Shown here piece after piece: positions 1-64,000 of a stretch of 64,000 nucleotides of DNA. The stretch lies in the NCBI GenBank assembly GCA_000091205.1, contig AP006501.2. The stretch is one strand, 5' to 3'. The DNA is from Cyanidioschyzon merolae. Its lineage: Eukaryota. The position numbers and the translations under genes were made by a program. Position 1 is the first letter of the stretch, and the number at the start of each line of letters is the position of its first letter. The notes beneath the pieces were generated by a model, which saw only the letters and a list, made by a program, of their open reading frames with translations, was not told where the DNA came from and made no database searches.

Positions 1-1272
1 CGACAAAGTTTGGGTGTCCTCCTGCAATGACCTGCACCAGCCATTGCGGTTATTTCTGCGACTGCCTCATTGCCCGCCCTCCTGTCTCTATAGCTCCGTT
101 GCCAGCGGTCGAGGAATCCTGATCGCAGCGCCAAAGCTCCTATTTCGAGGCTTCCGACTGTTGTCGATGCATTTTATAGGCGGACGGAGGTGGCGTTCTG
201 CGCTTCGCTTGCCAATTTCATTTTCTTCGTGTATAGCCTCTGTGTGCGGTTCGCGGCGGTGACTCATGAGGCCGGCATAGTGTCCCCAGCTGTCCGCGAC
301 ACTTGCACCTTCGAGGACTTGCCTGCAGCGCGCGAACGCTTGTTTCATCGCTCGGCACATGCCCGATACTAGTTCAAGAGGTTCCCATAAATGCACGCTG
401 TCGTTTCCGCACACAGTTTCTACTCTACGATCACCGGCCTCGTCGGGGCGATCCCGTCAGCGGCTGCGTCGTTCGATGAACACGCAGACGCACATTGTCT
501 CGCACGATGAAGAGATTTGTGGAACGCGACGTAGTTCACGTTGTAACAGGTGCTCAGATGAAAACCTGGGCAGGAGAACAACTCGAAAACCTGCGACCTG
601 TCTCTGCTCCCTTCGTGCACATTGATGACGCACTGCCCACCGAGCGCAATCGCTGTCACGACTGACGTCAGAGTCCACAGCGCTGTTCCATGCAAGACGG
701 TGGCGACGGACGCCTCCGAGAGCACATCCCGTGAGAGGAATCACGGTGGCGTCGACTGCCTTCTCATCGACGGCGACGAAGAGAGGGCCATTTGCTTTTC
801 GAAGGGAATCGATGATTTGACGTGACAATTGCAGTGAACTTTCGGCATGAACTTTTTGTGAACAGGTCGTCAACGGCCGACGTCGAGTGATTCTCCACGC
901 CAATGCCGCAGCGCGCATCGCTGCACCACAAGGTGGTATGGTACAGTCGATCGAAACCTCTAACCATGCGCGATGTGAATATGCTTCACATGAGAAAATG
1001 CGAAGCGCCGATGTTGATGCGTACAAGTTGGATGATGATATCGGGTAAGGCACGAATCCGTGCTCGAGGGCGTCGCGAATGATGTCAATGACGATGACGT
1101 GACGAATACGAGCGGCAAAGCATCGAAAGAGCTACTCCGAGGACACGATCCAGAATTCTGAAACTCTATATGAGTACGTAGTGCTTTATTGCTTCACTGT
1201 GAACGCCGAGGCTGTAAAGCGAAAGCGTCCAGACGGAATGAGAGAGAAAGGCGGGAACAGGGCAAACATTTC
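1..1272. repeat. Direct repeat copy 1 (>=1.27 kb; left end truncated by the window), about 98-99% identical to 18359-19633
   Basis: ORF translations 14..262, 88..414, 457..1053 and 622..825 are near-identical to 18372..18620, 18446..18772, 18815..19411 and 18980..19183. The nucleotide match runs from pos ~5 to ~1272, after which the sequences diverge (..attttactctgc|acgcg vs ..attttactctgc|ctcat). Confidence 0.9.
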
Positions 1273-1501
1273 AGTATTCCATTTTACTCTGCACGCGTTC
1301 GGCGTTTCTATCACGTCCGTTGTGACTAACGAAGTACAGAAACGACTAGCATTATACCATTTACGTACTGCTCGAGCGCATCGACATTTCTCGCGCGTGC
1401 GCAGCGACGCAGTTGAGCAGGCCAACAAATAACCGCCACGGGTTTAAGCAACGCTTACCGCAAACGCGTCGAGCGAGAAAGACGCACCATCGAACGGAAC
1501 C

Positions 1502-1717
1502 ATGGCAAATGAACTACAAGTACGTCAGCGCAGAGCGCCACAAGATACGCAAGTCGTCGAAGCAAAACCAAGAGCTGCCGCTGTTTCGACTCAGAGGACG
1601 CCTGGTGCGAAACGACACGGCCTGAAGCTCGGGCCGACCGCAGTGCTCGCAATTAGCCTCGGTTTTGTCGGGACAGTCATAACGCTACATATCATCGGAA
1701 AACTTGCCGGAATCTAA
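1502..1717 (+). CDS. SEC61B: Sec61 translocon beta subunit (Sbh1/Sec61-beta), 71 aa, ATG start
   Basis: The C-terminal motif GLKLGPTAVLAISLGFVGTVITLHIIGKL matches the conserved Sec61-beta segment ([29 protein letters not shown]). It is a tail-anchored single-TM protein of typical size. Confidence 0.75.
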   Translation: MANELQVRQRRAPQDTQVVEAKPRAAAVSTQRTPGAKRHGLKLGPTAVLAISLGFVGTVITLHIIGKLAGI

Positions 1718-3924
1718 GACCCAATCACTAGGTCTTGGTGCTTGCACAGCGTATGACCAACCAGAAGCCTGGCAGATCTGATCAACGTTCGGAACCGGAG
1801 CTGTACGCGTTCCTCGCGCATCCGGAAGACTGCTGGTGGGGAGCAACTGTTCGCTCCCCTACATCCATGTCGCTTTCGGCTTGTGTGGTACGACGCTTGA
1901 TCGGTACGCCTGCCGAATCGTAAGGCGCGTCGCGCTCAGGGCAGCACATGTTGCCGATGCGTACGAAACACACGAGTGCTTCCGAGCGATTTTCTGTTTC
2001 CTGAGCAGTGATGCGGATGACGAGCGGCTCCACCCCGGTAAAAGGATTTTGCGAGACTTACCTGTACGAGTGAATCTCTCAGGTTGGTACGTGATTTCGG
2101 CGAGTCCCATCGGCTGCCAGCACCATGTGAACACTTTCCCAGCGAACACCGAGTTCCGACTGAAATCAAATGGTTTCTCTGGGCTAACTCGGGCGTCTAC
2201 TCTAAAGTTTTGGTCTCTTCACACTATCGTCAACATCAACCTTTCCCGGATTTTTATGTGACTGTTTCCATTTTGGTCTATACTTCCTCTGGCTTTATAC
2301 ATGCTGGTCCTATCCTTTACTTCAACTCCGTTGTCTACATTCAAAGCACGTTGGTGGAAGCATTCAAGCCCCATTTTCGTCGGTGTCAGTTGTTCCTCAC
2401 GCATTTCATGCAGAGGCGGAAGTTCCCATACACATGTCGCTTGCCATATTTATCTTCTCTGTAGATAGACTCGATGCATCCTTTGCAACCGTCAAAGCTG
2501 ACTATGGGCAGGTGCGCTCATATGTCCAAAACACAATTTTCTCCAAGGGCCGCTCTGACGCGTAAGAACGCATGCCTCACAGCTCGATACACGTACATGA
2601 CGCGGACAGAGCGCTCCACTCAATACCCTGATCCGTTTACGCATCCGGTGCTGTACGCTACTAACTTGAGATTCCGTTGGTACATTCCCTCAGCGAGTAC
2701 ACAGTCTGCTGCATACGCAATCGAACGCTTTTCTATTCGATTGTGTATTTATGGAACGCGATTATGTTCATAATGAAACAAATACCGGAAGGAAGATTCA
2801 GACTGGAGAACAAGTCGAGAATTCTCAGTCCGTCTGCGCTCCATTTATGCAAAGCTATGGCGTAATCTCCACTTGTAGCGGTCGCTGCATTGGCTCAAGC
2901 CCGAGTCCAAGACTCATTCCCGTAGACAGAGAAGGCTTGGGAGCCTCTGGGAATACTTCTTGCGAGACATATCATGTTGCTGTAGAGTGCCATTTGGTCG
3001 ATAACAGCAAATAGGGGAGGATTTGCGTTTCTCATGAAACCGATCATTTGACATGTCAAAATCTCTAAACTTTCGGAATGGCTTGCGAGCAAGTCGTTTC
3101 AGGACGACGCCAGGTTTCATTCTTCATCTATCCAGCAATGCGAATTACTGCACAAGTGAACGGTCGTGAAAAGGAAAGATCGAGATTTTGAAGAATGTAT
3201 GATTTGAGCGAGGGATACGGAAGAGAAGGGGAACACTAGAGGCCTGTGGATACGAGTTGCAGAAACATGAATCTTCATTTACGAATCCACTTTCGGGGGC
3301 GACGGGAATCATCTTAATTTCGCTAACGCAACGACTTCCAGCGGCAAGGAGTCGAAGAAGCCACTCTGAAAATATAACTCATAATCCTAAACTATGCATC
3401 AATTCTTGATGCCCTTATTGGCGTGGTTCGTACTTCGAAGCTGTGTATCCATATGAATTTAGAAAAAAAAATCGATACGCAGGAAGACAGCGGTTATTCA
3501 GTGCTCCGATTTAAGCCGGCACTAACCGAGAATACGCGTTTCTACCCGGGATATTCACGACTCACGAGTGGATATTTTGGCTCCGGGGAATCATAGAGTC
3601 TGATGAATCGAAGGGCGCTTGGCAAATGTAATCGCATCTCGATATCGCAACTCCTGGTCAAGAGATGCATCCTAAATGGCCCGAAGAATCGCACTTGGGA
3701 GGCGCATGCACGCGAGAACCTCTTCCCTGACGAACGCCTACAGCAATGAGCGATCGTGACAGTTGAGCGTCAATGCCGGAAATTCCAGATACGAACGATT
3801 CCTGTCAGTAAACTCATAACCACGTGCACAGAAGAGAAATGCGAACGGTAAGGATTTTACTAATTTATGCTGCACGCGGGGAAGACAACAAATGACCCTG
3901 AGTGCACTGGGCACCTGGAGATGC

Positions 3925-5778
3925 TCATGTTTCCGAGCGGCTTCGTCTCTTTTCGAGACGTTTTCGTAACAGCAGCACATTGGCCTCTTTGGATCTGGAG
4001 AAGCGCGGATTTGTGGGATCAATAGCGAACTCGTGATCCTCGTAGATTGCCCGAAAGCGCTCATCATCAGGGTTGAAGGGAAGCATTTCCAAGTTCGTGG
4101 CAACATCAGTCGATGCCTTTGAGCGCTTCTCTTTCCGGCGACGTCTGCGCTGCCCCGCATTAGCATGTGCGGAATCGTACTCCATGGAAAGCGCTGCTTT
4201 CGGCGGTTCCGTAGAAGCGTCTCGTTGCTTTGATCGTCCCGGATGCTGAGACGAGAGACCGGAAGCTGCGCTAGAAAGCAGGTCGCTCCTCGTTGCTGGT
4301 TGCGTTTCTGTATCAGAAGCCGCGTCCTCACGGGAGGAATACGCTACGAGCAGTGGATCTCGGCTAACGTTACGATTCATAAGGTGCTCGTTGCTTTCCG
4401 TTCCAGACGCACCTTCGTTCGAGTTGCGCTCGTTCTGCTCGGATACTTCAGTTGTTGTACCTGGTACTGCTCTCCGCCAGGCTCGCCGCGACCGCTTGTT
4501 CTCGCGCGCTAGCAATCGTGTTTCTTCATGCTGCAATTCTCGCTTCTCCCTTTCAGTAATGATTCGCTGGCCAAGCCTCTCCAATGACGGGATATAGGTC
4601 ACCTCCATATCCACGTCCGAGTTTCCATCGGATACGTCCCTGTCCGGTTTCGAGCTTTCGAATTCCGCCACCGAGCCGGCAGATTCCCCCAGCTCGTCGC
4701 TGCCTAGCAAACGTTTTCGATAGGCATCAATCCACGCTGCGTCGCGGTCATGATCGCCTTCGGAATCTGTCGAGCTCGCCAAGTATGCTTTGAAGTCTTC
4801 ATCTTTTAGTTCGTCCTCGGTGAATCGCCTTTTCTGCAGTTTCTTCAATCGCCGCTGATCATCTGCATCCCACGTGAGTTGTACGTTAGAATGTTGGAGT
4901 GCGCGAGTGGCGAAGGGCTGCGGCGCGTAGTCGAAAGGTACTGTATCCGCCGTATCGCGCGGTGATCTGCTTTCAAACTCATGCGACAGGTCTGGAATGA
5001 ATCGCAAATCTATGAAGTTAGAACTTCTTTCGAATTCGATGCCGTCAGCTGCGTCATAGAGCGCGCTGGCCGTCACCACCGAATCGCATTCAATCACAGC
5101 GAAAAAGTACCGCATGCGCAGCTTTTCATATCGTCGAATGAGCTCAATCTCTCGCTTCTGCTTTTCTTCCAGCTCGTGAGTAGTTTTAGGCATAAGATCG
5201 TCGTCAGAAGAGAGATTCTCAGCGTCGTAGTCAAACTGTGGTCCATACTTGGCTTCCTTCTCGGCCCTGCTCAAATACAAAGCCGTCGGATACACGCTGA
5301 CGCGGAGCACCTTACCACCAGCTGGCGCCAGGGAGCGCATGACTGCCAGTATATCCACAGCACTGATATGGTTCCAGTCCATGTTCACTAGAGCGAGCCT
5401 CCTTGTTGGTTCGCCCCGCGGAACGGCTTCCCCCGAGTCGTCCGACGCCGACGCCGACACGGCGAAGGCGTCAACACGTGCGTCTGCTCGCTCAAAGGAC
5501 ACTTCCTCACTACCTGTGGAGTCCCAAATGTCGACTTCAGTGTAAAGCACCCGCTCAGCGTCCTCGTCGCCAGGACGTTGTGAAGGGTGCCGTGGCGCCG
5601 CCGCCGGTGCACGAACTGGCCCCGCTGGCTCAACCTCCAAGGGTACTCGAAAGCGCGGATCCGCGTCCGGAACCGTTCCATAGTCCGTATGTTTTATCCT
5701 TCGAAATCTTCGGTCTGTTACGACTTTCGAAAAGCGAGGATCTAGGTTCCGCATTGCACGAACGCTGACTTTGAGCAA
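3925..5778 (-). CDS. ESF1: Pre-rRNA processing protein ESF1 homolog (NUC153 family)
   Basis: 617-aa ORF. The ORF track's first codon is TTG; the true ATG is probably M9 (..AMRNLDPRF). It has the DPRF motif, acidic/Ser-rich stretches, and the conserved block MDWNHISAVDILAVMRSLAPAGGKVLRVSVYPTALYLSRAEKEAKYGPQFDYD typical of ESF1. Confidence 0.7.
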   Translation of the reverse strand: MLKVSVRAMRNLDPRFSKVVTDRRFRRIKHTDYGTVPDADPRFRVPLEVEPAGPVRAPAAAPRHPSQRPGDEDAERVLYTEVDIWDSTGSEEVSFERADARVDAFAVSASASDDSGEAVPRGEPTRRLALVNMDWNHISAVDILAVMRSLAPAGGKVLRVSVYPTALYLSRAEKEAKYGPQFDYDAENLSSDDDLMPKTTHELEEKQKREIELIRRYEKLRMRYFFAVIECDSVVTASALYDAADGIEFERSSNFIDLRFIPDLSHEFESRSPRDTADTVPFDYAPQPFATRALQHSNVQLTWDADDQRRLKKLQKRRFTEDELKDEDFKAYLASSTDSEGDHDRDAAWIDAYRKRLLGSDELGESAGSVAEFESSKPDRDVSDGNSDVDMEVTYIPSLERLGQRIITEREKRELQHEETRLLARENKRSRRAWRRAVPGTTTEVSEQNERNSNEGASGTESNEHLMNRNVSRDPLLVAYSSREDAASDTETQPATRSDLLSSAASGLSSQHPGRSKQRDASTEPPKAALSMEYDSAHANAGQRRRRRKEKRSKASTDVATNLEMLPFNPDDERFRAIYEDHEFAIDPTNPRFSRSKEANVLLLRKRLEKRRSRSET

Positions 5779-6869
5779 TGAATACCAGTGCAGGCAAGTG
5801 CTATGCTGAAGAAGCCTCGCTGATTGCGGCGCACGAATCCAGCAGCAGGTGCTTCGATGGTCAACGATTAATGCGTTGAACTGGAAAAATCAGTAGAGCT
5901 ATCATCACATAGGAACCGTATCCTATACTGGAAAATCCCCGAGAAGCGACCATCTCAGTGGAACTGTGAAGATCACCAAATGCTTCAGAGTAAGTCCATG
6001 CTGCGCTCCGAAAGACTTGTTCCGACTATGTGCAAGTGCAATCGAAATCTTGCACAAACGTTGAGGACACCCACACGCCGATGCCGCTTGATCTGAGCGC
6101 GTCAGCGATAGAGCTCTGTCATCCATCTATTGGGCAGGCTTGTTCTCCATGTTGCTGCTTGCTTGTGCTCCTAGAAAAGTTGACTCGGGAAGTACCCTGC
6201 GCAGAGATGCGACGATAGGCGGGGGCCCTGAATCACTTGTGTCACTCTGTCCGAATTGTTGTTTTATCCTGTCGTTGTATGCTTGCGCTCCTGCATGCAT
6301 AGATGCAAGGTTGTACTCTGGAAAGCTACACCAAAAAATTAGCTTGAATTTCGGAATATAGGTAGTGGTCATTGTCTACGTCAAACGCATCTTGCCCAAA
6401 TCAAAATGCGTCATCAACGAGAGGATCGGTCCGCGATGATTTGAGGGTACTCGTTCATGGGCAAAAAGGTGTGGTGTTCGATACCCACCAGCCACGAGCA
6501 CCTGGCGAGGGTGTCTCACCAGATGCGAAGTCGGCCATGATTGCTTGAATGATTTGCGTTCGTGGTAGCTCCACAGAGAAGCTGGAGCATCTTCATCGTG
6601 CGCTGCTGTATAGCGCTCATCGTCAGCCCCTTTCGTGACGGCTACCGATGCAGATGCGCGGCGTTATGAAGGTTGCTGCCCCGTGCTGCACAGAAACCGC
6701 TCCGTCCTGTTTTCGGCGGCAGCAGGTACCCTGTGGAACAAGAATCCTAAAGCGCGGAGAACTGAGGATAGCGAAGTATACGTGTATCGCTGACTCCTAC
6801 TAGCTTGCTGCGCGGCGTGACCTCTTCGATCCGTGGCTAGAATATCGACGCTGCGGAGCGTCCATGAGT

Positions 6870-7433
6870 CTACTCCGTCCATTTTCTCTCACGCTGCTCA
6901 GCCTGCTTTTGACGAATGCGCTCCCCAACGACGGTCTTGAGACGCGCCATGCCTTTGCGGAGTTTCCACAAATCACTCGAGCCTTTCCAAAGGAGCTGAT
7001 TTCGACGGCAAAAATCTCGTTCGCTCAGCAGGGCCAGCTTTTCTTTCATCATCACGAACCACAATCGATGCAGATCATCCGTGGACTTTAGTCGTAGCTC
7101 AGAAGCCTTCCACGCTCGTGCATTCGTGCTCGGTCGCATGCCTCGCGTACTTTGTGTCCATTCTTGCCCGAAAACACGTGCGGTAGCCAGTTCAGCTACC
7201 GCATCGTGGGATGCTTTGGATACTGCGGGTCCATCGGAAGCACTAGCGCTTGACTCTGCCGCGGGCGACTCAAGGTTGCCGCTTTTTTTCGAGAAATAGA
7301 AAACAGACCCGTATCGGTTCCAGGGACTCTTGGTAGCAAGTGACGTGCCGCTGCTGCATAGTCCCGGGAGGCGTGTAATGCTGCTGCGGCACGCACAAAG
7401 CATCAAAGAAAGCGTCATTCCAGCAGGTTCCAA
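6870..7433 (-). CDS. MRPL47: Mitochondrial ribosomal protein L47 / uL29m (MRP-L47 domain); N-terminus uncertain
   Basis: The segment RAWKASELRLKSTDDLHRLWFVMMKEKLALLSERDF matches the MRP-L47 signature (..[25 protein letters not shown]..). An upstream ORF in another frame (7196..7396 -) begins with a presequence-like MRAAAALHASRDYAAAARHLLPRV, suggesting a small intron or frame break near ~7290. Confidence 0.65.
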   Translation of the reverse strand: MEPAGMTLSLMLCACRSSITRLPGLCSSGTSLATKSPWNRYGSVFYFSKKSGNLESPAAESSASASDGPAVSKASHDAVAELATARVFGQEWTQSTRGMRPSTNARAWKASELRLKSTDDLHRLWFVMMKEKLALLSERDFCRRNQLLWKGSSDLWKLRKGMARLKTVVGERIRQKQAEQRERKWTE

Positions 7434-9218
7434 CGCGAGGTCAGCGCTGACGCCTGTACGACCAAAGTTTCTGCTCTACACCAATGAATCCGGCGTCCCG
7501 GAAAACCAGTGAACGCACTCGAGTCCCAGTGAACAACGATCACGACTTAAGTTGTCTCCGAGGTACACTACTTTGCTCGGGAAGCGTCTCTACACTCAGA
7601 GCTTATTTGAAAAGATAACCGAACGTTGCGCCTGCGTGCGCTTCCGATAGCAGTAAAGTCACAAACTCACCCACAACCTGTGCGCTCTTGTTATCCAGCG
7701 TTTGGTTTTCTCTAGTCCGCAGGCGCGCTGCAAAGTTTCCTTCAAGGGCACTGAGGCGTCGACCAAAACGCGTGTACTGGACTCGGGCGGTCTCGCACGC
7801 GTCGCAAAGACGTTCCAGTAGGCGGCAACTCCGGTTCGAAACCGTGCCTAAGAACACGATAGAGTGCTCGCTAAAACGAACCCGGACAGCCCCTCGTCAG
7901 CAATGGAGCAGTACACACCTGGAACAGCGGCAGATATTGCTTCCAAGTCGTGAGAAACGACAGACAACGTTCGACGATGTTGTCCCACAGACACGGCGCA
8001 TTGGTTGCGAAACACTACCCACCGAATCGACTATGCAAGTAGTTCCGATCCAAACACGATTTCAATGTGAAACGTAATTCCACGGAGGCATCAACATACA
8101 TCCTAACACTTGCGTGCATGTCAAGCGGTGCTGCAATACTGTGGTATTTAGACTGATCGAAGCAGTAGCTGCACTCTTTAAAGGAGCCACAGTATGCTCG
8201 AAGATGTCTCTATGTTCTCTGAGGGAACCTCGCTACGTTCGACTTCTCCAGGCTTACCAGGTACCCCGAGAGCATTGCAAATCGAATACAGCGGTGCCCG
8301 TGTTTCAATGAATTTTTTGTGACACATGATCGCTGCATGATCACTGGAAGCTCAGATTCTTCTATGGACGCATATTCGAGAGCACATTGGCTCTCGTGCC
8401 TGGTCTCCGCAGATTTTGTTCCGCCTCCTTGTGTGCACGGAGTAAATCTCTACATATCTAGTCCAGAACGTTCTCTGGACTTTGTCTTTTGCCTCAAACG
8501 ACGGGAAACCCTTGCCCTTGCGGCAGCGAGTCGATTCCCACGCAAAGATACTGCGCGAACTCGGAAGCAGGAATGGTTCAGCCGTTCTGTGCATATATTC
8601 TTTTTCGTCGTAACTACTTTGCATGTAGGGGCATTTAGTTTGGCGCACTTAGCTTCGGAATCGTCTCTATGCAGCGAAATGAGCCTCGCTGCGGAATATG
8701 GCGCTAGCGGCGGCTCAGGAGCGATCGCTGAGACTTATAGACCCTGGACGCCACCAGCTAGGGTGCGCAGCCATGGACGATAGCCATGTACAGGCTCATG
8801 GTTGGTTACGGGCCCATGACTAGACGCTGCTGCAGATGTGTCGTGAGCCATCATTCAGAAAGAATTTGATCAATATGTTTTCTCCAGGATTGCAGCGTGA
8901 CGATGTATCTGTTATCCGCGCGTAGCGATTTCGGCGTGCGATGTGTCCTCAGATGCCTTGCGACATCAAAATGAATTGAGGCGAAAGAAGCGGTGAGAGT
9001 GTCCCACTCGTACGTCCCATAGCGAAAACAGCGACGCGGCTGGCAGTTTGAGGCCCTTTTTCGGAGACTCCGAGGCACCCATACCATTCGTATCTAGAAG
9101 GCAGCTACTGCAGGCCTGCAGAGGTACTCCATTTTCGGCAAGTCGTTGAGCAGGGTTCTAAACAACGCGACAAGCTTGAATTCTTTCCGAACTGTGTACG
9201 CAGGTTTCTCAAACAATG

Positions 9219-11023
9219 GAACACCCTTATTGCTCGCAGACTGTGCACCGAAATCGTTCCCAATATGTGTCCAGAGGGCGCTCCAGCCTTTATAGTTTGC
9301 CATCCGCACCGAACAAATAGCGTAATCCAGGCGAAAATCCAATGCTCGAGCTCCTGGTCACAGATACTCTGCACCGCAAGTCGTCAGCATTCCAGCACAA
9401 TGCCTATTCTGAGTACGAAACAAGTTCGTCGAAACTTCGCCGACACAGAGCCACTGGGGCGCTCCGGAAGCACGAAGCATCTCCGCTTCTTGATTGAAAC
9501 GTTGAAGTCGCAGTGGGGAAAGCGCCAGCTCGTATCGTTGCTAGTGGAAGTACCCCATGGGCATTCGCTTACCTTCGAATTCATCGCCATCTGACGTTCA
9601 GTCTCTTACAATACAGCACCGCATGCGTCCGTCTTCGCCTCATGCCCTTCGTCTCTGGATGTTAAAGCGTTCACCCGAGCTCATTCTTCGTGCACACCGA
9701 CTTGAATGCATCCGCTGGAATCGTGCAGAATCGATTCCTGAACTCGTTCTACGCTCTAGCCAAAGGAGCGAGAGCGCGGTCTGCGCGCGTTACAGCACGT
9801 CCGGCTCCTTGGGGTACTACGAAACCGCTCGGATGCCCGGTCATTTTATGTTCCGACGAATCCAGCAAGTCAGCGAATGCCCACTTTTGATCATTGTACA
9901 CCCGAAACCGTTGGTGACCTCAGCGCGAGCGCATGCATTCCTGCGAAAAGTCGTCCACATGAGGGATTAGGCGCTCCTATTTGCTCTGAATGAAGCTTTG
10001 GACGCACTCTGTCAGCTCGATACGATGATCAGCGCGTTGAAAAGGGTCCAGGTGCCGTCGTTCCACTTGCGGATGCGCCTGCTTGCGTTCCTGCTCCCGA
10101 CCCGAGATACGAAAAGGCCCGCGCAATCTTCAGCAGCTTCATCTGGTTTCTGCTTAGTTTTTTTGGCTCCATTCTCTTGAGTCAGGGGCACGACGGCGGT
10201 TACGATGCTCATAGACGTGGAATCTTCGCTCACCACGTGGTGCTCCGCTTCGTCTACGCTGAGCAGCGAGGCAGAGTCTCGGTGCTCGACTCTGGCCTGG
10301 GATGGCACAAAGTGCTTACAGATCGATATCATCGAATAGACGCCTGAGGAGGCTAGCATGCTCGCTTACGTGGCAGGAGTCTGTCTTTCTCTGGAAGGCT
10401 CTGTTCAGCGGAGCCTAGTCGCGCAATTGGCAGTTCAGGAAGACGTCTCCTTGCAACCGTCCACTGGAGACGTGACTTGGGTCCGTCCGAGGCCAACAAG
10501 ACGACGACGAGCTTGGACAAGCGGAAGCGACACAGACGCTCTCTCTCGCTCGCCGTGACTTGTCATCCGATATCGCCACCACACTGAGCTCTTTCTGCCA
10601 CCACTAGCGCTTTATTCGCTTCCATCGACGCACCAAGAATCCCTTAGATTCGTCCCAGTTATCCTTGGGTGGCAACACGAGGCTGCAACAACCAGGTGGA
10701 GCGCCCCGCCAAGCGCTCGAGGTCGATCTGCATTTCGCTGTTGAGGTTTGTTTGATCATGGATGACACTTGCGCTTCAGATGCTGCGATCGCCGACGTAG
10801 TGAAGTGATATCTCACGGTATTCTGGGGAGCTTGGGTGCAAATCTCGGATCCTGCGATCAGTTCGTAGTGCATCTTCTGTCCAGAGCACCATCTGTGTGA
10901 TCACAACAGGGTCTGACGGAAAGATTCCTGTGAAATGTGGACAACTGGTAGCGCTGCGTACGCAACTGTTATGAACATCTGCTTGACGAGGAGCGTTAAG
11001 GCGAAGAAAGCCAGACGAGACGT
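9219..11023. repeat. Inverted repeat copy A (~1.8 kb), >99% identical to the reverse complement of 40309-42112
   Basis: ORFs 9557..9970(+), 10012..10359(-) and 10604..10873(-) reappear with identical translations on the opposite strand at 41362..41775(-), 40973..41320(+) and 40459..40728(+). Boundaries were mapped by hand: the left end at 9219 (gaacaccc.. is the reverse complement of ..gggtgttc at 42105-42112) and the right end at ~11023. Confidence 0.9.
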
Positions 11024-12056
11024 CTTTGACAAGAAAGGTATGCGATTCGGAATGGCTTGTAACAAATTACTTTTTGGAGAATGCTATCTTTCCTTGTGAT
11101 TTTGCAGGGAGGCATTCACAGTTGCTCCATACTGATATTTTTCGCTCCGACAGGTTTTCGTCCCTATCTCTGCTTATCCTTTATCGGATCCATCTTTTTG
11201 TTCATTGTCCGGTGGGTTCTTCTCCTTTTCCTCCACAGGCGAGACGGCTGTGATACAGTTGCTGTTCTCTAAAGGTTTTTTCCTCATGATAGAAACACAT
11301 TGGGTACAAGACGGAAGAGAAATTTCTGTCTTCTGAATGTATGTATGCATGCATGATTCTATATGTCCCTTTCTGTCACGTCCATCACCCGAACGCGCGA
11401 GGACGGATTCCCACACTTCCGCTCCAGCTCGGGTCCGAGCGGAGAAGCACCGTGGCGGCTCAAGGATGGTGAAGGTACAGAACAGTTGTCGAATAATCAT
11501 ATCAAGAATGCGAACCAGTCTTCTGTTGATCTATGAGTGAAAAGTTCACAGTTGACAACAGAGAGGCAGCCTTCGACTGGACTGCATCCAGTGGGAATGT
11601 GATGACACGAAGAGCCGCTGGACGCAAGTCTCAGCCGTATATTTCCTCGACCAATGTTGAGAGAACGAAAATGACCTTTTCTTGGAGCAGGACTGAAGAA
11701 TGTGTGATAGACAATGCACGAAGTCTTTCGTTTTAGGATGAGGTGTTGAACGGCCGTGTCTGTAAAGCGCTTATAATGCGGCCACAATGTAATCTGCGTT
11801 AGGGCACTTGTCGTCATTCTCGCTCGTCTTTCATCTATGATCAGCGGTAATACCCTTTCTGAGCACCCATCGTCAGCTCTGCCATTTGTGTCGAATACAG
11901 TCCTATCGATTGAGATGAGAAACCGTCACTTTTGCAGTACGCGTCTGCTTTCCAGGACGAAATCAGTGATGAGTCTCTCAGCGCCCTTTAGTCAACGGTA
12001 GAAACGTGCTGTTCTCTTCGTCTATCCGCGTCTCTCTATCCTTGTTTTCGTCAACA

Positions 12057-12067
12057 GGGGGGGGGGG
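12057..12067. repeat. Homopolymer G run (11-13 nt)
   Basis: gggggggggggg read directly at 12057-12067 in an AT-richer, ORF-poor stretch. Confidence 0.9.
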
Positions 12068-12643
12068 AGAACTTCACATGGGGTGCTTCTATTTTAGTAG
12101 TTCTCAACGAACATATGGAATAGAATGGAATATCGGGGAGGCCGTCGTGCAGAGAGAATCTGACAGGTTCTGCGTGGGTGCAAGAGCATCAGCATACGGA
12201 CGGCGGAAAGCGTGGATCATCCACTTGCTTATCTAAGACTAACAAAATTATTGAAGTAGGGCAGTTTATTACAAGATAGCTGGTACCGCATAAAACCTTT
12301 CCCCAACCTTTCCTCAATCTGCATGACGTCTTCCAGATGTTGAACACCTGCGAGCAAACAAACACACACGAAAGCGTTATGGGCGTGCAGGTGTTGCGGG
12401 CTGTACTGCTCTGGGTATAGCTTGAGCAGCTCTGGTCCAATAGACCGTGAAAGGTCCATGTATCCTCTTTATTAGGGCCTGAATGGCCACCAGCAAGGCG
12501 TTTCTTTCAAGTGCCCCGCTCCACAGTGCGATGGTGCGAAGCGCGCGCGCCCCATTGGCCAAACGGCCAACTTCTTGGCCCTCATGAGCCCCGAGCACGT
12601 GTAACCAGTAGAGACTGCGTTTTCAACGTGAAACTACAAGTAT

Positions 12644-14851
12644 TTGTCGGTAGAGCGATCGTTGTCGTACTTGTTGATCAGCGCCCGTCTTCTGGAAGCG
12701 AGCCCGCTCGTGCTCATGAGTACCGACCTGGAAGAGCTGTCAGCAGCGTGGCAACATCGGCTCCTAGAAGAGTTCACTGTTGTCGACGCTGTTTTCAGTC
12801 AAGTCGTTGTTTTGGTCCAGGCGGGTGTCCCGGTTGGCTCGCCCGTGTTTCGCCGCCTCATCGGTCACATACTAACGACGCTAGACGAAAATGTCGCACG
12901 AAGCCGTGCTTTGCTTTGGAGAGAGGCTGTTTTGAGTGCCCGTCTGAGAGAGCGTGCAAGGAAACCTGTTGTGAGAAGAGAACGCCTGCGACAGCAGTTG
13001 ATATCGGAAGCTTTCAAGAGAGCTCCGAGCACCGATCACGGCCAGCAGCACAGTGTCTCGCTAGAGTCGTCCTTAAAGTTTGGTTTGAGCCTGCTAGGCT
13101 GGCCAGCGGCTGCGGACCACGAAGACGAAGAGAACCGCAAACTGAGCGAACGCTGTACATACGAACGGAGTACCTACGGAACGCGTTTTTTCGTCTCGCT
13201 CCTTCGGGCGCTGCTCAATTTGGGTTTGGGAATAGAGCGTCTCAGTGAAAATACGGATGCCCTCTCCTTTTATTTAGCAGATGTGCCGGTTGAGCCGACG
13301 GAGCTCGGCTGGTCGCCGCCATCGACCTCTTCACCAGAACGATCACCGATGCTTTCGATATCACCACGACGATTCAATGACGGACATACCGCTGCTCAGT
13401 TGGCAGAGCGCAGCCCCGTTAAGGCTAGAAATGTTTGTAATGGGGCGGTACGGAGTTGCAAGACTCGCTCTGAAAATACAGAGCACCCAGCTATCTTAGG
13501 CGCGAATCGGCTAACGAAAGAGCCTATGGATCCGTTGCAGTGGATCGATATTTGTGCGAGTGGTTCCTCCTGGAAGCAGCTCATAGAGCAGGAGATGGTG
13601 GTGGTAGAACATATACCACGGAACGCATCCATATTTCTGGAATGCTTGCTTGGTCTCATCGCGAGAGGTGGCGAACACCAAGAGACATCAGATGCCCATG
13701 CTTCGGAAACAGAAGCTTCCAAGCAATGCGCTAGCTTGTCGAGAACGCTGACCGGCGTAACGTCGTTACAGATTCTTTTCGCTGAATCTGTCCGCATGGA
13801 GTGTTCGCGGAAAATGCGCTCTGGTTTCTTCCAAGCGCTCCCATCACTCCTTCTGCGCGCTTTGGAGCGCAACACCGTCTCGCCTGTTGTGGTGGATTAT
13901 GAGCTGGAGCCGCAGGCCGTTCCCCTGGTAGCGCATCATGGCGAAGAAGAAGCGCCTAGCAATGGCGCTGAGCAGCTGGACGGGTACGAGAAACGACAAT
14001 CATATCAGGTCGCTGCGCACTCGCTCTCCAAGCAACTGGACGATGAGCTTAGCGGCTTGTCGGCGCTTCTCGCTGGGGTCCTGGACCTCTGCCTGGCGTT
14101 TACGGATACGCTGGCGACTCAGCACTTGCGCCTTTCTGGGAAGAAAGGTCTGCGCACCTCGTTCTTTGACGAATCAGCGGCGCTCTTGATGGAGCGTGGG
14201 CACAGCTTTGAAAGTGTCGCGGAGCGTTTCCAGGACGACGTTTCCGCTGCGAAAGACTTCCCAGAAAGCGCCCCAGTGGTGCTCGTACCGCGTTCAGCAT
14301 TCGCGGTGCTGATTTTGTATCCGGGGAGCGCCTCGCTGAAACTGCACATTTGTGATCGTATCTTGGATACGTTTTTTGCAGTGGGTACTGCGAAGATGAC
14401 CGCAGACTCTTGGCGTTTCAAAGAGCCCTCGATCGAGAAACTCATCTGGCATTCAATGCGAATTCGACCGAGGGATCACGAGGGCCCCATTCGGAACTCA
14501 GACTTTGGAATGACAGCGACCATCATCGCCGATGCGGGCTCGTCGACACAGGCGGAGACGTCACACACCGACACACTGTGCGTTGGTATCGTTCCAGATT
14601 CACCAATTTCGTCAGCCCCGAAACTGTTGGAAGAGTACCTGCTGAGCATGATTGGTCTGCTCAACGGTTATTTGGGAAGCGTTCTTTCCGAACGGGAGGC
14701 GAATAGCGCTTCGCCAAACATCCGCAACGCTTTTCTGGAGACATCCTCTTCTTTGGCAGCCTTTCTAGAAGGGTTAATATTTAATCCAATTTATGCATCC
14801 TGGAGATGGCATATCACTGATTTACTTGAGAGTCTGGAGCGCGAACTGTGA
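12644..14851 (+). CDS. Hypothetical protein (735-aa ORF; likely start at a downstream Met, e.g. MSTDLEEL.. near ~12716); no recognisable domain
   Basis: It is a long uninterrupted ORF in a genome context where neighbouring genes are single-exon. Codon usage is GC3-rich like the other genes here. I recognised no motif. Confidence 0.45.
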   Translation: MSVERSLSYLLISARLLEASPLVLMSTDLEELSAAWQHRLLEEFTVVDAVFSQVVVLVQAGVPVGSPVFRRLIGHILTTLDENVARSRALLWREAVLSARLRERARKPVVRRERLRQQLISEAFKRAPSTDHGQQHSVSLESSLKFGLSLLGWPAAADHEDEENRKLSERCTYERSTYGTRFFVSLLRALLNLGLGIERLSENTDALSFYLADVPVEPTELGWSPPSTSSPERSPMLSISPRRFNDGHTAAQLAERSPVKARNVCNGAVRSCKTRSENTEHPAILGANRLTKEPMDPLQWIDICASGSSWKQLIEQEMVVVEHIPRNASIFLECLLGLIARGGEHQETSDAHASETEASKQCASLSRTLTGVTSLQILFAESVRMECSRKMRSGFFQALPSLLLRALERNTVSPVVVDYELEPQAVPLVAHHGEEEAPSNGAEQLDGYEKRQSYQVAAHSLSKQLDDELSGLSALLAGVLDLCLAFTDTLATQHLRLSGKKGLRTSFFDESAALLMERGHSFESVAERFQDDVSAAKDFPESAPVVLVPRSAFAVLILYPGSASLKLHICDRILDTFFAVGTAKMTADSWRFKEPSIEKLIWHSMRIRPRDHEGPIRNSDFGMTATIIADAGSSTQAETSHTDTLCVGIVPDSPISSAPKLLEEYLLSMIGLLNGYLGSVLSEREANSASPNIRNAFLETSSSLAAFLEGLIFNPIYASWRWHITDLLESLEREL

Positions 14852-15679
14852 GTGTGCTATCGATGTGGATGGCATTTTCGGAGAATACGTAATTCGCCGT
14901 GTTCGATGACGAATTACCGGGAGTCGATCCTCGTTTTGCGATCGCTCCACAGTGATGCTGGTGAGCGACACAGTAGCTCCCGGCAATATTATTGATTCGG
15001 GTCGAGCGCCAGTCTTTTCAGAAATGTACAGGGTGCTATCCTGATGTTGCCAAAATCTGCTGCTGCTAGATTTATATACATGTGCTTTGGCACGGAGCGA
15101 TTTTCGCATCGAATTGCGGATTTCAGCCTATGAAGACGGTTCAGCTCGCTTGTGCCAACTCGACACAAATTTGGTCACTGCTGTGGGGCATACTTTTACG
15201 GCATTTGTGTAAAGGGCGAGGTCTCGCCACAATAGCTCTGCTGGGATCACAGTCAATGCTTTGATGCTAAACGGGCACCAGCGTCAGCACGGGCTGGAAA
15301 CGTGTATACCCTGGTACGCGGAACACAAGCGCACTGGGCGGGCTTCTCGCAAGTGCGAGTTTTCGCAGTCGCGGCCCTAGGTATCGAGATTTAGTTCGCC
15401 TTTGGAACCCGCCTCAGTTTGGCTGCGAGCCTTCGCCACCAATCCATGCTAGAAAGTCGGCGCTGCGGAGCCTGACAATACTTGCAGCTGCAACTCTGGC
15501 CGAATCTGCGCCGCACGAGGACGCTAGAAAGTTCGTTGATTGGGCGACGCAGGCAGCAGACTCTTCCAGATGCAACTGTCGTGTGCCCGGAAACCTGCTA
15601 AAATGTTGTGGAAGCTCTGCTCGGGCGTTTTCAAGAAATATTTCCATGCTTGGTGCATCTCCAACCGCGACATCGCATC

Positions 15680-17630
15680 ATGTGAGCTTGTCATGTTCGG
15701 GCTCAGTAAGAGGGAAAGCCTCAACAAGAGAACCTCCTTGATGCCAGCGGGGAGGCAAGCAGCGCTTAGTGCTCGATGAACTTTGCGCCCAGAGCAAGCG
15801 CATAGGGTACACACACAGACGCCCAGTGCAACAAAAACATTCCACGACCGTGTAGGGGTAATGAATACCCATGGGCAGACGCCTCCGGGCGTTTGTCGGC
15901 CCCTCCCCTGCTCCTGGCTTCAGCTTCTCTTTGTGCACTTCGACCATGACACACTGCCCTGCAAATTTGAGTAGTGTAAGCTCCTCGAGTCTCGTCCTCA
16001 GCACCGCATATCTTATGATATTGATGGCGTTGTTGAAGTCTCGGTTCACAAAGTCCATGCGCTTGTCGCTTCTGGTGGAACTTTGCAATGCGGGGAGTCT
16101 TCGAAATCGCGACCTCTATGCCGTTCGCGGCTTTGTCAGCTCGCCGTGCTTTTGTATCCTCAAAACGATCCGTTGGCTTTTCTCTGTCACAACTTTCTGG
16201 AGTGTCCACCTCAGCCCAATCTTTATATTTTGAAAATGAATGCACTTTTTTATGCAATTTGATGAGTACCTTTCCGAAGGGAGAAGAACTTGCGGAAGAA
16301 AGACCACATATGCCCTGGTGCCACCGTGTGCTGAACGCTTCAGTGGTTCGCCCAGTGGAGTGATCATAGCGTTTCACGACAGAAAACATTCCTTCCATGG
16401 TGTTGAGCCACGAGGTGTGCGGAGGAATCAAAAGCAGCGCTACCCCGATAGAATCGGCAAATGGTCGAATGCAAGGCGATGGTGAAATGCCGCGTTGTCC
16501 GGTAGAAAGACGTCGCCGGACGTCAGAGAACAGTCTTCAACGGTTCGACAATGTGAATGCAGCTGTGCGAGCCTTCTCTAAGAGCGAAGCTGAGGCGACC
16601 AAATGAATCCGCTGCATCTAGAGGAGATGATGGTATCCTCGTTCTCTACGAGTTCCATCGTTTTTAGAACGGGTTCCCTTCACCCCGAATATTTATGCAC
16701 ACTCCGCCGGCATCAACTGAAGGAATTCCGGGCGACTGAAGAAATAAAGCCACGTCACTGTGTATTATACCCATCAAGACGTTCCAGGAACGCTTTAGTT
16801 GCGATTTCGGTGGAAGATGGCTGCGCACGGACGAGGACTCGTTTTTTCGACCATATCTTAGTGTTTCCAGGACCACTCGAACAATATGTTGGGCAACAGA
16901 GACACCTGTAGTTCCTACTATCGCTGCTTTTGCTTTCCTTATGATGATAAACAGGTCGTTTTCTACCATTGATCGCAGGCAGTCTTCGAGAATATCGGTT
17001 TTTAACGCGGATCGCGAAACCTCCTTTGTTTCCGTATTCCTCAATCATCTGCCTACTGTGGTAGACTGACCTGAATGAGGAATGCAGGCCTCCTTGCAAT
17101 GTTCAGTAAACAACGTATATCCGTCAGGCAACTCATCAACGATCTATACAGTCCAATGCATGGTGATGTGGATCGCCTCTTATCCACTTCAAAAAAGCAT
17201 TCAACGGCACGCAGCCGAGGTGAAACAGAAATGAGTTCAAGGTACGCTTCGTACGCGCGCCCTGCCTTTACAGCGTCGAGGATCGAACGCTATATTTTAT
17301 TACTTTTTTGTCGTTTTCTGTGTGTGTTCGAGGCAACGCTTGCTGGAGTTGAACTGAACGCTCAGATATGGCCCTTGGTCGTTTTCCAAGCTCGTACACA
17401 ACGAGCGCCGGCACCTCTAGAGGTAGCGGCGGGGCTGGCTTACTACCGTTCTCTCAAGAGCCGTTGGTTGAACCGCGCGTCCTACAGCGGGCGATTCAGA
17501 ACCGAATAACACGAAGGCGAATTCGTTTGGTTGGAGATTCACTCGTGCTTGTGTGCTCTGTTGCTGTAGCCGCTTCAATACTTGGGAGGACTTACCAACT
17601 GTACTCAGAAAGTAGTAATAGGTCGGCAAA
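15680..17630 (-). mobile_element. Decayed Tc1/mariner-like (DDE_3) transposon remnant, frame-disrupted, with an adjacent TnpB/Fanzor-like C-terminal remnant
   Basis: Minus-strand translation ~16536-16370 reads ..GISPSPCIRPFADSIGVALLLIPPHTSWLNTMEGMFSVVKRY, matching the Tc1/mariner C-terminal hallmark (FQQDNAPCH..[~15 aa]..LPPYSPDLNPIEnlWsilKR). ORF 16664..17044(-) contains WNVLMGIIHSDVALFLQ, which resembles W..VLFSDESKFnLF (the first catalytic D) about 90 aa upstream. ORF 17417..17629(-) has a weak HTH-like LSTVGKSSQVLKRL. The frames are broken, so this is a pseudogene. Confidence 0.5.
15980..16140 (-). pseudogene. TnpB/Fanzor-like RuvC-III remnant (motif NRDFNNAINII, compare consensus [DN]xDxNAAxNI)
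   Basis: ORF 15678..16088(-) begins ..SDKRMDFVNRDFNNAINIIRYAVL. The overlapping upstream frame reads ..ANGIEVAISKTPRIAKFHQ, loosely resembling the ..G.kv..V.p.yTSqtCs.CGh Zn-ribbon region with its cysteines lost. A homologous segment occurs at 36425-36788. Confidence 0.45.
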
Positions 17631-18358
17631 GTAGAAAGTCGACGCCTCGCCTAGATCAGCATTTGCTGCAAAACTTTCGTTCTTGATGCGCGGCAGGTTG
17701 TTGCTGCTTTCATCCTGCTGTGCCTAGGCAACTCAACGGCTAAAGTATGTTGAACTATACGCGTTTATGTTTTTGTTGCTCGCGAGCTGGTTTTGCGAAC
17801 AAACCTGGTTTTTTCAGAATAGTTGAAGGATCGTTTGGAAGTAACACTCGTTCGTATCCATTCGAAGCAGATTCCGGTGCAGGGTGCCCACATGAAACAA
17901 TTCGTTCGCTTCGCATATTCCTGCTTCAGATGGAGTTCTGCCACGCCTCGACACAGAGGCGCGTTTCGAGTTCGGCAGAACTGGTCTGCGTTGCGACAGT
18001 ACACCCTGGAGTCGCAACTGGCATCGGAGGCATCTCGTAGGCGGTTGTTTTTCTGCCCGCGAAGTGAACGCTTCTGCTCCAAAGTCTTGGGTACCCAGAT
18101 TTCGACTGGAGTGTGAGCACTTCTCAGCGAGAGCGACATTTGGCCCCTGGTTCTCCATGAACTCGAGTAATCGTAGCTGATAGACATGTAAGTGCGGCGC
18201 TGGCTGTCTGGCGAGCGGAAAGCTGATGTATAGAGCGCGAGCCGTCTCTGTCAGTTAGCACTGACTTGGCATCTCTGCGTTCAGCCGATTCTCTTCTTCA
18301 ACTTTCACGAATGTCAGACTTAAATAGAATGATTCCGCACAGGGCACTTCAGCGCTTA

Positions 18359-19633
18359 CACTAAAGTTTGGGTGTCCTCCTGCAATGACCTGCACCAGCC
18401 ATTGCGGTTATTTCTGCGACTGCCTCATTGCCCTCCCTCCTGTCTCTATAGCTCCGTTGCCAGCGGTCGAGGAATCCTGATCGCAGCGCCAAAGCTCCTA
18501 TTTCGAGGCTTCCGACTGTTGTCGATGCATTTTATAGGCGGACGGAGGTGGCGTTCTGCGCTTCGCTTGCCAATTTCATTTTCTTCGTGTATAGCCTCTG
18601 TGCGCCGTTCGTGGCGGTGACTCATGAGGCCGGCATCGTGTCCACAGCTGTCCGCGACACTTGCACCTTCGAGGACTTGCCTGCAGCGCGCGAACGCTTG
18701 TTTCATCGCTCGGCACATGCCCGATACTAGTTCAAGAGGTTCCCATAAATGCACGCTGTCGTTTCCGCACACAGTTTCTACTCTACGATCACCGGCCTCG
18801 TCGGGGCGATCCCGTCAGCGGCTGCGTCGTTCGATGCACACGCAGACGCACATTGTCTCGCACGATGAAGAGATTTGTGGAACGCGACGTAGTTCACGTT
18901 GTAACAGGTGCTCAGATGAAAACCTGGGCAGGAGAACAACTCGAAAACCTGCGACCTGTCTCTGCTCCCTTCGTGCACATTGATGACGCACTGCCCACCG
19001 AGCGCAATCGCTGTCACGACTGACGTCAGAGTCCACAGCGCTGTTCCATGCAAGACGGTGGCGACGGACGCCTCCGAGAGCACATCCCGTGAGAGGAATC
19101 ACGGTGGCGTCGACTGCCTTCTCATCGACGGCGACGAAGAGAGGGCCATTTGCTTTTCGAAGCGAATCGATGATTTGACGTGACAATTGCAGTGAACTTT
19201 CGGCATGAACTTTTTGTGAACAGGTCGTCAACGGCGGACGTCGAGTGATTCTCCACGCCAATGCCGCAGCGCGCATCGCTGCACCACAAGGTGGTATGGT
19301 ACAGTCGATCGAAACCTCTAACCATGCGCGATGTGAATATGCTTTACATGAGAAAATGCGAAGCGCCGATGTTGATGCGTACAAGTTGGATGATGATATC
19401 GGGTAAGGCACGAATCCGTGCTCGAGGGCGTCGCGAATGATGTCAATGACGATGACGTGACGAATACGAGCGGCAAAGCATCGAAAGAGCTACTCCGAGG
19501 ACACGATCCAGAATTCTGAAACTCTATATGAGTATGTAGTGCTTTATTGCTTCACTGTGAACGCCGAGGCTGTAAAGCGAAAGCGTCCGGACGGAATGAG
19601 AGAGAAAGGCGGGAACAGGGCAAACATTTCAGT
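18359..19633. repeat. Direct repeat copy 2 (pairs with 1-1272)
   Basis: The same ORF translations recur, as listed for copy 1. Differences cluster around copy-relative position ~240-290. Confidence 0.9.
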
Positions 19634-19903
19634 ATTCCATTTTACTCTGCCTCATTTTTGGGCCAGCGGGTTCACGCCCTGTCTCTAGACAGCGCCAAAA
19701 CCGACGTAATGAACGGATGCAATCGCCATGGAAGGAGCGTTGCCGAGCCTCCTAGTTTCACGATACTGCTCCCGGGCAGCGAGGACGCGCGAAAGGCGCA
19801 CTCGAGACGCAGCACGCACGTCAACGGTGCTCAGGTAGACGGGGGTGCAACCACCACGAACATAGCTTCATTAAACCCCACAAGTCCCCATTCCTTATCA
19901 CAA

Positions 19904-20299
19904 TCAAACACCGTGACGTAGTTTCACGAGCTCCTCGACGAGCTCAGGGGTCGTCTTTATACCGTGCTTCTGCAAGACGCCCTGGATGGCCTCTCTCTCC
20001 TGTGCAAGCTGCTCTTCAGTCGGAGCAACCTGGCGAGCCATCTTTGCTGCAAGCCGCTTCAGCACCAGTTCGTCCTCTTTACTAAAATACATATTCTCTT
20101 GGGATGTCTCGCGCTCCTGCCAGCGACGTCCAAGGCTCCCGGCTGCAATCCTGGATTCGTCGCTGCCGCCAGCGTAGTGGCGCCGAGTTTGTCTGGGTTC
20201 AGCAACTACAGCACGCTCGCTCCGCGCGGTCCAAACTGATCGCAACGCTTGCAAAGACCGCACCAGTTGTCGGTTCCAAATCGATGACCGGAGACTCAT
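19904..20299 (-). CDS. Mitochondrial ATPase inhibitor IF1-like small coiled-coil protein (start at MSLRSS.., within a longer TTG-initiated ORF 19904..20503)
   Basis: An N-terminal presequence-like segment MSLRSSIWNRQLVRSLQALRSV is followed by GGSDESRIAAGSLGRRWQERETSQENMYFSKEDELVLKRLAAKMARQ. This resembles the IF1 core (GSDQSE..GAGSIREAGG..EEERYFRAQSREQLAALKK). Confidence 0.5.
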   Translation of the reverse strand: MSLRSSIWNRQLVRSLQALRSVWTARSERAVVAEPRQTRRHYAGGSDESRIAAGSLGRRWQERETSQENMYFSKEDELVLKRLAAKMARQVAPTEEQLAQEREAIQGVLQKHGIKTTPELVEELVKLRHGV

Positions 20300-22067
20300 G
20301 ACACGGTGCTCTGTTGGATATATCGTCAACGCAGTTCTATGTGCAGCGCAGCGCTTCATCGAGAAGCGCCCGACGCGGTTGCACGATTCGCGTTTGTGTC
20401 GGGCTGCTGATCGTGGCTGAGCATCGTCCGCAAGCCCATGTACTAAATTTTTCTCCCAGATTGTAGAACGGAAGCGTTCATGTCGGACAATCTTCGAAGG
20501 CAAGTACGGGCGGTGATAAATGATAGAACTTGAGGGTATGGTTCAGAATGATAGACAGTCTCAAGGATTCCGATGATAATCACGTTGTAGGTGATCCGCT
20601 CGTTCGTGTCAACGAGAGCTTACCCACGAAAACACATTCGAGTCTAATGCGCTGGACGCGCATGCTCTGCCAATTTCTGGGACGCAGGTGTAATATCCCC
20701 AACATATCACAGACTACATTCTTACTCCCCGACGGAGGCCATCTGCAGAGAACCAGGCTCTACTCGTCGACAATCTGGGCACTCGCTGAGATATGCAGTA
20801 TTGCGCTTCACCGACAGCGCATCTTTGCGAACTGCGAAAACTGTCTCTCACAGCGCGGATCTGGAGCGTGCCTTTCGATGTAGACGGCTGAGTCCGCACA
20901 TGCCAGCGGCCGTGGGATGAGCAGGGACGTTGTTGCCTTGCTGCACAGACGCGAACCTGCCATCCAATTGGAAAGTGATTGCTGAGCTGCTCGGCGAACT
21001 GGGAATGTCCACTGCCGACACACTAGAGCTGAACGCCCTGGACAAGCACCGTCGGTACAGGATTGACGCTCCTGCGGAGTCGAACTGACAATATAGAACT
21101 GAATCCGAATCGGTGCAGGCATTTCTAGAGCGCGTCGCACCAAAAGCACGCTTCTCGGAAATGCATGGAGCACTCGAAAGTGACCGATAAGCACATCTGC
21201 GCGCTCTGGCGGCTACGTACGCTCCAGTCATGAATCGGAATCCTCTTTGTGCTTGTCATCCTGCTGCGTTCGCCTGATGCCCGCATCAGAAACGCGCCCC
21301 AAGACGATTACGCATCATCACAACGTCCAGATGCCGTCGTCCGAAGCTGAACAGCGCAGCGACGCTCGTCTGTGTATCATGTACGATTTACGACCAAGTC
21401 ACGCCACTGGGAACGCGGAACCTGCTGTCCGCTTCGTCACGAGTGCATACTGTATCGTGCCAGGGGCTACGGACGAAAAGCTTTCGTAGAGACGTTTCTC
21501 GGGCGCTTAGGATTCGACCAGGCACGAGTGATAATTTGTTTGGAGAGCGCTTGTGCAAGCACGGAGCAGACTGCTGTTTTCTCATGGGTTTACACTCGAA
21601 GCGTCGAAGACGCTGTTCTCCGGATTCGTGGACGCTGCCGGCTGACAGGGCACTCGCTTCATGTCAACTGCGGATACATATACTCGTTGCGCTGAGCGCG
21701 TGGAGTCCTCGCGTATTTTACGCGGCCTGAATAAACGAGTCTTGCCCCGTGTCTCTGGATTTTCCGGGTTTGTAGAATGGTTGATGCGAACCAGGAAACT
21801 CTATGCTGCGCGATATTTATCGGCATCCGGGAGAGCGCCCGACATGCTGTACTAGACCTTCAAGTTCTGAACAGCACCACCGCCAGTAGCTCCCTGCGGA
21901 AATGCTGGTTTATTCATATAATCCTTCGCGTGCCGAACACCTCTGTCGAAACGACTGGTGACGGTAACCGGGGCGCCAGGCATTCGCGGCACCAGAGCGT
22001 GCATCGCTGAAGTGCGCAGCGCTGCAGCTTCGTCAACGCTCCGCTAAAGTAAAACGGTTTAAGCGAC

Positions 22068-22523
22068 ATGGACAACGTAGATAGGAAAGCGGACGGATCT
22101 TCGCCCGCTAGCCAGTCTAGAGCGACCGTGGCGACAACAGCAAAAGAGCCGAAACCAGGGTTCCAGCAGCCGTTCGCCCGTGAGGACGCCCATAAGCTCC
22201 TTTCGCGGGCCAAGCTAGAGGCCCTGCTCGAAGAGGTGGCGCCCGGTGAGCGCCTGGACGACGACGTTGTGGCTCTCTTGCAAGAGCACATAGAGGACTT
22301 TGTGGAGAGTGCACTCGACTACGCATGTCGTCTGGCGAAACACCGCAAGAGTCGGACGATTGAAGCGCGGGACGTGCAGCTGTACCTGCAAAAGGCCTGG
22401 TGTCAGCGCGTGCCTGGCTATGGAGTTGAAGAGCGTGTTCGAAGACGAAGTGAGGTGCCGGCGCATGTCAAGCGAATGGCAGAGGCGCGCAAACAACGGA
22501 ACATTTACGCTTCAAGTCGTTGA
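22068..22523 (+). CDS. TAF12: TFIID subunit TAF12 (histone-fold domain)
   Basis: LDDDVVALLQEHIEDFVESALDYACRLAKHRKSRTIEARDVQLYLQKAWCQRVPGYG matches the TAF12 histone fold (..[43 protein letters not shown]). Confidence 0.85.
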   Translation: MDNVDRKADGSSPASQSRATVATTAKEPKPGFQQPFAREDAHKLLSRAKLEALLEEVAPGERLDDDVVALLQEHIEDFVESALDYACRLAKHRKSRTIEARDVQLYLQKAWCQRVPGYGVEERVRRRSEVPAHVKRMAEARKQRNIYASSR

Positions 22524-22923
22524 GTGCAGCTGCTCGTGCACCACACCCGAACGCCTCAAGCTGCCGGCTCGTGTGTTGGCGTCTATGCTTCCGAATTAGA
22601 TCACTCTAAAGAATTTCATCATTTGGATGAGCGAGAGGAAACGCGAATGCATTTTTTTCCAGCTGCACATGCGGTGGTCTTTACGCGCTGGCGAAAGACC
22701 GTATGGGATCCATATGTTTTTGACTGCTGCTAAGAGCAACTGCACTGCACAGGCGGCGCGAAGACGGAGCAAAGCGAGTTCGCAAGATACGCCTCCTCGT
22801 GTGAACTAGCAACAGAGTCTAGTTCCAATCAGGGAACGTGCCCAGTTCCATACGGAACCATCTGTGGACCTCTGAGCACGCGCATACTGTGCAACCGGAA
22901 TGAGACTTGTTTTGCGCAAGCGA

Positions 22924-25371
22924 TTAGTCCTCGATTTCGTGCTCGTCTGCGGTGCGAGCGTGTAAAGGGTGACGCACTTCGGTGACACCTTGCCGCGACA
23001 TCTCGACGGAATTCAGTTTTGCGAGTTCGGATTCGGAAACCTTCCGCGCAACGAGATGTCTCTTCCAACGGAGAGATAGCCAGGCCGACTGACAGCGTTC
23101 AGGAGTGCTAAACTCTATAAAGTCAAAGCCATCCACATTGCGAGCGATGATGCTGTAGTTTCCGGCATGGGAGCGGAAGTCTTTCGACCACAGCGGCATG
23201 TCGTTCGAGGCATCGTTCGCCGCACCGCCGGTTGTTGAGCGCGGCCCGGTTCTAGCTGCCGGGATAAAGGGCGAAACGCGGACAGCGAGACAGCGACTAG
23301 CCCGGTCTCTCTCCTTTTTCAACTCCAAGAACTCCTTTTGCTGAACGACTTGGGTGAGAAGCGGTTTCGGTACGCGAGACACTCCATGCAGATGCGTAAC
23401 GACGACGTGGCGGTCTACGTGGCTCGCTGCCGAGCGGGTGTGGAGCTTGTAGTGCAGCGAGGCCAACTCATGCTGAGCTGCGCGCATGCGCGCGTTCGTT
23501 GCGTTGAGCGCCACAACCTGCCACCGTAACTGGGTCGCTGTTGCAACCATGCCAAGCAAGCGCTCCAGCTCGAGAAATTCCTCCCAGTGATTTCGAGCCA
23601 TCTCTAGCAGAAACAGAGAGTACGGTGTTTCTGCCTCAGCCTCCTGACCATCGCGCTTCCTATTCATTGTTGGACTCGATCCCGGACACGACTCCTCTCT
23701 GATATCTTCAACGACGACGCTGCCTCCGGTCCATACGGGAGCGCTGCAGGTACCTGCGACCTCGCCTGGGGTCGCGGCGGGTTCATTCGCATTCAGTTCT
23801 TTGCACACCGGCTGCGAGCGCGCAAATGCGTCTTCTGTTGGCCTGTCCGCCTCCATGGATACGTCCGATATACTCGGACCTGGACGCACCGCGGAGAGTG
23901 CACCTCCCTGATGCATCCCCGAGTGGCCGCACGGCAGCGCGCAGACTTGCCGTGTATCGGACATGGGCATTTCGCATGGATGTGTCGGATCGCCTTTGGT
24001 GCAGGAGTCGTCTGGGTTTCGCCAGTCGTGGCAGCGCCGCTTGCATCGATGGCGTCCACAGGGCAGCAGCTGATTGCAAGCTCTAAAACAGCGGAACGGC
24101 TTTGCACTGCACGGTATCTGACGGTGCTCTTTGTGACCTCCAATGCATTCACGTAGCACTAAATGTAGACATTTCGGACAATCACCTGCGTGACAACGGC
24201 CCAGCGCGCACGGATGTCGACATGGTCGTTCCTTTTGGCAGGGCGCATTGCATATCGGTGGCAGTGTACCGCATGGTACTGGAGGTTCAATGCGCTGTCT
24301 ACCGCAGGCACAAACAAGGGGCTCGTGCGACACAGTGGCGCACGGTGGACACGCGCCCTGGTGGCAACGCAATGGACATGGGTGCGAGCATCGTGCGGAG
24401 CGTCTGCCGTCGGCGGCGCGGTTGCAGCTCCGCATACATTCATGACGGGTATCATTACAGCATCGCTCACTGCACCGGTGACGGTTGCAGCTCAGAAGTT
24501 TCCCACACAGGCGATCGCACAGTAAAATCCCCGGATCATACGCTACGTCCATGAGATCGATGCAGGTCAGAGAGAAACGCTCTGAGCCGCATCGACAGTG
24601 ATGCTGGAGAATTTCAGTACAGACAACGGGCGAAGCGTGGCGCACTCCTGGGCAGCGCATCGGAAACGGCTGGTCGTGCAGAGCGCATTGCATCCATACG
24701 GTTTCGTCGCAGGCCTCGTCTTCGGCAGCAGCGCCGTTGTGCGCATTCATCGGATGACAGATTTTGCTACAGCGGTGTCCGCAGCTCTTTTCGAAGCCAC
24801 AAGGCCGACCACACTGGAGTCGTTCCGTACAGGTATCGACGAGCTGCTTGCGGTACTCAGCACAGCGATACGTAAACTTTTCACGTCCGCAGCGACATGA
24901 TACCTCGATTGTGCCTGGACATGGCGCGCATGGGCCTGGATGGCAAACTTGAGAACAACCCCCATGTATACATAGCTTTCTCCCACAACGACGCCCGCAC
25001 GAGTGCGCGTTCGCGCTTGGTGGTCGCCTCTGACCGTCCAGGACAACCTTACCACAGAAACAACGAGGCTCGAGCAGCAAAACCTGCCAAGTCTGACAAG
25101 CAGGGCAAGGGTACTCGTCTTGCACGTTCCTCTTCGCAACTTCGGGAACCTTTTTAGCCCAGCGCTGGAAACAGTTCCAGTGGACACAGTTCCCGCACTC
25201 ACAGCACGTGTGGATCGGCTCCGTTCGCCCTATCCGACATAGACAGATAACACACTCAAAAGTGCCTCTGTTCAGAGACTGCTGTAAGCTCTCGTCGACT
25301 TGAACAGACTCTCGGGAGCTCTGACAAGGCATGACTTGTATAGGACGTCCACGGAAACAAATAGAACCCAA
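22924..25371 (-). CDS. NFX1: NF-X1-type zinc-finger protein with an N-terminal RING/PHD-like finger and a C-terminal R3H-like region
   Basis: 815-aa ORF. The N-terminus is CVICLCRIGRTEPIHTCCECGNCVHWNCFQRW. It is followed by at least 8 tandem Cys/His-rich C-x-(R/H)-x-C-x..C-H-x-G-x-C-x-x-C NFX-type repeats, with an R3H-like tail. Confidence 0.8.
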   Translation of the reverse strand: MGSICFRGRPIQVMPCQSSRESVQVDESLQQSLNRGTFECVICLCRIGRTEPIHTCCECGNCVHWNCFQRWAKKVPEVAKRNVQDEYPCPACQTWQVLLLEPRCFCGKVVLDGQRRPPSANAHSCGRRCGRKLCIHGGCSQVCHPGPCAPCPGTIEVSCRCGREKFTYRCAEYRKQLVDTCTERLQCGRPCGFEKSCGHRCSKICHPMNAHNGAAAEDEACDETVWMQCALHDQPFPMRCPGVRHASPVVCTEILQHHCRCGSERFSLTCIDLMDVAYDPGILLCDRLCGKLLSCNRHRCSERCCNDTRHECMRSCNRAADGRRSARCSHPCPLRCHQGACPPCATVSHEPLVCACGRQRIEPPVPCGTLPPICNAPCQKERPCRHPCALGRCHAGDCPKCLHLVLRECIGGHKEHRQIPCSAKPFRCFRACNQLLPCGRHRCKRRCHDWRNPDDSCTKGDPTHPCEMPMSDTRQVCALPCGHSGMHQGGALSAVRPGPSISDVSMEADRPTEDAFARSQPVCKELNANEPAATPGEVAGTCSAPVWTGGSVVVEDIREESCPGSSPTMNRKRDGQEAEAETPYSLFLLEMARNHWEEFLELERLLGMVATATQLRWQVVALNATNARMRAAQHELASLHYKLHTRSAASHVDRHVVVTHLHGVSRVPKPLLTQVVQQKEFLELKKERDRASRCLAVRVSPFIPAARTGPRSTTGGAANDASNDMPLWSKDFRSHAGNYSIIARNVDGFDFIEFSTPERCQSAWLSLRWKRHLVARKVSESELAKLNSVEMSRQGVTEVRHPLHARTADEHEIED

Positions 25372-25926
25372 AACCCAAGCAAACCGTCACCGCCGCCAGT
25401 GTCTAGGCGACTGCCTGGCAACCGCGTACCGCTTTTGAGCGCGGCGAGCGGGTGCGCTTTTCGGCCGGGACGCGTGTCCGAGCGCGCATGCCAGCACAAC
25501 CCGCCAAGCGCTGCCGCCAGCGCGACCCGGACACGTGCGCAGGCCGTAGCGCTGCACGTGGAGGTACGTGGGACGCTATGTACCAGTTTTGCGCAGGATC
25601 AGGAGACTAGGAAAAGCGCAGCGCCTTTCCTACAGCGGGCAGTTAATCGCTGATGCAGCTGGCAGCGTACGTTTCCCAAGCTACGAACCTAGCTTCGCTA
25701 ATAGCCAGTAGCGTTCGCGCTCCCGGGAACTTTGGGTTTGATTCATCGATCTTATACCGAAAGAAAACTTATACAAGTGCACAGCGACTGATTTTCAGGC
25801 AAGCACCACACCGTTGAGGAGTAGCGAGCGTTCACTCCTGTCGGAAGCGGGTGCGGGCGTTTGAGCGTCTTGACACCGGGTGCGCGTAGGTGAAGCTCGT
25901 ACAGACTCCGGCTGTGGCAGGCCTTC
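25372..25926. promoter_or_regulatory. Putative bidirectional promoter region between divergently oriented NFX1 (-) and the kinase (+)
   Basis: 555-bp intergenic spacer between the 5' ends of two divergent genes. This is inferred from geometry only; no motif was identified. Confidence 0.3.
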
Positions 25927-27135
25927 ATGACCTTTGTGGAAGGGCTTTACGTGAGAAAATACCCTTATGAACACCAGCTGTGCCGTTTCTCGCGAGCGCT
26001 CTGCGTCTCAAGAGGAACGCGTTGCGGGCAAAGCGTGCGCAATCGTCGCGCATTTTCCCAGCTGACTTGTCTGTTCAGCGATCTGTTGGACTGGAGTGAA
26101 ACCGAAAATATCGTTGTGCACTGGGAAGCCGGTGAGCTTGCACGCGGCAGTTTTGGTGTAGTGTACGCTGGTGAACACCGCGGCACTGGGACCCCTGTGG
26201 TCATCAAAGCCGCACCAGCCGATGACGCCTTTGCGCGCTCCCTCCTCGAGACGGAGCGGTATATTAACCGCAAACTTAGAGACAAGGCTGCATCGAATGG
26301 GGTTGTAGAGTCGGTGGAGCCGTTTCGCTGGGCTCGTTACGTCGGCGATGTGCGGCTGCCGAATATGTCGCCACCGACGGCGGTAGCCCGCCAGTGTGCA
26401 CCGATGGCCCTCGTCTGGCAGAAAGAGGGTTCGGGTGAGACGCTCGAGGACTTCTTATCGGGAAAGCCTGCAGCGGCGCTTGCTCAAGCCCTCGGCACGA
26501 GCGATACATCGCCTGGGTCGGTGCGACTATTCCGCTCCACTTTCCGGCGCGTCGTTGGTGAGCTTCTCAAGGCGCTGGTACAGCTCCAGGAATGGGGTAT
26601 TATGCATCGAGACGTGAAACCGGCGAACATCTTGGTCGTGCCCCGAGCAGCGGATGATGCGCCCCTGAAACTCATTGACTTTGGTTCAGCTTGCGACTGG
26701 CGCTCCTTCTGGAAGCGTGGTTTCGATCCGGATCGAGCTACCTGTGACCCGCTCTATGCGGCACCGGAGCTGTTTATCTCTCCATTGAGACCAGATCGCT
26801 TCGATGTTTTCTCTGTTGGCCTCATTGGCCTGCGAGTCCTCGTGCCAACACTGCACAGTGAAGACCGCTTGCGAGAGTGCGTTACCCTACTGCGAACTCG
26901 TTACCAGTGGGACATAGAGGCCTGGGTCGCGGACCAGGTAAAGAAATCAGCGCGTAGCAGACCAGTGCTGCAAGCACTCAGCACCACAGACAACCTCGCT
27001 GAGCAGGTGGCACTCATTGCCGAGGATCCTGCGCTTTTGCAGCTTCTGCGTGCCATGTTGCGGGAGAGTCCTTTCGCTAGAGTGAGTGCTGGTCGAGCGC
27101 TTGAGCTTTACAACTTTGATGCCGCGCTATACTAA
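25927..27135 (+). CDS. Divergent Ser/Thr protein kinase (catalytic domain)
   Basis: Gly-loop-like GSFGVVYAG, VIKAAP (the VAIK equivalent), the catalytic loop HRDVKPANILV, and DFGSAC (DFG) followed by APE-like YAAPE. Confidence 0.8.
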   Translation: MTFVEGLYVRKYPYEHQLCRFSRALCVSRGTRCGQSVRNRRAFSQLTCLFSDLLDWSETENIVVHWEAGELARGSFGVVYAGEHRGTGTPVVIKAAPADDAFARSLLETERYINRKLRDKAASNGVVESVEPFRWARYVGDVRLPNMSPPTAVARQCAPMALVWQKEGSGETLEDFLSGKPAAALAQALGTSDTSPGSVRLFRSTFRRVVGELLKALVQLQEWGIMHRDVKPANILVVPRAADDAPLKLIDFGSACDWRSFWKRGFDPDRATCDPLYAAPELFISPLRPDRFDVFSVGLIGLRVLVPTLHSEDRLRECVTLLRTRYQWDIEAWVADQVKKSARSRPVLQALSTTDNLAEQVALIAEDPALLQLLRAMLRESPFARVSAGRALELYNFDAALY

Positions 27136-27949
27136 ATGGTGGTCGACGCAGCGTAGATATCAGCGCGCTCCACAAATGCATATATCCGCCTCAGTTTCCA
27201 TGCATCTAAATCTAAAAACGGCATGTTTATCAGCAGCCTCGAAGCGATCGCCGGCTGCATGGCATGGGACGTGGATCGTCCTGAACCTCAGCGCTTTCCG
27301 TCATAGAGTATTTGCGCAGCAACGGGAGCGTACGCACGGCAGCTGTCCATGGAGCTCAGAACCGGGAGCATCCTTGCAGAAGCATATATGCGATGCTCGT
27401 ACCTTGATCTTGACGCAGAGCAGTTCACAGCATACGGGATACAACTTATCGCCATGCACAAGATTTTTCACGTTTTACACTGAACCTTGGTGGATGCGAA
27501 GCCACTTTTTCGGGCAGGTGAGACATCAGCGATGATGCGAAAGGCAACAAAGTCGTGTGCCGGCCACAGATCTGTTGTTCTGAACCTGAAACCATAGAAC
27601 GGATGGCATGGATTTGGATATGGCAAAAATTGACAGGCAGCGATTTTCTTTAGTCGTCCAAAGAGCAGGCATAGCGTGAGGATGTCGACCGGGCACACGC
27701 AGCAACGAATGGTTTCCTCAGTCCACGTCCGCGCATCTATTGTAATAAACCGTGTTGTGATCAGATCATATGTGTTGTCTGCGATTTAGGCCAGCTGCCG
27801 CGAAGAACATTGCATGTTATCAACTGGCGGTAAAGCGACTTGTAGAATATCACGACCTCCGTTTGCCAAGATGTTGATAGATGGAGGGCATCCCCGTGCC
27901 TATGGCCATGCGCACACTCTCAACACGACCAACCGAACTCCTTCAGTGA

Positions 27950-28232
27950 TTGGTGCTACGAGCCGTAAAGGATTTACGCAGTGAACATCATTTCCCGACG
28001 TGCTTGAGTGCAATGTCGAGTTACACGCGGTGCATACTGCTGCTATTGCTGCTACGAGCCGTAATCGATTTACGCAGTGAACATCATTTTCCGACGTGCT
28101 TGAGTGCAATGTCGAGTTACATGCGGTGCATACTGCTGCTATTGCTGCTACGAGCCGTAATGGATTTGCGCAGTGAACATCATTTTCCGACGTGCTTCAG
28201 TGCAATGTCGAGTTACACGCTGTGACAACAGC
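27950..28232. repeat. 96-bp tandem repeat, ~2.9 copies, followed by a short (CAG/GAG)n tract
   Basis: The unit gctacgagccgtaa[a/t][g/c]gatttacgcagtgaacatcatttcccgacgtgcttgagtgcaatgtcgagttaca[c/t]gcggtgcatactgctgctattgct recurs at 27955, 28051 and 28147. It lies in the 3' intergenic region between convergent genes. Confidence 0.9.
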
Positions 28233-28308
28233 AGGAGCAGGAGGAGCAGCAGCAGCAGCACTAGTTCCTACGGCTACTGTTCCAGACTGCAGATTTTCGC
28301 TGCAAGTC

Positions 28309-30279
28309 TCAAATTCCCGACCGACTTCGACGCGACTGGCGAGCTTCACTCAGCGCTTGCTGTTGCCAGTAGGTGTAGATTTGTTCAGGCGTCTTGCTGG
28401 GAATGCGATCCGCAAGACGTCGCCAGTCCGCTCCGAGCTCCGAAAAAGCCTCTGCAAAAAGTATCTCCTCCTCTGGAGTCCAGATTGCAAAAGCGCTACC
28501 ACGACCAGAACCAGCTACAGCCGTTCCTCGACTGCCACTCCACTCCAGCGCTGTGGATGCAGCAACGTTACCCCGCCGCTCTGCCTGCTTGCCGTGAACA
28601 GAGGTGTCGCGCTCTCCGTCGCCTTTGGTGGGCGCTGCTTCACCCTCGGGTCGTTGGGAAACTTCGGGCTCGCGCTCCTGCAGTGGTAAGTAGCGGTCGA
28701 GACCCAGTCGCCTTCGATTCATTCGAAAGAACTCTGCACATTCGCGAGCAGTGCGTGTACCTAGAAACGAGGCAATGGCGCGAAAGTTTGTTCCAAACTG
28801 GGACAAACCCTGATAAAACAGACCCAGTTCATCCTCAGTCCATGGACGTTCAAAGGCTGACAGCACGCCCACCACCCCACTAGAAGCTGCTACCGCCGGA
28901 GTTTTTGTATCAGAAGCAGGCACCCAAAGTGAAATCGGTTGACTTGCGTACACCAGAAACGGCACCGAGTCAGCGTCAAAGCAGAGTTGCACGGGAACAT
29001 TGGCCCGCCGCAAGCGTTGATACGTGCGAAACGCGCCCCGTAGTCCCAAGCGCAGTTTGTTCTGAAAATAGAAAAGAACGCAGTCCGCTGTCGTCTTAAA
29101 GTCCAAAAATGAGGCAATGGTCCTAAAATCCTTGTAGTACATTAGAAACTTTTCAATAAAGATGCGTTGTTCCCAGGCTGTCCAAGGATTCACCAGCTGT
29201 GCCTCCTGATACGCCGCAACTGCGTCCTTCACAAGCACACTGCCTCCGTCATAACGAGCTGTTGAGCAGGGCAGCCACTCTTGGTCAGGAATGGGTGCCA
29301 GGTTACGAGACCAGCGAGACCGACCTCCTGCGGTTCCACCATCCATTTCGATTTCGAAGAGGTAGGTATCCAGGTCGGCCAGCACGGTGGTTCGCTGCTG
29401 GGATAACGCACTGGTATCCAAAGAACGAGCAGCGAGGAAGAGGTAGCGATCGCGGTACTGAGTCCGAGCCCGCTCTCGCTCATCCCGTTGACTCTCAGCA
29501 CGTCGAAGGCGTTGCCGCCATGCCGCGGTTAACGCGTCATACTGGTGCCGCAACGCTCGAGCATACTTTCGGTGCCATCGGTAGAGGTCGCGGAATACTT
29601 GCATCAGCACCGATCTTTCCGCTGTGAGTAGCGAAGCATCCTTTGGATACGAAGTGAGGCTCTCGCTTGGATGCCTCTCCCGAGCGCCTACGTTTGGGCT
29701 AACGCCGGCTGCCCCTGAAGCCGCTATCGTGCCACTCGGCACGATTACTGTGCTCCTCATGGTATCGCTCCAGTACTGTAGGGCATGGTCCGCGGCGTGT
29801 TCCTGTTTGTGGACGAGCAAGTCCGCAACAGCTGTAGAGCCAGCAACAAGTGCCGTTTCCCATTCCAAAGCATCGAGCTGGTCTGTCCCCGGCAAGTGCT
29901 GTGCTAGCCGCTCGTGCGCGGCCGCTACGGCTTTCCGACTATCGCCCAGAACTTGTTCCACAATATCAGCTAGCTCTCGACACTCAAGCACTGAGTCTAC
30001 GGGAGCACTGGGTCCTCTCGAAGCACCAACATCAGCGTACGACTCGGTCGCTACAGACGACTCCTGCGCTGTTGCAGCACGCTGCTGGCAAGTTCTGAGC
30101 TTCTCCTCCGTTTGACGCAGCGCCTCTTCAATCTCCTGAATTCGACGAAGTAGGTGCGCCTTCTTTTCTTTGTATGAAGCTTCCCCAAAAGGTTCTGAAG
30201 CACGCTCAGTTTGTCCTGGGTCGCCTTTTGGCGCGGCAATAGAGACTGCCCTCGCCACGGAGCCAGTAGCGCGTTCCAT
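28309..30279 (-). CDS. N-CoR/SMRT/Snt1-like corepressor-type protein with multiple SANT/Myb-like domains
   Basis: WTAWEQRIFIEKFLMYYKDFRTIASFLDFKTTADCVLFYFQNK matches N-CoR SANT1 ([43 protein letters not shown]). Two more SANT-like domains are present: WTEDELGLFYQGLSQFGTNFRAIASFLGTRTARECAEFF and WTPEEEILFAEAFSELGADWRRLADRIPSKTPEQIYTYW. Confidence 0.75.
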   Translation of the reverse strand: MERATGSVARAVSIAAPKGDPGQTERASEPFGEASYKEKKAHLLRRIQEIEEALRQTEEKLRTCQQRAATAQESSVATESYADVGASRGPSAPVDSVLECRELADIVEQVLGDSRKAVAAAHERLAQHLPGTDQLDALEWETALVAGSTAVADLLVHKQEHAADHALQYWSDTMRSTVIVPSGTIAASGAAGVSPNVGARERHPSESLTSYPKDASLLTAERSVLMQVFRDLYRWHRKYARALRHQYDALTAAWRQRLRRAESQRDERERARTQYRDRYLFLAARSLDTSALSQQRTTVLADLDTYLFEIEMDGGTAGGRSRWSRNLAPIPDQEWLPCSTARYDGGSVLVKDAVAAYQEAQLVNPWTAWEQRIFIEKFLMYYKDFRTIASFLDFKTTADCVLFYFQNKLRLGLRGAFRTYQRLRRANVPVQLCFDADSVPFLVYASQPISLWVPASDTKTPAVAASSGVVGVLSAFERPWTEDELGLFYQGLSQFGTNFRAIASFLGTRTARECAEFFRMNRRRLGLDRYLPLQEREPEVSQRPEGEAAPTKGDGERDTSVHGKQAERRGNVAASTALEWSGSRGTAVAGSGRGSAFAIWTPEEEILFAEAFSELGADWRRLADRIPSKTPEQIYTYWQQQALSEARQSRRSRSGI

Positions 30280-30864
30280 GTTCTGGGACCGTTGACCTTC
30301 GAAGCAACATACACGCCCAAGATGAACACTTTGCGCCCTACAAACAGTAGCGAGGAGCTAATTCCGGTGCAAAGCAGCCTGCGCTATCTTTGGAACGCTT
30401 CAACGGAAATAAGGGCACGCGTTCAATGCACTTGTGAGCGCACCCATTCAGGGGCCGGTGGAAGCTCACCACATACGCAAGTGACCACGATATATGCTTG
30501 AGAAAAGGCCACGGGTGATCACAAAACGCAACCTATGTGCAGTTTGTCTGGAAGCGCATATTCCCCTACAAACTGCTGAAGGGACAGCGCGGACAGAGCG
30601 TGTTTACGAGTACAAGAGTAAGCGCGGTCCCTATCAGAAAACACAACAGAGTGTTGTCTGTGAAAGCCTCAATCACTACTCTTCTAGCGCATACAACGCC
30701 CAGGTTGACACCTGCCGCAACGACTCAGAAAGACAGGGGTTATGTTCCTTGAGAGCGACCGAGTGTCCAGTTGCACTGCGTCAAACGCCCGCCCAGGGTC
30801 ACCGTTCTCCGCTCGGGACACCGAGCACCACGCCTCAGCACTGAAACCCACTCGGAAAGTTGCA

Positions 30865-31441
30865 CTAGGGCGTCTCGGGTTCTGTGGGTAGTGTATCCCA
30901 CTGCACCAAAGCGTCGCTATTCGATGCTGTGGCAGTGACGCTTTCCCGTTGCAGCGCTGTTTTCCACTGGAAAAAGTTGCAGCGGCCGCCACGTTCAATC
31001 GGTCCCGCTGGTCTGCGGCAAACATAGAATTGGCGTCCCCGATGTGGACCCTGTTTCACTGTACGAAGAACAGCAGGTTCCTGGTGGCCGTGGCACCGCG
31101 GAGTACCCCGTCGTGGGCTGTCTGCACTCGGTACTGCAAGTAAAGCCCGCCACGCTTTCGTATCTGTCTTGCGCACCGACGGACGACTCGACATCTCATC
31201 AGCTTGAAGCGGGTCACTGAGCTTTCGCTGAGCTGAGACAACCAGAGGCGTCTCCCGCGTAGTTGTCGCCTGGGGCTGCGTCCGCCTTATGTATCGCTCC
31301 AGGGTGAGCTGCTGTGCGCTCGCTGGTGCGGGGTCGGCAGCTTCTTTGGACCCAGCCGAGGCCTCATGGAGTTTGGAAAGCGTGGCGTTCTTAGTCCTTG
31401 CACTTCCAATCGTCGGTAACGAGGCTGTGTCGGTGGGAGTC

Positions 31442-31478
<37 letters not shown>

Positions 31479-33723
31479 ACTCAGATGCGTGAGGCGCTTC
31501 GCAAGGCTTGCTACCGCAAGGCAGACCATGTGCCGCGGCACTCCAAGCTGCCTGAACTGGGGGCGAACACGCACGCCGTCCTTCACGTTCCAGATGGAGC
31601 CGATCCATATGGTGAGGCACTGATACCGGCAGTTCTTTGCATGCGGCGAGAGCGTTCGTGCTCCGCTTGAGATGCGGTGACCGCATCGATACATCCAACT
31701 GGCCTTGTTCGGATGATTCTTGCCCCTGACCCGTTGTAAGTAGTTCCGCGATTATCGCTCGCGTCGTCCTTGTCGACAAGCGAGAGTTCGTTGCTTCGGA
31801 AGCGCTGAGCTCGGGCTTCTGATGCTGCTTCCAGAAACTGTAAATATCTGAAGATATTTGGGGCTGAGCGTCCTGCGAAGCTGCTGCTGCGGCTGCTGCT
31901 GTATGAGCATCTGTGATGATGCTCTGTGGTGAGTTCGCGGCGAGCCCCTGGATCGCCTTTTGCGAAACTTGCCGCTCTATTGCTTGCACGAGGGAGACAC
32001 TTGTACGATGGGGCTTCGTCCCGTGATCGCTCAGGCTGTTATCGGAGTCTGCAACACTGCATAAGGCTTCCTGTGTTTCGTTTCTGAGTTGCGCTTCTGT
32101 GGATTGTGTACTGGATTCCTCTGCGACGTTGCATACGCTTTCGCTCTCTTCGTTTCGTAGATGCCCTTGTTGCATACGATTCACGAGCCCATGACGTTGA
32201 CGCTTGCCCGATCCGGTTGCGGAACGTATAGAGTTCTGCCAGATGTGCCGCAAGGAAGTTTGTTTTTCATGAAAATGATAAGAGTACCGAAGAGGGACAC
32301 ATGGATTAGACACTGTCCATGGCCACTTTTCCGTATCGATCACGGGGGCGAGTTCCGCGACACACGGACAATGGTCAGATCCCATCACGTTAGGCAACAA
32401 GTCACATGCCGTGCATCGAAGGTAAGGGCCCGCATTGCAGCTCAGAAGAATGTAGTCTATCCTGGTGCCGTAATTCGTGAGACGCGCTTGTGTCTGTGTA
32501 TTCCAACAACTGTATGCATCTCGACGATTGGGCCATTTTTCGCGGAACAAGTCACGGAAAAGGTCATCCGAAAGCATCCTGTGCAACCAAACCCGTGATG
32601 GATGTGTTTCGAAGACGATACGATCATTCGGTGCCGACACCTTCTCCGTTGATACAGCGCTAGCATCCCTTGACGTCACGCCTGCCGTATGCGAAGCTGA
32701 TCCTGGTAACAGCGTTCCAAGCAGGGCGCTTTGTTGTTCGGACTCGGCTCCGTCTGTGAAGCGGGGTGCATGTGCCGGGTGCCCAGTGAGGATTCCGGCT
32801 GCCGCCTTTCTCAAAGAAGGCGACTCCAGCAGCTTAGGATACAATTTAGCTGCCTCGCGCTCAGCTTCCTGCGGGTTGCAATGGTCAATGCGCTCATGGG
32901 CAGTATTCAAATCACCGAGAATGACTACTATTCGGTTCTGGGTCCGGACCAAGTGGAGACAACGATCCTCCAAACATGTTAGGAATCTTTGCTTGTAGAA
33001 GAGACGTTCTTCGTTAGCGGCATTTGGTACATAAACATGTACGAGAATAAGGCCGCATACATCTAGGACAAGCGCTCTTCCTTCCTCGTCGAGTTGGCGA
33101 TGCTCTTCGCGCTCCGCAGTACCTAGCGCTTCCCCAGATGAGGACCATTCCTCGGGATAGTCTCCGACGTGTAGCTCTGGTAGTGCTCGCCAAGTTGGCA
33201 ACTGTTGTTCGCGTCGCATTGTCGATATCTGGCCAGACCGGAGGCGCTCGAGAAGCTCGCGAGCGCACGGTGGTGCTGAAGGCCACTCCAAACAGCGAGC
33301 AGGGAGCTCGCCTGTGAGACCCTCCTCAGCTCGCCAAACCTCCCAAGTACAACCATCAAACTGCGACGCTCTCCCCGAGCAACGAACGTAAACGGCAACA
33401 CCAGCGTACCCGACTGTTTTGCCCTGAGTTTTCGACGCACAGAACGAGAAGTAGCCCTCGAACCAGAACGGGTACGAGGGGTGCTCCAGCCTGGCCAGAT
33501 GATCAGGAAAGTCTTCCGATCTTGTTTTCAATTCCTGTAAGCAGATAACGTCTGGTGGCGCTCCGCTGGGCGCCAGACGAAGCTCACGGACGAAGCACTC
33601 GAAGAGCACCTGGTCGTCCGAGAGCTGCTCACGTCGCCAACCATGCTCGCGTCGTTTCCGTGCTATGAAAGCTCGGAGCCCGTTGACGTTCCAGGTTACG
33701 AGCCTCAACGGTAACCTTTTCAT
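30865..33723 (-). CDS. APN2: AP endonuclease 2 (APN2/APEX2-like; ExoIII/EEP nuclease domain plus a C-terminal GRF zinc finger); start taken at MKRLPLRLVTWNVNG within the longer ORF ending at 33831
   Basis: The N-terminus is LRLVTWNVNGLRAF (ExoIII family). Nuclease-domain motifs include ICLQE, VLGDLN and GSDHCP. The C-terminal GRF-type finger is GRQFYVCRRPAGPIERGGRCNFFQW. The ORF also encodes a poly-Ala tract from a (GCA)n repeat. Confidence 0.8.
31444..31478. repeat. (GCA)n/(TGC)n trinucleotide microsatellite encoding poly-Ala within the APN2 CDS
   Basis: gcagcagcagcagcagcagcagcagcagcagcagca read directly. The minus-strand ORF shows AAAAAAAAAAA. Confidence 0.9.
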
Positions 33724-36424
33724 CAGCGAGAAGCTGAGTGCCCCTAGCGAGCATCCCTTAAGCCACCCAGGGTTTTCACGAAAGCCCCACAGTACGTATG
33801 CGGAGCAAACGTGCAACCCCGACACTGGCAACGCAATACGCAGTGCACTTTGAGCCGGTTTCTACTCGGGGCAGAACATGGTGATAAACTAGTTTTTATG
33901 AGCACAAGCCCTAGACATCAGGGATTAAATGAGATACTGCAAGTTGAAAAGGTTTGCTTTAGAGACTCATCGACCGAAGCGTCACTGTCTCCGTGTTCCC
34001 AAAGCAAGCTGCTGCATGGGGATCCTCTGCTTTTGCTGCGTTGCAGAAACTCCAAATTCGTATCCCCCAGATGCGGCGTTCGACTGTATAACAAACGCTT
34101 GCAACACCGGAGGCTCGCGGACGTGCTGCACCACAACGTGCAACCTGTCTCTGTGTCGTCCAGAGCGCGTTGTTGTAACCACGTGGTGCGATACCGAGAT
34201 CCTCTTACAGAGAGCGGCTTGCCCAGAGTGACCTATCTCATTCAGAGTATTGAAAAACAGCGGTCCGAAGTCTCTGCTGCACATCTGTGGTAGACTCTTC
34301 ACGAACGAGCAATTTATAAATTCCTCTGGGTAGAACGCCAGACTCGGCTCGTGCAGGTACCTTATCCGGTGTCGAACATTCGAGCATGAGCTTGGGAGTC
34401 CCGGAGCATTTCGCTCTCGGCTTGGGGGAGCATGAAAGTTAGGCTACTAGCCGATATCAGAGATGAGCGCAGCTGGCGAGGTTGGAATATTGTCGCTCGC
34501 AGCAGGCATACTGAAGCGTGCAATCGAGTTCGGCTCATTCTGGTCAGTTTTTAATTTGTGGATGACGATTAAGTGTCGATGCTGAACGCTTCCGTGTGAT
34601 ACAGCGCTCAGGTCTATGACCGCAAGCACCAAATCATCGGCGCTCCAGCGCTAAAGCTAGTCTTGTTTCGAAACCTGCTCTCAGTGATGGAGATCGCATG
34701 CCTACGGGGACTTTTCGGTATCGGCAAGTCAAGGGCGCCACCTCTAATCGTGCCGTGTAAAATATGGAATACCAGACTGCTCGCTTCCCTCCTGCCTTTC
34801 GAGTTTTCCGAAATTTTTTTCGATATGCAGCCCCTATATTCAAAGTGCAACAGCAAGGGCTTCGGAATGCATACATAGGATTTGGATTCTCGGAGGTTCT
34901 TTTTCAGAGCGGCCGCTTTCACGGTTCACCTCTGGAATTGGTTACGTCATTTGAATCAGGATGATGCGCATTGCTCTGGAACAAGGGATCGTACAGCATC
35001 CGATGCCAGCAACCAATTCAAAAGTACATGCCTCAAAGCTTCTCCTTTGCTTATTCGTAAGATGATAAAATTGCGCATTATTCAAGTATTCGATGTTTCT
35101 TTTCCAAGGCAAATCGTGGGCGTCGCCATTCGCACGGCAGTACTGATAAGGAAAACAACGCGACATCGTCCATAGACGACTTTTTTAACCAGCTCATGCC
35201 AAACGTTCACTGAACTTGCCACGTCATACAATCGATTCTTTTCAAATGCCGAATCCTGCTCTCTTTGAGACCATCCACGAAATTGCATTCGACATCTGCA
35301 TGACTGCACGTATGGGGTAATCTCTGAAAGACTCCCGTCTCGTCCGGTTGCATTGAAACGAGTCGCGGACTTGGGATTCACCCATTACTGTAATCGCTTC
35401 GGATAGGGTATGCGTCACCGCTTTCCGCGAATAGAGCTTGAATGGATTCGAAGTTCTCAACTTGCTCTCTAACATGGATTCCCCTACCAGTACTTTTTTC
35501 AACATGAACAAAACAGCGTTCTATAAATTCGTTCTGAAATGGAACAGCTCGCACCTGCATGTACTGTAGAGAGCATGCCCACCGACGGCATCGGCCAGAA
35601 AACGCTCTTGAGTCCAGAGTATGGTACCGGGCACGGGAAAGTACCAGTACATAGGGGGAAGCCCTCTGTACCCGTCATGTGCGTGTTCCGAAGCATGAGG
35701 CAAGCGTCTGCGCATCATGCAGTGGTCCTCGGAAGAAAAAGAGGTATGGTAGACATATGCGCACGCCTAGTCATGGTCAGGCATCACTGGTGCGAAGCGC
35801 GCGCCGACATTGTACACAAAGAAGATGAATATAGGAAAAGAAGCAGAGATCGTATCTTGCGCCTGCGCATGGACTGCTTACCTACAGGTGAAAAGAGCGT
35901 CATCAATACTAAGACGCCGTGATCAATATCGTTTGACCGTTGACTACATAGCTCGAGGGGAGTAAGCGACCGCCGTATGTAAAGCCTGAGATATGCACCT
36001 GGCGAAGGACGCAGTGCCAATGAACACCAGCAAAGCTGATGTTCATGACACTGGGAAGAGACTTGTACTTTACTACGCGCGCCCTAGTTGAATGATCCGT
36101 TCGTTTTAATCCACACAAGGATGTCTACTGAAATGTCGTTTACAACTCATGCAGGCTGCTCTATACAGAGAGCCCCAAACGACATGAAGCCAAGACCCCA
36201 TTCTCGAACGCTTATCGCTGCAATGCTCATCGGAACTACCACCTGCGGGAAGCAATTCGATTCTTGCAATTGTGACGAATGGCCTCGCAATGAAATGCAG
36301 AAACATTCGCGTCTGTACTTGCGCTTGCAAGGACGAAGTGTCTCGTGTCCTATGCAGCAGCTGTTGCATATGCACGTGAACAGCAAAAGGAACAACGTTC
36401 TTCAACCATGTTCGGTACACGTAT

Positions 36425-36788
36425 CTACTCACGCGCAGACACCTTGCAGTCGTGTTCGGGCCGGCCTACCGCAAACGGATTCAACTTCTCCTTGTACTCT
36501 TTGAGCAGGAGAGGCTGCCCCATAAAGTTCATTCGCGTCAGCTGCGGGGGTGTCCTCTTCAACACCACACATCTGCTGATTTTGGTGTCGGCGCTCAAGT
36601 CACGGTTCACGAACTCCATGCGTTTCTTGCCTCTGGTGGAATTCAGCAATGCGAGGATTCCTCGAACTCGCGGCCTCAATGCCACTATATTTTCGTTGCC
36701 GCACCGTCTGGTGAACATCATTTCTCGCCCACTTCCTCATTTCGTCTTCTTCTTCGTCACTTGCTCGTCTTCGCGCAATGGTCGGCAA
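36425..36788 (-). pseudogene. Second TnpB/Fanzor-like remnant, homologous to 15980-16140 (a short fragment with no adjacent Tc1-like part)
   Basis: The minus-strand frames read ..YSGIEAASSRNPRIAEFHQRQETHG and ..RPRVRGILALLNSTRGKKRMEFVNRDLSADTKISRCVVL. These parallel locus 1 (..ANGIEVAISKTPRIAKFHQKRQAHG and ..RSRFRRLPALQSSTRSDKRMDFVNRDFNNAINIIRYAVL) with the same frame relationship. Synonymous differences (ttt/ttc, cga/cgt) preserve FVNRD. Confidence 0.4.
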
Positions 36789-37526
36789 TATAAGGATTTC
36801 TCGTCTTTCTTGTTCCGGCAGTATGCAATGACGGGCCTCCGGGATCCCCAGCTTTCATGTTCATACCTTTTCTCTTAGATTATTTATTTTTTCAAATGAT
36901 AGCGCTTGGGATACATTTTCAATACCTGCGAAAACGCAAATGATTTTACGCTCCTGGGCCTGGAGTATCATTGAGATAGGAGCCTATAAGAAGCAGTCGG
37001 GGTTGAAGCACTGATGCGAGACACACGCCTGTGGCTTTTTTAATGAACAGGCACGCAGAGGCTATGCAGAAATATCATTGCTCACATGAGATCCCCTGCG
37101 AATCCTATGCTTCCTAACCAAGTTCCGAAATAGGAAGATCACAAGAAACAGAAAAACGATCAGGAGCTGTGCAGGACGCAGAGATTTGCTGGGTACTCGC
37201 GTTCTCGAGACGCTCTACATAGATATGGATTTCCAGCAATGCCAAGTCACAATCGGAAGCTAAATCAAGAGCCATGAACTCTCAATCGATATCATGGGTA
37301 GGATCTCGCCATCCAAAGCGACCGCTCTAGCGAGCAATCACCATCTGAGGTCGTACCAAGCGCCAAAAACATCTCGCTAGCTACCGTAAGGAAGCGCTCG
37401 CCATCACCAAGAGGTCGCCCCGGCGAGCCGCAACCCTCCAGTGCAGCACCGGGGGTATCCACGACGGCTTTTGTCATCGACGCTGCGTTCGGTGTCGAAT
37501 CCTGCCTCAAACAATGCTCCACCACA

Positions 37527-38813
37527 CTACGTGGGATTTCCGACGACTCGTGTGGCACTTGTGGCTCGTGCCACATCCAGTGTCGACTCCGGCCCCAAGT
37601 GACGCACCAGAACACCAGTTGGAATCTCTGACGACTCGTGGATCCGTTGCCAACGCCACGAGAGGCGACTCGAGCGCAACTCGCGTTGGCATAGAGGAGC
37701 GCGCGCCCCTGGGCGAGCTTCCCCTGTCGGTTGCTGCGCACTACCAGGTGCTTCAGCAACGTGCTGTGCCATGACATTGTTGTCCTTACCATATGCAGCA
37801 GTATCGCTGGCGACATAGTCATTATCACCAGCGCCTGGTGCATCATGTGCGGCAAGATTCGCTCGCGCTTCTGCTCCCGCATCAGCGTCATGGCCATCAT
37901 TGGCTTCAGCCCAGGAACTAGTGCGGGCAATTGTGGGCTCCCGGCTGAACGCTGGCGTGAAGCTCAGATGCTTGCGCTCAGATTGCCGCTCTAGTTCATC
38001 CACATCTCGCAAGACTGACAGATTTTCCACGCTCGTTTCGAGCAAAGCATCAGCATGTTCATCCTCAGATACGACGATTCCTTGTTCGTCTGCACTTGCA
38101 TTCAAAGTTGTGCTCGAACTCGTCGATGCACGCAGGTTGGCTTCGGGAGTACTCCAAGTGAACGAACCGCTGGCACCAAGTTGACGGCCCCATCGGAGAC
38201 GCTCCAGTGCCCAGTGACGGGCCCTCTGTTGATCACTGTGTTCCGCTAGGAACTCTAGCCACTCCTCGTAGAGGCGTAAGGACTGACGTTCTGCCCTTCG
38301 TCGCCTCAGTGCCTCTTTGGCCGCAACTTGGCGCCACTCTAGTTCCCGGGTGATACCGCTGGGGCTCACAGGTGCACTTACCGGTCGTATGTGGGTATCC
38401 GAAGAAGGATTCCGCCAACTGATATGGAGATCAGGTGTCTCTGCGCTCCGTTCTCGAGGCAGCGATTCCGTTTCAGACGGCGCTGTGGTGTCGCGAGTGT
38501 CGTGCTCGGTGCTTTCTGTGTCATCCAAGAGTGCGAAACCTGTTTGGCTGTGTACTCGGCCGCCCTGTGGCGAGCTCTCCTCAGGAGACTGGGTCGGTAT
38601 CGGCTGCTTGGCAAGCACCGGGGCCTGATCGCCCGCAATCCTTGAGGCTCTCAGCTGCAACGCAGGCTTCTTCTGTCTCTCAGTGAGCGTCCCAAACTGA
38701 ATGTAGTTCCAGAGTCTTTGTTCTAGCACCGCCCGTTGTATTCGTTCGCGTATGAACAGCAACAGCAGGCACGCAATAAACCCTAGTTGTATGACTGTCC
38801 AGTGGGAAAGCAT
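37527..38813 (-). CDS. Hypothetical protein with an N-terminal hydrophobic (TM/signal-anchor) segment; otherwise low-complexity
   Basis: 428-aa ORF. The N-terminus is TVIQLGFIACLLLLFI. I recognised no conserved domain. An overlapping ORF 37292..37930 in another frame hints at a possible intron or frame break. Confidence 0.35.
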   Translation of the reverse strand: MLSHWTVIQLGFIACLLLLFIRERIQRAVLEQRLWNYIQFGTLTERQKKPALQLRASRIAGDQAPVLAKQPIPTQSPEESSPQGGRVHSQTGFALLDDTESTEHDTRDTTAPSETESLPRERSAETPDLHISWRNPSSDTHIRPVSAPVSPSGITRELEWRQVAAKEALRRRRAERQSLRLYEEWLEFLAEHSDQQRARHWALERLRWGRQLGASGSFTWSTPEANLRASTSSSTTLNASADEQGIVVSEDEHADALLETSVENLSVLRDVDELERQSERKHLSFTPAFSREPTIARTSSWAEANDGHDADAGAEARANLAAHDAPGAGDNDYVASDTAAYGKDNNVMAQHVAEAPGSAQQPTGEARPGARAPLCQRELRSSRLSWRWQRIHESSEIPTGVLVRHLGPESTLDVARATSATRVVGNPT

Positions 38814-40308
38814 GAGCGGCCAGCCTCGGAACTCCAGTGTGCGTCTTCGTACGAAAGACCCGCTTCAGGGCGCATCGACCAGAGCTTTGACAGGACGCTC
38901 GATGTTGTTCACGAGCGAGCAGCTCTGCGGAGCCCGAAACTACTGCAGCGTACCCGAGAACCAGCTGTAAACCTCTGCGAGTCCACAACACCGAAGACAA
39001 GTCAACGTTTCGCCAGACAGGACACTCTAATAGGGCCGGATACACCCGTTAAACAGGACGAGAGAAATACGCCTGGGAACAACGCGCTTTGTATCGTGAA
39101 CGCGAGAAACGAAGGCAAGACAAGCGCAAACGTCAACACTGACCAAGGCGTTCGTACCACCTGGGGAGGTTCGATGCCAGGGGCTTGAATGGCGGCAATT
39201 ATTTTGAAGTCTTTCAGGAGAAATTAGATGCAACATGACACCGTAAGATACTGATAGAAGCATTGCCCTTGGTTTGATCAACGAGCAAACTTCACCGTGG
39301 ATGCAGGCGAACCGCACCGCCAGGCAGAAGTTCCTCGCAGACTGATGTACTCAGTTCTAAACAGAGCGCAGAGTTCTGGGACACCTGTACGAGAACGGTC
39401 TTTTTGTTTCCTTTTGTTTCTCTCGGGGGTATTGAACAGAAGCAAAGTATCCAGTAGAGCGGAGGAAGATCACAAAAAGTCTTTGTAATGCAAGTGCGAG
39501 CTCGCGAGCAAAGGACCTTACTTGTAGAAGTAAGCTATTCTCAGGTAAGCAGCTGGATGAACCACCCTTCTGGAAGTCCTTATTTTGAACGTCGTGCATC
39601 GGAGAGCAGAACCTAGAAAACGCAGTCTAAACGATCGTCTTCTTGTTAAACTGATACAGTCCATGAATGCTCAAATAAATACAATCAAATAAGTCGCAGA
39701 ATGGTAAGGTTCCGAACCGTCGAGACAAGCACCGCTGAAGAGATACGCATGGACAAGGGAAAAAGCAACCCTCTATGAGCGAGCATCGCCCGTTGAACAA
39801 CGAACTCTGGATTTCGCGCGGAAGCACGAAAGCTCCGGACTAGTGAAACTATTGCTCGTTTTACTCGATGAGACTTCATTCGGGAAATATGGAGGATGCG
39901 AATACGCATTTTCGAGGAAGAAAAACTGCTATTCATCAAATAAGAGGCAAGCGAGCTTTCCAACGAGATCAGTCCGAGCTGTGATTCAGTCGTTTGGTCG
40001 AAGGCGTTTTGAAAAATGCACGGGATCGATAAGCGTCACATGCTTCGTCGGAACACTCGTCGTGGCTTCTCCTCTCCACATTCTTCTGTCCTGCGCTCAT
40101 ACAGCGTCGATTTCAATCACTAAAAAACGCTTCAGGAGTATGGTACTGAATTTTGCATTGCACTGCTCTTTGTCTCAGTGTACGGTCACCATCCCAGTCT
40201 ATTAGCAGGAGTGTGCTCTGTTGTCAAACGTTTTTATGTCGGACACACAGATCAGCAGAAGAGGCATTCGCATCCTTGATACCCAAAGTTGCAGAAAGTA
40301 AATAGGAA

Positions 40309-42112
40309 ACGTCTCGTCTGGCTTTCTTCGCCTTAACGCTCCTCGTCAAGCAGATGTTCATAACAGTTGCGTACGCAGCGCTACCAGTTGTCCACATTTC
40401 ACAGGAATCTTTCCGTCAGACCCTGTTGTGATCACACAGATGGTGCTCTGGACAGAAGATGCACTACGAACTGATCGCAGGATCCGAGATTTGCACCCAA
40501 GCTCCCCAGAATACCGTGAGATATCACTTCACTACGTCGGCGATCGCAGCATCTGAAGCGCAAGTGTCATCCATGATCAAACAAACCTCAACAGCGAAAT
40601 GCAGATCGACCTCGAGCGCTTGGCGGGGCGCTCCACCTGGTTGTTGCAGCCTCGTGTTGCCACCCAAGGATAACTGGGACGAATCTAAGGGATTCTTGGT
40701 GCGTCGATGGAAGCGAATAAAGCGCTAGTGGTGGCAGAAAGAGCTCAGTGTGGTGGCGATATCGGATGACAAGTCACGGCGAGCGAGAGAGAGCGTCTGT
40801 GTCGCTTCCGCTTGTCCAAGCTCGTCGTCGTCTTGTTGGCCTCGGACGGACCCAAGTCACGTCTCCAGTGGACGGTTGCAAGGAGACGTCTTCCTGAACT
40901 GCCAATTGCGCGACTAGGCTCCGCTGAACAGAGCCTTCCAGAGAAAGACAGACTCCTGCCACGTAAGCGAGCATGCTAGCCTCCTCAGGCGTCTATTCGA
41001 TGATATCGATCTGTAAGCACTTTGTGCCATCCCAGGCCAGAGTCGAGCACCGAGACTCTGCCTCGCTGCTCAGCGTAGACGAAGCGGAGCACCACGTGGT
41101 GAGCGAAGATTCCACGTCTATGAGCATCGTAACCGCCGTCGTGCCCCTGACTCAAGAGAATGGAGCCAAAAAAACTAAGCAGAAACCAGATGAAGCTGCT
41201 GAAGATTGCGCGGGCCTTTTCGTATCTCGGGTCGGGAGCAGGAACGCAAGCAGGCGCATCCGCAAGTGGAACGACGGCACCTGGACCCTTTTCAACGCGC
41301 TGATCATCGTATCGAGCTGACAGAGTGCGTCCAAAGCTTCATTCAGAGCAAATAGGAGCGCCTAATCCCTCATGTGGACGACTTTTCGCAGGAATGCATG
41401 CGCTCGCGCTGAGGTCACCAACGGTTTCGGGTGTACAATGATCAAAAGTGGGCATTCGCTGACTTGCTGGATTCGTCGGAACATAAAATGACCGGGCATC
41501 CGAGCGGTTTCGTAGTACCCCAAGGAGCCGGACGTGCTGTAACGCGCGCAGACCGCGCTCTCGCTCCTTTGGCTAGAGCGTAGAACGAGTTCAGGAATCG
41601 ATTCTGCACGATTCCAGCGGATGCATTCAAGTCGGTGTGCACGAAGAATGAGCTCGGGTGAACGCTTTAACATCCAGAGACGAAGGGCATGAGGCGAAGA
41701 CGGACGCATGCGGTGCTGTATTGTAAGAGACTGAACGTCAGATGGCGATGAATTCGAAGGTAAGCGAATGCCCATGGGGTACTTCCACTAGCAACGATAC
41801 GAGCTGGCGCTTTCCCCACTGCGACTTCAACGTTTCAATCAAGAAGCGGAGATGCTTCGTGCTTCCGGAGCGCCCCAGTGGCTCTGTGTCGGCGAAGTTT
41901 CGACGAACTTGTTTCGTACTCAGAATAGGCATTGTGCTGGAATGCTGACGACTTGCGGTGCAGAGTATCTGTGACCAGGAGCTCGAGCATTGGATTTTCG
42001 CCTGGATTACGCTATTTGTTCGGTGCGGACGGCAAACTATAAAGGCTGGAGCGCCCTCTGGACACATATTGGGAACGATTTCGGTGCACAGTCTGCGAGC
42101 AATAAGGGTGTT
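40309..42112. repeat. Inverted repeat copy B (pairs with 9219-11023, opposite orientation)
   Basis: See copy A. The only differences I could see in the ORF track are two amino-acid changes (H/R, W/R) across ~1.8 kb. Confidence 0.9.
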
Positions 42113-42654
42113 CAGTCAACGAATGGCAAGTCACGTATTTCGTGGGCCTTCATTTCGGGAGATTGTATGCACCTCGAAAGCGGCCAGATACTGTATCGCG
42201 CCACTTCCATTGCGTTCAGGAATCTGAACAAGCTTTCCATGCGACCTGGTATTCGCCGTCGGTTGCGACGATTCGCTTACAGCGTGCCCTGTGAAGAGAA
42301 CCAGGCAGGAAACACTGATCCATAATATTCACATTTTCATATGGTTTATGATCGGAACGAGAGCCGACCAGCACTACACAGGCTCTTCAATGAATCCGAG
42401 GAGATGCGATCATCTACGTCACGTCAACGAATGGCCTTAGTCCTGCCCATCAGCCGCATCGAGGTTCCCGTTTTGAATGCGTACCATAATCGAAACGACT
42501 CAATACGCATCGCACCGATCATCCATATACATACACAAAGAATGCTTCCTCCAGCGGCGGACACGGCGAACGCCAAGACTCGTGACGCAATGCAAAAATG
42601 ATTCATATGCGGATTACATGCGTATCCTTCCACCAATTCACATCCTGACTCCAA

Positions 42655-45600
42655 CTACGAGAGTAGATGCCGATCCGCCATAAGCCGGACGTCAGCGGAG
42701 AGGTCCGGTGTCGACTCACTCGATGACGAAGCAAAAGTGTTTGCATCTCCAGTGTCCAGTGCAACATGCCCCTCGCTGGGAAACGTTGCCAATCTCACTG
42801 GACCAGAGGATACGAAAGAAGCGCTCTGCTCCCGTTCAGCAGTACGTGGCGCCTCCGACGCTACCCGAGCCGTCTCTGCGTTTGTCTCCACAGACGTGAT
42901 GGAGTCTTCGGCTGGAAACCGTGATAGCGGTCGTGAGCGCAATGAATCCTCGAAAAGTGGATCCGAAACACCTCCGGGACCCACACCAAACGCTGCTACC
43001 AAGTCATGAATCCGAGGATCCGCCGGATCAAACCATACCAAGGTAAACTGCTCCGCGGACGCACTCGCCTGCTTTGCACGTGAGCTGAGCTTGCGCTCAC
43101 CACTGTATAGATCCAATGGTGATGCCAGACGTTTGGGCACTCGAATAGAGGCCTGTCCGAGCCGTCCCATGGATAAACTTCTCGAATTCGCATCGGACAA
43201 CAACGATGCTTCCCCAGTGGTACCCGTTCTCGCTGCATTCGTCTCTGGTGCTACCGACCGCGGCAGCGCAGGTGCTACATCCAGTCGGATTAATGCCGGT
43301 GCATCCACTCGCCGTCGCAGCAACGTCCCAGAAGACGCACCCTCGGACTCGGCAACAGTGATCAGGTTTGGGTCTGGCGGGTGCCAACGAAGACCTCCCG
43401 AGGACACCGTCTGGGCTGCTGCCGGATTCGCAGCAGCCGTGGAGTGCAACAAGGACCAGAGGGCTTCATTTTCGGCACGTTGTTCATCGTAGAGGCCAGC
43501 TTCCCCACGCTCCTGAGCTTTGGTGTCAAAGAACAACGGCGTATCGGAAGGCGTGACTACGAGCACTCGACAGCGCACCGGCAGCGTCTCACAGGGCGCA
43601 TGAAGCTCACTCTGGTACTGTCCCAGACAACCATAGCGTTTGCAGAGCGGACGAGCGTGTTGCAGTTGTCGGGCTCCCTCGCCGTCGCAAGTCTGGAGGT
43701 AGACGGTTCCCTGGAGAAGGATGACGACAGCGGAGCGAAGGCGTCGTGCAATACACTGACCATGCAACGGCCCGGAGAGCGTCCCTGGGAGTAAGCGCGG
43801 CATTGCCCACACAACGAGCGTAGCTGTTCGCAACGGCAACAACATGGCGTCTCGACGCTTTTCGTAGTCGAGCGCCTCGGGTGGAAACAGCATTGTCTCG
43901 GTTGCTACTGTGCCTGGGTTCTCGTACATTGCAAAAGACGCATCTGGGAGGCGACTGCTTGTATCGCGCGTCTCGACGTGCGCTCGTGTGCCAGGACGCG
44001 TCACTTGAGCGCTCTCTGGTGCAGCGTTATCCGCTCCGAGGGTATCGGTACGAGCAGCGGCGAGTCCGTTGCTCTCTGGGGGCGTCTCTGCGTCATCGGC
44101 AGGCGACTGCACCGACGTCGACGACCGCTCTGGTTGGCGCTCCGTACTGGGTCGATCCCGTCGCTCCAGTTCCATGAAGCGCATACGCGTTTCCGTGAGG
44201 TACTCTTCCACGTTGGGCACGAGGTTGCGAGCACACTCGCTAGCAGCCATGCGTACGGCGAGTCGCATCCAGTCGTCCCGACTGCTCATGAGATTCCTGA
44301 AATTCGATGCTGGAATGAAGAAGACATGGGCCAGCTGGGAGACAACCACCAGCTCCAACGCCGACGTATACCTATACAACGAACCCGCCATGCCATAGCT
44401 CTGTCCGGTTACACTGTTGCTCAGGGTACGCACTTCGTGGGCGTCCTCTCGGGGGAATCCAGAGGCCGGCGCAGAAGCTTCCAAGTCTGGTGGTATGTGT
44501 TTGTGCTCGTGGTTGAGCGCTCCCGATGACGGTGCTGCGTCTCTCAAGCCGTGTGGAAAGGCACCAGCTTCCGCGGAGGCAGCGTGCCAGACGACTTCCT
44601 CTGCGTCCGCTGCTATCGTTCCATCGTCAGCAAAGTCGTCATCGTCATCGTCGACGACGTTGCTATTGCTGGTGTAGCGATCGTCCCGCTCTCGACGACC
44701 AGCTATTCCGAATACGTCGCTGATGAAGGCTCGCAGACGTGCCTCGGCAGCGCGTCGACGCGACGGCAGCGTGGCGGAAGGGACTGCTTCTTCGCCGGGG
44801 TATGGAGGCTCGACCATATCCCGAGGCGTTGCAGCGGTTTCTTCTGGCTGACGCCGTTGCCACCATCGCCATCGTCGCCAAAGTGTCGACTTGCGCTCAC
44901 GCTCTTGTCCAAGATGACTCGGCAGTGTCAAGGGCGCCTCGGTGGACCGCTCAGAACTAGCAGGGGCAACGACACCCGCCAGTGGCGCTGCGGACCCAGT
45001 CTCTGCTGTTTCCACTGCTTGTGGCCAGACTGAGGTGGTTGTTGGCTTGCGACGAAGCGGTGGAAACTCCTCCTCACTCAGAAGGTTCGCAATCATCGCT
45101 GACTGCCGTTGGATGCGATCCACGGGTGTCCGTTGCACCGCAGGGTAACTGCTTCGCAGTCCATTGTGGCGCCCTAAAGTGCCGTGTCGCGCCTGGTGGT
45201 CCACTGCCTGCATGTCTTGTCGCTGCAGCAGTAACTGCTCGTCCAGGTCGTCGAGATCATCACCAGCGAACTCGACATGCTGGGTCCGTACCTCGATCGC
45301 TCCTCGAATGACGTAAAAGACACCCACCACGAGGGTATCCATCCGTTGCACGACTTCGCCATGTGCGAACGCTCGTATTTGGCCTGCAGCTCGCCAGGCA
45401 GCGAGCAACTGTTCCAGTGCGTGTTCGAGAGCGACCCTCGAGCGATACTCCACTTCCAACCAAGATGCAAGACTGTTGCGCAAGCAGTCACCGATGGTTG
45501 GCAAAGGAAAACGTATGCTCACGCGCTGCAGTGCCTCGCGACGCATATCCAGCTGGTCCAACAGTGCCTTGGACTCGGCTTCGGTAAGCGTTCCAGTCGC

Positions 45601-48600
45601 ATACAGCTCCTCGATGAGGCGAGCTTGTCGACTCAGCAACACGTTCGCGGCATGCAGCGAGTCGCTCGCGCGTACCGTCTCCGGTGACAGCACCCGCGAC
45701 GAATGCAAGTAGCTCTCGCAACGGGCAACTTCCGCTTCCAGTTCAATAGCGACTTGCAGGTCTGCAATGAGCGTCAGGGAACCGTGTGGATCCGCGGATA
45801 CCCAATCAGTGCTGTGGACCATAACCACTGCCGCGGTATCCGCAGCGATGGTGGCTGCTCCCGGCGGGCTGCGCTCAGCCTTCTCGAGTGCCCAGCGTTC
45901 AGCTTGCTGGGCATGCCGAGAATGCAGTGCATGAACCAGCGCTACGGTCAAGCCTGATACAATGTCATAACCGATAAAAAGCCGGCGATAGATAAGCCAT
46001 CGGGCAAAGCGATGAAGAAAGCGGAAACGCCCACAGATCCCTACGATAAACTGTTCGAGACGGGAGAGGCCCCAACCGCCGGCCTGCGTGTGACTGAAGA
46101 CCCGAATCTCGTCGGTGTTCGTGGGATTGCTCACCTCGTCCATGGAACGATCAATAGCGGCATTCAAGAGCCGATAAGGTGTCATGGACATGGAACCAAT
46201 TAGAAACTGTTTCTGGACAGCAGCGCGCATCGCTAGGAGTGCTCTGCGACGTGACTCGTTCAGCTGGTGCAGAAACACAGCAGTTGCAGGAGGCCTGCGG
46301 TAACGGCGCGAGTGCTGTTGTTGTTGTCGTCGTCGTCGTTGGAGGATGCTGGAGCGCTCAACAGCGCTGCGTTCAGGTCCGATGTTCGTCGTCGCTGTTG
46401 TCCAGCGTACGCTTCTGGGACGGGCGCCCGCAGCAGCTGCAGTCATCCGCCGAGATCGCCCAGTTCGAGGCTGCTTTCGATCAAGTCGCAACCACCAAGG
46501 TCGTTGAGGAAGCCAACGGTTTCGCGCTTTGGCTACCTGGTGCTGCCGTTCGAGCTGAAGGCTCCGGCTGAGGCGTTGCATCTCGCGAGAATGGCGCTCC
46601 CGCAACGCCTGTGAGCCCGACATTCGATACTCCACAGAGGCACGCGGTACCGCTAGGGAAACTCGCGGTGGTCGAGCCACAACCAGTTGTGGCAGTGATG
46701 ACGAGCGCGGCAAACTCCCTTGGAGGCGCGCACTGACCCCGGGCATGGTGCCGTCACTAGTCCTCCAGGCTGCTGATGTTGCAGTAGCAGCAGCAGCAGC
46801 AGTAGTGGCGGTGGCGGTGGCGAGGATGGTGTTTCCTGCACTATTGCCCGAGTTGTTTCCAAAAGCGCTGTTCATCGTGTTCCCTGCAGCGTTACCAAAG
46901 CTGCTTCCAAAAGTGCTACCCATGGTACTCCTTGCAGTGCTCCCGGGTGCTGGCATCGTGACGAGATTGCCAGTACTTTTCGGATTTGTCGAGGTGTCAC
47001 TTGTACCCGGTGTGATACTGTTGCTCGGGTTGCTGTTGGTATCCATTAGTTCGGGCCCTGCTGCTGATGCTGTCCAGTGTGCTTCATCTGGTTTTTGGGG
47101 AGGCAAACGCTCCTCCATGTCGGAACTGGACGAGACGCCCATCACTTTGTTCGTGTCGCTGGCGATCGATATGGAGTCGGGGTGCTCACTCATGAGCACC
47201 GGTGTGCGAGTCGCCTTGCTCACGAGCGCCCGCACCTGACCCACCCGCAGCAGCAACCTGGATAGCTCTGCGGGCAGAATCGCCACTTGCCCCACAAAGA
47301 CCCAATCCGCAAACGTAAAGCGACTCGTGCGCTGCATGTCGAGCAGGATATCCAGCGCCTTTGCATGTAACCGCCGTACTTGGGCGCGAAACGTTCGCAC
47401 CTGTGCAGCGGAACGATTCAAAAGACCCAACCAACCGGCAACCGTTTTAATGGTTGGTGCCTGAACCATCAGCGTCATCAGTACAATGGTAGCCGTCCAG
47501 AGTTGAACTCGTGCATTCACGTAGGTTCCGCCCTGGATATTAGGTTCATGGAAGACAATCTGGGCTGCAATGAGCGAAATAGCACCGCGGAGACCGACGT
47601 GAACAATCAAGAGCGCTTCCCGCCACGTGAGTCCGTAGCGACTGCGTCGTAACACCGGATAGAGCACCACCACTGCGATCAGGCGACTGAGGTAGAGCAC
47701 TGGGTAGAGCACGAGGCCGTACGCAATGGTCTTGCCGTCGATACCGTGACGACCCCAGAATACGATCAAATTCACAACTGCAATGAATCCTGCGTATGTA
47801 AAAGCGATCGCATTGATGATCATCGAAATGACGGACCAGAAAGCGAGCAACGAATCCTGGAACTCAGGTGTCAACGAAGCAAAGCGATCCGCTCGAAGCA
47901 CCAGTCCGAAAGAGGCCACAGCGACAATGCCAGAGACGCCACAAGGACTCTCGCCGACATAGAAGACCAGGTACGAGAGCACAAATGTTGAGCCAATTTC
48001 GATTGCCGCATCCTTCCAGACTCGACGGAGGAAGACAAGTGTAGGGAGCGCGAAGGCAATTCCCAGTGCGAGACCTCCACCAGCGAGTCGCAGCAACTGC
48101 ACAAAGATGGCTCCAATCGACTGAGACGCATTCGGCTGCAGCCGCGTCAAAAACAGCACAAAGAGCGTGAACCCAGAGCCGTCATTAAACAAGGATTCGC
48201 CCTGGATCATCACCTGCAATGGTGTTCGAATGCCGCTTCCTTCGAGCGCCATGTTTACAGCCAGCACGTCAGTTGGCGAGATGAGCGCTCCGAACATCCA
48301 GCCAGCGTTGAGGCTCCACGGCGAGTCAGTCAATACATACGTGGTAAAGAAGGCGAGCAGGGCGGCGTCAATCACGACGAGAATCATGCTGAGGGCGAAG
48401 ATTTGCAATAAGAGGTTGCTGACGGTCCACCAGTCGATGAAGAGGGCGCTCTCGAGAATCAGCGGTGGTAACAGCACATAGAACAACACCTCGGGGTTGC
48501 GCACGTCGACCCAGTAGTTGAGCGAGGCAGACAACTGGGCCAAGTTCAAATAGCAGCCAGCAACGCCAAAGATGCCACCTGCGATGACCAGAGGAAAAGT

Positions 48601-48849
48601 ATACGGCACGGGTAAACGGTAGTGATCCAGCACGCTCTTGAAAGCGTATGCCAAGAGCACGGCTAGGATCGGAAACAATAGGATCATAAACGTTGACGGG
48701 GTCCATTCGGTGAACCCGTGACATATTGCAAAGATTTCCTCACCTACAGGGTCTGTTTCTGCTGCGGAGGCCGCCAGGTTTGTTCGAACGAGGGTAGCGG
48801 GCCCACGCAGCAGGTCGCTTTCGCTCGGGCACCAAGCACTCGTGTTCAT
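42655..48849 (-). CDS. Na+/H+ exchanger (CPA1/NHE family) with a ~1500-aa C-terminal extension containing cyclic-nucleotide-binding-like segments; 2064 aa, single ORF
   Basis: The N-terminal ~480 aa form an NHE membrane domain (..FTEWTPSTFMILLFPILAVLL.. LPPLILESALF.. GALISPTDVLAV.. GESLFNDGSGFTLF..). The C-terminal region has CNBD-like beta-roll starts (AFAHGEVVQRMDTLVVGVFYVIRGAIEV) and tails (ALELVVVSQLAHVFFIPASNFRNLM), with poly-Q/Ala/Thr low-complexity linkers. It is a paralog of 51138..58208. Confidence 0.8.
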   Translation of the reverse strand: MNTSAWCPSESDLLRGPATLVRTNLAASAAETDPVGEEIFAICHGFTEWTPSTFMILLFPILAVLLAYAFKSVLDHYRLPVPYTFPLVIAGGIFGVAGCYLNLAQLSASLNYWVDVRNPEVLFYVLLPPLILESALFIDWWTVSNLLLQIFALSMILVVIDAALLAFFTTYVLTDSPWSLNAGWMFGALISPTDVLAVNMALEGSGIRTPLQVMIQGESLFNDGSGFTLFVLFLTRLQPNASQSIGAIFVQLLRLAGGGLALGIAFALPTLVFLRRVWKDAAIEIGSTFVLSYLVFYVGESPCGVSGIVAVASFGLVLRADRFASLTPEFQDSLLAFWSVISMIINAIAFTYAGFIAVVNLIVFWGRHGIDGKTIAYGLVLYPVLYLSRLIAVVVLYPVLRRSRYGLTWREALLIVHVGLRGAISLIAAQIVFHEPNIQGGTYVNARVQLWTATIVLMTLMVQAPTIKTVAGWLGLLNRSAAQVRTFRAQVRRLHAKALDILLDMQRTSRFTFADWVFVGQVAILPAELSRLLLRVGQVRALVSKATRTPVLMSEHPDSISIASDTNKVMGVSSSSDMEERLPPQKPDEAHWTASAAGPELMDTNSNPSNSITPGTSDTSTNPKSTGNLVTMPAPGSTARSTMGSTFGSSFGNAAGNTMNSAFGNNSGNSAGNTILATATATTAAAAATATSAAWRTSDGTMPGVSARLQGSLPRSSSLPQLVVARPPRVSLAVPRASVEYRMSGSQALRERHSREMQRLSRSLQLERQHQVAKARNRWLPQRPWWLRLDRKQPRTGRSRRMTAAAAGARPRSVRWTTATTNIGPERSAVERSSILQRRRRQQQQHSRRYRRPPATAVFLHQLNESRRRALLAMRAAVQKQFLIGSMSMTPYRLLNAAIDRSMDEVSNPTNTDEIRVFSHTQAGGWGLSRLEQFIVGICGRFRFLHRFARWLIYRRLFIGYDIVSGLTVALVHALHSRHAQQAERWALEKAERSPPGAATIAADTAAVVMVHSTDWVSADPHGSLTLIADLQVAIELEAEVARCESYLHSSRVLSPETVRASDSLHAANVLLSRQARLIEELYATGTLTEAESKALLDQLDMRREALQRVSIRFPLPTIGDCLRNSLASWLEVEYRSRVALEHALEQLLAAWRAAGQIRAFAHGEVVQRMDTLVVGVFYVIRGAIEVRTQHVEFAGDDLDDLDEQLLLQRQDMQAVDHQARHGTLGRHNGLRSSYPAVQRTPVDRIQRQSAMIANLLSEEEFPPLRRKPTTTSVWPQAVETAETGSAAPLAGVVAPASSERSTEAPLTLPSHLGQERERKSTLWRRWRWWQRRQPEETAATPRDMVEPPYPGEEAVPSATLPSRRRAAEARLRAFISDVFGIAGRRERDDRYTSNSNVVDDDDDDFADDGTIAADAEEVVWHAASAEAGAFPHGLRDAAPSSGALNHEHKHIPPDLEASAPASGFPREDAHEVRTLSNSVTGQSYGMAGSLYRYTSALELVVVSQLAHVFFIPASNFRNLMSSRDDWMRLAVRMAASECARNLVPNVEEYLTETRMRFMELERRDRPSTERQPERSSTSVQSPADDAETPPESNGLAAARTDTLGADNAAPESAQVTRPGTRAHVETRDTSSRLPDASFAMYENPGTVATETMLFPPEALDYEKRRDAMLLPLRTATLVVWAMPRLLPGTLSGPLHGQCIARRLRSAVVILLQGTVYLQTCDGEGARQLQHARPLCKRYGCLGQYQSELHAPCETLPVRCRVLVVTPSDTPLFFDTKAQERGEAGLYDEQRAENEALWSLLHSTAAANPAAAQTVSSGGLRWHPPDPNLITVAESEGASSGTLLRRRVDAPALIRLDVAPALPRSVAPETNAARTGTTGEASLLSDANSRSLSMGRLGQASIRVPKRLASPLDLYSGERKLSSRAKQASASAEQFTLVWFDPADPRIHDLVAAFGVGPGGVSDPLFEDSLRSRPLSRFPAEDSITSVETNAETARVASEAPRTAEREQSASFVSSGPVRLATFPSEGHVALDTGDANTFASSSSESTPDLSADVRLMADRHLLS

Positions 48850-48984
48850 GGAGAGCGACCTGAGCGACGCCCCGGGCGTGTGTTACAGCTTACCTGATTT
48901 TCGTTCAAAATTCAAACAACAAAGGTGAGCATCCGTTGTTCATGGCTGTGCGCTTGAAGCCAATGTGCCAACCAGGAGGATGAG

Positions 48985-49016
48985 GAGCAGCAGCAGCAGC
49001 AGCGCAGCAGCAGCGC
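48985..49016. repeat. (CAG)n-rich microsatellite just upstream of the NHE paralog-1 start codon
   Basis: gagcagcagcagcagcagcgcagcagcagcg read directly at 48985-49016. Confidence 0.8.
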
Positions 49017-49149
49017 GATACGGACGAACGAACGGCACCGGTGGCGTTCAACGGCATTCATGCTGGGCTACCTTTCGAAGCTCTGCTGAGGAACGACGAG
49101 TTACTTGGCGAGAGAGTTGCAATTCGTGGACGGAATTAGTTAGGAAAAA

Positions 49150-49590
49150 GTGAAAAGGAAGATTTGGATAGCCCAATAGAGCGAGTGCGGGAAGAGTGTA
49201 CGGAATAAGCTGAAAGTAGCAAGCTCTGGAGAACCGGGAGAGTGCCTTGAAAGCTCTGGATAGTCGCATAGACGAAGCGCACGTTGGAGTGTTAAGGTCT
49301 TTTACAAGTAAAAAGCTCAGAAAACTAGAGACACTACGTTGAAGGCTCTGGATCGTCCAACTGAATTGATGCAAGCCTGGGGGTATTAGCGTAATCTGAA
49401 AGCTCAGAAGATTCGAGACACGACGTTGAAGGCTCTGGATCGTCCAACTGAATTGATGCAAGCCTAGGGGTATAAGCGTAATCTGAAAGGGGAAAGCTCA
49501 GAAAATTCAAAATACTGCGCTGGCGGGTTTGGATAGCCCAGATGAAGCGATGAAGGTCGAATCCGTTGTCCGATCTGAAACGAGCACTTC
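49150..49590. repeat. ~87-bp tandem satellite, about 5 units; the two central units are ~95% identical and the flanking units are degenerate
   Basis: acgttgaaggctctggatcgtccaactgaattgatgcaagcct[g/a]ggggtat[t/a]agcgtaatctgaaag..ctcagaa.attc.a.aca at 49336 and 49423. Degenerate copies are at ~49163, ~49249 and ~49500 (recurring ..gctctggat..gtc.. and ..aagctcagaaaa.. cores). Confidence 0.8.
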
Positions 49591-51137
49591 GCTGCTCGCC
49601 TGCACCTTGACTATCGCTTTTTTCCGACATTTTCTGATGTACAGCCTCGACAATTGAAGTATAGCAATAAGGGCTTCGGGATGATGCATATGAAGTTCCA
49701 GGATTCTCGTTTGCCTTTGCGGAGTCGCAGCTGTGACGCTGCCTCTGGAATTCACGAAACCATGGACGTCAAGATCATTCGCGACACCCTAGAAAACGGG
49801 TTCGTTCTGTACCCGATATCAGGATCCAGTTCAAAAGCGCAAGCCTCATCGCTGCTCTCTTACTTTGATGTAGCATGCTCAAATCATGGATTCTTCAATG
49901 TTTGGGATCCTTCTGTTGCAAGGCAACTTGGGGGCGCACCAATTCGCGCCCCAGCGTGGACAAGGCGAAAAACTCGACATCTTCTCTCTTGAGGACGTCT
50001 TCACCAGCTCATACCGATTGTGCACTGTACTTGCCTCGTCAAATACTCGACACCGTTCGAAAGCCAAACCGCCATTTCTATGTGGACATTGATGAAACCG
50101 GACTCGACAGCTGCGTGATGCCTCGCTCGGAATGTGGTACCCGAGTCTCCCGTCTTCTCTCTAGGGATGGAGAACCGTCCAGGACTCGGAGTTGGGTTGT
50201 CGGAGCGATCGCTTCGACCGAGGCGGGCTCCACCGCGTGGTACAACGGCAGCGCTCAGGGGCAGGAACTTCTCGGTATCTACTCCAGCAGGATGTTTCCT
50301 TCCTGTATGTGTTCCATCATGGACAATACCGCATACCAAATTCCTTGTATCCAATGGAAAATCGTGCCCTTGTGCGTAGAGCGGACAAAGCATTCGCCAG
50401 AGGGATCACCCATAAGCAGCACGTGATCCTAGGATACGGTGCCAGGCGTGGAGAAGCGGGTACGGTATCGAGGCGCGTCCGCGCTACGCTTCATGGACGT
50501 GTACAGAGCGGCGAGGCAAGGCGTTCACGCGCCACATGGCGGCTCCTGGAGATAGGATGTATGGCGGACATACGAGAGCACCTGACCGCAGTCCAGTGTC
50601 ACCGCTGAGAAGCGCACACTGAGGCTGTTACCATGGACGCTGAAAATAGCGTGCGAGGCATAGCTCGCAACTACCGCATGTGCATCAATTGCGTCGATCA
50701 TAGCAAGAAGCTGCGAAATGTGCATTTGAACGCTGCCACCAACATCCCCGCACTGCTCACGAATATGCTGGAGCGCAAGGCGCGATCGGAGGACTTCAAG
50801 CCGTACATGAATGACAGGGAAAGCAAGCAGAGGCAGGAAAACCCGCAACAGCTGGTTTTGATCACATCTTCAGCATGGGAAACATCGAGATTGAACGCCC
50901 GAGTTTGCCAACGGGACGATTTCAGATGGAGTCTAACAGAGGCGTCAAACAATGTCGCGGCCATGCCCTTGTTCAAAAAAATGTCGTTCCACAAGCGTCT
51001 GATGGACAAGCACGGCGAAGCGACGCTTTCATAGAAAGCAAATGTAATGCTTCTTCCTGGACAGAGACGCGTCATCAAGGAGGCTCTCGTTCCATATCTG
51101 GATGCGAAAACGTCTTCAAGGATCTCGTTGTCTACTC

Positions 51138-54100
51138 CTAGAACATGTGTTCCCGTGCCATGAGCTCTGCATCCCGCTCTAGCTGACGCCGATCCGGTGT
51201 ATTCGATTCAAGTACTTCAGAAGCTGGATCCGTGACCGCAGGGATGCTCCCTGCATCTTGTTCTGCAGAGAGGAAGGACGACGAGCCTTCCAGGACGGTG
51301 TCCGATACGCTGCGATGTGTCTCCCGCAGGTCTCTGGTCTGCCAAGGCGGTGCTTGGCCCGTGCTCCCCCCGCGGTACACCACCGGAGTGCCAGTTGCAG
51401 ATTCCTCGAATAGCAGTTGCAGGCCTGTATCCTCAACAGGATTGGCGACCTCTTCACTGTAGTTCGCTAGGATATCGACCAGTTCGGATCGAGAACGTCG
51501 CGGTGGGCGAGTATGTCGGTGTCGCCAGAGCTGCTGCTCAAGTTCCGTTTCCGTTTCCGTTCGGTGTTTCTGCTCGAATTGACGCATCCAAGGGCCAGCA
51601 ATGGATCCAGCATGCCCTCTGGTCTGTTCCGAACGTTCCCGGTCAGCAGACTCGGACGGAAACGTTTCGGTTAGAGAGACCATTCCGGACGGCAGCGTCC
51701 AGCTGCGTAAAAGCCCAGGACGCGTGCCACTTTCGCCAGCCGCTTGTCCGATAAAGCGCTCACCACTGCTGCCATCTGAACAGGTAGGATGCAGCGCATC
51801 CGTCCCAGCGCACATGATATCAGCGGGAACAGTGTTTCCGGGCTGGTCTACTTCACTCGGTTTCGAGATACGCGAGGTGTCGCTCATGGGTGCCGTCGTC
51901 GTCGAAAGTCGCTGTGCTCCTCTCCCGCGCCGACTGCTGACCCGCTCACGAGCCGCAGCCAAACGTTGTAACCGTAATGCACTCTGTACAAGGCGCTTTC
52001 GCTCCTTTTGGAGAAGAGGCTGGTTCAAATCCATCCACAGGAAACAGGGAGAAGTGGCGGTTTTCGATACAGCCGAAGCAACTGCATCGTTTCTGTCTGA
52101 AGCGGCAGCAGCAAAGAGCGCAACATCCTCACAGGGGCGAGCGCAACTCGCAGCGAAATGGTCCAGGCGAAGTACTGCTGGTGCGGAGACTCGACCCGCC
52201 CAGGTTTGCCACTCAGAAAGCGGTGACGGAGCATCGCCGCTGAGACTGCTCCTGTTGCCACCGCTATCGGTGATTTTGCCAGTCCCTGTACTGCCGTTTC
52301 CGTCGCTGCTGGTGCTACCAGGTCGTAACCGCTGCTGCGGCAGGGTTGCGTCATTTGCCTGGTGTAACGCCACTGAAGCAACGGACGCTTTCTCGTGATT
52401 GCTCAGAAACTGCAAAAGTGAAGGAATCGCGGCACCACGCAAAACAAGAAGCTTCGCAGGGGGCATTCCATCCGGCAACAAGAGCCAACGTCTCGGTTTT
52501 GTGTCTACTCGACGCGACGCATCCGCGCTCCGTATACCGCCAGCAGGCTGGACATCTGCTTCCCCTGTTACGGCGCTTTCGTGTTCGCGCTCAGCAGCGG
52601 GAGACGCTGACCCGCGCTCAACACCAGTACCTGTTTGGGAACTCGCTGTCGGCATCAGTGGCGCTCGATATCGCTGGAGCCACGGCCCCGCAGGTGTATC
52701 TGAGCCAGTCTCAGGAACGAACGCATCCTGCAGGATCTGGGCACCGTAAGCACTGGTGGGACGAATCTCCAGCGTTCCCGTAAGGAGTATCAGAATAAGG
52801 GACGGGGTTGCAGGTTCCAGCAACGGCACGTTCACAGCGCAGATGCCCTCGTGCACATGATAGACGCGTTCGTAGAGGCCGTACCAAGCCAGTGCACCCG
52901 TTACGTATACCTGATAGCGCAGGTTTGCTCGATCATCAGTGGAGCGTGAAGCGTCCAGCCACCACGGTGCTGCCTGATCCGAACGCTGCAGATAATCATA
53001 CATCGTGAACGAGTCCTGACGTGGTGGAAGCAGAGGTCTTCGTGTTGGGCGCGCTGCGGCACTGTGCGAACCTGCTTCAGTGGATGCTCCGGTTTCTGGG
53101 CGCTCTCCAAGCACCAGCGGTTGACGATCTACCAACGTTGTCGGAGCGGGTGTTGTTGGTTCGGGTCTCGTGGGCGCCCTGGTATCCAGCGGTACGCCAG
53201 ATGCAGCCAATGGCGTCGTGGCTATTGCGGCATTACCGCCGGCGCTTTTCGAAGGTATCCCCGCAGCTGCCGTCGTCGTCATCGTGACAAGTGCGGCTGC
53301 TCGTTGTTCAGACTCGGTTAAGGCTGCATTCCGGAGTGACAGCTCTGGACAAGTAACCGACTCTGCCATGTGTTCAGAATGTGGCCGTTGCAGCGCATGA
53401 AGGCTGTTTCCGTTACCGTCTTCCGTAACTGCAATCTGGTAGAGTTCAGAGAAGAACGTCTCCAGGCCCGGGATAAGGGCATCCACGAGCTCCGCGGCGC
53501 CTAGTCGGAGCGCCTCTTGCCACCAACCTCGCTCACTGCTCACCAGTTGCTGAAACGCTTGACGAGGAATAAGAAGCACGTTGGCCACCGGACTGGCAAC
53601 CACGAGCTCGTAGGGGTACCGGTGCGCAAATAGGACGCCACCGACACCATGCACATTGCGCAGAGGATCATCGTGACGAAGGAGCGACACCACCTCGTAT
53701 TCTGGGAGAGGGAGCAGGCCCTCCGCAGCTGTGCACTGCGAAGGCGAGGTGGCAAGCGTCAGACGCTCTTGTTCGGGCGCTGCAGCCGACCAGGAAGACG
53801 CAACGAGCAGGGCACCAGGTGTCGCATCGAGCACAGCGGACTCGGTTTCGAGCGCTTCACCTTCCAGTGCATCTTCACCTTCATCATCATCCCATTCTAC
53901 GAGGTCCGTTCCAGGGCGCATCGCCGACGGCGGTGTGCCAGTCGCGCAACGTGCTGTGCTCGAACGCGACTGGTGTGCCCCAGTGTTGCGATGATCCCCA
54001 CAATGATTACGATTATTGCTGCTGATGTTGTTGTTGTTAGTCCAGGTTCGATTCGATCGCATGGCATCCGCCCGACGGCAGGCAGCGCCCTCGCGCTTGC

Positions 54101-57100
54101 CATCAGTGACACCCGAAGCATCTTTCCCATCTCCGCTGATCCAGTCATGCGGAGCAACGGTGAGCGCTTCACTGGACGTTCCTGGAACAGCATGTTCAGC
54201 ATCCCGGGAAGCAGGCTCAAACAAACGCGCGGGAAGCTGTTTTTGTTGGGCATCACGTTGCTCGCCATCTCCTTGAGATGACTGACGACGACGACCACGG
54301 AGACGCTCCCACCAGGGCCACCTCCTCCTCCACCAACGCTGCTTCTGATGATGTTGTTGTTGTTCCTGCTGCTGCTGCTGCTGCTGCTGCCACCACCGGC
54401 GAAGGCCACTAGTGGCCGGGGCACCGTCCGGCACTTGTCTCGCAGCGTCCGCTGCAGGTGCTTTTGCAACGAGCACACCAGTCGCCGAGTCCGTAGCGAG
54501 TTCACCAGTAAAGGTGGCTGCGGCAACCGCCAAGCGCTCCGACGTTGCCCGGAGCGCCTCTTCCGCCTGGTGTTGGTCTCTGCTGATGAGGCGAGCAATC
54601 GCCTGTGTCATTGGCATGTCGATCGCTGTACCGCTCGGGGAGAGCAAGCATGTCGTCGCTTCAGTGCATGTCGACTGCTGCTCTTCGTGGACATGACACG
54701 GCGCAGTGTCTCTGCATCGGGTGCATACCGGAGATACGGCAGGTAGCGCGCTTGTCGGCTGCGCTGCCTCCAGGTCCGGCTCGGAGAGCACCAGGTGAGG
54801 CGCTGGGCCCGGGTGCGCGCTGCGTCGCTGCTGTGAATGCCTCCTAGAGTGCGTCTCCGGTGCCTGGCGCTGCTGCGGAGGATACGATACCGCTGTGCGT
54901 GGTCGTCCAAAGCCAAGGGGAAGGCGTGCTCGCCCTGACGCTATATGCTGCGTACGGCTCCAGTACCAGCGGAGCTCTAGAACACCGTGTGCTACGAGAA
55001 TCACCGCATCTGGTAGCTGAAAACTCGCCTGGAGACGCTCGCCTAGCAGTAACGAGCGCACATGGCCAGCCTGGCGAAAAGCGACATAGAGGCGATACGC
55101 CTGCGCAGAGGCGGAGTTCAGACCACCATCCAGAAGCCTTTCGGTTATCGATGTTGACGTTGTTGCTGCTGTTGCTGCTGCTGCTGGAGCACTCGTTTGG
55201 ACGCTCGTCGCTCCCGCTGGTGCGAAGGATGCGCCTGTAGTGGTGGTGGTGGTGGTGGTGGTTTTCGGGGTGCCCCCTGCTGACGACGACGCTGTCGCTA
55301 GCACAGGTTTGGATCCTGGCGACTGCGTCTCGTGGAACATTGGTGCCGCGGGCTGGAACCAGCGCCGAATACCAGCCTCAATGCGCTTCTCAAACGACGG
55401 AGCCGGAAATCGCACAGAAACTCGCTGCAGAGCCTCTCGCCGCATATCAATCTGGTCCAAAAGACCTCGAAACTCGCGTTTGGTCAGGAGACCCTCCGCG
55501 TACATGATTTCCAGGAGACGCTCCTGTCGACTGAGCATTACTGCGGCTGCTCGCAACGACTCCACAGAGCGTACCGTTTCGAGGCTGAGGATTCGCATCG
55601 AACGAAGATGCTGCTCGCAGCGCTGTAGATCGTGCTCCAGCTCTTGCAAGACTTGCGCATTCGCATGCAGAATCATGGTGAGCAAAAGCACCGCTCGCGG
55701 ATGAGGTTCACTTTTCTCATGTCGAAGCAGGGAATGGAGTGCTCGCATGCATTCGGAATAACGGCTCCGCCAGGCTTGGGCGAGCGCTACCGCCAGTCCC
55801 GACAGCACGTCATAGCCAACAAACAGACGACGGTGAAGCAGTGCCAGAGCCAGTCGATCGAGAAAGCGCACCCTACCCAAGACGTGTATGGCGAGGCGCT
55901 CGTAGCGACGCAAGCCCCAGCCGGCTTTCTGACTGCCCTCACAGAGGCGCAGCGTACCGGTGTGCGGCGCCAGGCATACCTTATCGTTGACGTAGTCGGT
56001 TACTGAGTCGAGGAGGCGGTACGTGACACGACTAATCGACCCAATGAGGTGCTGTTTCTGCACGTTCGCACGCACAGCAAGCAGCGTGCGCCGGCGACTC
56101 TCCATGAGGAGGCGACTGAACGCCGGGGAGTCCCCGAGCTTGCGCTCGAGAGGGAAACGCGTTAGCCAGTGCGCTAGACTTGGAAGCGACTCTTCGGGAA
56201 GGGGCTCTGGCTCTGGAGTTCGGACTGCCCTTGCAGGATTTCCTGTATCCGGCACTGGTCCCGGAGGCAATGATGAGACGCGAGATGCCCCAGTTGCCGT
56301 CTTGTCGGGTGCAGGAGTGCCAGCAGCATCGGGCTGACGTAGACGCGCCTTCCAGATGGCTTCGGCATTCGACCACGGTACCGGAGCGCTGCTGCTTGTC
56401 GTACCGGAGTTCGCGTCATCTCCAGGATCCAGAGACGACGACTCGGGAGAACGGGACGCACAGTCTGGCTCACGCGGCCCAGTTGGTGGCGTGGCTTGTC
56501 CTGGGGGCGCCACTCCGTAGCCGGGCGCCTGCTCCCCGTTCAAGCTCGCTGGAGGATCGTTCCCGGCAGCGGCCTTCGTGTAGCGCGCTGCCAAGTGCCG
56601 AATACGGGCGCGCACCCGCCCTGCACTTAACAGCAGCTCATCGAGTTTGTAAGGTAGAATGGCAGCCTCTTCCACGAATCCCCAATTTGCGTGAACGAAG
56701 CGACTGTGCTTCTGCATCTCCCGCAGCGCCTCTTTGGCTTGCCGGTGAAGACGGCGTACCTGGAGTCGAAACAGTCGCACTTCAGCGGCACTCTGGCTGA
56801 GGAGGCCCAGCCAGGCAGCGACCTGCCTCACTGTCGTTCCCTGGAACAACAGAGTCAGGAGTACGATCATCGAGGTCCACAGCTGAACCCGAGCAGATAC
56901 CACTGTACTACCGCGAATGGAAGGCGTATGGAAGACAATCTGGGCGGCAATGAGAGAGATGGCTCCGCGTAGGCCACAGTGAACGATGAGGATGGCCTCT
57001 CGCCACGAGGCCCCGTAACGACCAGTGCGCAGAATAGGAAACAGCGCCACCACCGCCACAACACGACAGAGGTAAGTGACAGGATAGAGCGCTACTCCGT

Positions 57101-58208
57101 AGCCAATTGCCGCGGCGTTCACGCCACTCTTTCCCCAGAAAACAATGAGGTTGACCACGGAGATAAAGCCAGCGTACACAAATGCAATCGAATTGATGAT
57201 ATGCGATATCGCTTCCCAGAATGCATCCAGAGACTCTTGAAATGCCGGTGTGATCGAAGCGATTCGGTCAGCGGAGAACATCACGCCGAACACGGACACA
57301 GCCACAATGCCGCTGCAGCCGCAGGGCCCGTCTGCAACGTAGAACACCAGATACGCCATAACGAGTGTACTGCCGATCTCGATGGCAGCATCTCGCCAGA
57401 CGAGGCGAAGCAGCAGCAACGTCGGGATGCCCATCGCGATACCGATGAGGAAACCGCCACCTGCAAGACGGAAGAACTGCTCTACAAGGTAGCCAAAGGA
57501 GAGATTCGGATTCGGCATCAGACGAGAGAGGAAGACAATGAAGAGAGTGAATCCGGAACCGTCATTGAAAAGCGCCTCGCCCTGGATCATGACCTGGATA
57601 TGCTTCCGCACCGGCGTTTGGGAAAGCGTAAGCGCAACCGCAAGTGCATCCGTTGGCGAAATGAGCGCCCCAAAGAGCCAGCCAGCATCGAAGCTCCAAC
57701 CGGCTGTACCGAACACGTACGTGGTGAATGCCGCCACAATCGCCGCCGAAATGAAAACCAAGATAATGCTTAGCGCGAATTGATGGGGAATGGTATGTTT
57801 CACGACCCACCAGTCAAGATACATGGCGCTCTCGAAGAGAATCGGCGGGAACAGGATGTAGTACAGGATCGTCGGTTTGTCGACGCTTACCCATAGCCGC
57901 AGTGACTCTGACAATTCACCCAGAGGTAGGTAACAACCAGCGACCCCGAAAACACCGCCAAGAATGACAAGCGGAACGGTATACGGTAAGGTCAGTCGGT
58001 ATCGAATGAAAAGGCCGCGAATGATGTACGAGAAGAGCACTGCCAGGAGTGGAAACAGCAGTACCGTGAAAAGCGACGGTGTTCCGGTACGAAAGCCGCG
58101 GCAGGTATTGAATATGGCTGCATCCTCGCTGGTGCTATTCGCGGCGTGAATCACTTGTGTTTGAAGTGCGGTGAGCTTCGAAGCCAACCCCTCAAACGAC
58201 GTATGCAT
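51138..58208 (-). CDS. Na+/H+ exchanger (CPA1/NHE family) paralog 2 with a giant C-terminal extension containing CNBD-like segments; 2356 aa
   Basis: The N-terminal NHE domain is collinear with paralog 1 (FTVLLFPLLAVLFSYIIRGLFIRYRLTLPYTVPLVILGGVFGVAGCYL.. vs FMILLFPILAVLLAYAFKSVLDHYRLPVPYTFPLVIAGGIFGVAGCYL..). Shared downstream blocks include ESRRRTLLAVRANVQKQHLIGSIS, GWGLRRYERL.. and LLDQIDMRREALQRVSVRFPAP. It contains poly-Q, poly-T and poly-A runs from trinucleotide repeats. Confidence 0.8.
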   Translation of the reverse strand: MHTSFEGLASKLTALQTQVIHAANSTSEDAAIFNTCRGFRTGTPSLFTVLLFPLLAVLFSYIIRGLFIRYRLTLPYTVPLVILGGVFGVAGCYLPLGELSESLRLWVSVDKPTILYYILFPPILFESAMYLDWWVVKHTIPHQFALSIILVFISAAIVAAFTTYVFGTAGWSFDAGWLFGALISPTDALAVALTLSQTPVRKHIQVMIQGEALFNDGSGFTLFIVFLSRLMPNPNLSFGYLVEQFFRLAGGGFLIGIAMGIPTLLLLRLVWRDAAIEIGSTLVMAYLVFYVADGPCGCSGIVAVSVFGVMFSADRIASITPAFQESLDAFWEAISHIINSIAFVYAGFISVVNLIVFWGKSGVNAAAIGYGVALYPVTYLCRVVAVVALFPILRTGRYGASWREAILIVHCGLRGAISLIAAQIVFHTPSIRGSTVVSARVQLWTSMIVLLTLLFQGTTVRQVAAWLGLLSQSAAEVRLFRLQVRRLHRQAKEALREMQKHSRFVHANWGFVEEAAILPYKLDELLLSAGRVRARIRHLAARYTKAAAGNDPPASLNGEQAPGYGVAPPGQATPPTGPREPDCASRSPESSSLDPGDDANSGTTSSSAPVPWSNAEAIWKARLRQPDAAGTPAPDKTATGASRVSSLPPGPVPDTGNPARAVRTPEPEPLPEESLPSLAHWLTRFPLERKLGDSPAFSRLLMESRRRTLLAVRANVQKQHLIGSISRVTYRLLDSVTDYVNDKVCLAPHTGTLRLCEGSQKAGWGLRRYERLAIHVLGRVRFLDRLALALLHRRLFVGYDVLSGLAVALAQAWRSRYSECMRALHSLLRHEKSEPHPRAVLLLTMILHANAQVLQELEHDLQRCEQHLRSMRILSLETVRSVESLRAAAVMLSRQERLLEIMYAEGLLTKREFRGLLDQIDMRREALQRVSVRFPAPSFEKRIEAGIRRWFQPAAPMFHETQSPGSKPVLATASSSAGGTPKTTTTTTTTTGASFAPAGATSVQTSAPAAAATAATTSTSITERLLDGGLNSASAQAYRLYVAFRQAGHVRSLLLGERLQASFQLPDAVILVAHGVLELRWYWSRTQHIASGRARLPLGFGRPRTAVSYPPQQRQAPETHSRRHSQQRRSAHPGPAPHLVLSEPDLEAAQPTSALPAVSPVCTRCRDTAPCHVHEEQQSTCTEATTCLLSPSGTAIDMPMTQAIARLISRDQHQAEEALRATSERLAVAAATFTGELATDSATGVLVAKAPAADAARQVPDGAPATSGLRRWWQQQQQQQQEQQQHHQKQRWWRRRWPWWERLRGRRRQSSQGDGEQRDAQQKQLPARLFEPASRDAEHAVPGTSSEALTVAPHDWISGDGKDASGVTDGKREGAACRRADAMRSNRTWTNNNNISSNNRNHCGDHRNTGAHQSRSSTARCATGTPPSAMRPGTDLVEWDDDEGEDALEGEALETESAVLDATPGALLVASSWSAAAPEQERLTLATSPSQCTAAEGLLPLPEYEVVSLLRHDDPLRNVHGVGGVLFAHRYPYELVVASPVANVLLIPRQAFQQLVSSERGWWQEALRLGAAELVDALIPGLETFFSELYQIAVTEDGNGNSLHALQRPHSEHMAESVTCPELSLRNAALTESEQRAAALVTMTTTAAAGIPSKSAGGNAAIATTPLAASGVPLDTRAPTRPEPTTPAPTTLVDRQPLVLGERPETGASTEAGSHSAAARPTRRPLLPPRQDSFTMYDYLQRSDQAAPWWLDASRSTDDRANLRYQVYVTGALAWYGLYERVYHVHEGICAVNVPLLEPATPSLILILLTGTLEIRPTSAYGAQILQDAFVPETGSDTPAGPWLQRYRAPLMPTASSQTGTGVERGSASPAAEREHESAVTGEADVQPAGGIRSADASRRVDTKPRRWLLLPDGMPPAKLLVLRGAAIPSLLQFLSNHEKASVASVALHQANDATLPQQRLRPGSTSSDGNGSTGTGKITDSGGNRSSLSGDAPSPLSEWQTWAGRVSAPAVLRLDHFAASCARPCEDVALFAAAASDRNDAVASAVSKTATSPCFLWMDLNQPLLQKERKRLVQSALRLQRLAAARERVSSRRGRGAQRLSTTTAPMSDTSRISKPSEVDQPGNTVPADIMCAGTDALHPTCSDGSSGERFIGQAAGESGTRPGLLRSWTLPSGMVSLTETFPSESADRERSEQTRGHAGSIAGPWMRQFEQKHRTETETELEQQLWRHRHTRPPRRSRSELVDILANYSEEVANPVEDTGLQLLFEESATGTPVVYRGGSTGQAPPWQTRDLRETHRSVSDTVLEGSSSFLSAEQDAGSIPAVTDPASEVLESNTPDRRQLERDAELMAREHMF

Positions 58209-59048
58209 TCGCGCTCGGTACGCGGGTGCGGTTCTTTGACCGGAGCGCCGTCCTCGCTGCGACCGCTTCCACCCGAACGCGTCGCAACTCGCGAGAAGCA
58301 GTGCTCTTACCCCTCGTACGTGCCGTTTGCGGTGCAGAACGCGCCTCGATGAGGCGGTGTCTCCAGCGAGACTTTTGAAAAGGACAGCGGTCGACTGCTC
58401 GTTTCGAGTGCTCGCTTAGTGAAGACGGTGACTCCGGTCGTGATGAACGCCCTGATTTACAAACGGAAGTCGTCAAGCTGTATGCACAGACACACTTGGA
58501 TAAAAGTGTGGGCGCTTTATCCGCGGGTCCTCTTTTGACGCTGAACGTCGAGGCTCCAGTCGGTGCCGATTTTGCGGCGTTCCTCGGCAGAGCAGTGTGC
58601 GCGGGTACGAGGTGGTACGACGGGAACGGGCCTCAACGATGGCCTCGTGCTGCTTGTCCAATTATAGACATTTGTGTCCCAAATAGAACAGATTTATCCG
58701 GGATCCAGGTGAGCCAGCAGCGTTTCGTTCATACAATCATGCGGGCACCGTACGCCATCTATCCTCGTTCAGGTCTATTTCGATTCGTCACAGAGGCCGA
58801 TGATCCTCAATGCTTTCGTTCGCTGGCTTGTTCAGGCGTACGCGGTTCGTACTGGCCATCTCGTGTGCGAGCTCATGCCCGAGCTCTGGCGCGGGATGCG
58901 CGCACTGCGGATACATGGTGCGTCGACGAATGCTGCAAATGCAATACGCTCTTTTTGCTCAAGGATATTGTATGGAAGCAACGGGAATTGATGAAATTGT
59001 ATACGATTCATTGCATCGGTGTTCGTTGACCGCGAAAGAAATCTCTAA

Positions 59049-59792
59049 CTAGGGAATCTTTTGTAGCTGCCTCGGTGGGGCAGCTACAACGACCTGGGAG
59101 GTACGACAGAGTGGCTCCAACTGGAATCTAGAATGTGCAGCGTGCACCGGGCGCTCGTCCAGCGTTTTGGAACGCTTCCTATGGCGTGGCGTACCGGAGA
59201 CCAGCACCACTGAAGACTCTGATACGCATACGAGGCAGCATCGCGACACCAAGCGATGAGATTCGGACGGTAGATATGCGCAGAGCAGTACAGCGAGCGA
59301 GCCTTCGAGACTCGTACGCTGCCGCTGGTCGTTGGCTAGGATAGATAGCATGTGCAGCTGCGCCGTCCCGACACCGCCAGCCACGAGACGCATCGGTGCG
59401 CGCCCAGGTTGGAGGCGAGGCTCGTGCGCAGCTCGAACACCCCCACGGCTTTTCGCAGGGCCTCGTACCCATTCAAAGTCGCATACGGAGCAGCACAGCT
59501 TCGAGCTCTCCAGATGAAAGCCAGCAAAGAAGGGAGCTCTTCCCAATTGCGTTGATATCGCTCTATGAGAAGCCTCATGGGACGATGCCCGCTGGTCGCA
59601 GCCCGGGGCAAACGAGTCTGGTTCACACGTGACCTGATCCCCAGCAGATAACCTAGACGAATCCCATGGGCGGCGAGAATCTCCCTGAACGTACGCATCA
59701 AAGGCGCCAGTGTCTCGCCGCATCTCCGCGCTCATGCGATGCACCGTGCCGATCACGCGTTCGTCAACACGCATCGTTGCGTTTGAGTACAT
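59049..59792 (-). CDS. Hypothetical ORF (247 aa) of unknown function
   Basis: Supported only by ORF length in a GC-rich context; I recognised no motif. A comparable ORF exists on the opposite strand (58496..59029 +), so coding status is uncertain. Confidence 0.2.
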   Translation of the reverse strand: MYSNATMRVDERVIGTVHRMSAEMRRDTGAFDAYVQGDSRRPWDSSRLSAGDQVTCEPDSFAPGCDQRASSHEASHRAISTQLGRAPFFAGFHLESSKLCCSVCDFEWVRGPAKSRGGVRAAHEPRLQPGRAPMRLVAGGVGTAQLHMLSILANDQRQRTSLEGSLAVLLCAYLPSESHRLVSRCCLVCVSESSVVLVSGTPRHRKRSKTLDERPVHAAHSRFQLEPLCRTSQVVVAAPPRQLQKIP

Positions 59793-61079
59793 AATTTCGT
59801 TCTTTTCCGCCAGACAGGGATAACGATCATCCGGGATTCTACACCTCCACTTTCATAACTTTCTGTTATTTTTTTATTCATGAAAACGAACCCACTTCGA
59901 ACGCGTCTACTATAAACCCCGAAAAATCACTTGAATACACGCACTTAAGGGTTGACACACAATTGAGATCGAAAAATATCCTTTGCTATGGCGTTAACAC
60001 AAATACATCGTGAACGTTAGAGCAGCACGATAGTGATCAGGCTCGTGTTCTCTTCAATGGCGAGACGCGCGTCGTATCTCATGCCTGCAAGACATAGAGG
60101 TGCGCGTATCGAGCGCACCATAGAAAAAAAAGAACTGAAACGAGTTACTAACTAACAACTCGATGAGACTTTCTTTCCCAATCTATAGTAAACGTTGAAC
60201 GGAGAAAAACCTTTCCGTATTGTTGATAGTTTACCTTATAGGTGGCAAGTCCCGCGACCCGAACGAGTCTGCCGGGGAAGTGGCTTACGCGAATCTGCAG
60301 CGGCGGGTGCAGTGGAGCGACTTGGCCAGCTCATCTGAAAAGCAGTTTATCCTGAGACTAGGAGCTGGTAGCCTGCGTCTGGGCACTGCCCAAGTCGCCA
60401 TGCACTCCCAGCAGCAGATTGCTTCGCGCTGCCACAGGCAACACGCCTGTCTGCGCAGCCTGCTGGCTTCCAGAATGCTTACGCGCTCCAACCCCGTGTT
60501 AGATGAATGACGCCTCGAGCCGACGCCCTCAGCATTATGGCAAAGCCGTTCTGTCTCCGTGATGCACCGGTTCAAGCGGTTTAGGTGCTGACGCGGGAGC
60601 AGCAAGACAGATTATGCACACGATACAACGCACAAATCGACTAGTACATCCGACAGGAAGAATGGGCAATGGAACTTGGGGGTAGGTTGCATCATGATGG
60701 ACGCTTTCCCGAAGGCCAATACCCAATTCGCAGCCTCGGCTCCATGGTCTATGTAGACGATTTTATCGAATCGAGAAAAAATCGCATCGCCGCCGCCGCC
60801 GCCGCCGCGATGCGTGCCCTGCCAAGGCACGCTGTCAGAACAAATACAGCTTTGACTCAAATTTGTTGGACGTAGCGCCATTCGTGGACACGTGTCCCGA
60901 AGGCACGCCGGAGCGCGCAGCCCGATCACAAGTGGACACGAGCAGTTGCGTCGCACCACCGCCGTCGCCATGCTGAACCGCTAGGCCGCGCGAGCTGTTC
61001 CAGGTGGCGCTGCATTCGCTTCTTGGAGAAGGCATTGTGCTCGTGGTCAGAGTGAAGCACAGGTACTCCATAGACACAG

Positions 61080-62267
61080 ATGGCTAGCTCCGGACCTGTA
61101 TGCAACACCTTGGGGGTGAACAACTACAGTAACCCCTTGCATATCGCTGGTCTGTTCGTGATTCTCTGCGGAGGTTTCCTCGGCGCCTTCCTGCCAGTTG
61201 CTGCCAAGCGTTACCCGTGGCTGCGAATCCCTGGTATGGTTCTCCAGCTTGGTCGTGCTTTCGGTACTGGCGTCGTGATCGCCACAGGGTTTGTGCATAT
61301 GATGCCGCCTGCCTTGGCAAACCTGAGCGACGCTTGTCTGCCGGGGTTCTTCACCGACACGTACAACTCGCTTGGAGCGGCGATCGCGCTGGGCGCAGCG
61401 CTCTTCATGCAGTTACTCGAGTTCAGCGGGCGAGTTTATATTGGACGCTACATGGATCGAATTATTGCTGAGCACGCAGCGGCTCGAAAAGCGCTGGCGT
61501 TTTCGGCGAAACAAGCGCACGCTCAAGTGCCTTCGGAGGAAGGCACGCTCGCAGCGCTTGCGCCCGACCCCGAAGCCGGCACACTTCAGGGAGCCAGCGC
61601 TCTGCAACCAGACAACGCTGAAAGCATTCAGCCGTCACCAGGCTCTGAGTTGTGCGCCTGCGCGGTAGAAGAGCCGGTTGTGAAAACGCAATTAATGCAC
61701 AGCGAAGGTTCGGCGCTTTGCTCCCTAGCACTGAGCGACGAGGATCGCTCGGATGAAAAGAAGCTTCTCGATAAGGCAGAGCTGCGCAACCTGAAGCTCA
61801 TTGTGATTATTTTCGAGTTCGGCGTCGCTGTGCACTCGGTCATCGTGGGGCTGGACTTTGGCGTCAGTACTGGACAAACGGCGGTGACGCTCTTTGCTGC
61901 GCTCATTTTCCATCAGTTTTTCGAGGGTGTGGCGCTCGGAACGACGATTTCCGAGGCCGGTTTCGCCTGGTGGCTCGTCATGCTCATGGTGATATCGTTT
62001 GCGCTCGAGACTCCAGTTGGAACCGCGATCGGCATGGGCATTTCGCGGGCCTACAACCCGAACTCGGTGGCCTCGCTGGTGATCCGCGGCGTTCTCGATG
62101 GACTCTCCGCAGGTATCCTAATCTATACAGGTCTGGTGGACCTGTTGACTTACCGGTTTACGCTGAACACGGAGCTCCATAAGCAGCAGCTAGTCTGGGT
62201 TGTTCTGACGATCGCGTTCGTCTGGGCCGGGGCCATCGGCATGAGCATCATTGGGGCTTGGATCTAA
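61080..62267 (+). CDS. ZIP family (ZRT/IRT-like) zinc/iron permease
   Basis: 395 aa with an ATG start and multiple TM segments. ZIP signature motifs HSVIVGLDFG and FHQFFEGVALG are present, with a variable cytoplasmic loop (residues ~120-230) between TM3 and TM4. Confidence 0.85.
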   Translation: MASSGPVCNTLGVNNYSNPLHIAGLFVILCGGFLGAFLPVAAKRYPWLRIPGMVLQLGRAFGTGVVIATGFVHMMPPALANLSDACLPGFFTDTYNSLGAAIALGAALFMQLLEFSGRVYIGRYMDRIIAEHAAARKALAFSAKQAHAQVPSEEGTLAALAPDPEAGTLQGASALQPDNAESIQPSPGSELCACAVEEPVVKTQLMHSEGSALCSLALSDEDRSDEKKLLDKAELRNLKLIVIIFEFGVAVHSVIVGLDFGVSTGQTAVTLFAALIFHQFFEGVALGTTISEAGFAWWLVMLMVISFALETPVGTAIGMGISRAYNPNSVASLVIRGVLDGLSAGILIYTGLVDLLTYRFTLNTELHKQQLVWVVLTIAFVWAGAIGMSIIGAWI

Positions 62268-62304
62268 GAGTAGCCGCTTTGGACGCTTTACGCAGACTCA
62301 CACG

Positions 62305-62322
62305 CTGTGTGTGTGTGTGTGT
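62305..62322. repeat. (GT)9 dinucleotide microsatellite in the ZIP 3' flank
   Basis: tgtgtgtgtgtgtgtgtg read directly. Confidence 0.9.
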
Positions 62323-64000
62323 GCATCGTAGTCCAGGAACGACGGAGCAAACATGCTAAGCGCAGCAATACGGAGCGTTTGTCGGGAGTCTTCAATGAAT
62401 CAAGGAGGAAAAATGCACCGCGTGGCTTCCGGTCAGCTGTTTTCGATCATGGACCTCGGTGCGCAGTGGACGCCTGCAAGCTGCCGTCGCTTCTCGGGGG
62501 TGTTCCTTCCTGTGCGTCCGATTGAATCCATCCTTCCCCATGAATCCATTTGAAGAAGCCGGAAATCGCCCAGGTCGGCACGTGCCTTTTCTCATTTCTC
62601 ATCGTCGTGAACAAAGTGCAGGCTTGTTTCTTCGGAAACGAAAGGAGGCTGTGCGAGGCCGCACAAGTCGCTATGTCGCGAGGCGTGCGCGCCCAAGCCC
62701 ACGATACTACTTCGTTTGCAAAATACTGAGTAGCGTTGTTTTCTATGAGAAAGATCGTTGTATGGACAGATGTATGGAAGAAGAAGACTTGATAAGTTCG
62801 AGAACATTAAACTGGCGCCCAACGGCCCGTTTCGGAATGAACACGATATCACTTGGTAAAGACGCAACGATTGGCTATGGACAATAGACTCCTAACTGGA
62901 GCAATCATCGCTGCATGCCGTACATCTCGGGTCGTGCAGGCTTCGGCGTTGGTCCTCGCCACCAGGAAAGCACGCTGTCGAGCGTTGTTCTCCCCGTCGT
63001 CGGAACCATGCACTTGAAGAAGCCTTCCAAGGACAGGGTGCTACTGCCGGAGCATGGTCGACCCGATGAACCTCAGCTCAGTCCACAAAGGCAAGACTCG
63101 CAGCACGAGACACCGGACCAGGCCCTCCTGGTACCACACCGGAGCTGCTCGCCACCGTTGCTGTGCTAGACCTCTACGACTTGTTCACTGCGTCACATAC
63201 GCAAAGTATGCGTGCGTTCCTGAATTGAGGCGGGAAACTCTTTTCCTTCTCGTAGATCTTTCCTACTCAAAGACGAGCTGCCAGGGAAACGCAGGTAGAC
63301 GTCGATCCGCAGGCAGCGCGCAAGCTGTGAACCACCACCATCACCACAAAGAAGCACAGAACGAGCTCGAGCGGCGTGGAGTCGAATAGCGGAACGCTGC
63401 ACGTTGCAGTGCAACTCGAGTGCGGTCCGGTGTACAAGCACAGCGCTGGCAAGCGTCTTGCAGAGTGAGGCGTCGCAAAGCAGGTCAACGAAGTGGTTCA
63501 GCGACGTGCGACCACAGCGACGAACCGCTTGGCTCGCCAGACGAACGCTGCAACGCACCTGGCGCTTTGGAGCAGGTATCAAACGAGCTCGTCACCATTT
63601 ACTCGATAGTGTCAAGTTTTGGCAGAGGACGCGTCTCAAGTCACGAGCGTCAGAGATGAGACGCTCGTTCCGGGCGAGCCCGTCTCTACAAGTTGGTGTT
63701 GTTCCCGGTCAGTAAGCAACAACCGCTCTTTTCGGCGTTACGTATAGGGTATGCAACACCCCGAAACGACCCGCTACGGATACCACGCGCGCCGAAACCC
63801 CACGTCCACCATTCCTGCACAAGTAGGGCCCTGTCATACCATTCGCTTGTGGAATACAGCGACCATGTGGATACTTGCGCTTCGCTCCTGCTAGCTCTGG
63901 GGAGCCGTGCGCACGCCCAGCATGCCTAGGATACGGGCGGGAATACCTCAGTTTCAATTTTGCGCAGCATGGGTTCTAGCTGATCATCGCGAATACGGTA

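Follow-up and report, generated by a model that had tools for sequence, protein, structure and literature searches.

Inversions that arise by recombination between repeats are described from several kinds of genome. In the human int22h/F8 and 17q21.31 inversions and in yeast Ty/delta inversions, two long, nearly identical copies lie in inverted orientation and the breakpoints fall inside the copies. Plastid genomes undergo flip-flop isomerisation, in which homologous recombination between inverted repeats turns the intervening DNA around. In the yeast 2-micron FLP/FRT system and in bacterial invertons, inverted repeats likewise surround a segment that is seen in two orientations. Cyanidioschyzon-type algae, which are models of the simplest eukaryotic nuclear genomes, are genetically tractable and have a sexual cycle, and nuclear gene targeting by homologous recombination in C. 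merolae is efficient with arms of about 0.5-1.5 kb.

Two published observations bear directly on repeats and inversions in this alga. An interspersed repetitive element of C. merolae occurs in 253 copies of 3.2 kb on average, carries a truncated WSV486-like ORF and is transcribed (Nozaki et al. 2007, PMC1955436). Telomere-to-telomere (T2T) assemblies of Cz. merolae 10D and the Yellowstone strain MS1 Ha3 are one inversion and one reciprocal translocation apart (PMC13353863).

Here we analyse a stretch of 64,000 nucleotides (the window), which is nuclear DNA of a Cyanidioschyzon-type hot-spring red alga. It contains a 1.8-kb sequence, R, and an inverted copy, R', on either side of a 29.3-kb segment. 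On balance, we favour the reading that some natural strains carry the segment in inverted orientation as a result of recombination between these arms.

Results

A repeat search, a base-by-base comparison and self-BLAST all place the two arms in inverted orientation with 99.945% identity over 1805 nt and 29,285 nt between them (Table 1). The lone mismatch is at 9302, where arm 1 has A and the matching position of arm 2 has G. In the base comparison all four arm ends are sharp, and beyond them mismatch rises to ~75%, the level of unrelated DNA. The window holds two long, nearly identical, inverted copies on one chromosome, as do low-copy repeat pairs that mediate inversion by non-allelic homologous recombination (NAHR).

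The original prediction had recognised the inverted near-identical pair and placed the end of arm 2 at 42112, one base short of the true end. Its figure of about two amino-acid-level differences between the arms was too high for sequences that differ by one nucleotide. The inner flanks, which it called AT-rich, do have a GC content of 0.466 and 0.463 versus 0.542 in R. Its description of the segment as carrying housekeeping genes is roughly right: the genes are eukaryotic nuclear ones and encode a 735-aa protein, TAF12, a RING/R3H protein, a kinase, a Myb protein, an APE2-like nuclease and a 428-aa protein. Exact-protein look-ups of the 428-aa protein and of a 57-aa ORF in flank B returned no match.

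Table 1. Features of the repeat pair and its surroundings (window coordinates)
Feature	Position	Strand	Basis or remark
Arm 1 of the inverted repeat (R)	9219..11023	.	1805 nt; repeat search, base comparison, self-BLAST
Arm 2 (R')	40309..42113	.	Matches arm 1 in reverse complement at all but one base; same three methods
Setting of arm 1			Bordered by flank A (MRP-L47/ESF1 side) and flank B (735-aa gene side)
Setting of arm 2			Bordered by flank C (428-aa gene side) and flank D (Na+/H+ exchanger side)
Intervening segment	11024..40308	.	29,285 nt; unit inverted in some environmental contigs
137-aa ORF inside R	9557..9970	+	Mirrored at 41362-41775, minus strand of arm 2
Na+/H+ exchanger gene, 2064 aa	42655..48849	-	Pfam
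Poly(A) addition site, transcript reading through R'	39836..39846	-	Ends of L019 and L020
Poly(A) addition site, transcript crossing the arm 1/flank A boundary	8613..8623	-	End of L036

Environmental contigs join the arms to their flanks in two ways

The related environmental contigs that we compared are 99.3-100% identical to the window. Only two near-identical copies of R were found, with no third in any metagenome contig found, and each environmental copy has A or D on its outside and B or C on its inside. One contig is exactly the 1805-nt R unit. Thirteen others end at, or slightly inside, an R boundary, indicating that these assemblers mostly break there instead of guessing.

The contigs that cross R fall into two arrangements. 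Four DNA contigs are flipped: three run D-R-B (Ga0080006_1160985, 26 kb; ENA ERZ27249350 k141_210822; JGI20133J14441_1009916; our L005, L010 and L008) and one runs C-R-A (Ga0504781_000312, 22 kb; L012). The window arrangement is found as D-R'-C in two polyadenylated cDNA contigs (L019 and L020) and as B-R-A in L035, which was taken as cDNA from its sample series only. Both arrangements are collinear with the window base for base through R, without gain or loss of sequence, in assemblies that are all short-read and may include chimeras. Flipped order in 4/4 DNA contigs versus window order in 3/3 cDNA or cDNA-series contigs (exact test, p about 0.03) could reflect (i) strain differences between samples or (ii) assembly bias.

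Gene order in Cyanidiococcus yangmingshanensis and in a closer relative is the same as in the window, and the window orientation is thus ancestral. R-like sequence is absent from both orthologous sites in both outgroups. The exchanger-side intergenic gap measures 623 and 846 nt in the two outgroups versus 3.8 kb in the window, and the MRP-L47-side gap 1.8 and 2.3 kb versus 5.2 kb.

The main alternative, possible though less likely, is that the pair is real but inert, that natural chromosomes are window-type throughout, and that assemblers produced the four flipped DNA contigs by taking chimeric paths through a collapsed repeat. Because R is longer than Illumina reads and inserts, every crossing contig is a short-read construct and any single one could be chimeric. 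The repeat core was found once in each sample that yielded a flipped contig, as when a collapsed repeat goes into a single contig, and no sample is shown with both complementary flipped junctions. The uniformly window-type contigs from cDNA and cDNA-series samples would be explained by two simple transcripts, and the outgroup order also fits window-type chromosomes. Against chimeras, the four DNA contigs that cross R stem from four samples and from different assemblers, yet all have the same flipped topology and include both complementary junction types. The 13 other contigs show that these assemblers normally stop at R.

The flipped contigs also have private flank haplotypes in common on both sides of R. 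The three D-R-B contigs share the D-flank allele 42870A, and both of those that reach 44590 have A there. No other contig that covers 11712 and 11713 has their B-flank alleles 11712T/11713G, and L012 has an A-flank haplotype private to that contig. These haplotypes argue for distinct lineages and against random chimeras, and, according to the T2T comparison, 10D and a Yellowstone strain differ by an inversion (PMC13353863). In a comparison with that published 10D/MS1 inversion (chromosomes 3/19), the neighbourhoods of CMJ093C and CMS232C had no match in the window. Inversion by homologous recombination, as put forward in the original prediction, is supported at the short-read level by the four independent flipped DNA contigs through R, set against the window, two outgroups and three cDNA-type contigs. 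We infer that the flipped contigs represent real chromosomes and that the crossover was homologous recombination within R.

Gene conversion plausibly helps to keep the arms alike; they differ at 1 position within the window versus 2-4 between orthologous arms of different strains, counts that are too small to carry weight. SNPs within the arms lie at 9315, 9632, 9770, 10496, 10727 and 10806.

R belongs to an old dispersed family and has no transposon ends

The longest ORF within an arm is 137 aa. Pfam had no match in any of the six frames of R, codon usage scored every frame as non-coding, Rfam gave nothing relevant at gathering and E-value thresholds, and a tRNA scan of R was empty. On these results we rejected (i) a hidden or frameshifted gene and (ii) rRNA or another structured RNA in the arms; the absence of a recognisable gene, already claimed from the letters, holds for known domains. 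R also had no match in prokaryotic genomes or viral contigs, and blastn and tblastx of the arm-masked window found no significant further copy.

The 137-aa frame does have relatives. A HMMER search of 1.84 billion representatives recovered 21 non-self clusters, each 31-44% identical to it, on contigs of up to 103 kb from JGI, Logan and ENA. These relatives are known from metagenomes where the alga occurs. With the family as a tblastn query, matches in the window are confined to the two arms (about 9390-10266 in arm 1). The family has no Pfam match and a neutral codon score, and the ORF is probably not a real protein. From the diverged relatives it follows that R belongs to an old dispersed family and was duplicated recently.

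R starts GAACACCC and ends GAGACGT; its reverse complement starts ACGTCTC and ends GGGTGTTC. Searches of R for terminal inverted repeats, a poly(A) tail and junction microhomology were negative, and the flanks of R have no target-site duplications in either the window pairing or the flipped pairing. Five classes were considered and rejected: (i) a Class II transposon or MITE, given the missing terminal inverted repeats and duplications and the lack of a transposase domain in six frames; (ii) a Helitron, since the ends do not fit 5'-TC ... CTRR-3' with a 3' hairpin and A/T insertion; (iii) an LTR element, solo LTR or non-LTR retroposon, there being no TG...CA ends with a 4-6 bp duplication, no A-rich tail with a duplication, and no RT, integrase or gag domain by Pfam in six frames; (iv) a site-specific recombinase system, as Pfam found no Tyr/Ser recombinase in the larger ORFs in and around the segment; and (v) an organelle-type large inverted repeat, the window having nuclear eukaryotic genes and no rRNA or tRNA anywhere. 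Of the recent non-autonomous insertion pair that the original prediction offered as its other explanation, membership of a dispersed family stands; the terminal structure and target-site duplications that such a pair should show are missing, as are further near-identical copies.

It is improbable that each arm inserted recently and separately, from an element of this family that can still move, and that local hopping rather than duplication paired them by coincidence. The R family has about 20 or more diverged members, a transcribed interspersed element reaches 253 copies in C. merolae (PMC1955436), both sites are expanded relative to outgroups that have no R there, and both arms end at the same base. 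An insertion of this kind is, however, at odds with the lack of terminal inverted repeats, target-site duplications, poly(A), Helitron or LTR termini, transposase and reverse transcriptase, and with the absence of a third near-identical copy from all metagenome contigs found. Relatives that are only 31-44% identical in the shared frame likewise do not point to a lineage that is young and active.

Transcripts of the two arms are complementary to each other

The arms, without a recognisable gene, are yet both transcribed. The cDNA contigs show mutually complementary transcripts, and two simple transcripts account for all contigs from cDNA and cDNA-series samples. The contigs of the first run from inside the exchanger ORF across the D spacer, the whole of R' and 468 nt of flank C: L019 covers window positions 39841-45642 and L020 covers 39846-45310. 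L019 begins with T7 and L020 with the SMART oligo followed by T27, after which the window sequence runs from about 39841-39846. For the second, L036 corresponds to window 10409->8618 followed by 27 non-templated A and extends 1191 nt into arm 1, and L035 corresponds to window 11384->9042, spanning B-R-A.

We think it quite unlikely that R is kept for an RNA function, for instance through a long exchanger 3' UTR and a complementary, pairing RNA from the other arm. The arm RNAs are both polyadenylated and are complementary over up to 1.8 kb. However, two related species lack R at both sites, and R has no Rfam family match. Read-through and divergent transcription of intergenic DNA are common and do not require a function, and C. 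merolae is not known to have RNAi machinery.

More speculative still, and in our judgement very unlikely, is that the pair is a reversible switch whose orientation tunes exchanger expression, kept as a balanced polymorphism in acidic hot-spring populations. A flip would swap the DNA downstream of the Na+/H+ exchanger gene (the 2.8-kb 3' tail and poly(A) site) and would turn two separate complementary transcripts into convergent transcription over one arm.

A misassembly of the window, in which an arm or the orientation would be artefactual, is barely credible: it has nothing specific in its favour beyond the generic risk of near-identical repeats, whereas the orientation agrees with two outgroup genomes and with polyadenylated transcripts, each of the junctions A|R, R|B, C|R' and R'|D is reproduced in independent contigs, and arm 2 has a private base at the position matching 9302.

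Discussion

We propose that one copy of R was recently duplicated, in inverted orientation and 29 kb away, leaving blunt junctions without a transposon signature. R and R' would then be an inverted low-copy repeat pair in two intergenic regions, the repeat being 1.8 kb long, non-coding and transcribed and belonging to an old, dispersed, lineage-specific family. Given 99.9% identity over 1805 nt, the two arms could recombine homologously and flip the 29.3-kb segment, with sequence neither gained nor lost. The window would keep the ancestral orientation and some natural strains would have the flipped one, giving an inversion polymorphism. As such, the locus is of an ordinary, repeat-mediated type, whose mechanism is already known; it reveals no new one.

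If true, the inversion polymorphism would provide (i) a marker of strain structure in Yellowstone populations, (ii) a local suppressor of meiotic recombination in heterozygotes and (iii) a natural test of how efficiently ectopic homologous recombination reshapes a repeat-poor genome. The R locus also marks a site at which assemblies of these algae, whether from short reads or as metagenome-assembled genomes, will break or mis-join.

Among known repeats of this alga, the 253-copy element is like R, which is lineage-specific, apparently dispersed, transcribed and without an intact gene. Unlike that element, which averages 3.2 kb, R measures 1.8 kb, and ~22 clusters of its family were found rather than hundreds. 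A second dispersed family in the window, that of a 198-aa ORF, is an equally good candidate for the 253-copy element.

Bacterial invertons and FLP/FRT share with this locus the inverted repeats around a segment seen in two orientations, but here the segment and its surroundings have no recombinase gene, and each arm is an ordinary 1.8-kb sequence, not a short target site. The resemblance to plastid flip-flop isomerisation lies in the proposed homologous recombination between inverted repeats; unlike the plastid large inverted repeat, the locus is nuclear, its arms are free of rRNA and other genes, and equimolar isomers within a single cell line are not indicated. The likeness to the human int22h/F8 and 17q21.31 and yeast Ty/delta inversions lies in two long, nearly identical inverted copies and, in the flipped contigs, breakpoints inside them. 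As in NAHR inversion polymorphisms, the junctions of these contigs are without gain or loss, both orientations appear, from short-read contigs, to be present in nature, and the R arms share alleles, as exchange between arms predicts. Unlike the human and yeast cases, the scale is far smaller, with 1.8-kb arms and a 29-kb spacer, and the genome concerned is exceptionally poor in repeats and belongs to a haploid-phase unicellular red alga.

An inverted repeat joined to its flanks in two orders among assembled contigs

A repeat search of the window returned one inverted pair, R (arm 1) and its copy R′ (arm 2), with 29,285 nt between the arms. Compared base by base, the arms differ only at 9302, where arm 1 has A and arm 2 has G at the corresponding base, and their similarity stops abruptly at all four ends; self-BLAST of the window gives 99.945% identity. 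The pair named in the original prediction is real and its coordinates are correct within one base. The identity of >99.8% claimed for it was conservative, and what were read as two amino-acid-level differences are one nucleotide. The inner flanks are AT-rich, as had been stated (GC 0.466 and 0.463 vs 0.542 in R).

Homologous recombination between R and R′ would invert the enclosed 29.3-kb segment. With A and D denoting the outer flanks of arms 1 and 2, and B and C the inner ones, the window reads A-R-B...C-R′-D and the flipped arrangement has D-R-B and C-R-A junctions. R-bearing contigs were found with an exact 26-mer of R against JGI metagenome contigs and by exact-protein look-ups of small ORFs predicted within or across R. 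These related environmental contigs match the window at 99.3-100% identity. In all of them R borders A or D outside and B or C inside, and no third context occurs; nor were hundreds of near-identical genome-wide copies, the pattern of an ordinary dispersed repeat in the original prediction, seen among the environmental contigs. Contig breaks at R are the usual assembler handling of a two-copy repeat, and 13 contigs end at its boundary or just inside: A+R (L004, L007, L017), D+R (L018), R alone at exactly 1805 nt (L006), B plus ~127 nt of R (L024, L025, L026), C plus 127 nt (L031) and A plus 86-143 nt (L033, L034, L037 and one near-duplicate of L034).

Coordinates of features and of contigs crossing the whole of R
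Feature	Window position	Strand	Details
Arm 1 (R)	9219-11023		1805 nt
Arm 2 (R′)	40309-42113		1805 nt, inverted
ORF of R	9557-9970	+	137 aa
Exchanger gene	42655-48849	-	2064 aa
Exchanger gene	51138-58208	-	2356 aa
Match to 730-aa and 718-aa genes of relatives	12644-14851
Poly(A) site	~8618	-	L036
Poly(A) site	~39841	-	L019/L020
Poly(A) site	~36858	-	L011
G12 homopolymer	12057-12068		flank B
Tandem array	27949-28236		96 nt x3, 86-95% identity
Tandem array	49312-49485		87 nt x2
Direct repeat	5-1292; 18363-19650		>=1288 nt, 99.07% identity
198-aa ORF family	457-1053; 18815-19411; 2689-3151	-
198-aa ORF family	35195-35386; 50010-50156	+
198-aa family DNA match	34777-35303 ~ 49592-50118
198-aa family DNA match	705-1083 ~ 49774-50154
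Ga0080006_1160985			flipped D-R-B, 26.1 kb
ENA ERZ27249350 k141_210822			flipped D-R-B, 11.2 kb
JGI20133J14441_1009916			flipped D-R-B, 3.4 kb
Ga0504781_000312	30994-42113, then 11023 down to 1166		flipped C-R-A, 22.3 kb
Ga0506600_000422 (L019)	39841-45642		window-type C-R′-D
Ga0556046_000349 (L020)	39846-45310		window-type C-R′-D
Ga0556045_01999 (L035)	11384->9042		window-type B-R-A

The whole of R is crossed in the flipped arrangement by four DNA contigs and in the window arrangement by three contigs. Two of the latter start with T7 (L019) and with the SMART oligo plus T27 (L020) and are therefore polyadenylated cDNA; we infer that L035 is also cDNA because it shares their sample series. Two transcripts with separate poly(A) sites are enough to explain the window-type cDNA contigs, so the window arrangement certainly exists in the populations that they sample. 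The flipped order is thus seen in 4/4 DNA and 0/3 cDNA or cDNA-series crossings (exact p ~0.03), a split most simply explained by sample and strain differences.

The principal rival is that the flipped contigs are assembly chimeras. The same topology recurs in 4/4 DNA crossings, both complementary junction types are found and assemblers mostly halted at R, which argues against chimeras, yet all four contigs come from short-read assemblies, where ordinary read pairs cannot bridge a 1.8-kb exact repeat and a collapsed repeat can land in one arbitrary assembly path. The D-R-B contigs share D-flank alleles (42870A in 3/3; 44590A in both that reach it) and B-flank alleles (11712T/11713G) that are absent from the other contigs covering those positions, and a private A-flank haplotype (7624T to 8034C) marks the C-R-A contig. 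Taken with the topology and the usual stops at R, these flank haplotypes point to distinct lineages with flipped order. The allele near the inner end of R tracks the inner flank (10727C wherever an environmental arm is joined to C, 10727T wherever it is joined to B), as predicted by a true crossover inside R, yet a chimera would give the same pattern. Overall, we consider chimeric assembly less likely than a real inversion.

R is polymorphic among environmental copies at 9315, 9603, 9632, 9647, 9770, 10496, 10727, 10806, 10946 and 10950. Some alleles (e.g. 9770A) are found on the arm next to A in some strains and on the arm next to D in others, which is what exchange of sequence between the arms would produce. 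The G12 homopolymer varies in length, and two environmental contigs have 6 nt fewer; a D-R-B contig ends inside it and another degrades just past it.

Gene order and origin of the pair

No rRNA, tRNA or Rfam family was found anywhere in the window, and its long ORFs are eukaryotic nuclear genes. Their products include ESF1, mitochondrial ribosomal protein L47, TAF12, a RING/R3H protein, a protein kinase, a Myb protein, an APE2-like nuclease with a GRF zinc finger, a ZIP transporter and two tandem paralogous giant Na+/H+ exchangers with the exchanger domain N-terminal. The best named relative of ESF1 is that of Cyanidiococcus yangmingshanensis (48% identity); 100% matches to the protein come only from environmental assemblies of JGI and Logan. 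At Yellowstone Lemonade Creek a "C. merolae 10D-like" alga is dominant, and JGI Illumina metagenomes and poly-A/RiboMinus metatranscriptomes come from that site (PMC11662350). The window probably belongs to a Cyanidioschyzon merolae-type genome.

In C. yangmingshanensis (JANCYV010000015.1; loci L029 and L030) the order is exchanger, exchanger, 422-aa protein, APE2-like, Myb, kinase, R3H protein, TAF12-like histone-fold protein, 131-aa protein, 730-aa protein, MRP-L47, ESF1 and Sec61-beta. A closer relative, Ga0438750_00006 (loci L027 and L038), agrees over the parts covered, and both keep the exchanger pair. The window has the gene order of both relatives, and its orientation is therefore ancestral. 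DNA matches tie the 730-aa and 718-aa genes of the relatives to the window. From the exchanger stop to the next gene the relatives have 623 and 846 nt vs 3.8 kb in the window, and between MRP-L47 and the 730-aa gene 1.8 and 2.3 kb vs 5.2 kb. No R-like sequence was detectable at either orthologous site in either relative; thus, R is lineage-specific at both sites. The arms differ at 1 site within the window, and orthologous arms of the window and environmental strains at 2-4 sites; these very small counts appear to agree with recent duplication, with or without gene conversion.

Transcription and family of R

The minus-strand cDNAs L019 and L020 extend from within the nearer exchanger ORF across the 540-nt D spacer and the whole of R′ to their poly(A) site 468 nt into C. 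L036 covers 10409->8618 followed by 27 non-templated A, and together with L035 it indicates a minus-strand, polyadenylated RNA with its start in B and its end ~600 nt into A, on the far side of arm 1. All poly(A) addition sites were read directly from environmental cDNA contigs. The opposite orientation of the arms makes their RNAs complementary to each other for as much as 1.8 kb. With the segment flipped, the exchanger transcript would enter B and the B-derived transcript would converge on it; neither arrangement interrupts coding sequence. Any regulatory role of the arm transcripts or of orientation is speculative.

The longest ORF per arm is 137 aa. None of the six frames of R matches Pfam, and codon-usage log-odds trained on the genes of the window give no frame a coding score (-0.11 to -0.16, vs +0.12 for true genes and -0.16 for off-frames). 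R has no terminal inverted repeats and no relatives elsewhere in the window. Target-site duplications, microhomology, a poly(A) tail and Helitron/LTR-type termini are absent from the window and flipped flank pairings alike. The other origin first considered, a recent insertion pair of a non-autonomous repeat, is partly borne out, in that R has relatives in a dispersed family but lacks these signatures. A complete HMMER run of the 137-aa ORF against 1.84 billion protein representatives returned its own cluster and 21 others (31-44% identity, E 1e-15 to 4e-4), all nameless gene calls on JGI, Logan or ENA contigs of up to 103 kb. The alignment supports genuine homology across ~110 residues of odd Arg/Ser/Cys-rich composition, with no Pfam domain in the family. 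We read these proteins as what results when a conserved repeated DNA family is translated, possibly off-frame or in antisense. From these relatives, R therefore belongs to an old, diverged, dispersed family in which only this member forms a near-identical pair. C. merolae has 253 copies of a transcribed interspersed element averaging 3.2 kb with a truncated WSV486-like ORF (Nozaki et al. 2007, PMC1955436), to which R may belong.

A second dispersed family, unrelated to R and centred on a 198-aa ORF with no Pfam match, is another candidate for the 253-copy element. The window holds two near-identical copies, within a second recent duplication (the direct repeat), and at least three diverged ones (33-48% protein identity, ~65% DNA identity). 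The direct repeat may be longer than 1288 nt, its left end being the window start, and it contains the ends of several environmental contigs. Of its two copies, one is outside the invertible segment, on the flank A side, and the other inside; in the flipped arrangement they would become mutually inverted. Of two short tandem arrays, that of 96-nt units overlaps the 3′ side of the Myb gene region and that of 87-nt units lies between the exchanger genes.

Discussion

The R pair arose by recent duplication within an old dispersed family; it is transcribed but non-coding, and only two near-identical copies were found. We favor, with some reserve, the reading that homologous recombination between R and R′ has inverted the 29.3-kb segment in some natural Cyanidioschyzon-type strains and not in others, with the window in the ancestral state. 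The recombination of the arms raised in the original prediction gains from contigs of both arrangements and is held back by the short-read origin of the assemblies. As context, one inversion and one reciprocal translocation, which are shown for chromosomes 3 and 19, separate the telomere-to-telomere assemblies of Cz. merolae 10D and Yellowstone strain MS1 Ha3 (PMC13353863); that inversion may or may not be of the 29.3-kb segment. The strains diverge by 0.71%, and the two haplotypes of MS1 by 0.57% (PMC13353863), and divergence of the window from environmental contigs is in the range of these figures.

Non-allelic homologous recombination between inverted low-copy repeats is a well-known mechanism and the same as that proposed for R and R′; the interest of this case is accordingly modest.

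Follow-up and report, generated by a model that had tools for sequence, protein, structure and literature searches.

A probable decayed copy of a chimeric repeat joining an IS630/Tc1-type transposase gene to a Fanzor1 3' end in Cyanidioschyzon merolae

Introduction

According to published work on TnpB and Fanzor, a DDE transposase moves its element by cut-and-paste, and Fanzor1 cuts DNA under the guidance of an RNA that the 3' end of the Fanzor1 gene encodes, an activity thought to aid persistence of the element. Both genes have been found together in eukaryotes: the Mariner/Tc1-Fanzor1 composites PUl-1 and PUl-2 of Pythium ultimum, as well as PGv-1, were described by Bao and Jurka (2013, Mobile DNA 4:12; PMC3627910), and the association of Fanzor1c with Mariner/Tc1 by Jiang et al. 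in 2023 (PMC10530073). The former study also described the CMe-1/CMe-1A Fanzor1 family of Cyanidioschyzon merolae, left CMe-1A unclassified, with neither inverted repeats nor target-site duplications, and noted that Fanzor elements are often chimeric, having one end region in common (PMC3627910). Fanzor1 in Mariner/Tc1-type transposons is thus already documented, CMe-1 having been published in 2013, and the locus reported here is a correctly caught fossil of a known kind.

The window is a stretch of 64,000 nucleotides of C. merolae contig AP006501.2. A sequence-only reading had proposed, on the minus strand between 15680 and 17630, the fossil of a composite element in which a Tc1/mariner-like transposase gene is accompanied by a TnpB/Fanzor-like RuvC-III remnant. 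As in the Mariner/Tc1-Fanzor1 composites, an IS630/Tc1/mariner DDE transposase and Fanzor1 lie here in one element and in the same orientation; the window family differs from these composites by the loss of most of Fanzor and by its host, a cyanidialean-type red alga instead of an oomycete or a virus. It differs from CMe-1 in that no more than the final ~17% of the Fanzor gene (its 3' end) is retained, an IS630-like transposase gene replacing the remainder.

Results

The minus strand from 17244 to 15808 very probably represents one decayed copy of a 1.45-kb chimeric repeat made of an IS630/Tc1-type transposase gene and a Fanzor1 3' end. The family consensus, from its position 59 to 1480, aligns with 17240-15808 over 1439 bp, of which 79.9% are identical, and 10 gaps are opened. 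This places the complete decayed element at 15808..17244, and tblastx coverage by 20 to 80 loci drops near 17260 and near 15800. These boundaries fall within the interval first proposed. In the consensus, a ~75-bp 5' end is followed by a ~1-kb DD34E transposase gene, then by the last ~120 Fanzor1 codons, with RuvC-III only and without RuvC-I or RuvC-II, and finally by a hairpin-rich 3' end of ~60-100 bp that overlaps and extends past the Fanzor stop codon. In the window copy, homology to this consensus jumps among all three frames and is interrupted by several in-frame stops, in agreement with the frame-broken chain of fragments described by the sequence-only reading. The same insertion is present in four metagenome contigs whose identity to the window is 99.3-99.5%, and word-indexed homologue searches with window peptides returned the same locus in other strains and nothing else.

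Profile searches with the consensus support the assignment of the transposase half to a decayed DDE gene of the IS630/Tc1/mariner superfamily. The best-scoring profile is the NCBIfam IS630 family (NF033545; E 2.3e-33, 115.9 bits, cutoff 100), matched over profile positions 28-275 of 299, and Pfam DDE_3 (PF13358) is matched over positions 4-136 of 146 (E 1.1e-20, 74.4 bits, cutoff 28.6). Like these families, the consensus has a DD34E triad (SVDET, LLDNV and NPIE; by our count from the consensus, 34 residues separate the Glu from the second Asp) and a YSPWFNPIE motif; it differs from bacterial IS630 by its eukaryotic setting and by the fact that all copies seen are pseudogenes. The N-terminal region of the remnant, aligned to the consensus at 16841..16996 on the minus strand (DILEDCLRSMVENDLF...GVSVAQHIVRVVLETLRYGRKN), is HTH-like, the consensus giving weak matches to HTH_33 (E 0.0011) and HTH_Tnp_Tc3_2 (E 0.0066), each under its curated cutoff. 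A phmmer comparison of the consensus transposase with solved structures (E <= 1) yielded no sequence match, transposases included.

The three peptides underlying the original proposal lie on the minus strand as placed: 'SWNVLMGIIHSDVALFL' at ~16790-16739, 'IPPHTSWLNTMEGMFSVVKRY' at ~16431-16370, and 'KRMDFVNRDFNNAINII' with its RuvC-III core at 16052-16017. The hallmarks of DDE_3 recognized in the first two stand in part. The PPHTSWLNTME block, which like the RuvC-III block greatly exceeds chance resemblance, is genuine, with 69% identity over 52 aa to the consensus PPYSPWFNPIEGVFSIVKR, and belongs to a C-terminal catalytic block containing the Glu motif ('SPCIRPFADSIGVALLLIPPHTSWLNTMEGMFSVVKRYDHSTGRTTEAFSTR', 16324..16479, minus strand), located by consensus alignment and by DDE_3 profile positions 106-132. 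The 'HSD..LFL' piece, in contrast, is shifted by one base from the ancestral frame: 'IIHSDVALFL' (16768-16739) sits in the right place and overlaps the first-Asp motif, but is read in another frame, and the true motif has exchanged its Asp for Ala. Tblastn of the consensus transposase, together with comparison of the DNA by eye, identified this first motif at 16716..16754 (minus strand) as 'RGFISSVARNSFS' (consensus RRFVFSVDETCFG), the ancestral frame at 16754-16716 reading 'RGFISSVARNSF' against 'RRFVFSVDETCF' in the consensus. The second catalytic-Asp motif, 'GDVFLPDNAAFHH' (consensus GDVLLLDNVAFHH), was found by consensus alignment at 16479..16517 (minus strand), and 34 residues separate its Asp from the Glu in the remnant. 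The triad of the window copy is incomplete, the second Asp and the Glu remaining, and that of the family consensus is complete. When searched as single reading-frame fragments or as raw frames with stops masked, the window matches Pfam DDE_3 at E 0.05-0.11 and no other profile, and hand-stitching of the frames brings this to E 4.9e-5 and 23.7 bits, under the 28.6 cutoff. In profile searches of the kind suggested earlier as a check, the consensus exceeds its cutoffs (DDE_3 and IS630), and the window alone stays under them.

Downstream of the transposase, a Fanzor1 C-terminal remnant with one in-frame stop occupies 15876..16205 (minus strand). Tblastn of CMe-1 matched it to residues 616-726 (of 734 aa), with 49% identity over 112 columns including RuvC-III (E 7e-18), and a 69-aa tail core aligned with CMe-1 by BLASTP at 54% identity (E 7e-17), which upholds the earlier identification of a TnpB/Fanzor RuvC-III remnant. 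The motif, read from the window translation at 16017..16052 (minus strand), is FVNRDFNNAINI (family consensus FVNRDFNAAINI); NRDFNNAINI in the window is NRDFNAAINI in a 99.4%-identical strain, and KRMEFVNRDFNAAINIRRCAV is present in more than 100 copies. Across 86 diverse family proteins, D422, E593 and R661-D662-N664 are invariant, and the invariant Asp, Glu and Arg-Asp of the family fall in GxDPG, DEFRTS and NRDxNAAxNI motifs. The window copy is devoid of the GxDPG Asp and of the DEFRTS block, its homology beginning at about CMe-1 residue 616, directly past the TS. It consequently lacks the full Bao and Jurka motif, D-X(125,275)-[TS][TS]-X-X-[C4 zinc finger]-X(5,50)-RD, of which full-length relatives carry Asp, TS and RD together with a four-cysteine finger that looks degenerate (CMe-1: TSYTHHELGC...EKC). 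An upstream peptide, 'ERYSSNCIKKC', was considered as a TnpB TS-plus-zinc-finger block and ruled out, as Fanzor homology in the consensus starts further downstream at (D/H)ELGCTLQ.

Pfam Cas12f1-like_TNB matched full-length relatives at E 0.1-0.2 only, and the tail, taken from the window alone, had no match in Pfam or in the PDB. Sequence searches of the PDB with the tail, a three-sequence tail profile, the 784-aa consensus of long copies (see below) and an eight-protein profile retrieved no Fanzor, TnpB or Cas12. To assess the Fanzor1 fold, which combines WED and REC with a split RuvC domain, the full-length relative P0029 was used in place of the window fragment. The AlphaFold model of P0029 (pLDDT 88.9), searched against the PDB by Foldseek, had Fanzor1 structures as all of its top seven matches (E 2.5e-17 to 3.9e-14, TM 0.52-0.72), with Cas12f, Cas12i and Cas12k ranked below, and an earlier low-confidence model produced the same ranking. 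The model superposes on the solved Fanzor1 proteins SpuFz (8GKH, 9CEU and related entries), PpFz (9CF0, 9CF1) and GtFz (9CER), with just 13-15% sequence identity to P0029, and the window has only the last part of this fold. The homology to CMe-1 and the predicted fold of the full-length relative support the reading of the tail as a genuine Fanzor1 C-terminal remnant.

Since the window alone reaches no curated threshold, in either the raw DDE_3 search or the tail searches, the motifs could be viewed as chance resemblances in non-coding eukaryotic DNA. We give this explanation practically no weight, given that the family consensus scores 74 bits in Pfam and 116 bits in NCBIfam, and given the E value of the window tail against CMe-1, and more than 100 related copies.

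A metagenome scan confirmed at least 103 relatives, of which the best 80 loci were retrieved, and an exhaustive profile search gave 3321 Fanzor relatives. From 22 long copies, we rebuilt the consensus of a ~3-kb family with a 784-aa open reading frame, which by side-by-side reading is near-identical to the published CMe-1 (Additional file 3), the C-terminal ~90 residues differing at one position; this consensus matches the 630 bp published for the 5' end (TE-N2_CMe) at 89% identity. Copy age is also alike, at ~80% identity to the consensus. Over its last ~400 bp, the chimera shows homology to this CMe-1-type family at the 3' end, and its tail represents a sister subfamily (…LKTRPEELTRSNFVGQPLRLEVYKEKLKPIAGG, with another terminal hairpin) with ~78% DNA identity to the CMe-1A-type 3' end.

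The transposase-plus-Fanzor-tail unit recurs at at least 15 other loci, on metagenome contigs from the same or related organisms. Each of the sixteen full-length copies, including that of the window, has 76-83% identity to the consensus, and none of the 16 is intact. The ~100-bp linker between transposase and tail is poorly conserved and comes in two variants, the junction being shared only at ~100-bp resolution, and the consensus crosses this junction unbroken in 9 copies. Elsewhere in the window, at 39735-42113, a Fanzor pseudogene has a second transposase remnant immediately upstream of it, and alignment with 13 similar short elements revealed a ~0.6-kb internally deleted Fanzor element at 36380..36988 (minus strand), in which the 5' end and about the first 50 codons are joined to the final ~90 codons with the 3' end. 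This short element aligns with CMe-1 residues 646-718 at 56% identity (tblastn) and shares 207 bp at 73% identity with 15916-16122. By codon position, the two window tails differ at 16/19/20 sites, thus showing no sign of selection and suggesting that both are decaying neutrally.

With just 207 bp in common, these two tails could be taken for independent fragments, as though a Tc1-like element had landed beside or inside an older piece of Fanzor. Such an accidental local adjacency is very improbable, because the same order, spacing and outer ends are found at the other distinct loci, because the consensus runs unbroken across the junction, and because flanks differ among the other loci, which are therefore not assembly duplicates. 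The element was already chimeric at insertion, with the last ~120 Fanzor codons only, and did not result from in-place erosion of a full composite. The fossil composite proposed by the sequence-only reading is supported for both its transposase and its Fanzor part. The proposal had been made dependent on genomic copies joining a Tc1-like transposase to Fanzor, and these exist at the other loci, at 39735-42113 and on the intact contig described below.

The 5' terminal sequence, TA-CCTTGAACTCATTTCTGTTTCAC ... GAATGCTTTTTTGAAG (17187..17244, minus strand), is common to Fanzor-only and internally deleted elements by 5'-end alignment. The chimera and the long (CMe-1A-type) consensus have TATAGTCTTTCAACTCAATTTTGTTTCACCCC in common at 29/32 positions, and the chimera consensus and the short elements share GCTTTTTCGC.GT.TATAGCAG. 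Altogether, the same 5' and 3' ends are carried by three element types, namely the chimera, the full-length Fanzor1-only element and the ~0.6-kb internally deleted element. The CMe-1A paper does not mention the ends that, in the present comparison, CMe-1A has in common with a DDE-transposase element; a parallel has been described for PUl-4, in that Fanzor-only relatives share ends with transposase-bearing elements. In the chimera family, whose copies are ~20% decayed, no convincing inverted repeats were found beyond a YAGT (5')/CACTG (3') tetranucleotide. Matching TA duplications were seen in none of 16 copies, TA preceding the 5' end in most and the 3' flank after CACTGA not being TA. The chimera would have been mobilized by a DDE transposase.

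An intact composite was found on a 3.5-kb metagenome contig, L091, which carries a transposase gene and a Fanzor1 gene together and is an intact example of the Mariner/Tc1-Fanzor1 type. It has 28-nt inverted repeats at 3-30 and 3429-3456 (79% complementary) and TA at both ends. Its 301-aa transposase reading frame shares 43% identity with the family consensus (E 3e-65), and its Fanzor1 is P0029 (702 aa).

At the other end of the window copy, 3'-end alignment delimited a decayed structured region at 15823..15909 (minus strand), which takes in the final codons of Fanzor, a GGGTATTCATTACCCC palindrome (15870-15855) and the remnant of a terminal hairpin, GTGGAATGTTTTTGTTGCACTGG (15845-15823). A ~350-bp 3' region is kept in the full-length, internally deleted and transposase-chimera types. 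Compared with shuffles, the 3' consensus folds better in the CMe-1A type (z -4.68, with 0/200 shuffles as good) and in the chimera subfamily (z -1.97), and the 3' region of the window copy folds no better than shuffles (z -0.42). By eye, the terminal hairpin is kept with sequences that differ by subfamily (GTGAAACG/CGTTTCAC, CGTTCGA/TCGAACG and CGTTTTTC/GAAAGGCG). For 28 3' ends, RNAalifold returned -2.4 kcal/mol with no robust consensus structure and no compensatory pairs, and an Rfam scan of 15500-17500 had no match. Consensus folding energy and analogy suggest this 3' region as a candidate guide-RNA gene.

Altogether, the window copy is in all likelihood a dead, fixed insertion of an old, non-functional DNA-transposon family. 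Owing to its frameshifts and stops, its lost catalytic Asp, the missing RuvC-I and RuvC-II and its degraded 3' structure, it can neither transpose nor act as a guided nuclease.

Discussion

We propose that the ancestral composite had the order ends-transposase-Fanzor1-ends, of which an intact example persists on L091, and that derivatives retaining the ends would have arisen from it by deletion or recombination. One of these derivatives would have dropped ~83% of the Fanzor gene, multiplied to 16 or more loci as long as a functional transposase was present, and then decayed to ~80% identity. The chimera may have arisen from a full composite by deletion, or else a transposase element and a Fanzor element may have recombined to form it.

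A functional design could also be considered, in which the chimera kept a guide-RNA 3' end in order to use, in trans, the Fanzor supplied by CMe-1, as a guide-only hitch-hiker. The retention of the ~350-bp 3' region by all three element types, the overlap of the 3' consensus with the Fanzor stop codon, the folding of this consensus into several hairpins and its advantage over shuffles, and the maintenance of a terminal hairpin by subfamilies of differing sequence are compatible with this design. However, any non-autonomous derivative of a DNA transposon keeps both ends, making a guide-RNA role unnecessary, and neither the RNAalifold nor the Rfam result favors it, nor do the extinction of the family and the even codon-position differences between the two window copies. 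We thus regard this design as unlikely. Sharing of both ends between the chimera family and the Fanzor-only CMe-1 elements would place CMe-1A in an IS630/Tc1-type transposon system; that this holds and that, in addition, the chimera kept its guide-RNA 3' end for use of Fanzor in trans is a joint reading to which we likewise accord a small chance. If true, the chimera would be a eukaryotic counterpart of the bacterial guide-only, non-autonomous TnpB-associated elements.

The sharing of CMe-1A ends with IS630-like transposase elements, together with the intact L091 composite, suggests which enzyme moved the CMe-1A elements, and the structured 3' end found in every derivative form constitutes a testable guide-RNA gene candidate for the CMe-1 Fanzor lineage. 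Neither the shared ends nor the kept 3' structure alters current understanding. Beside the elements described above, TE-N2_CMe is also found in the window, at 60763-60147, with 77.5% identity.

A decayed IS630-like transposase gene joined to a Fanzor1 tail

The element at 17244-15808 (minus strand) is a dead chimeric transposon copy that unites an IS630-like transposase gene with a Fanzor1 remnant, and our analysis supports the interpretation given by the sequence-only reading. The sequence-only reading had proposed, from three minus-strand peptides within 15680-17630, a decayed Tc1/mariner-like element with a TnpB/Fanzor-like RuvC-III remnant, and all three peptides were recovered on that strand where it had placed them. 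One of them, IIHSDVALFL, is correct in position but not as a motif, being one base off the ancestral frame; the homologous frame reads RGFISSVARNSF, in which the catalytic Asp has become Ala. Pfam DDE_3 matched the raw window frames at E 0.05-0.11 and, after hand-stitching of three frames, at E 4.9e-5, where its 23.7 bits fell short of the 28.6 cutoff; the window tail peptide had no matches in Pfam or PDB. The sole match of a word-indexed protein search was a 126-aa "hypothetical protein" from four metagenome contigs which, being 99.3-99.5% identical to the window, represent this locus in other strains; their RuvC-III motif reads NRDFNAAINI.

A scan of JGI metagenome contigs, for which the tail peptides were aligned, confirmed at least 103 relatives, and the best 80 loci were retrieved. 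Homology of the window region to these 80 loci runs from ~17260 to ~15800 (tblastx), with at least ~20 places spanning the full 1.3-1.45 kb and the remaining matches covering just the last 220-420 bp. Aligning 16 full-length copies showed conservation over a ~1-kb block and again over the ~230-bp tail, with a variable linker of ~100 bp in between, and the consensus recovers FVFSVDETCFGRNGRSVYGYSRSREP, GDVLLLDNVAFHH, and LLFIPPYSPWFNPIEGVFSIVKR, followed by the tail GNKRMEFVNRDFNAAINIRRCAVLKTRPEELTRSNFVGQPLRLEVYKEKLKPIAGG. The consensus transposase has DD34E catalytic spacing and exceeds the curated cutoffs of both Pfam DDE_3 (E 1.1e-20, 74.4 bits) and the NCBIfam model "IS630 family transposase" (E 2.3e-33, 115.9 bits); the proposed DDE_3 transposase thus stands for the family consensus, while its Tc1/mariner label is refined by the better match to IS630. 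Each of the 16 copies shares 76-83% identity with the consensus (the window copy 79.9%, across 1439 bp that include 10 gap openings), and none of them retains an intact ORF.

The tail as the C terminus of Fanzor1

In many tail-bearing copies, homology continues 2-3 kb upstream of the tail, and the consensus of 22 such long copies yielded a 784-aa ORF with the motifs GADPGNTN, VVAYGAGRW...VDEFRTS, and FVNRDFNAAINI. By side-by-side reading, it is near-identical to CMe-1, the C. merolae Fanzor1 protein (Bao & Jurka 2013, supplement), whose element CMe-1A was described as 3169 bp long, without inverted repeats and unclassified, with ~150 copies ~80% identical to their consensus (Bao & Jurka 2013, PMC3627910). 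The tail of the window element matches residues 616-726 of CMe-1 (49% identity, E 7e-18), which bears out the proposed TnpB/Fanzor-like remnant. In the window self-comparison, the 207 bp around its RuvC-III-like motif recur at 36477-36683 with 73% identity, and this second tail copy aligns to CMe-1 residues 646-718. Differences between the two are even across codon positions, arguing that both are decaying neutrally.

A search with the 784-aa consensus found 29 proteins, and a profile built from eight of them found 3321 in an exhaustive library. Across an alignment of 86 of these, D422, G424, G560, P574, E593, R661, D662, and N664 are invariant and fall in the GxDPG, AYGxAKF, DEFRTS, and NRDxNAAxNI motifs. 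The AlphaFold model made from this alignment for a full-length relative, P0029, had a pLDDT of 88.9, and its top seven PDB matches were without exception structures of Fanzor1 (E 2.5e-17 to 3.9e-14, TM ≤0.72), followed by Cas12 proteins, a ranking unchanged from an earlier shallow model. CMe-1-lineage Fanzor1 proteins also carry tandem acidic repeats of ~25 aa (…KHEEKKEADPATQEVQDNDLVVDA…) just N-terminal of the RuvC-I GADPG, with one copy in published CMe-1, three in the rebuilt long-family consensus, and four in the relative P0003; because their number varies, elements extend 2.0-2.4 kb upstream of the tail.

Three element types with common ends

The chimera and the CMe-1A-type consensus have 352 bp in common at the 3' end (78% identity) as well as a ~32-bp 5' terminal sequence, a similarity reaching ~75 bp when short elements are added, so that three element types have both ends in common. 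The first is Fanzor-only (~2.4-2.8 kb), preceded in CMe-1A by the 635-bp TE-N2_CMe sequence; the second (~0.6 kb) joins the first ~50 Fanzor codons to the last ~90; the third (1.45 kb) carries the IS630-like transposase gene in place of Fanzor residues 1 to ~611. This is the usual pattern of a single DNA-transposon family with differing cargo. The second window tail belongs to a short element (36380-36988, minus strand) comprising the common 5' end, the first ~50 codons (MNMKAGDPGGP...), the last ~90 codons, in which RuvC-III has decayed to NRDLSADTKIS, and the 3' end; it is one of at least 13 such elements among the 80 retrieved loci. The suggestion of a composite-element fossil holds for the joining of transposase and Fanzor, but a full Fanzor was never at this locus, as the family consensus has only the last ~120 codons. 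Neither inverted repeats beyond YAGT/CACTG nor matching target-site duplications were found in the chimera family, which leaves its movement by the DDE transposase an inference.

The Fanzor stop codon falls inside the 3' region, whose consensus, when folded, forms several hairpins (z -4.68 for the CMe-1A type, z -1.97 for the chimera subfamily), the terminal one being kept across subfamilies with differing sequences. The 3' regions of the window copies fold no better than shuffles, RNAalifold gave no consensus structure for this region, and Rfam gave no match. The folding could belong to a guide-RNA gene or to a hairpin at the transposon end.

Fanzor1 inside Mariner/Tc1 elements, Fanzor-only relatives having ends in common with transposase-bearing elements, and chimeric Fanzor elements have already been described (Bao & Jurka 2013, PMC3627910), and Fanzors have been reported from rhodophytes. 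In the Fanzor literature searched, Cyanidioschyzon is mentioned in Bao & Jurka 2013 and otherwise only in one unrelated paper; thus, the link of CMe-1-type ends to an IS630-like transposase appears undescribed there and constitutes a modest addition.

Other transposase-Fanzor pairs and window setting

The sequence-only reading had also looked to genomic copies with a transposase beside a Fanzor, and these were found in apparently intact form in a metagenome locus and as a remnant with a pseudogene at window 39735-42113. The former (L091; JGI 3300008963, contig Ga0102930_1005964, 3-3456), from a lower-GC organism, is an apparently intact 3.45-kb composite with 28-nt inverted repeats and TA at both ends. 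It encodes a 301-aa IS630-like transposase missed by the source's gene caller (43% identical to the chimera-family consensus, E 3e-65) and the 702-aa Fanzor1 P0029, with ~200 bp from the Fanzor stop codon to the 3' repeat, and would be suitable for experimental reconstruction. In the window, a very divergent IS630-like DDE remnant (LLVLLDETSFGKYGGCEYAFSRKK; ALLFVSVYGHHPSLLAGVCSVVKR) at 39735-40231 (plus strand) lies on the same strand 78 bp upstream of a P0029-like Fanzor pseudogene (40309-42113). This pseudogene forms with 9219-11023 (minus strand) an inverted 1805-bp pair whose members are 99.9% identical, end sharply, and lie between unrelated flanks; both are heavily decayed and 27-43% identical to CMe-1, with RuvC-III now FPHCDFNVSIKKRRC; a weaker possible transposase remnant, RFLISIDRTVFDTNGR (E 0.054), lies near the latter copy at 11839-11934. 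That two dead copies are nearly identical points to a recent event, whether duplication, conversion, or trans-mobilisation. The edges of this pair are also where metagenome contigs end.

The window is eukaryotic nuclear DNA (GC ~54%, no tRNA genes found), and exact-protein matches to its genes came only from metagenome and read-archive assemblies. Its long ORFs, which appear to lack introns, encode an ESF1-like protein, an APE1-like nuclease with a GRF zinc finger, a Myb protein, kinases, two Na/H exchangers, and a ZIP transporter. The exchanger ORFs (42655-48849 and 51138-58208, minus strand) are tandem paralogues of 2064 and 2356 aa with N-terminal exchanger domains, ~64% identical in DNA over ~1 kb; a related repeat (66% identity) lies at 34777-35303 and 49592-50118. 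A tandem repeat (27949-28224; 96-bp unit, 2.9 copies, 94% identity) lies within or beside the Myb-protein ORF region at its 5' end. A 1288-bp direct repeat (5-1292 and 18363-19650), 99% identical at 18 kb apart, has its second copy 1.1 kb from the chimeric element, and the first may run past the window start. It is probably another dispersed repeat family; other metagenome loci match it weakly (64-77%), and it resembles none of the Fanzor, transposase, or TE-N2 consensus sequences. Published C. merolae repeat families occur here at ~78-89% identity to their consensus, which points to a C. merolae-like cyanidialean alga as the probable source. A TE-N2_CMe-like copy (59795-60763, minus strand), 77.5% identical to published TE-N2_CMe and 73% over 936 bp to the rebuilt long-family consensus, is directly followed by a 247-aa ORF at 59049-59792.

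Follow-up and report, generated by a model that had tools for sequence, protein, structure and literature searches.

Two giant tandem Na+/H+ antiporter paralogs of Cyanidioschyzon merolae with a probable SOS1-type layout and a split CNBD-like domain

Plant SOS1 (AtNHX7), a protein of about 1150 aa from the NhaP/SOS1 clade of CPA1 (7y3e, 8jd9, 8iwo, 8j2m), extrudes Na+ at the plasma membrane and carries a C-terminal autoinhibitory tail that is released by SOS2/CIPK24 phosphorylation. Its architecture, in which a Na+/H+ exchanger (NHE) membrane domain is followed by a helical cytoplasmic domain and a cNMP-binding-domain (CNBD)-like domain without a voltage-sensing domain (VSD), has been described for SOS1/NHX7 (PMC10372031). 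The sperm-specific NHE SLC9C1 (8pcz, 8u6z, 8xpq; CNBD, 9ydf) also possesses coupling helices, a CNBD and a beta-CTD. In addition, a four-helix VSD is located between its coupling helices and its CNBD, and its phosphate-binding cassette (PBC) is a functional cAMP-binding one. The beta-CTD that follows the CNBD of SLC9C1 is itself CNBD-derived, and an unresolved linker of ~30 aa separates the coupling helices CH2 and CH3 (PMC10620091). In a published survey, the combination of NHE and CNBD was considered specific to the green lineage (PMC7573149), whereas the host of the two genes described here is a red alga.

We analysed a window of 64,000 nucleotides from contig AP006501.2 of C. merolae. Two uninterrupted ORFs on the same strand, gene A (42655..48849, 2064 aa) and gene B (51138..58208, 2356 aa), were found exactly where the initial annotation had placed them. 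Both encode SOS1-like Na+/H+ antiporters of about twice the length of SOS1. All positions given below refer to the window, and the features encoded by both genes lie on its minus strand. The two translations agree residue for residue with C. merolae 10D XP_005538812.1 (BAM82776.1, UniProt M1UWU5) and XP_005538813.1 (BAM82777.1, UniProt M1VHF6), respectively. The reference genome already lists both as "probable sodium/hydrogen antiporter", with the same single-CDS models. Within the library that was searched, no functional work on the two C. merolae genes was found, and a tRNA scan of the locus returned no tRNA.

The N-terminal Na_H_Exchanger domain expected in both proteins was recovered by Pfam (PF00999) at the 1e-39 level. 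It comprises aa 65-470 of A (47440..48657; 136.7 bits, E 1.2e-39) and aa 59-465 of B (56814..58034; 136.3 bits, E 1.6e-39), covering profile positions 5-374 of 375, with a gathering cut-off of 26.2 bits. In phmmer searches, the membrane domain of A matched SLC9C1 with an E value of 2e-54 and SOS1 with 7e-48, and that of B matched them with 8e-52 and 2e-50, which makes SLC9C1 the best membrane-domain match. NHE1/3/6/9 were far behind (1e-9 or weaker, compared with 1e-48 to 1e-54), and the best PDB sequence matches of both proteins were likewise SLC9C1 and SOS1. The membrane domains are thus closer to the SOS1/SLC9C type than to the NHE1-9 and NHX1-6 types. The motifs SxTD, ESLxNDG and GLRGA are invariant across the family and align with their SLC9C1 counterparts, so that the transport-site motifs are common to both; in gene A they are found as SPTD (48256-48282), ESLFNDG (48172-48201) and GLRGA (47572-47595). 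Known NHE structures assign these motifs to the ion-binding site, to which they contribute a TD in the unwound crossover helix, an ND motif and a transmembrane Arg. By their PF00999 scores and these residues, A and B belong to the CPA1 Na+/H+ exchangers, with a conserved ion-binding site.

With PF00999 in both proteins and alignable blocks in the same order, the two genes are indeed giant NHE paralogs arranged in tandem. Identity between A and B is 55% over aa 39-620, 45% over A859-1132 and B697-952, and 36% over A1485-1553 and B1520-1588, while the linkers between these collinear blocks are unalignable; the proposal that the paralogs share the NHE domain and several downstream blocks and diverged mostly in the linkers agrees with this alignment. 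In the phylogenetic tree, the A clade and the B clade each received 100/100 bootstrap support and each contain several Cyanidiales lineages, with P0014, P0015 and P0010 as the closest outgroups to A and B combined. The tandem B-to-A order and the flanking synteny are kept in a related species. The pair does represent the tandem duplication suggested at the outset, but that duplication is ancient rather than recent, and it is conserved across the Cyanidiales.

With regard to the cytoplasmic region, the first conserved helices after the membrane domain of A (aa 471-545; 47215..47439) are equivalent to CH1-CH2, or to the start of the alpha-CTD. The conserved block reaches aa ~540, and phmmer aligns A with SLC9C1 and SOS1 as far as aa ~518. 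Further downstream, aa 856-1135 of A (45445..46284) and aa 694-952 of B (55353..56129) form an alpha-helical cytoplasmic domain (alpha-CTD or coupling helices). A profile of this domain (A3) retrieved 18 proteins, fragments included, from 1.8 billion representatives, and matched P0009, the cluster representative of B, with an E value of 2e-128. Among the distant proteins, ten were scanned by Pfam, and six of them carry PF00027 directly downstream of the A3 match, four above the gathering score. P0020, one of the A3 matches, aligns contiguously with Arabidopsis SOS1 over residues 36-861. The same profile found nothing relevant directly among PDB sequences, and the cytoplasmic domains of A and B gave no direct sequence match to SOS1; the link to SOS1 is therefore transitive or structural. 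The alpha-CTD comes directly after the membrane domain as in the SOS1/NhaP type, and it is homologous to that of proteins combining NHE and CNBD. The latter include compact proteins of metagenomic or other eukaryotic origin (P0010, P0014, P0015, P0020 and P0026; 1065-1243 aa) in which a homologous helical domain is directly followed by a CNBD with little or no insertion. One of them, P0015, has an 'AHVFF(L/I)P' strand in common with the A/B family.

The CNBD-like domain is split in both proteins. In A, an N half composed of alphaA and four beta-strands (aa 1141-1192; 45274..45429) is separated by a disordered insertion of ~285 aa (aa 1193-1477; 44419..45273; AF2 pLDDT <50) from a C half containing the remaining strands, a degenerate PBC and alphaB-alphaD (aa 1478-1564; 44158..44418), as delimited by the AF2 model and by PF00027 and hhalign alignments that span both halves. 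In B, family alignment, including that with the N half of A, places the N half at aa 1033-1090 (54939..55112) and an insertion of ~420 aa at aa 1091-1510 (53679..54938), and the C half follows at aa 1511-1590 (53439..53678). The beta-roll motif that the initial annotation had counted at least two or three times per protein corresponds to A1161-1188 and B1053-1080 in the N half and to A1485-1521 and B1520-1556 in the C half. Both motif halves belong to a single beta-roll, which is real but supported once per protein only.

Insertions of 285-420 aa within the roll explain why domain scans miss it. PF00027 gave no match in the intact proteins A and B even at E<=1, PF00999 being the only Pfam domain reported, so that the Pfam scan on which the claim of a C-terminal CNBD had been staked formally speaks against it. 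When the insertion was spliced out, PF00027 became the sole Pfam match in 7/7 family members, at 11.9-17.6 bits and in every case below threshold. Spliced A scored 17.5 bits (E 0.004) and spliced B a very weak 11.9 bits (E 0.23), restricted to the C half; no match of A or B, intact or spliced, reached the gathering score of 27.5 bits. A profile of the spliced domain (A2) aligned with the bona fide CNBDs of the A3-retrieved relatives over 84 columns across both halves (hhalign E 8e-5, probability 60%), and it falls on the position of PF00027 in P0015 and P0026.

The presence of a CNBD fold and the absence of a VSD had led to the suggestion of a distinct class of cNMP-regulated exchangers with two or three functional CNBDs. 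We consider such a class improbable. Its architecture is not distinct, since the same layout is known from plant SOS1/NHX7 (PMC10372031), and SOS1 and SLC9C1 rank first in the structural comparison described below. The PBC is also at odds with it. Aligned with true CNBDs by hhalign, the cassette is interrupted by a gap of 6 residues at the position of 'IGE..', and the Arg is replaced by Ser, Ala or Pro. Several compact relatives (P0020, P0016, P0021 and P0019) score above the Pfam threshold and have retained a canonical GE...PR(A/S)AT cassette. The SOS1 cassette has lost the same Glu and Arg as A and B. These two residues, missing from the shortened cassette, normally hold the cyclic phosphate, which makes canonical binding of cNMPs and regulation by them unlikely, and every PF00027 match being sub-threshold points in the same direction. 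The CNBD-like domain of A and B thus follows the alpha-CTD with non-conserved cNMP contacts, as in the SOS1/NhaP type.

The additional CNBDs required by a cNMP-regulated class would have to be sought in a conserved beta-rich region further downstream (A, aa 1636-1965, 42955..43944; B, aa 1732-2063, 52020..53015), which aligns between the paralogs and contains motifs conserved in the family alignment. In favour of such copies, this block has a superficially similar 'ILVLLQGTLELR' strand pattern, and the beta-CTD of SLC9C1 provides a precedent for a CNBD-derived domain at this place. Nevertheless, a second or third CNBD (A~1700-1860, B~1800-2016) was dropped, as six tests revealed no CNBD similarity. 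In hhalign, the probability was 1% with the CNBD-like profile of the family itself and 0.08% with true CNBDs, and Pfam at E<=10 reported no PF00027, only a single chance-level match (NAGPA, E 0.076). A PDB profile search found nothing relevant, no match to the compact relatives emerged from a local hmmsearch, and Foldseek with a dedicated AF2 model of the block (pLDDT 43) gave nothing better than E=4. The block sits at the beta-CTD position after the CNBD-like domain, with low AF2 confidence and no sequence or fold match. It is possibly a beta-CTD equivalent, and any CNBD ancestry could only be that of the CNBD-derived beta-CTD known from SLC9C1/SOS1.

The CNBD resemblance as such could be a chance pattern combined with over-prediction by AlphaFold, the region then being a lineage-specific beta-rich domain unrelated to CNBDs. 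The sub-threshold scores of all PF00027 sequence matches, the hhalign probability of only 60% and the shallow alignment behind the AF2 model would fit this explanation, which we nonetheless regard as very improbable. A alone was modelled (aa 855-2054) from a 9-sequence alignment, with a low overall confidence (mean pLDDT 46) but a pLDDT of 80-90 in both CNBD-like halves, with strands at model residues 303-335, and the model displays a complete CNBD fold. In a Foldseek search of the PDB with this model, each of the top 31 matches was to a chain of SLC9C1 or SOS1 (E 2e-7 to 2e-4), and CNBD channels came next. The predicted CNBD-like domain superimposes on the isolated SLC9C1 CNBD (9ydf) with 2.4 Å over 128 residues.

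The gene models could also be wrong, with the low-complexity stretches being introns or the ORFs fusing separate genes, so that the CNBD-like halves would not be in one protein. The linkers are indeed poorly conserved and of biased composition (A/S/R/T/P-rich). Linker 1 of gene A (aa 546-855; 46285..47214), which is rich in S/A/R/T/P and unalignable between the paralogs, occupies the site of the SLC9C1 CH2-CH3 linker; compared with SOS1, A and B carry insertions of 150-420 aa in this linker and inside the CNBD-like roll. However, the coding frame contains 0 stops in every linker (76-419 codons), while the other five frames usually contain several (0-18): 3-11 in linker 1, 4-10 in the CNBD-like insertion of gene A and 3-18 in the 419-codon insertion of gene B. 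In at least three Cyanidiales lineages, the orthologs likewise remain single ORFs (1700-2360 aa) whose insertions occupy equivalent positions, and the reference annotation gives identical single-CDS models for A and B. Cyanidiales genomes have very few introns, and both CNBD-like halves are needed together for the predicted fold. The stop counts in each frame and the structure of the orthologs accordingly led us to reject introns and gene fusion, which are highly improbable; the linkers are, on this evidence, most likely translated.

Trinucleotide repeats, to which the linkers had initially been attributed, were rejected as their origin. TRF detected just two pure codon runs of ~25 nt, both in gene B: a Q8 run in the insertion (CTG x8; 54366-54390) and a T9 run (GTG x7.7; 55240-55262). 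It also reported a short 9/12-nt array in gene B (55159-55186) and a weak period-12 array inside the TM domain of gene A (47686-47716). Short conserved helices or motifs occur within the insertions, including RRQSAMIANLLSEE, KRLASPLDLYS and, in the CNBD-like insertion of gene A, the helix RIQRQSAMIANLLSEEEF (45064-45117). The disordered tails also carry short conserved motifs, of which KRLASPLDLYS is an example in the A clade, and motifs of the forms RRxS and RxxSP are conserved as well.

After aa ~520, the hydropathy scan revealed no cluster of hydrophobic helices, the S4 motif scan no RxxRxxR run in a hydrophobic context and Pfam no Ion_trans in A or B, in keeping with the absence of a voltage sensor noted in the initial annotation, and the hydropathy and motif scans led us to discard the idea of a cryptic sensor or S4. 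An SLC9C-type exchanger whose sensor has diverged beyond recognition is scarcely credible: the TM domain does score slightly higher against SLC9C1 than against SOS1 and an Arg-rich helix (RFRFLHRFARWLIYRR) in the helical block adjoins the hydrophobic stretch A957-975, but this is at most one moderately hydrophobic segment, against the four required for a VSD, AF2 models the region as long soluble helices, the CNBD-like domain of A starts a few residues past the helical block and leaves no room for S1-S4, and Pfam does find Ion_trans in P0011 and P0012.

Taken together, we estimate a probability of roughly 0.78 that A and B are ancient tandem paralogs whose products belong to the SOS1/SLC9C branch of CPA1 and act as Na+(Li+/K+)/H+ antiporters, with an SOS1-type layout, no voltage sensor and no cNMP regulation. 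Each protein would consist of an NHE membrane domain of the 13-helix type, in which the ion site is intact, a helical 'coupling' domain, a CNBD-like roll, a beta-rich region and a long disordered tail. Their size, about twice that of SOS1, is explained by the inflation of three loops through translated, fast-evolving low-complexity insertions; the inflated loops would be the CH2-CH3 linker, one hairpin loop within the CNBD-like roll, and the linkers between domains together with the tail. A SOS2-type phosphorylation/autoinhibition motif and a beta-CTD, both known from SOS1, were not identified in A and B. By analogy with SOS1 and SLC9C1, the proteins may work as dimeric electroneutral exchangers, in which the cytoplasmic helical/CNBD-like scaffold would restrain the transport domain at low activity. 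This restraint would be lifted when the disordered segments are phosphorylated or bind a partner, rather than by cAMP or cGMP. What A and B transport, their dimeric state, their autoinhibition and regulation, and the membrane in which they reside are all inferred here. As the external pH is ~2, a Na+/H+ exchanger in the plasma membrane would entail a large risk of acid load, and an endomembrane location is therefore possible.

A more speculative idea, which we regard as rather unlikely, is that the giant disordered insertions in the CH2-CH3 linker, the CNBD-like roll and the tail are functional regulatory modules confined to these acidophilic algae, acting as phospho-switches or autoinhibitory plugs that shut a plasma-membrane exchanger against an inward pH gradient of ~5 units, or that the degenerate pocket senses a ligand other than cAMP or cGMP.

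A and B reveal neither a new class of transporters nor a new mode of cNMP regulation. Their layout of NHE, helical coupling domain and CNBD-like domain without a voltage sensor shows the SOS1 type to be present in an early-branching red alga and, together with the similarity to SLC9C1, supports the view that the cytoplasmic scaffold common to these proteins arose long ago in eukaryotes. As C. merolae is genetically tractable, the two paralogs offer a means of testing how this scaffold gates an exchanger under an extreme proton gradient.

Gene A (42655-48849, 2064 aa) and gene B (51138-58208, 2356 aa) were both found on the minus strand as uninterrupted ORFs, at exactly the positions proposed in the initial annotation. 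Their products match XP_005538812.1 / BAM82776.1 (UniProt M1UWU5) and XP_005538813.1 / BAM82777.1 (M1VHF6) of Cyanidioschyzon merolae strain 10D, respectively, in every residue, which identifies the window as nuclear DNA of this species; both are labelled "probable sodium/hydrogen antiporter", and the reference annotation agrees with the single-exon models. BLASTP recovered three collinear blocks common to both paralogs, as anticipated, with 55% identity over aa 39-620, 45% between A859-1132 and B697-952, and 36% between A1485-1553 and B1520-1588. The stretches between the blocks are rich in A/S/R/T/P and are unalignable between the paralogs. These linkers are translated, because the coding frame is free of stops across the 76-419 codons of each linker, while the other five frames usually carry several stops each (range 0-18); for comparison, all frames of the intergenic DNA meet a stop roughly every 24-48 codons. 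The proposed trinucleotide-repeat origin of the linkers was not borne out: TRF detected just two pure codon runs, both in gene B (CTG x8 encoding Q8 and GTG x7.7 encoding T9), together with one short array of 9/12 nt in B and one weak array of period 12 in A.

With regard to the cytoplasmic region, PF00999 (1e-39) was the sole Pfam match in the intact proteins at E<=1. The significant PF00027 match on which the initial annotation had made its reading depend was thus absent, which formally counts against that reading. Nevertheless, each protein contains one CNBD-like domain, split in two. In a family alignment of A, B and eight homologs, the first half of the reported motif (F..GE.I...GD....FY.I..G.V.V) falls at A1161-1188 and B1053-1080 and the second half (A..LV.....A.V..I....F..L) at A1485-1521 and B1520-1556, with ~285 aa between the halves in A and ~420 aa in B. 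When the insertion was removed in silico, PF00027 became the sole Pfam match in all seven family members, covering most or all of the profile in five and only its C half in B and in the homolog P0008; all scores were below the Pfam gathering score of 27.5 bits (17.5 bits, E 0.004, for A; 11.9 bits, E 0.23, for B). The profile of the spliced region, drawn like the other sub-profiles from Cyanidiales sequences, matched CRP-family CNBDs best among PDB sequences (E 0.036), and hhalign aligned it with bona fide CNBDs of distant relatives over 84 columns across both halves (E 8e-5, 60% probability). It also falls on the PF00027 position of the homologs P0015 and P0026, the former sharing the strand AHVFFLP with A.

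AlphaFold2 models most of A aa 855-2054 as disordered (mean pLDDT 46), with exactly two confident stretches (pLDDT 80-90), A~1064-1189 and A~1479-1564, arranged as helices, four strands, a disordered insertion, and the remaining strands with three helices. The best 31 Foldseek matches in the PDB were all SLC9C1 or SOS1 chains (E 2e-7 to 2e-4), followed by CNBD channels. On the basis of these stretches and matches, the two halves in A are predicted to build one complete CNBD fold, and the modelled helices preceding it can likewise be superposed on the cytoplasmic scaffold of SOS1/SLC9C1. Judged by model strand order, the insertion site would be the hairpin loop past the fourth strand. Within the otherwise disordered insertion, we observed a short conserved helix at 45064-45117 in A (aa 1245-1262, RIQRQSAMIANLLSEEEF) and 54576-54617 in B (aa 1198-1211, MPMTQAIARLISRD); a basophilic-kinase-type R-x-R/K-Q-S motif is kept there in the A clade and missing in the B clade.

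The initial annotation had counted at least two or three such segments per protein; the motif itself stands, as halves of one domain, and additional domains are unsupported. For the conserved beta-rich block further downstream (A1636-1965, B1732-2063), neither a CNBD nor any other informative match came out of hhalign, Pfam, a PDB profile search, a local hmmsearch, or Foldseek on an AF2 model made for this block. Put through the same tests as the spliced region to serve as a control, it reached an hhalign probability of 0.08-1% and no PF00027 match. By its position, this block fits a candidate beta-CTD.

The profile of the helical block A856-1135 found no match among PDB sequences and 18, some of them fragments, among 1.8 billion representative proteins. 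Ten distant matches were scanned with Pfam: seven carried PF00999 and six carried PF00027 directly downstream of the helical match, four of these above the gathering score. P0020, a homolog found with this profile, aligns contiguously with Arabidopsis SOS1 residues 36-861, a span comprising the membrane domain, alpha-CTD and CNBD-like domain. SOS1 is laid out as TMD, alpha-CTD (458-722), CNBD-like domain (732-883), beta-CTD (888-972) and autoinhibitory tail (PMC10372031). SLC9C1 has the same scaffold with a voltage sensor added, and A and B hold their first large insertion at the place of its unresolved CH2-CH3 linker of ~30 aa. Rather than the distinct architecture that had been suggested, A and B represent the SOS1 type in a red alga, greatly enlarged by disordered insertions; the exchanger class is not new, and both genes were already annotated.

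The reported lack of a voltage sensor was upheld, as A and B show at most one hydrophobic segment past aa 520, no S4 pattern in hydrophobic context and no Pfam match to Ion_trans, and the CNBD-like domain of A begins only a few residues from where the conserved helical block ends. An Arg-rich amphipathic helix (GRFRFLHRFARWLIYRR) in the helical domain of A (46000-46060, aa ~930-956) is conserved in the family and adjoins A957-975, the only hydrophobic stretch past the membrane domain. Its identity as S4 was rejected; it could be a membrane-interfacial helix.

A and B are probably active cation/proton exchangers, since SPTD, ESLFNDG and GLRGA, the motifs of the transport site, do not vary within the family and align to SLC9C1. 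On the model of SOS1 and SLC9C1, the helical/CNBD-like scaffold would hold the transport domain in check until the disordered segments are phosphorylated or bind a partner. Cyclic nucleotides, the regulators originally proposed, are unlikely as the signal. The canonical cNMP contacts are absent: aligned with true CNBDs, the phosphate-binding cassette lacks its 'IGE..' part, and the entire family has Ser/Ala/Pro where PR(A/S)AT carries Arg; in the SOS1 CNBD-like domain these contacts, Arg among them, are also non-conserved (PMC10372031). A tail motif restricted to A-clade proteins, KR(L/P)ASP(L/I)DLY(S/N) (43102-43134, A aa 1906-1916), may serve in regulation or be phosphorylated; the aligned position reads RL(V/L/F)QSA(L/R)RLQ in the B clade. 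No functional work on either gene was found in the literature searched.

The only long-form homologs found come from Cyanidiales, namely Cyanidiococcus yangmingshanensis, Cyanidium caldarium and metagenome contigs related to them. P0003 is a C. yangmingshanensis 'Sodium hydrogen exchanger' of 1357 aa, an A-clade ortholog 87% identical in its N-terminal part. Its alignment breaks off near the CNBD-like C half and the protein is cut short, both of which point to a frameshift in that assembly or to truncation of its gene model.

The A/B duplication is old and both copies were retained, because each clade holds several lineages in the membrane-domain neighbour-joining tree (100/100 bootstrap each; the compact proteins P0014, P0015 and P0010 as outgroups) and the B-A order and its flanks are conserved. 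On the related Cyanidiales contig L002 (1-25607, against 25927-38813 and 61080-62267 here), the shared order is ZIP transporter, B, A, a 428-aa protein with no Pfam match, an Exo_endo_phos and GRF zinc-finger protein, a Myb protein and a protein kinase. The B-A spacer measures 2.3 kb here versus only ~0.7 kb in L002; it contains an 87-bp tandem repeat (49312-49489; 2.0 copies, 93% match, perfect register) and a noncoding (AGC)x10 microsatellite (48986-49016) ~140 bp upstream of the gene A start codon.

The NHE+CNBD combination has been stated to be specific to the green lineage (PMC7573149), and A and B run contrary to this. The new point is a modest one: the cryptic split CNBD-like domain takes the combination of NHE and CNBD-like domain beyond the green lineage.
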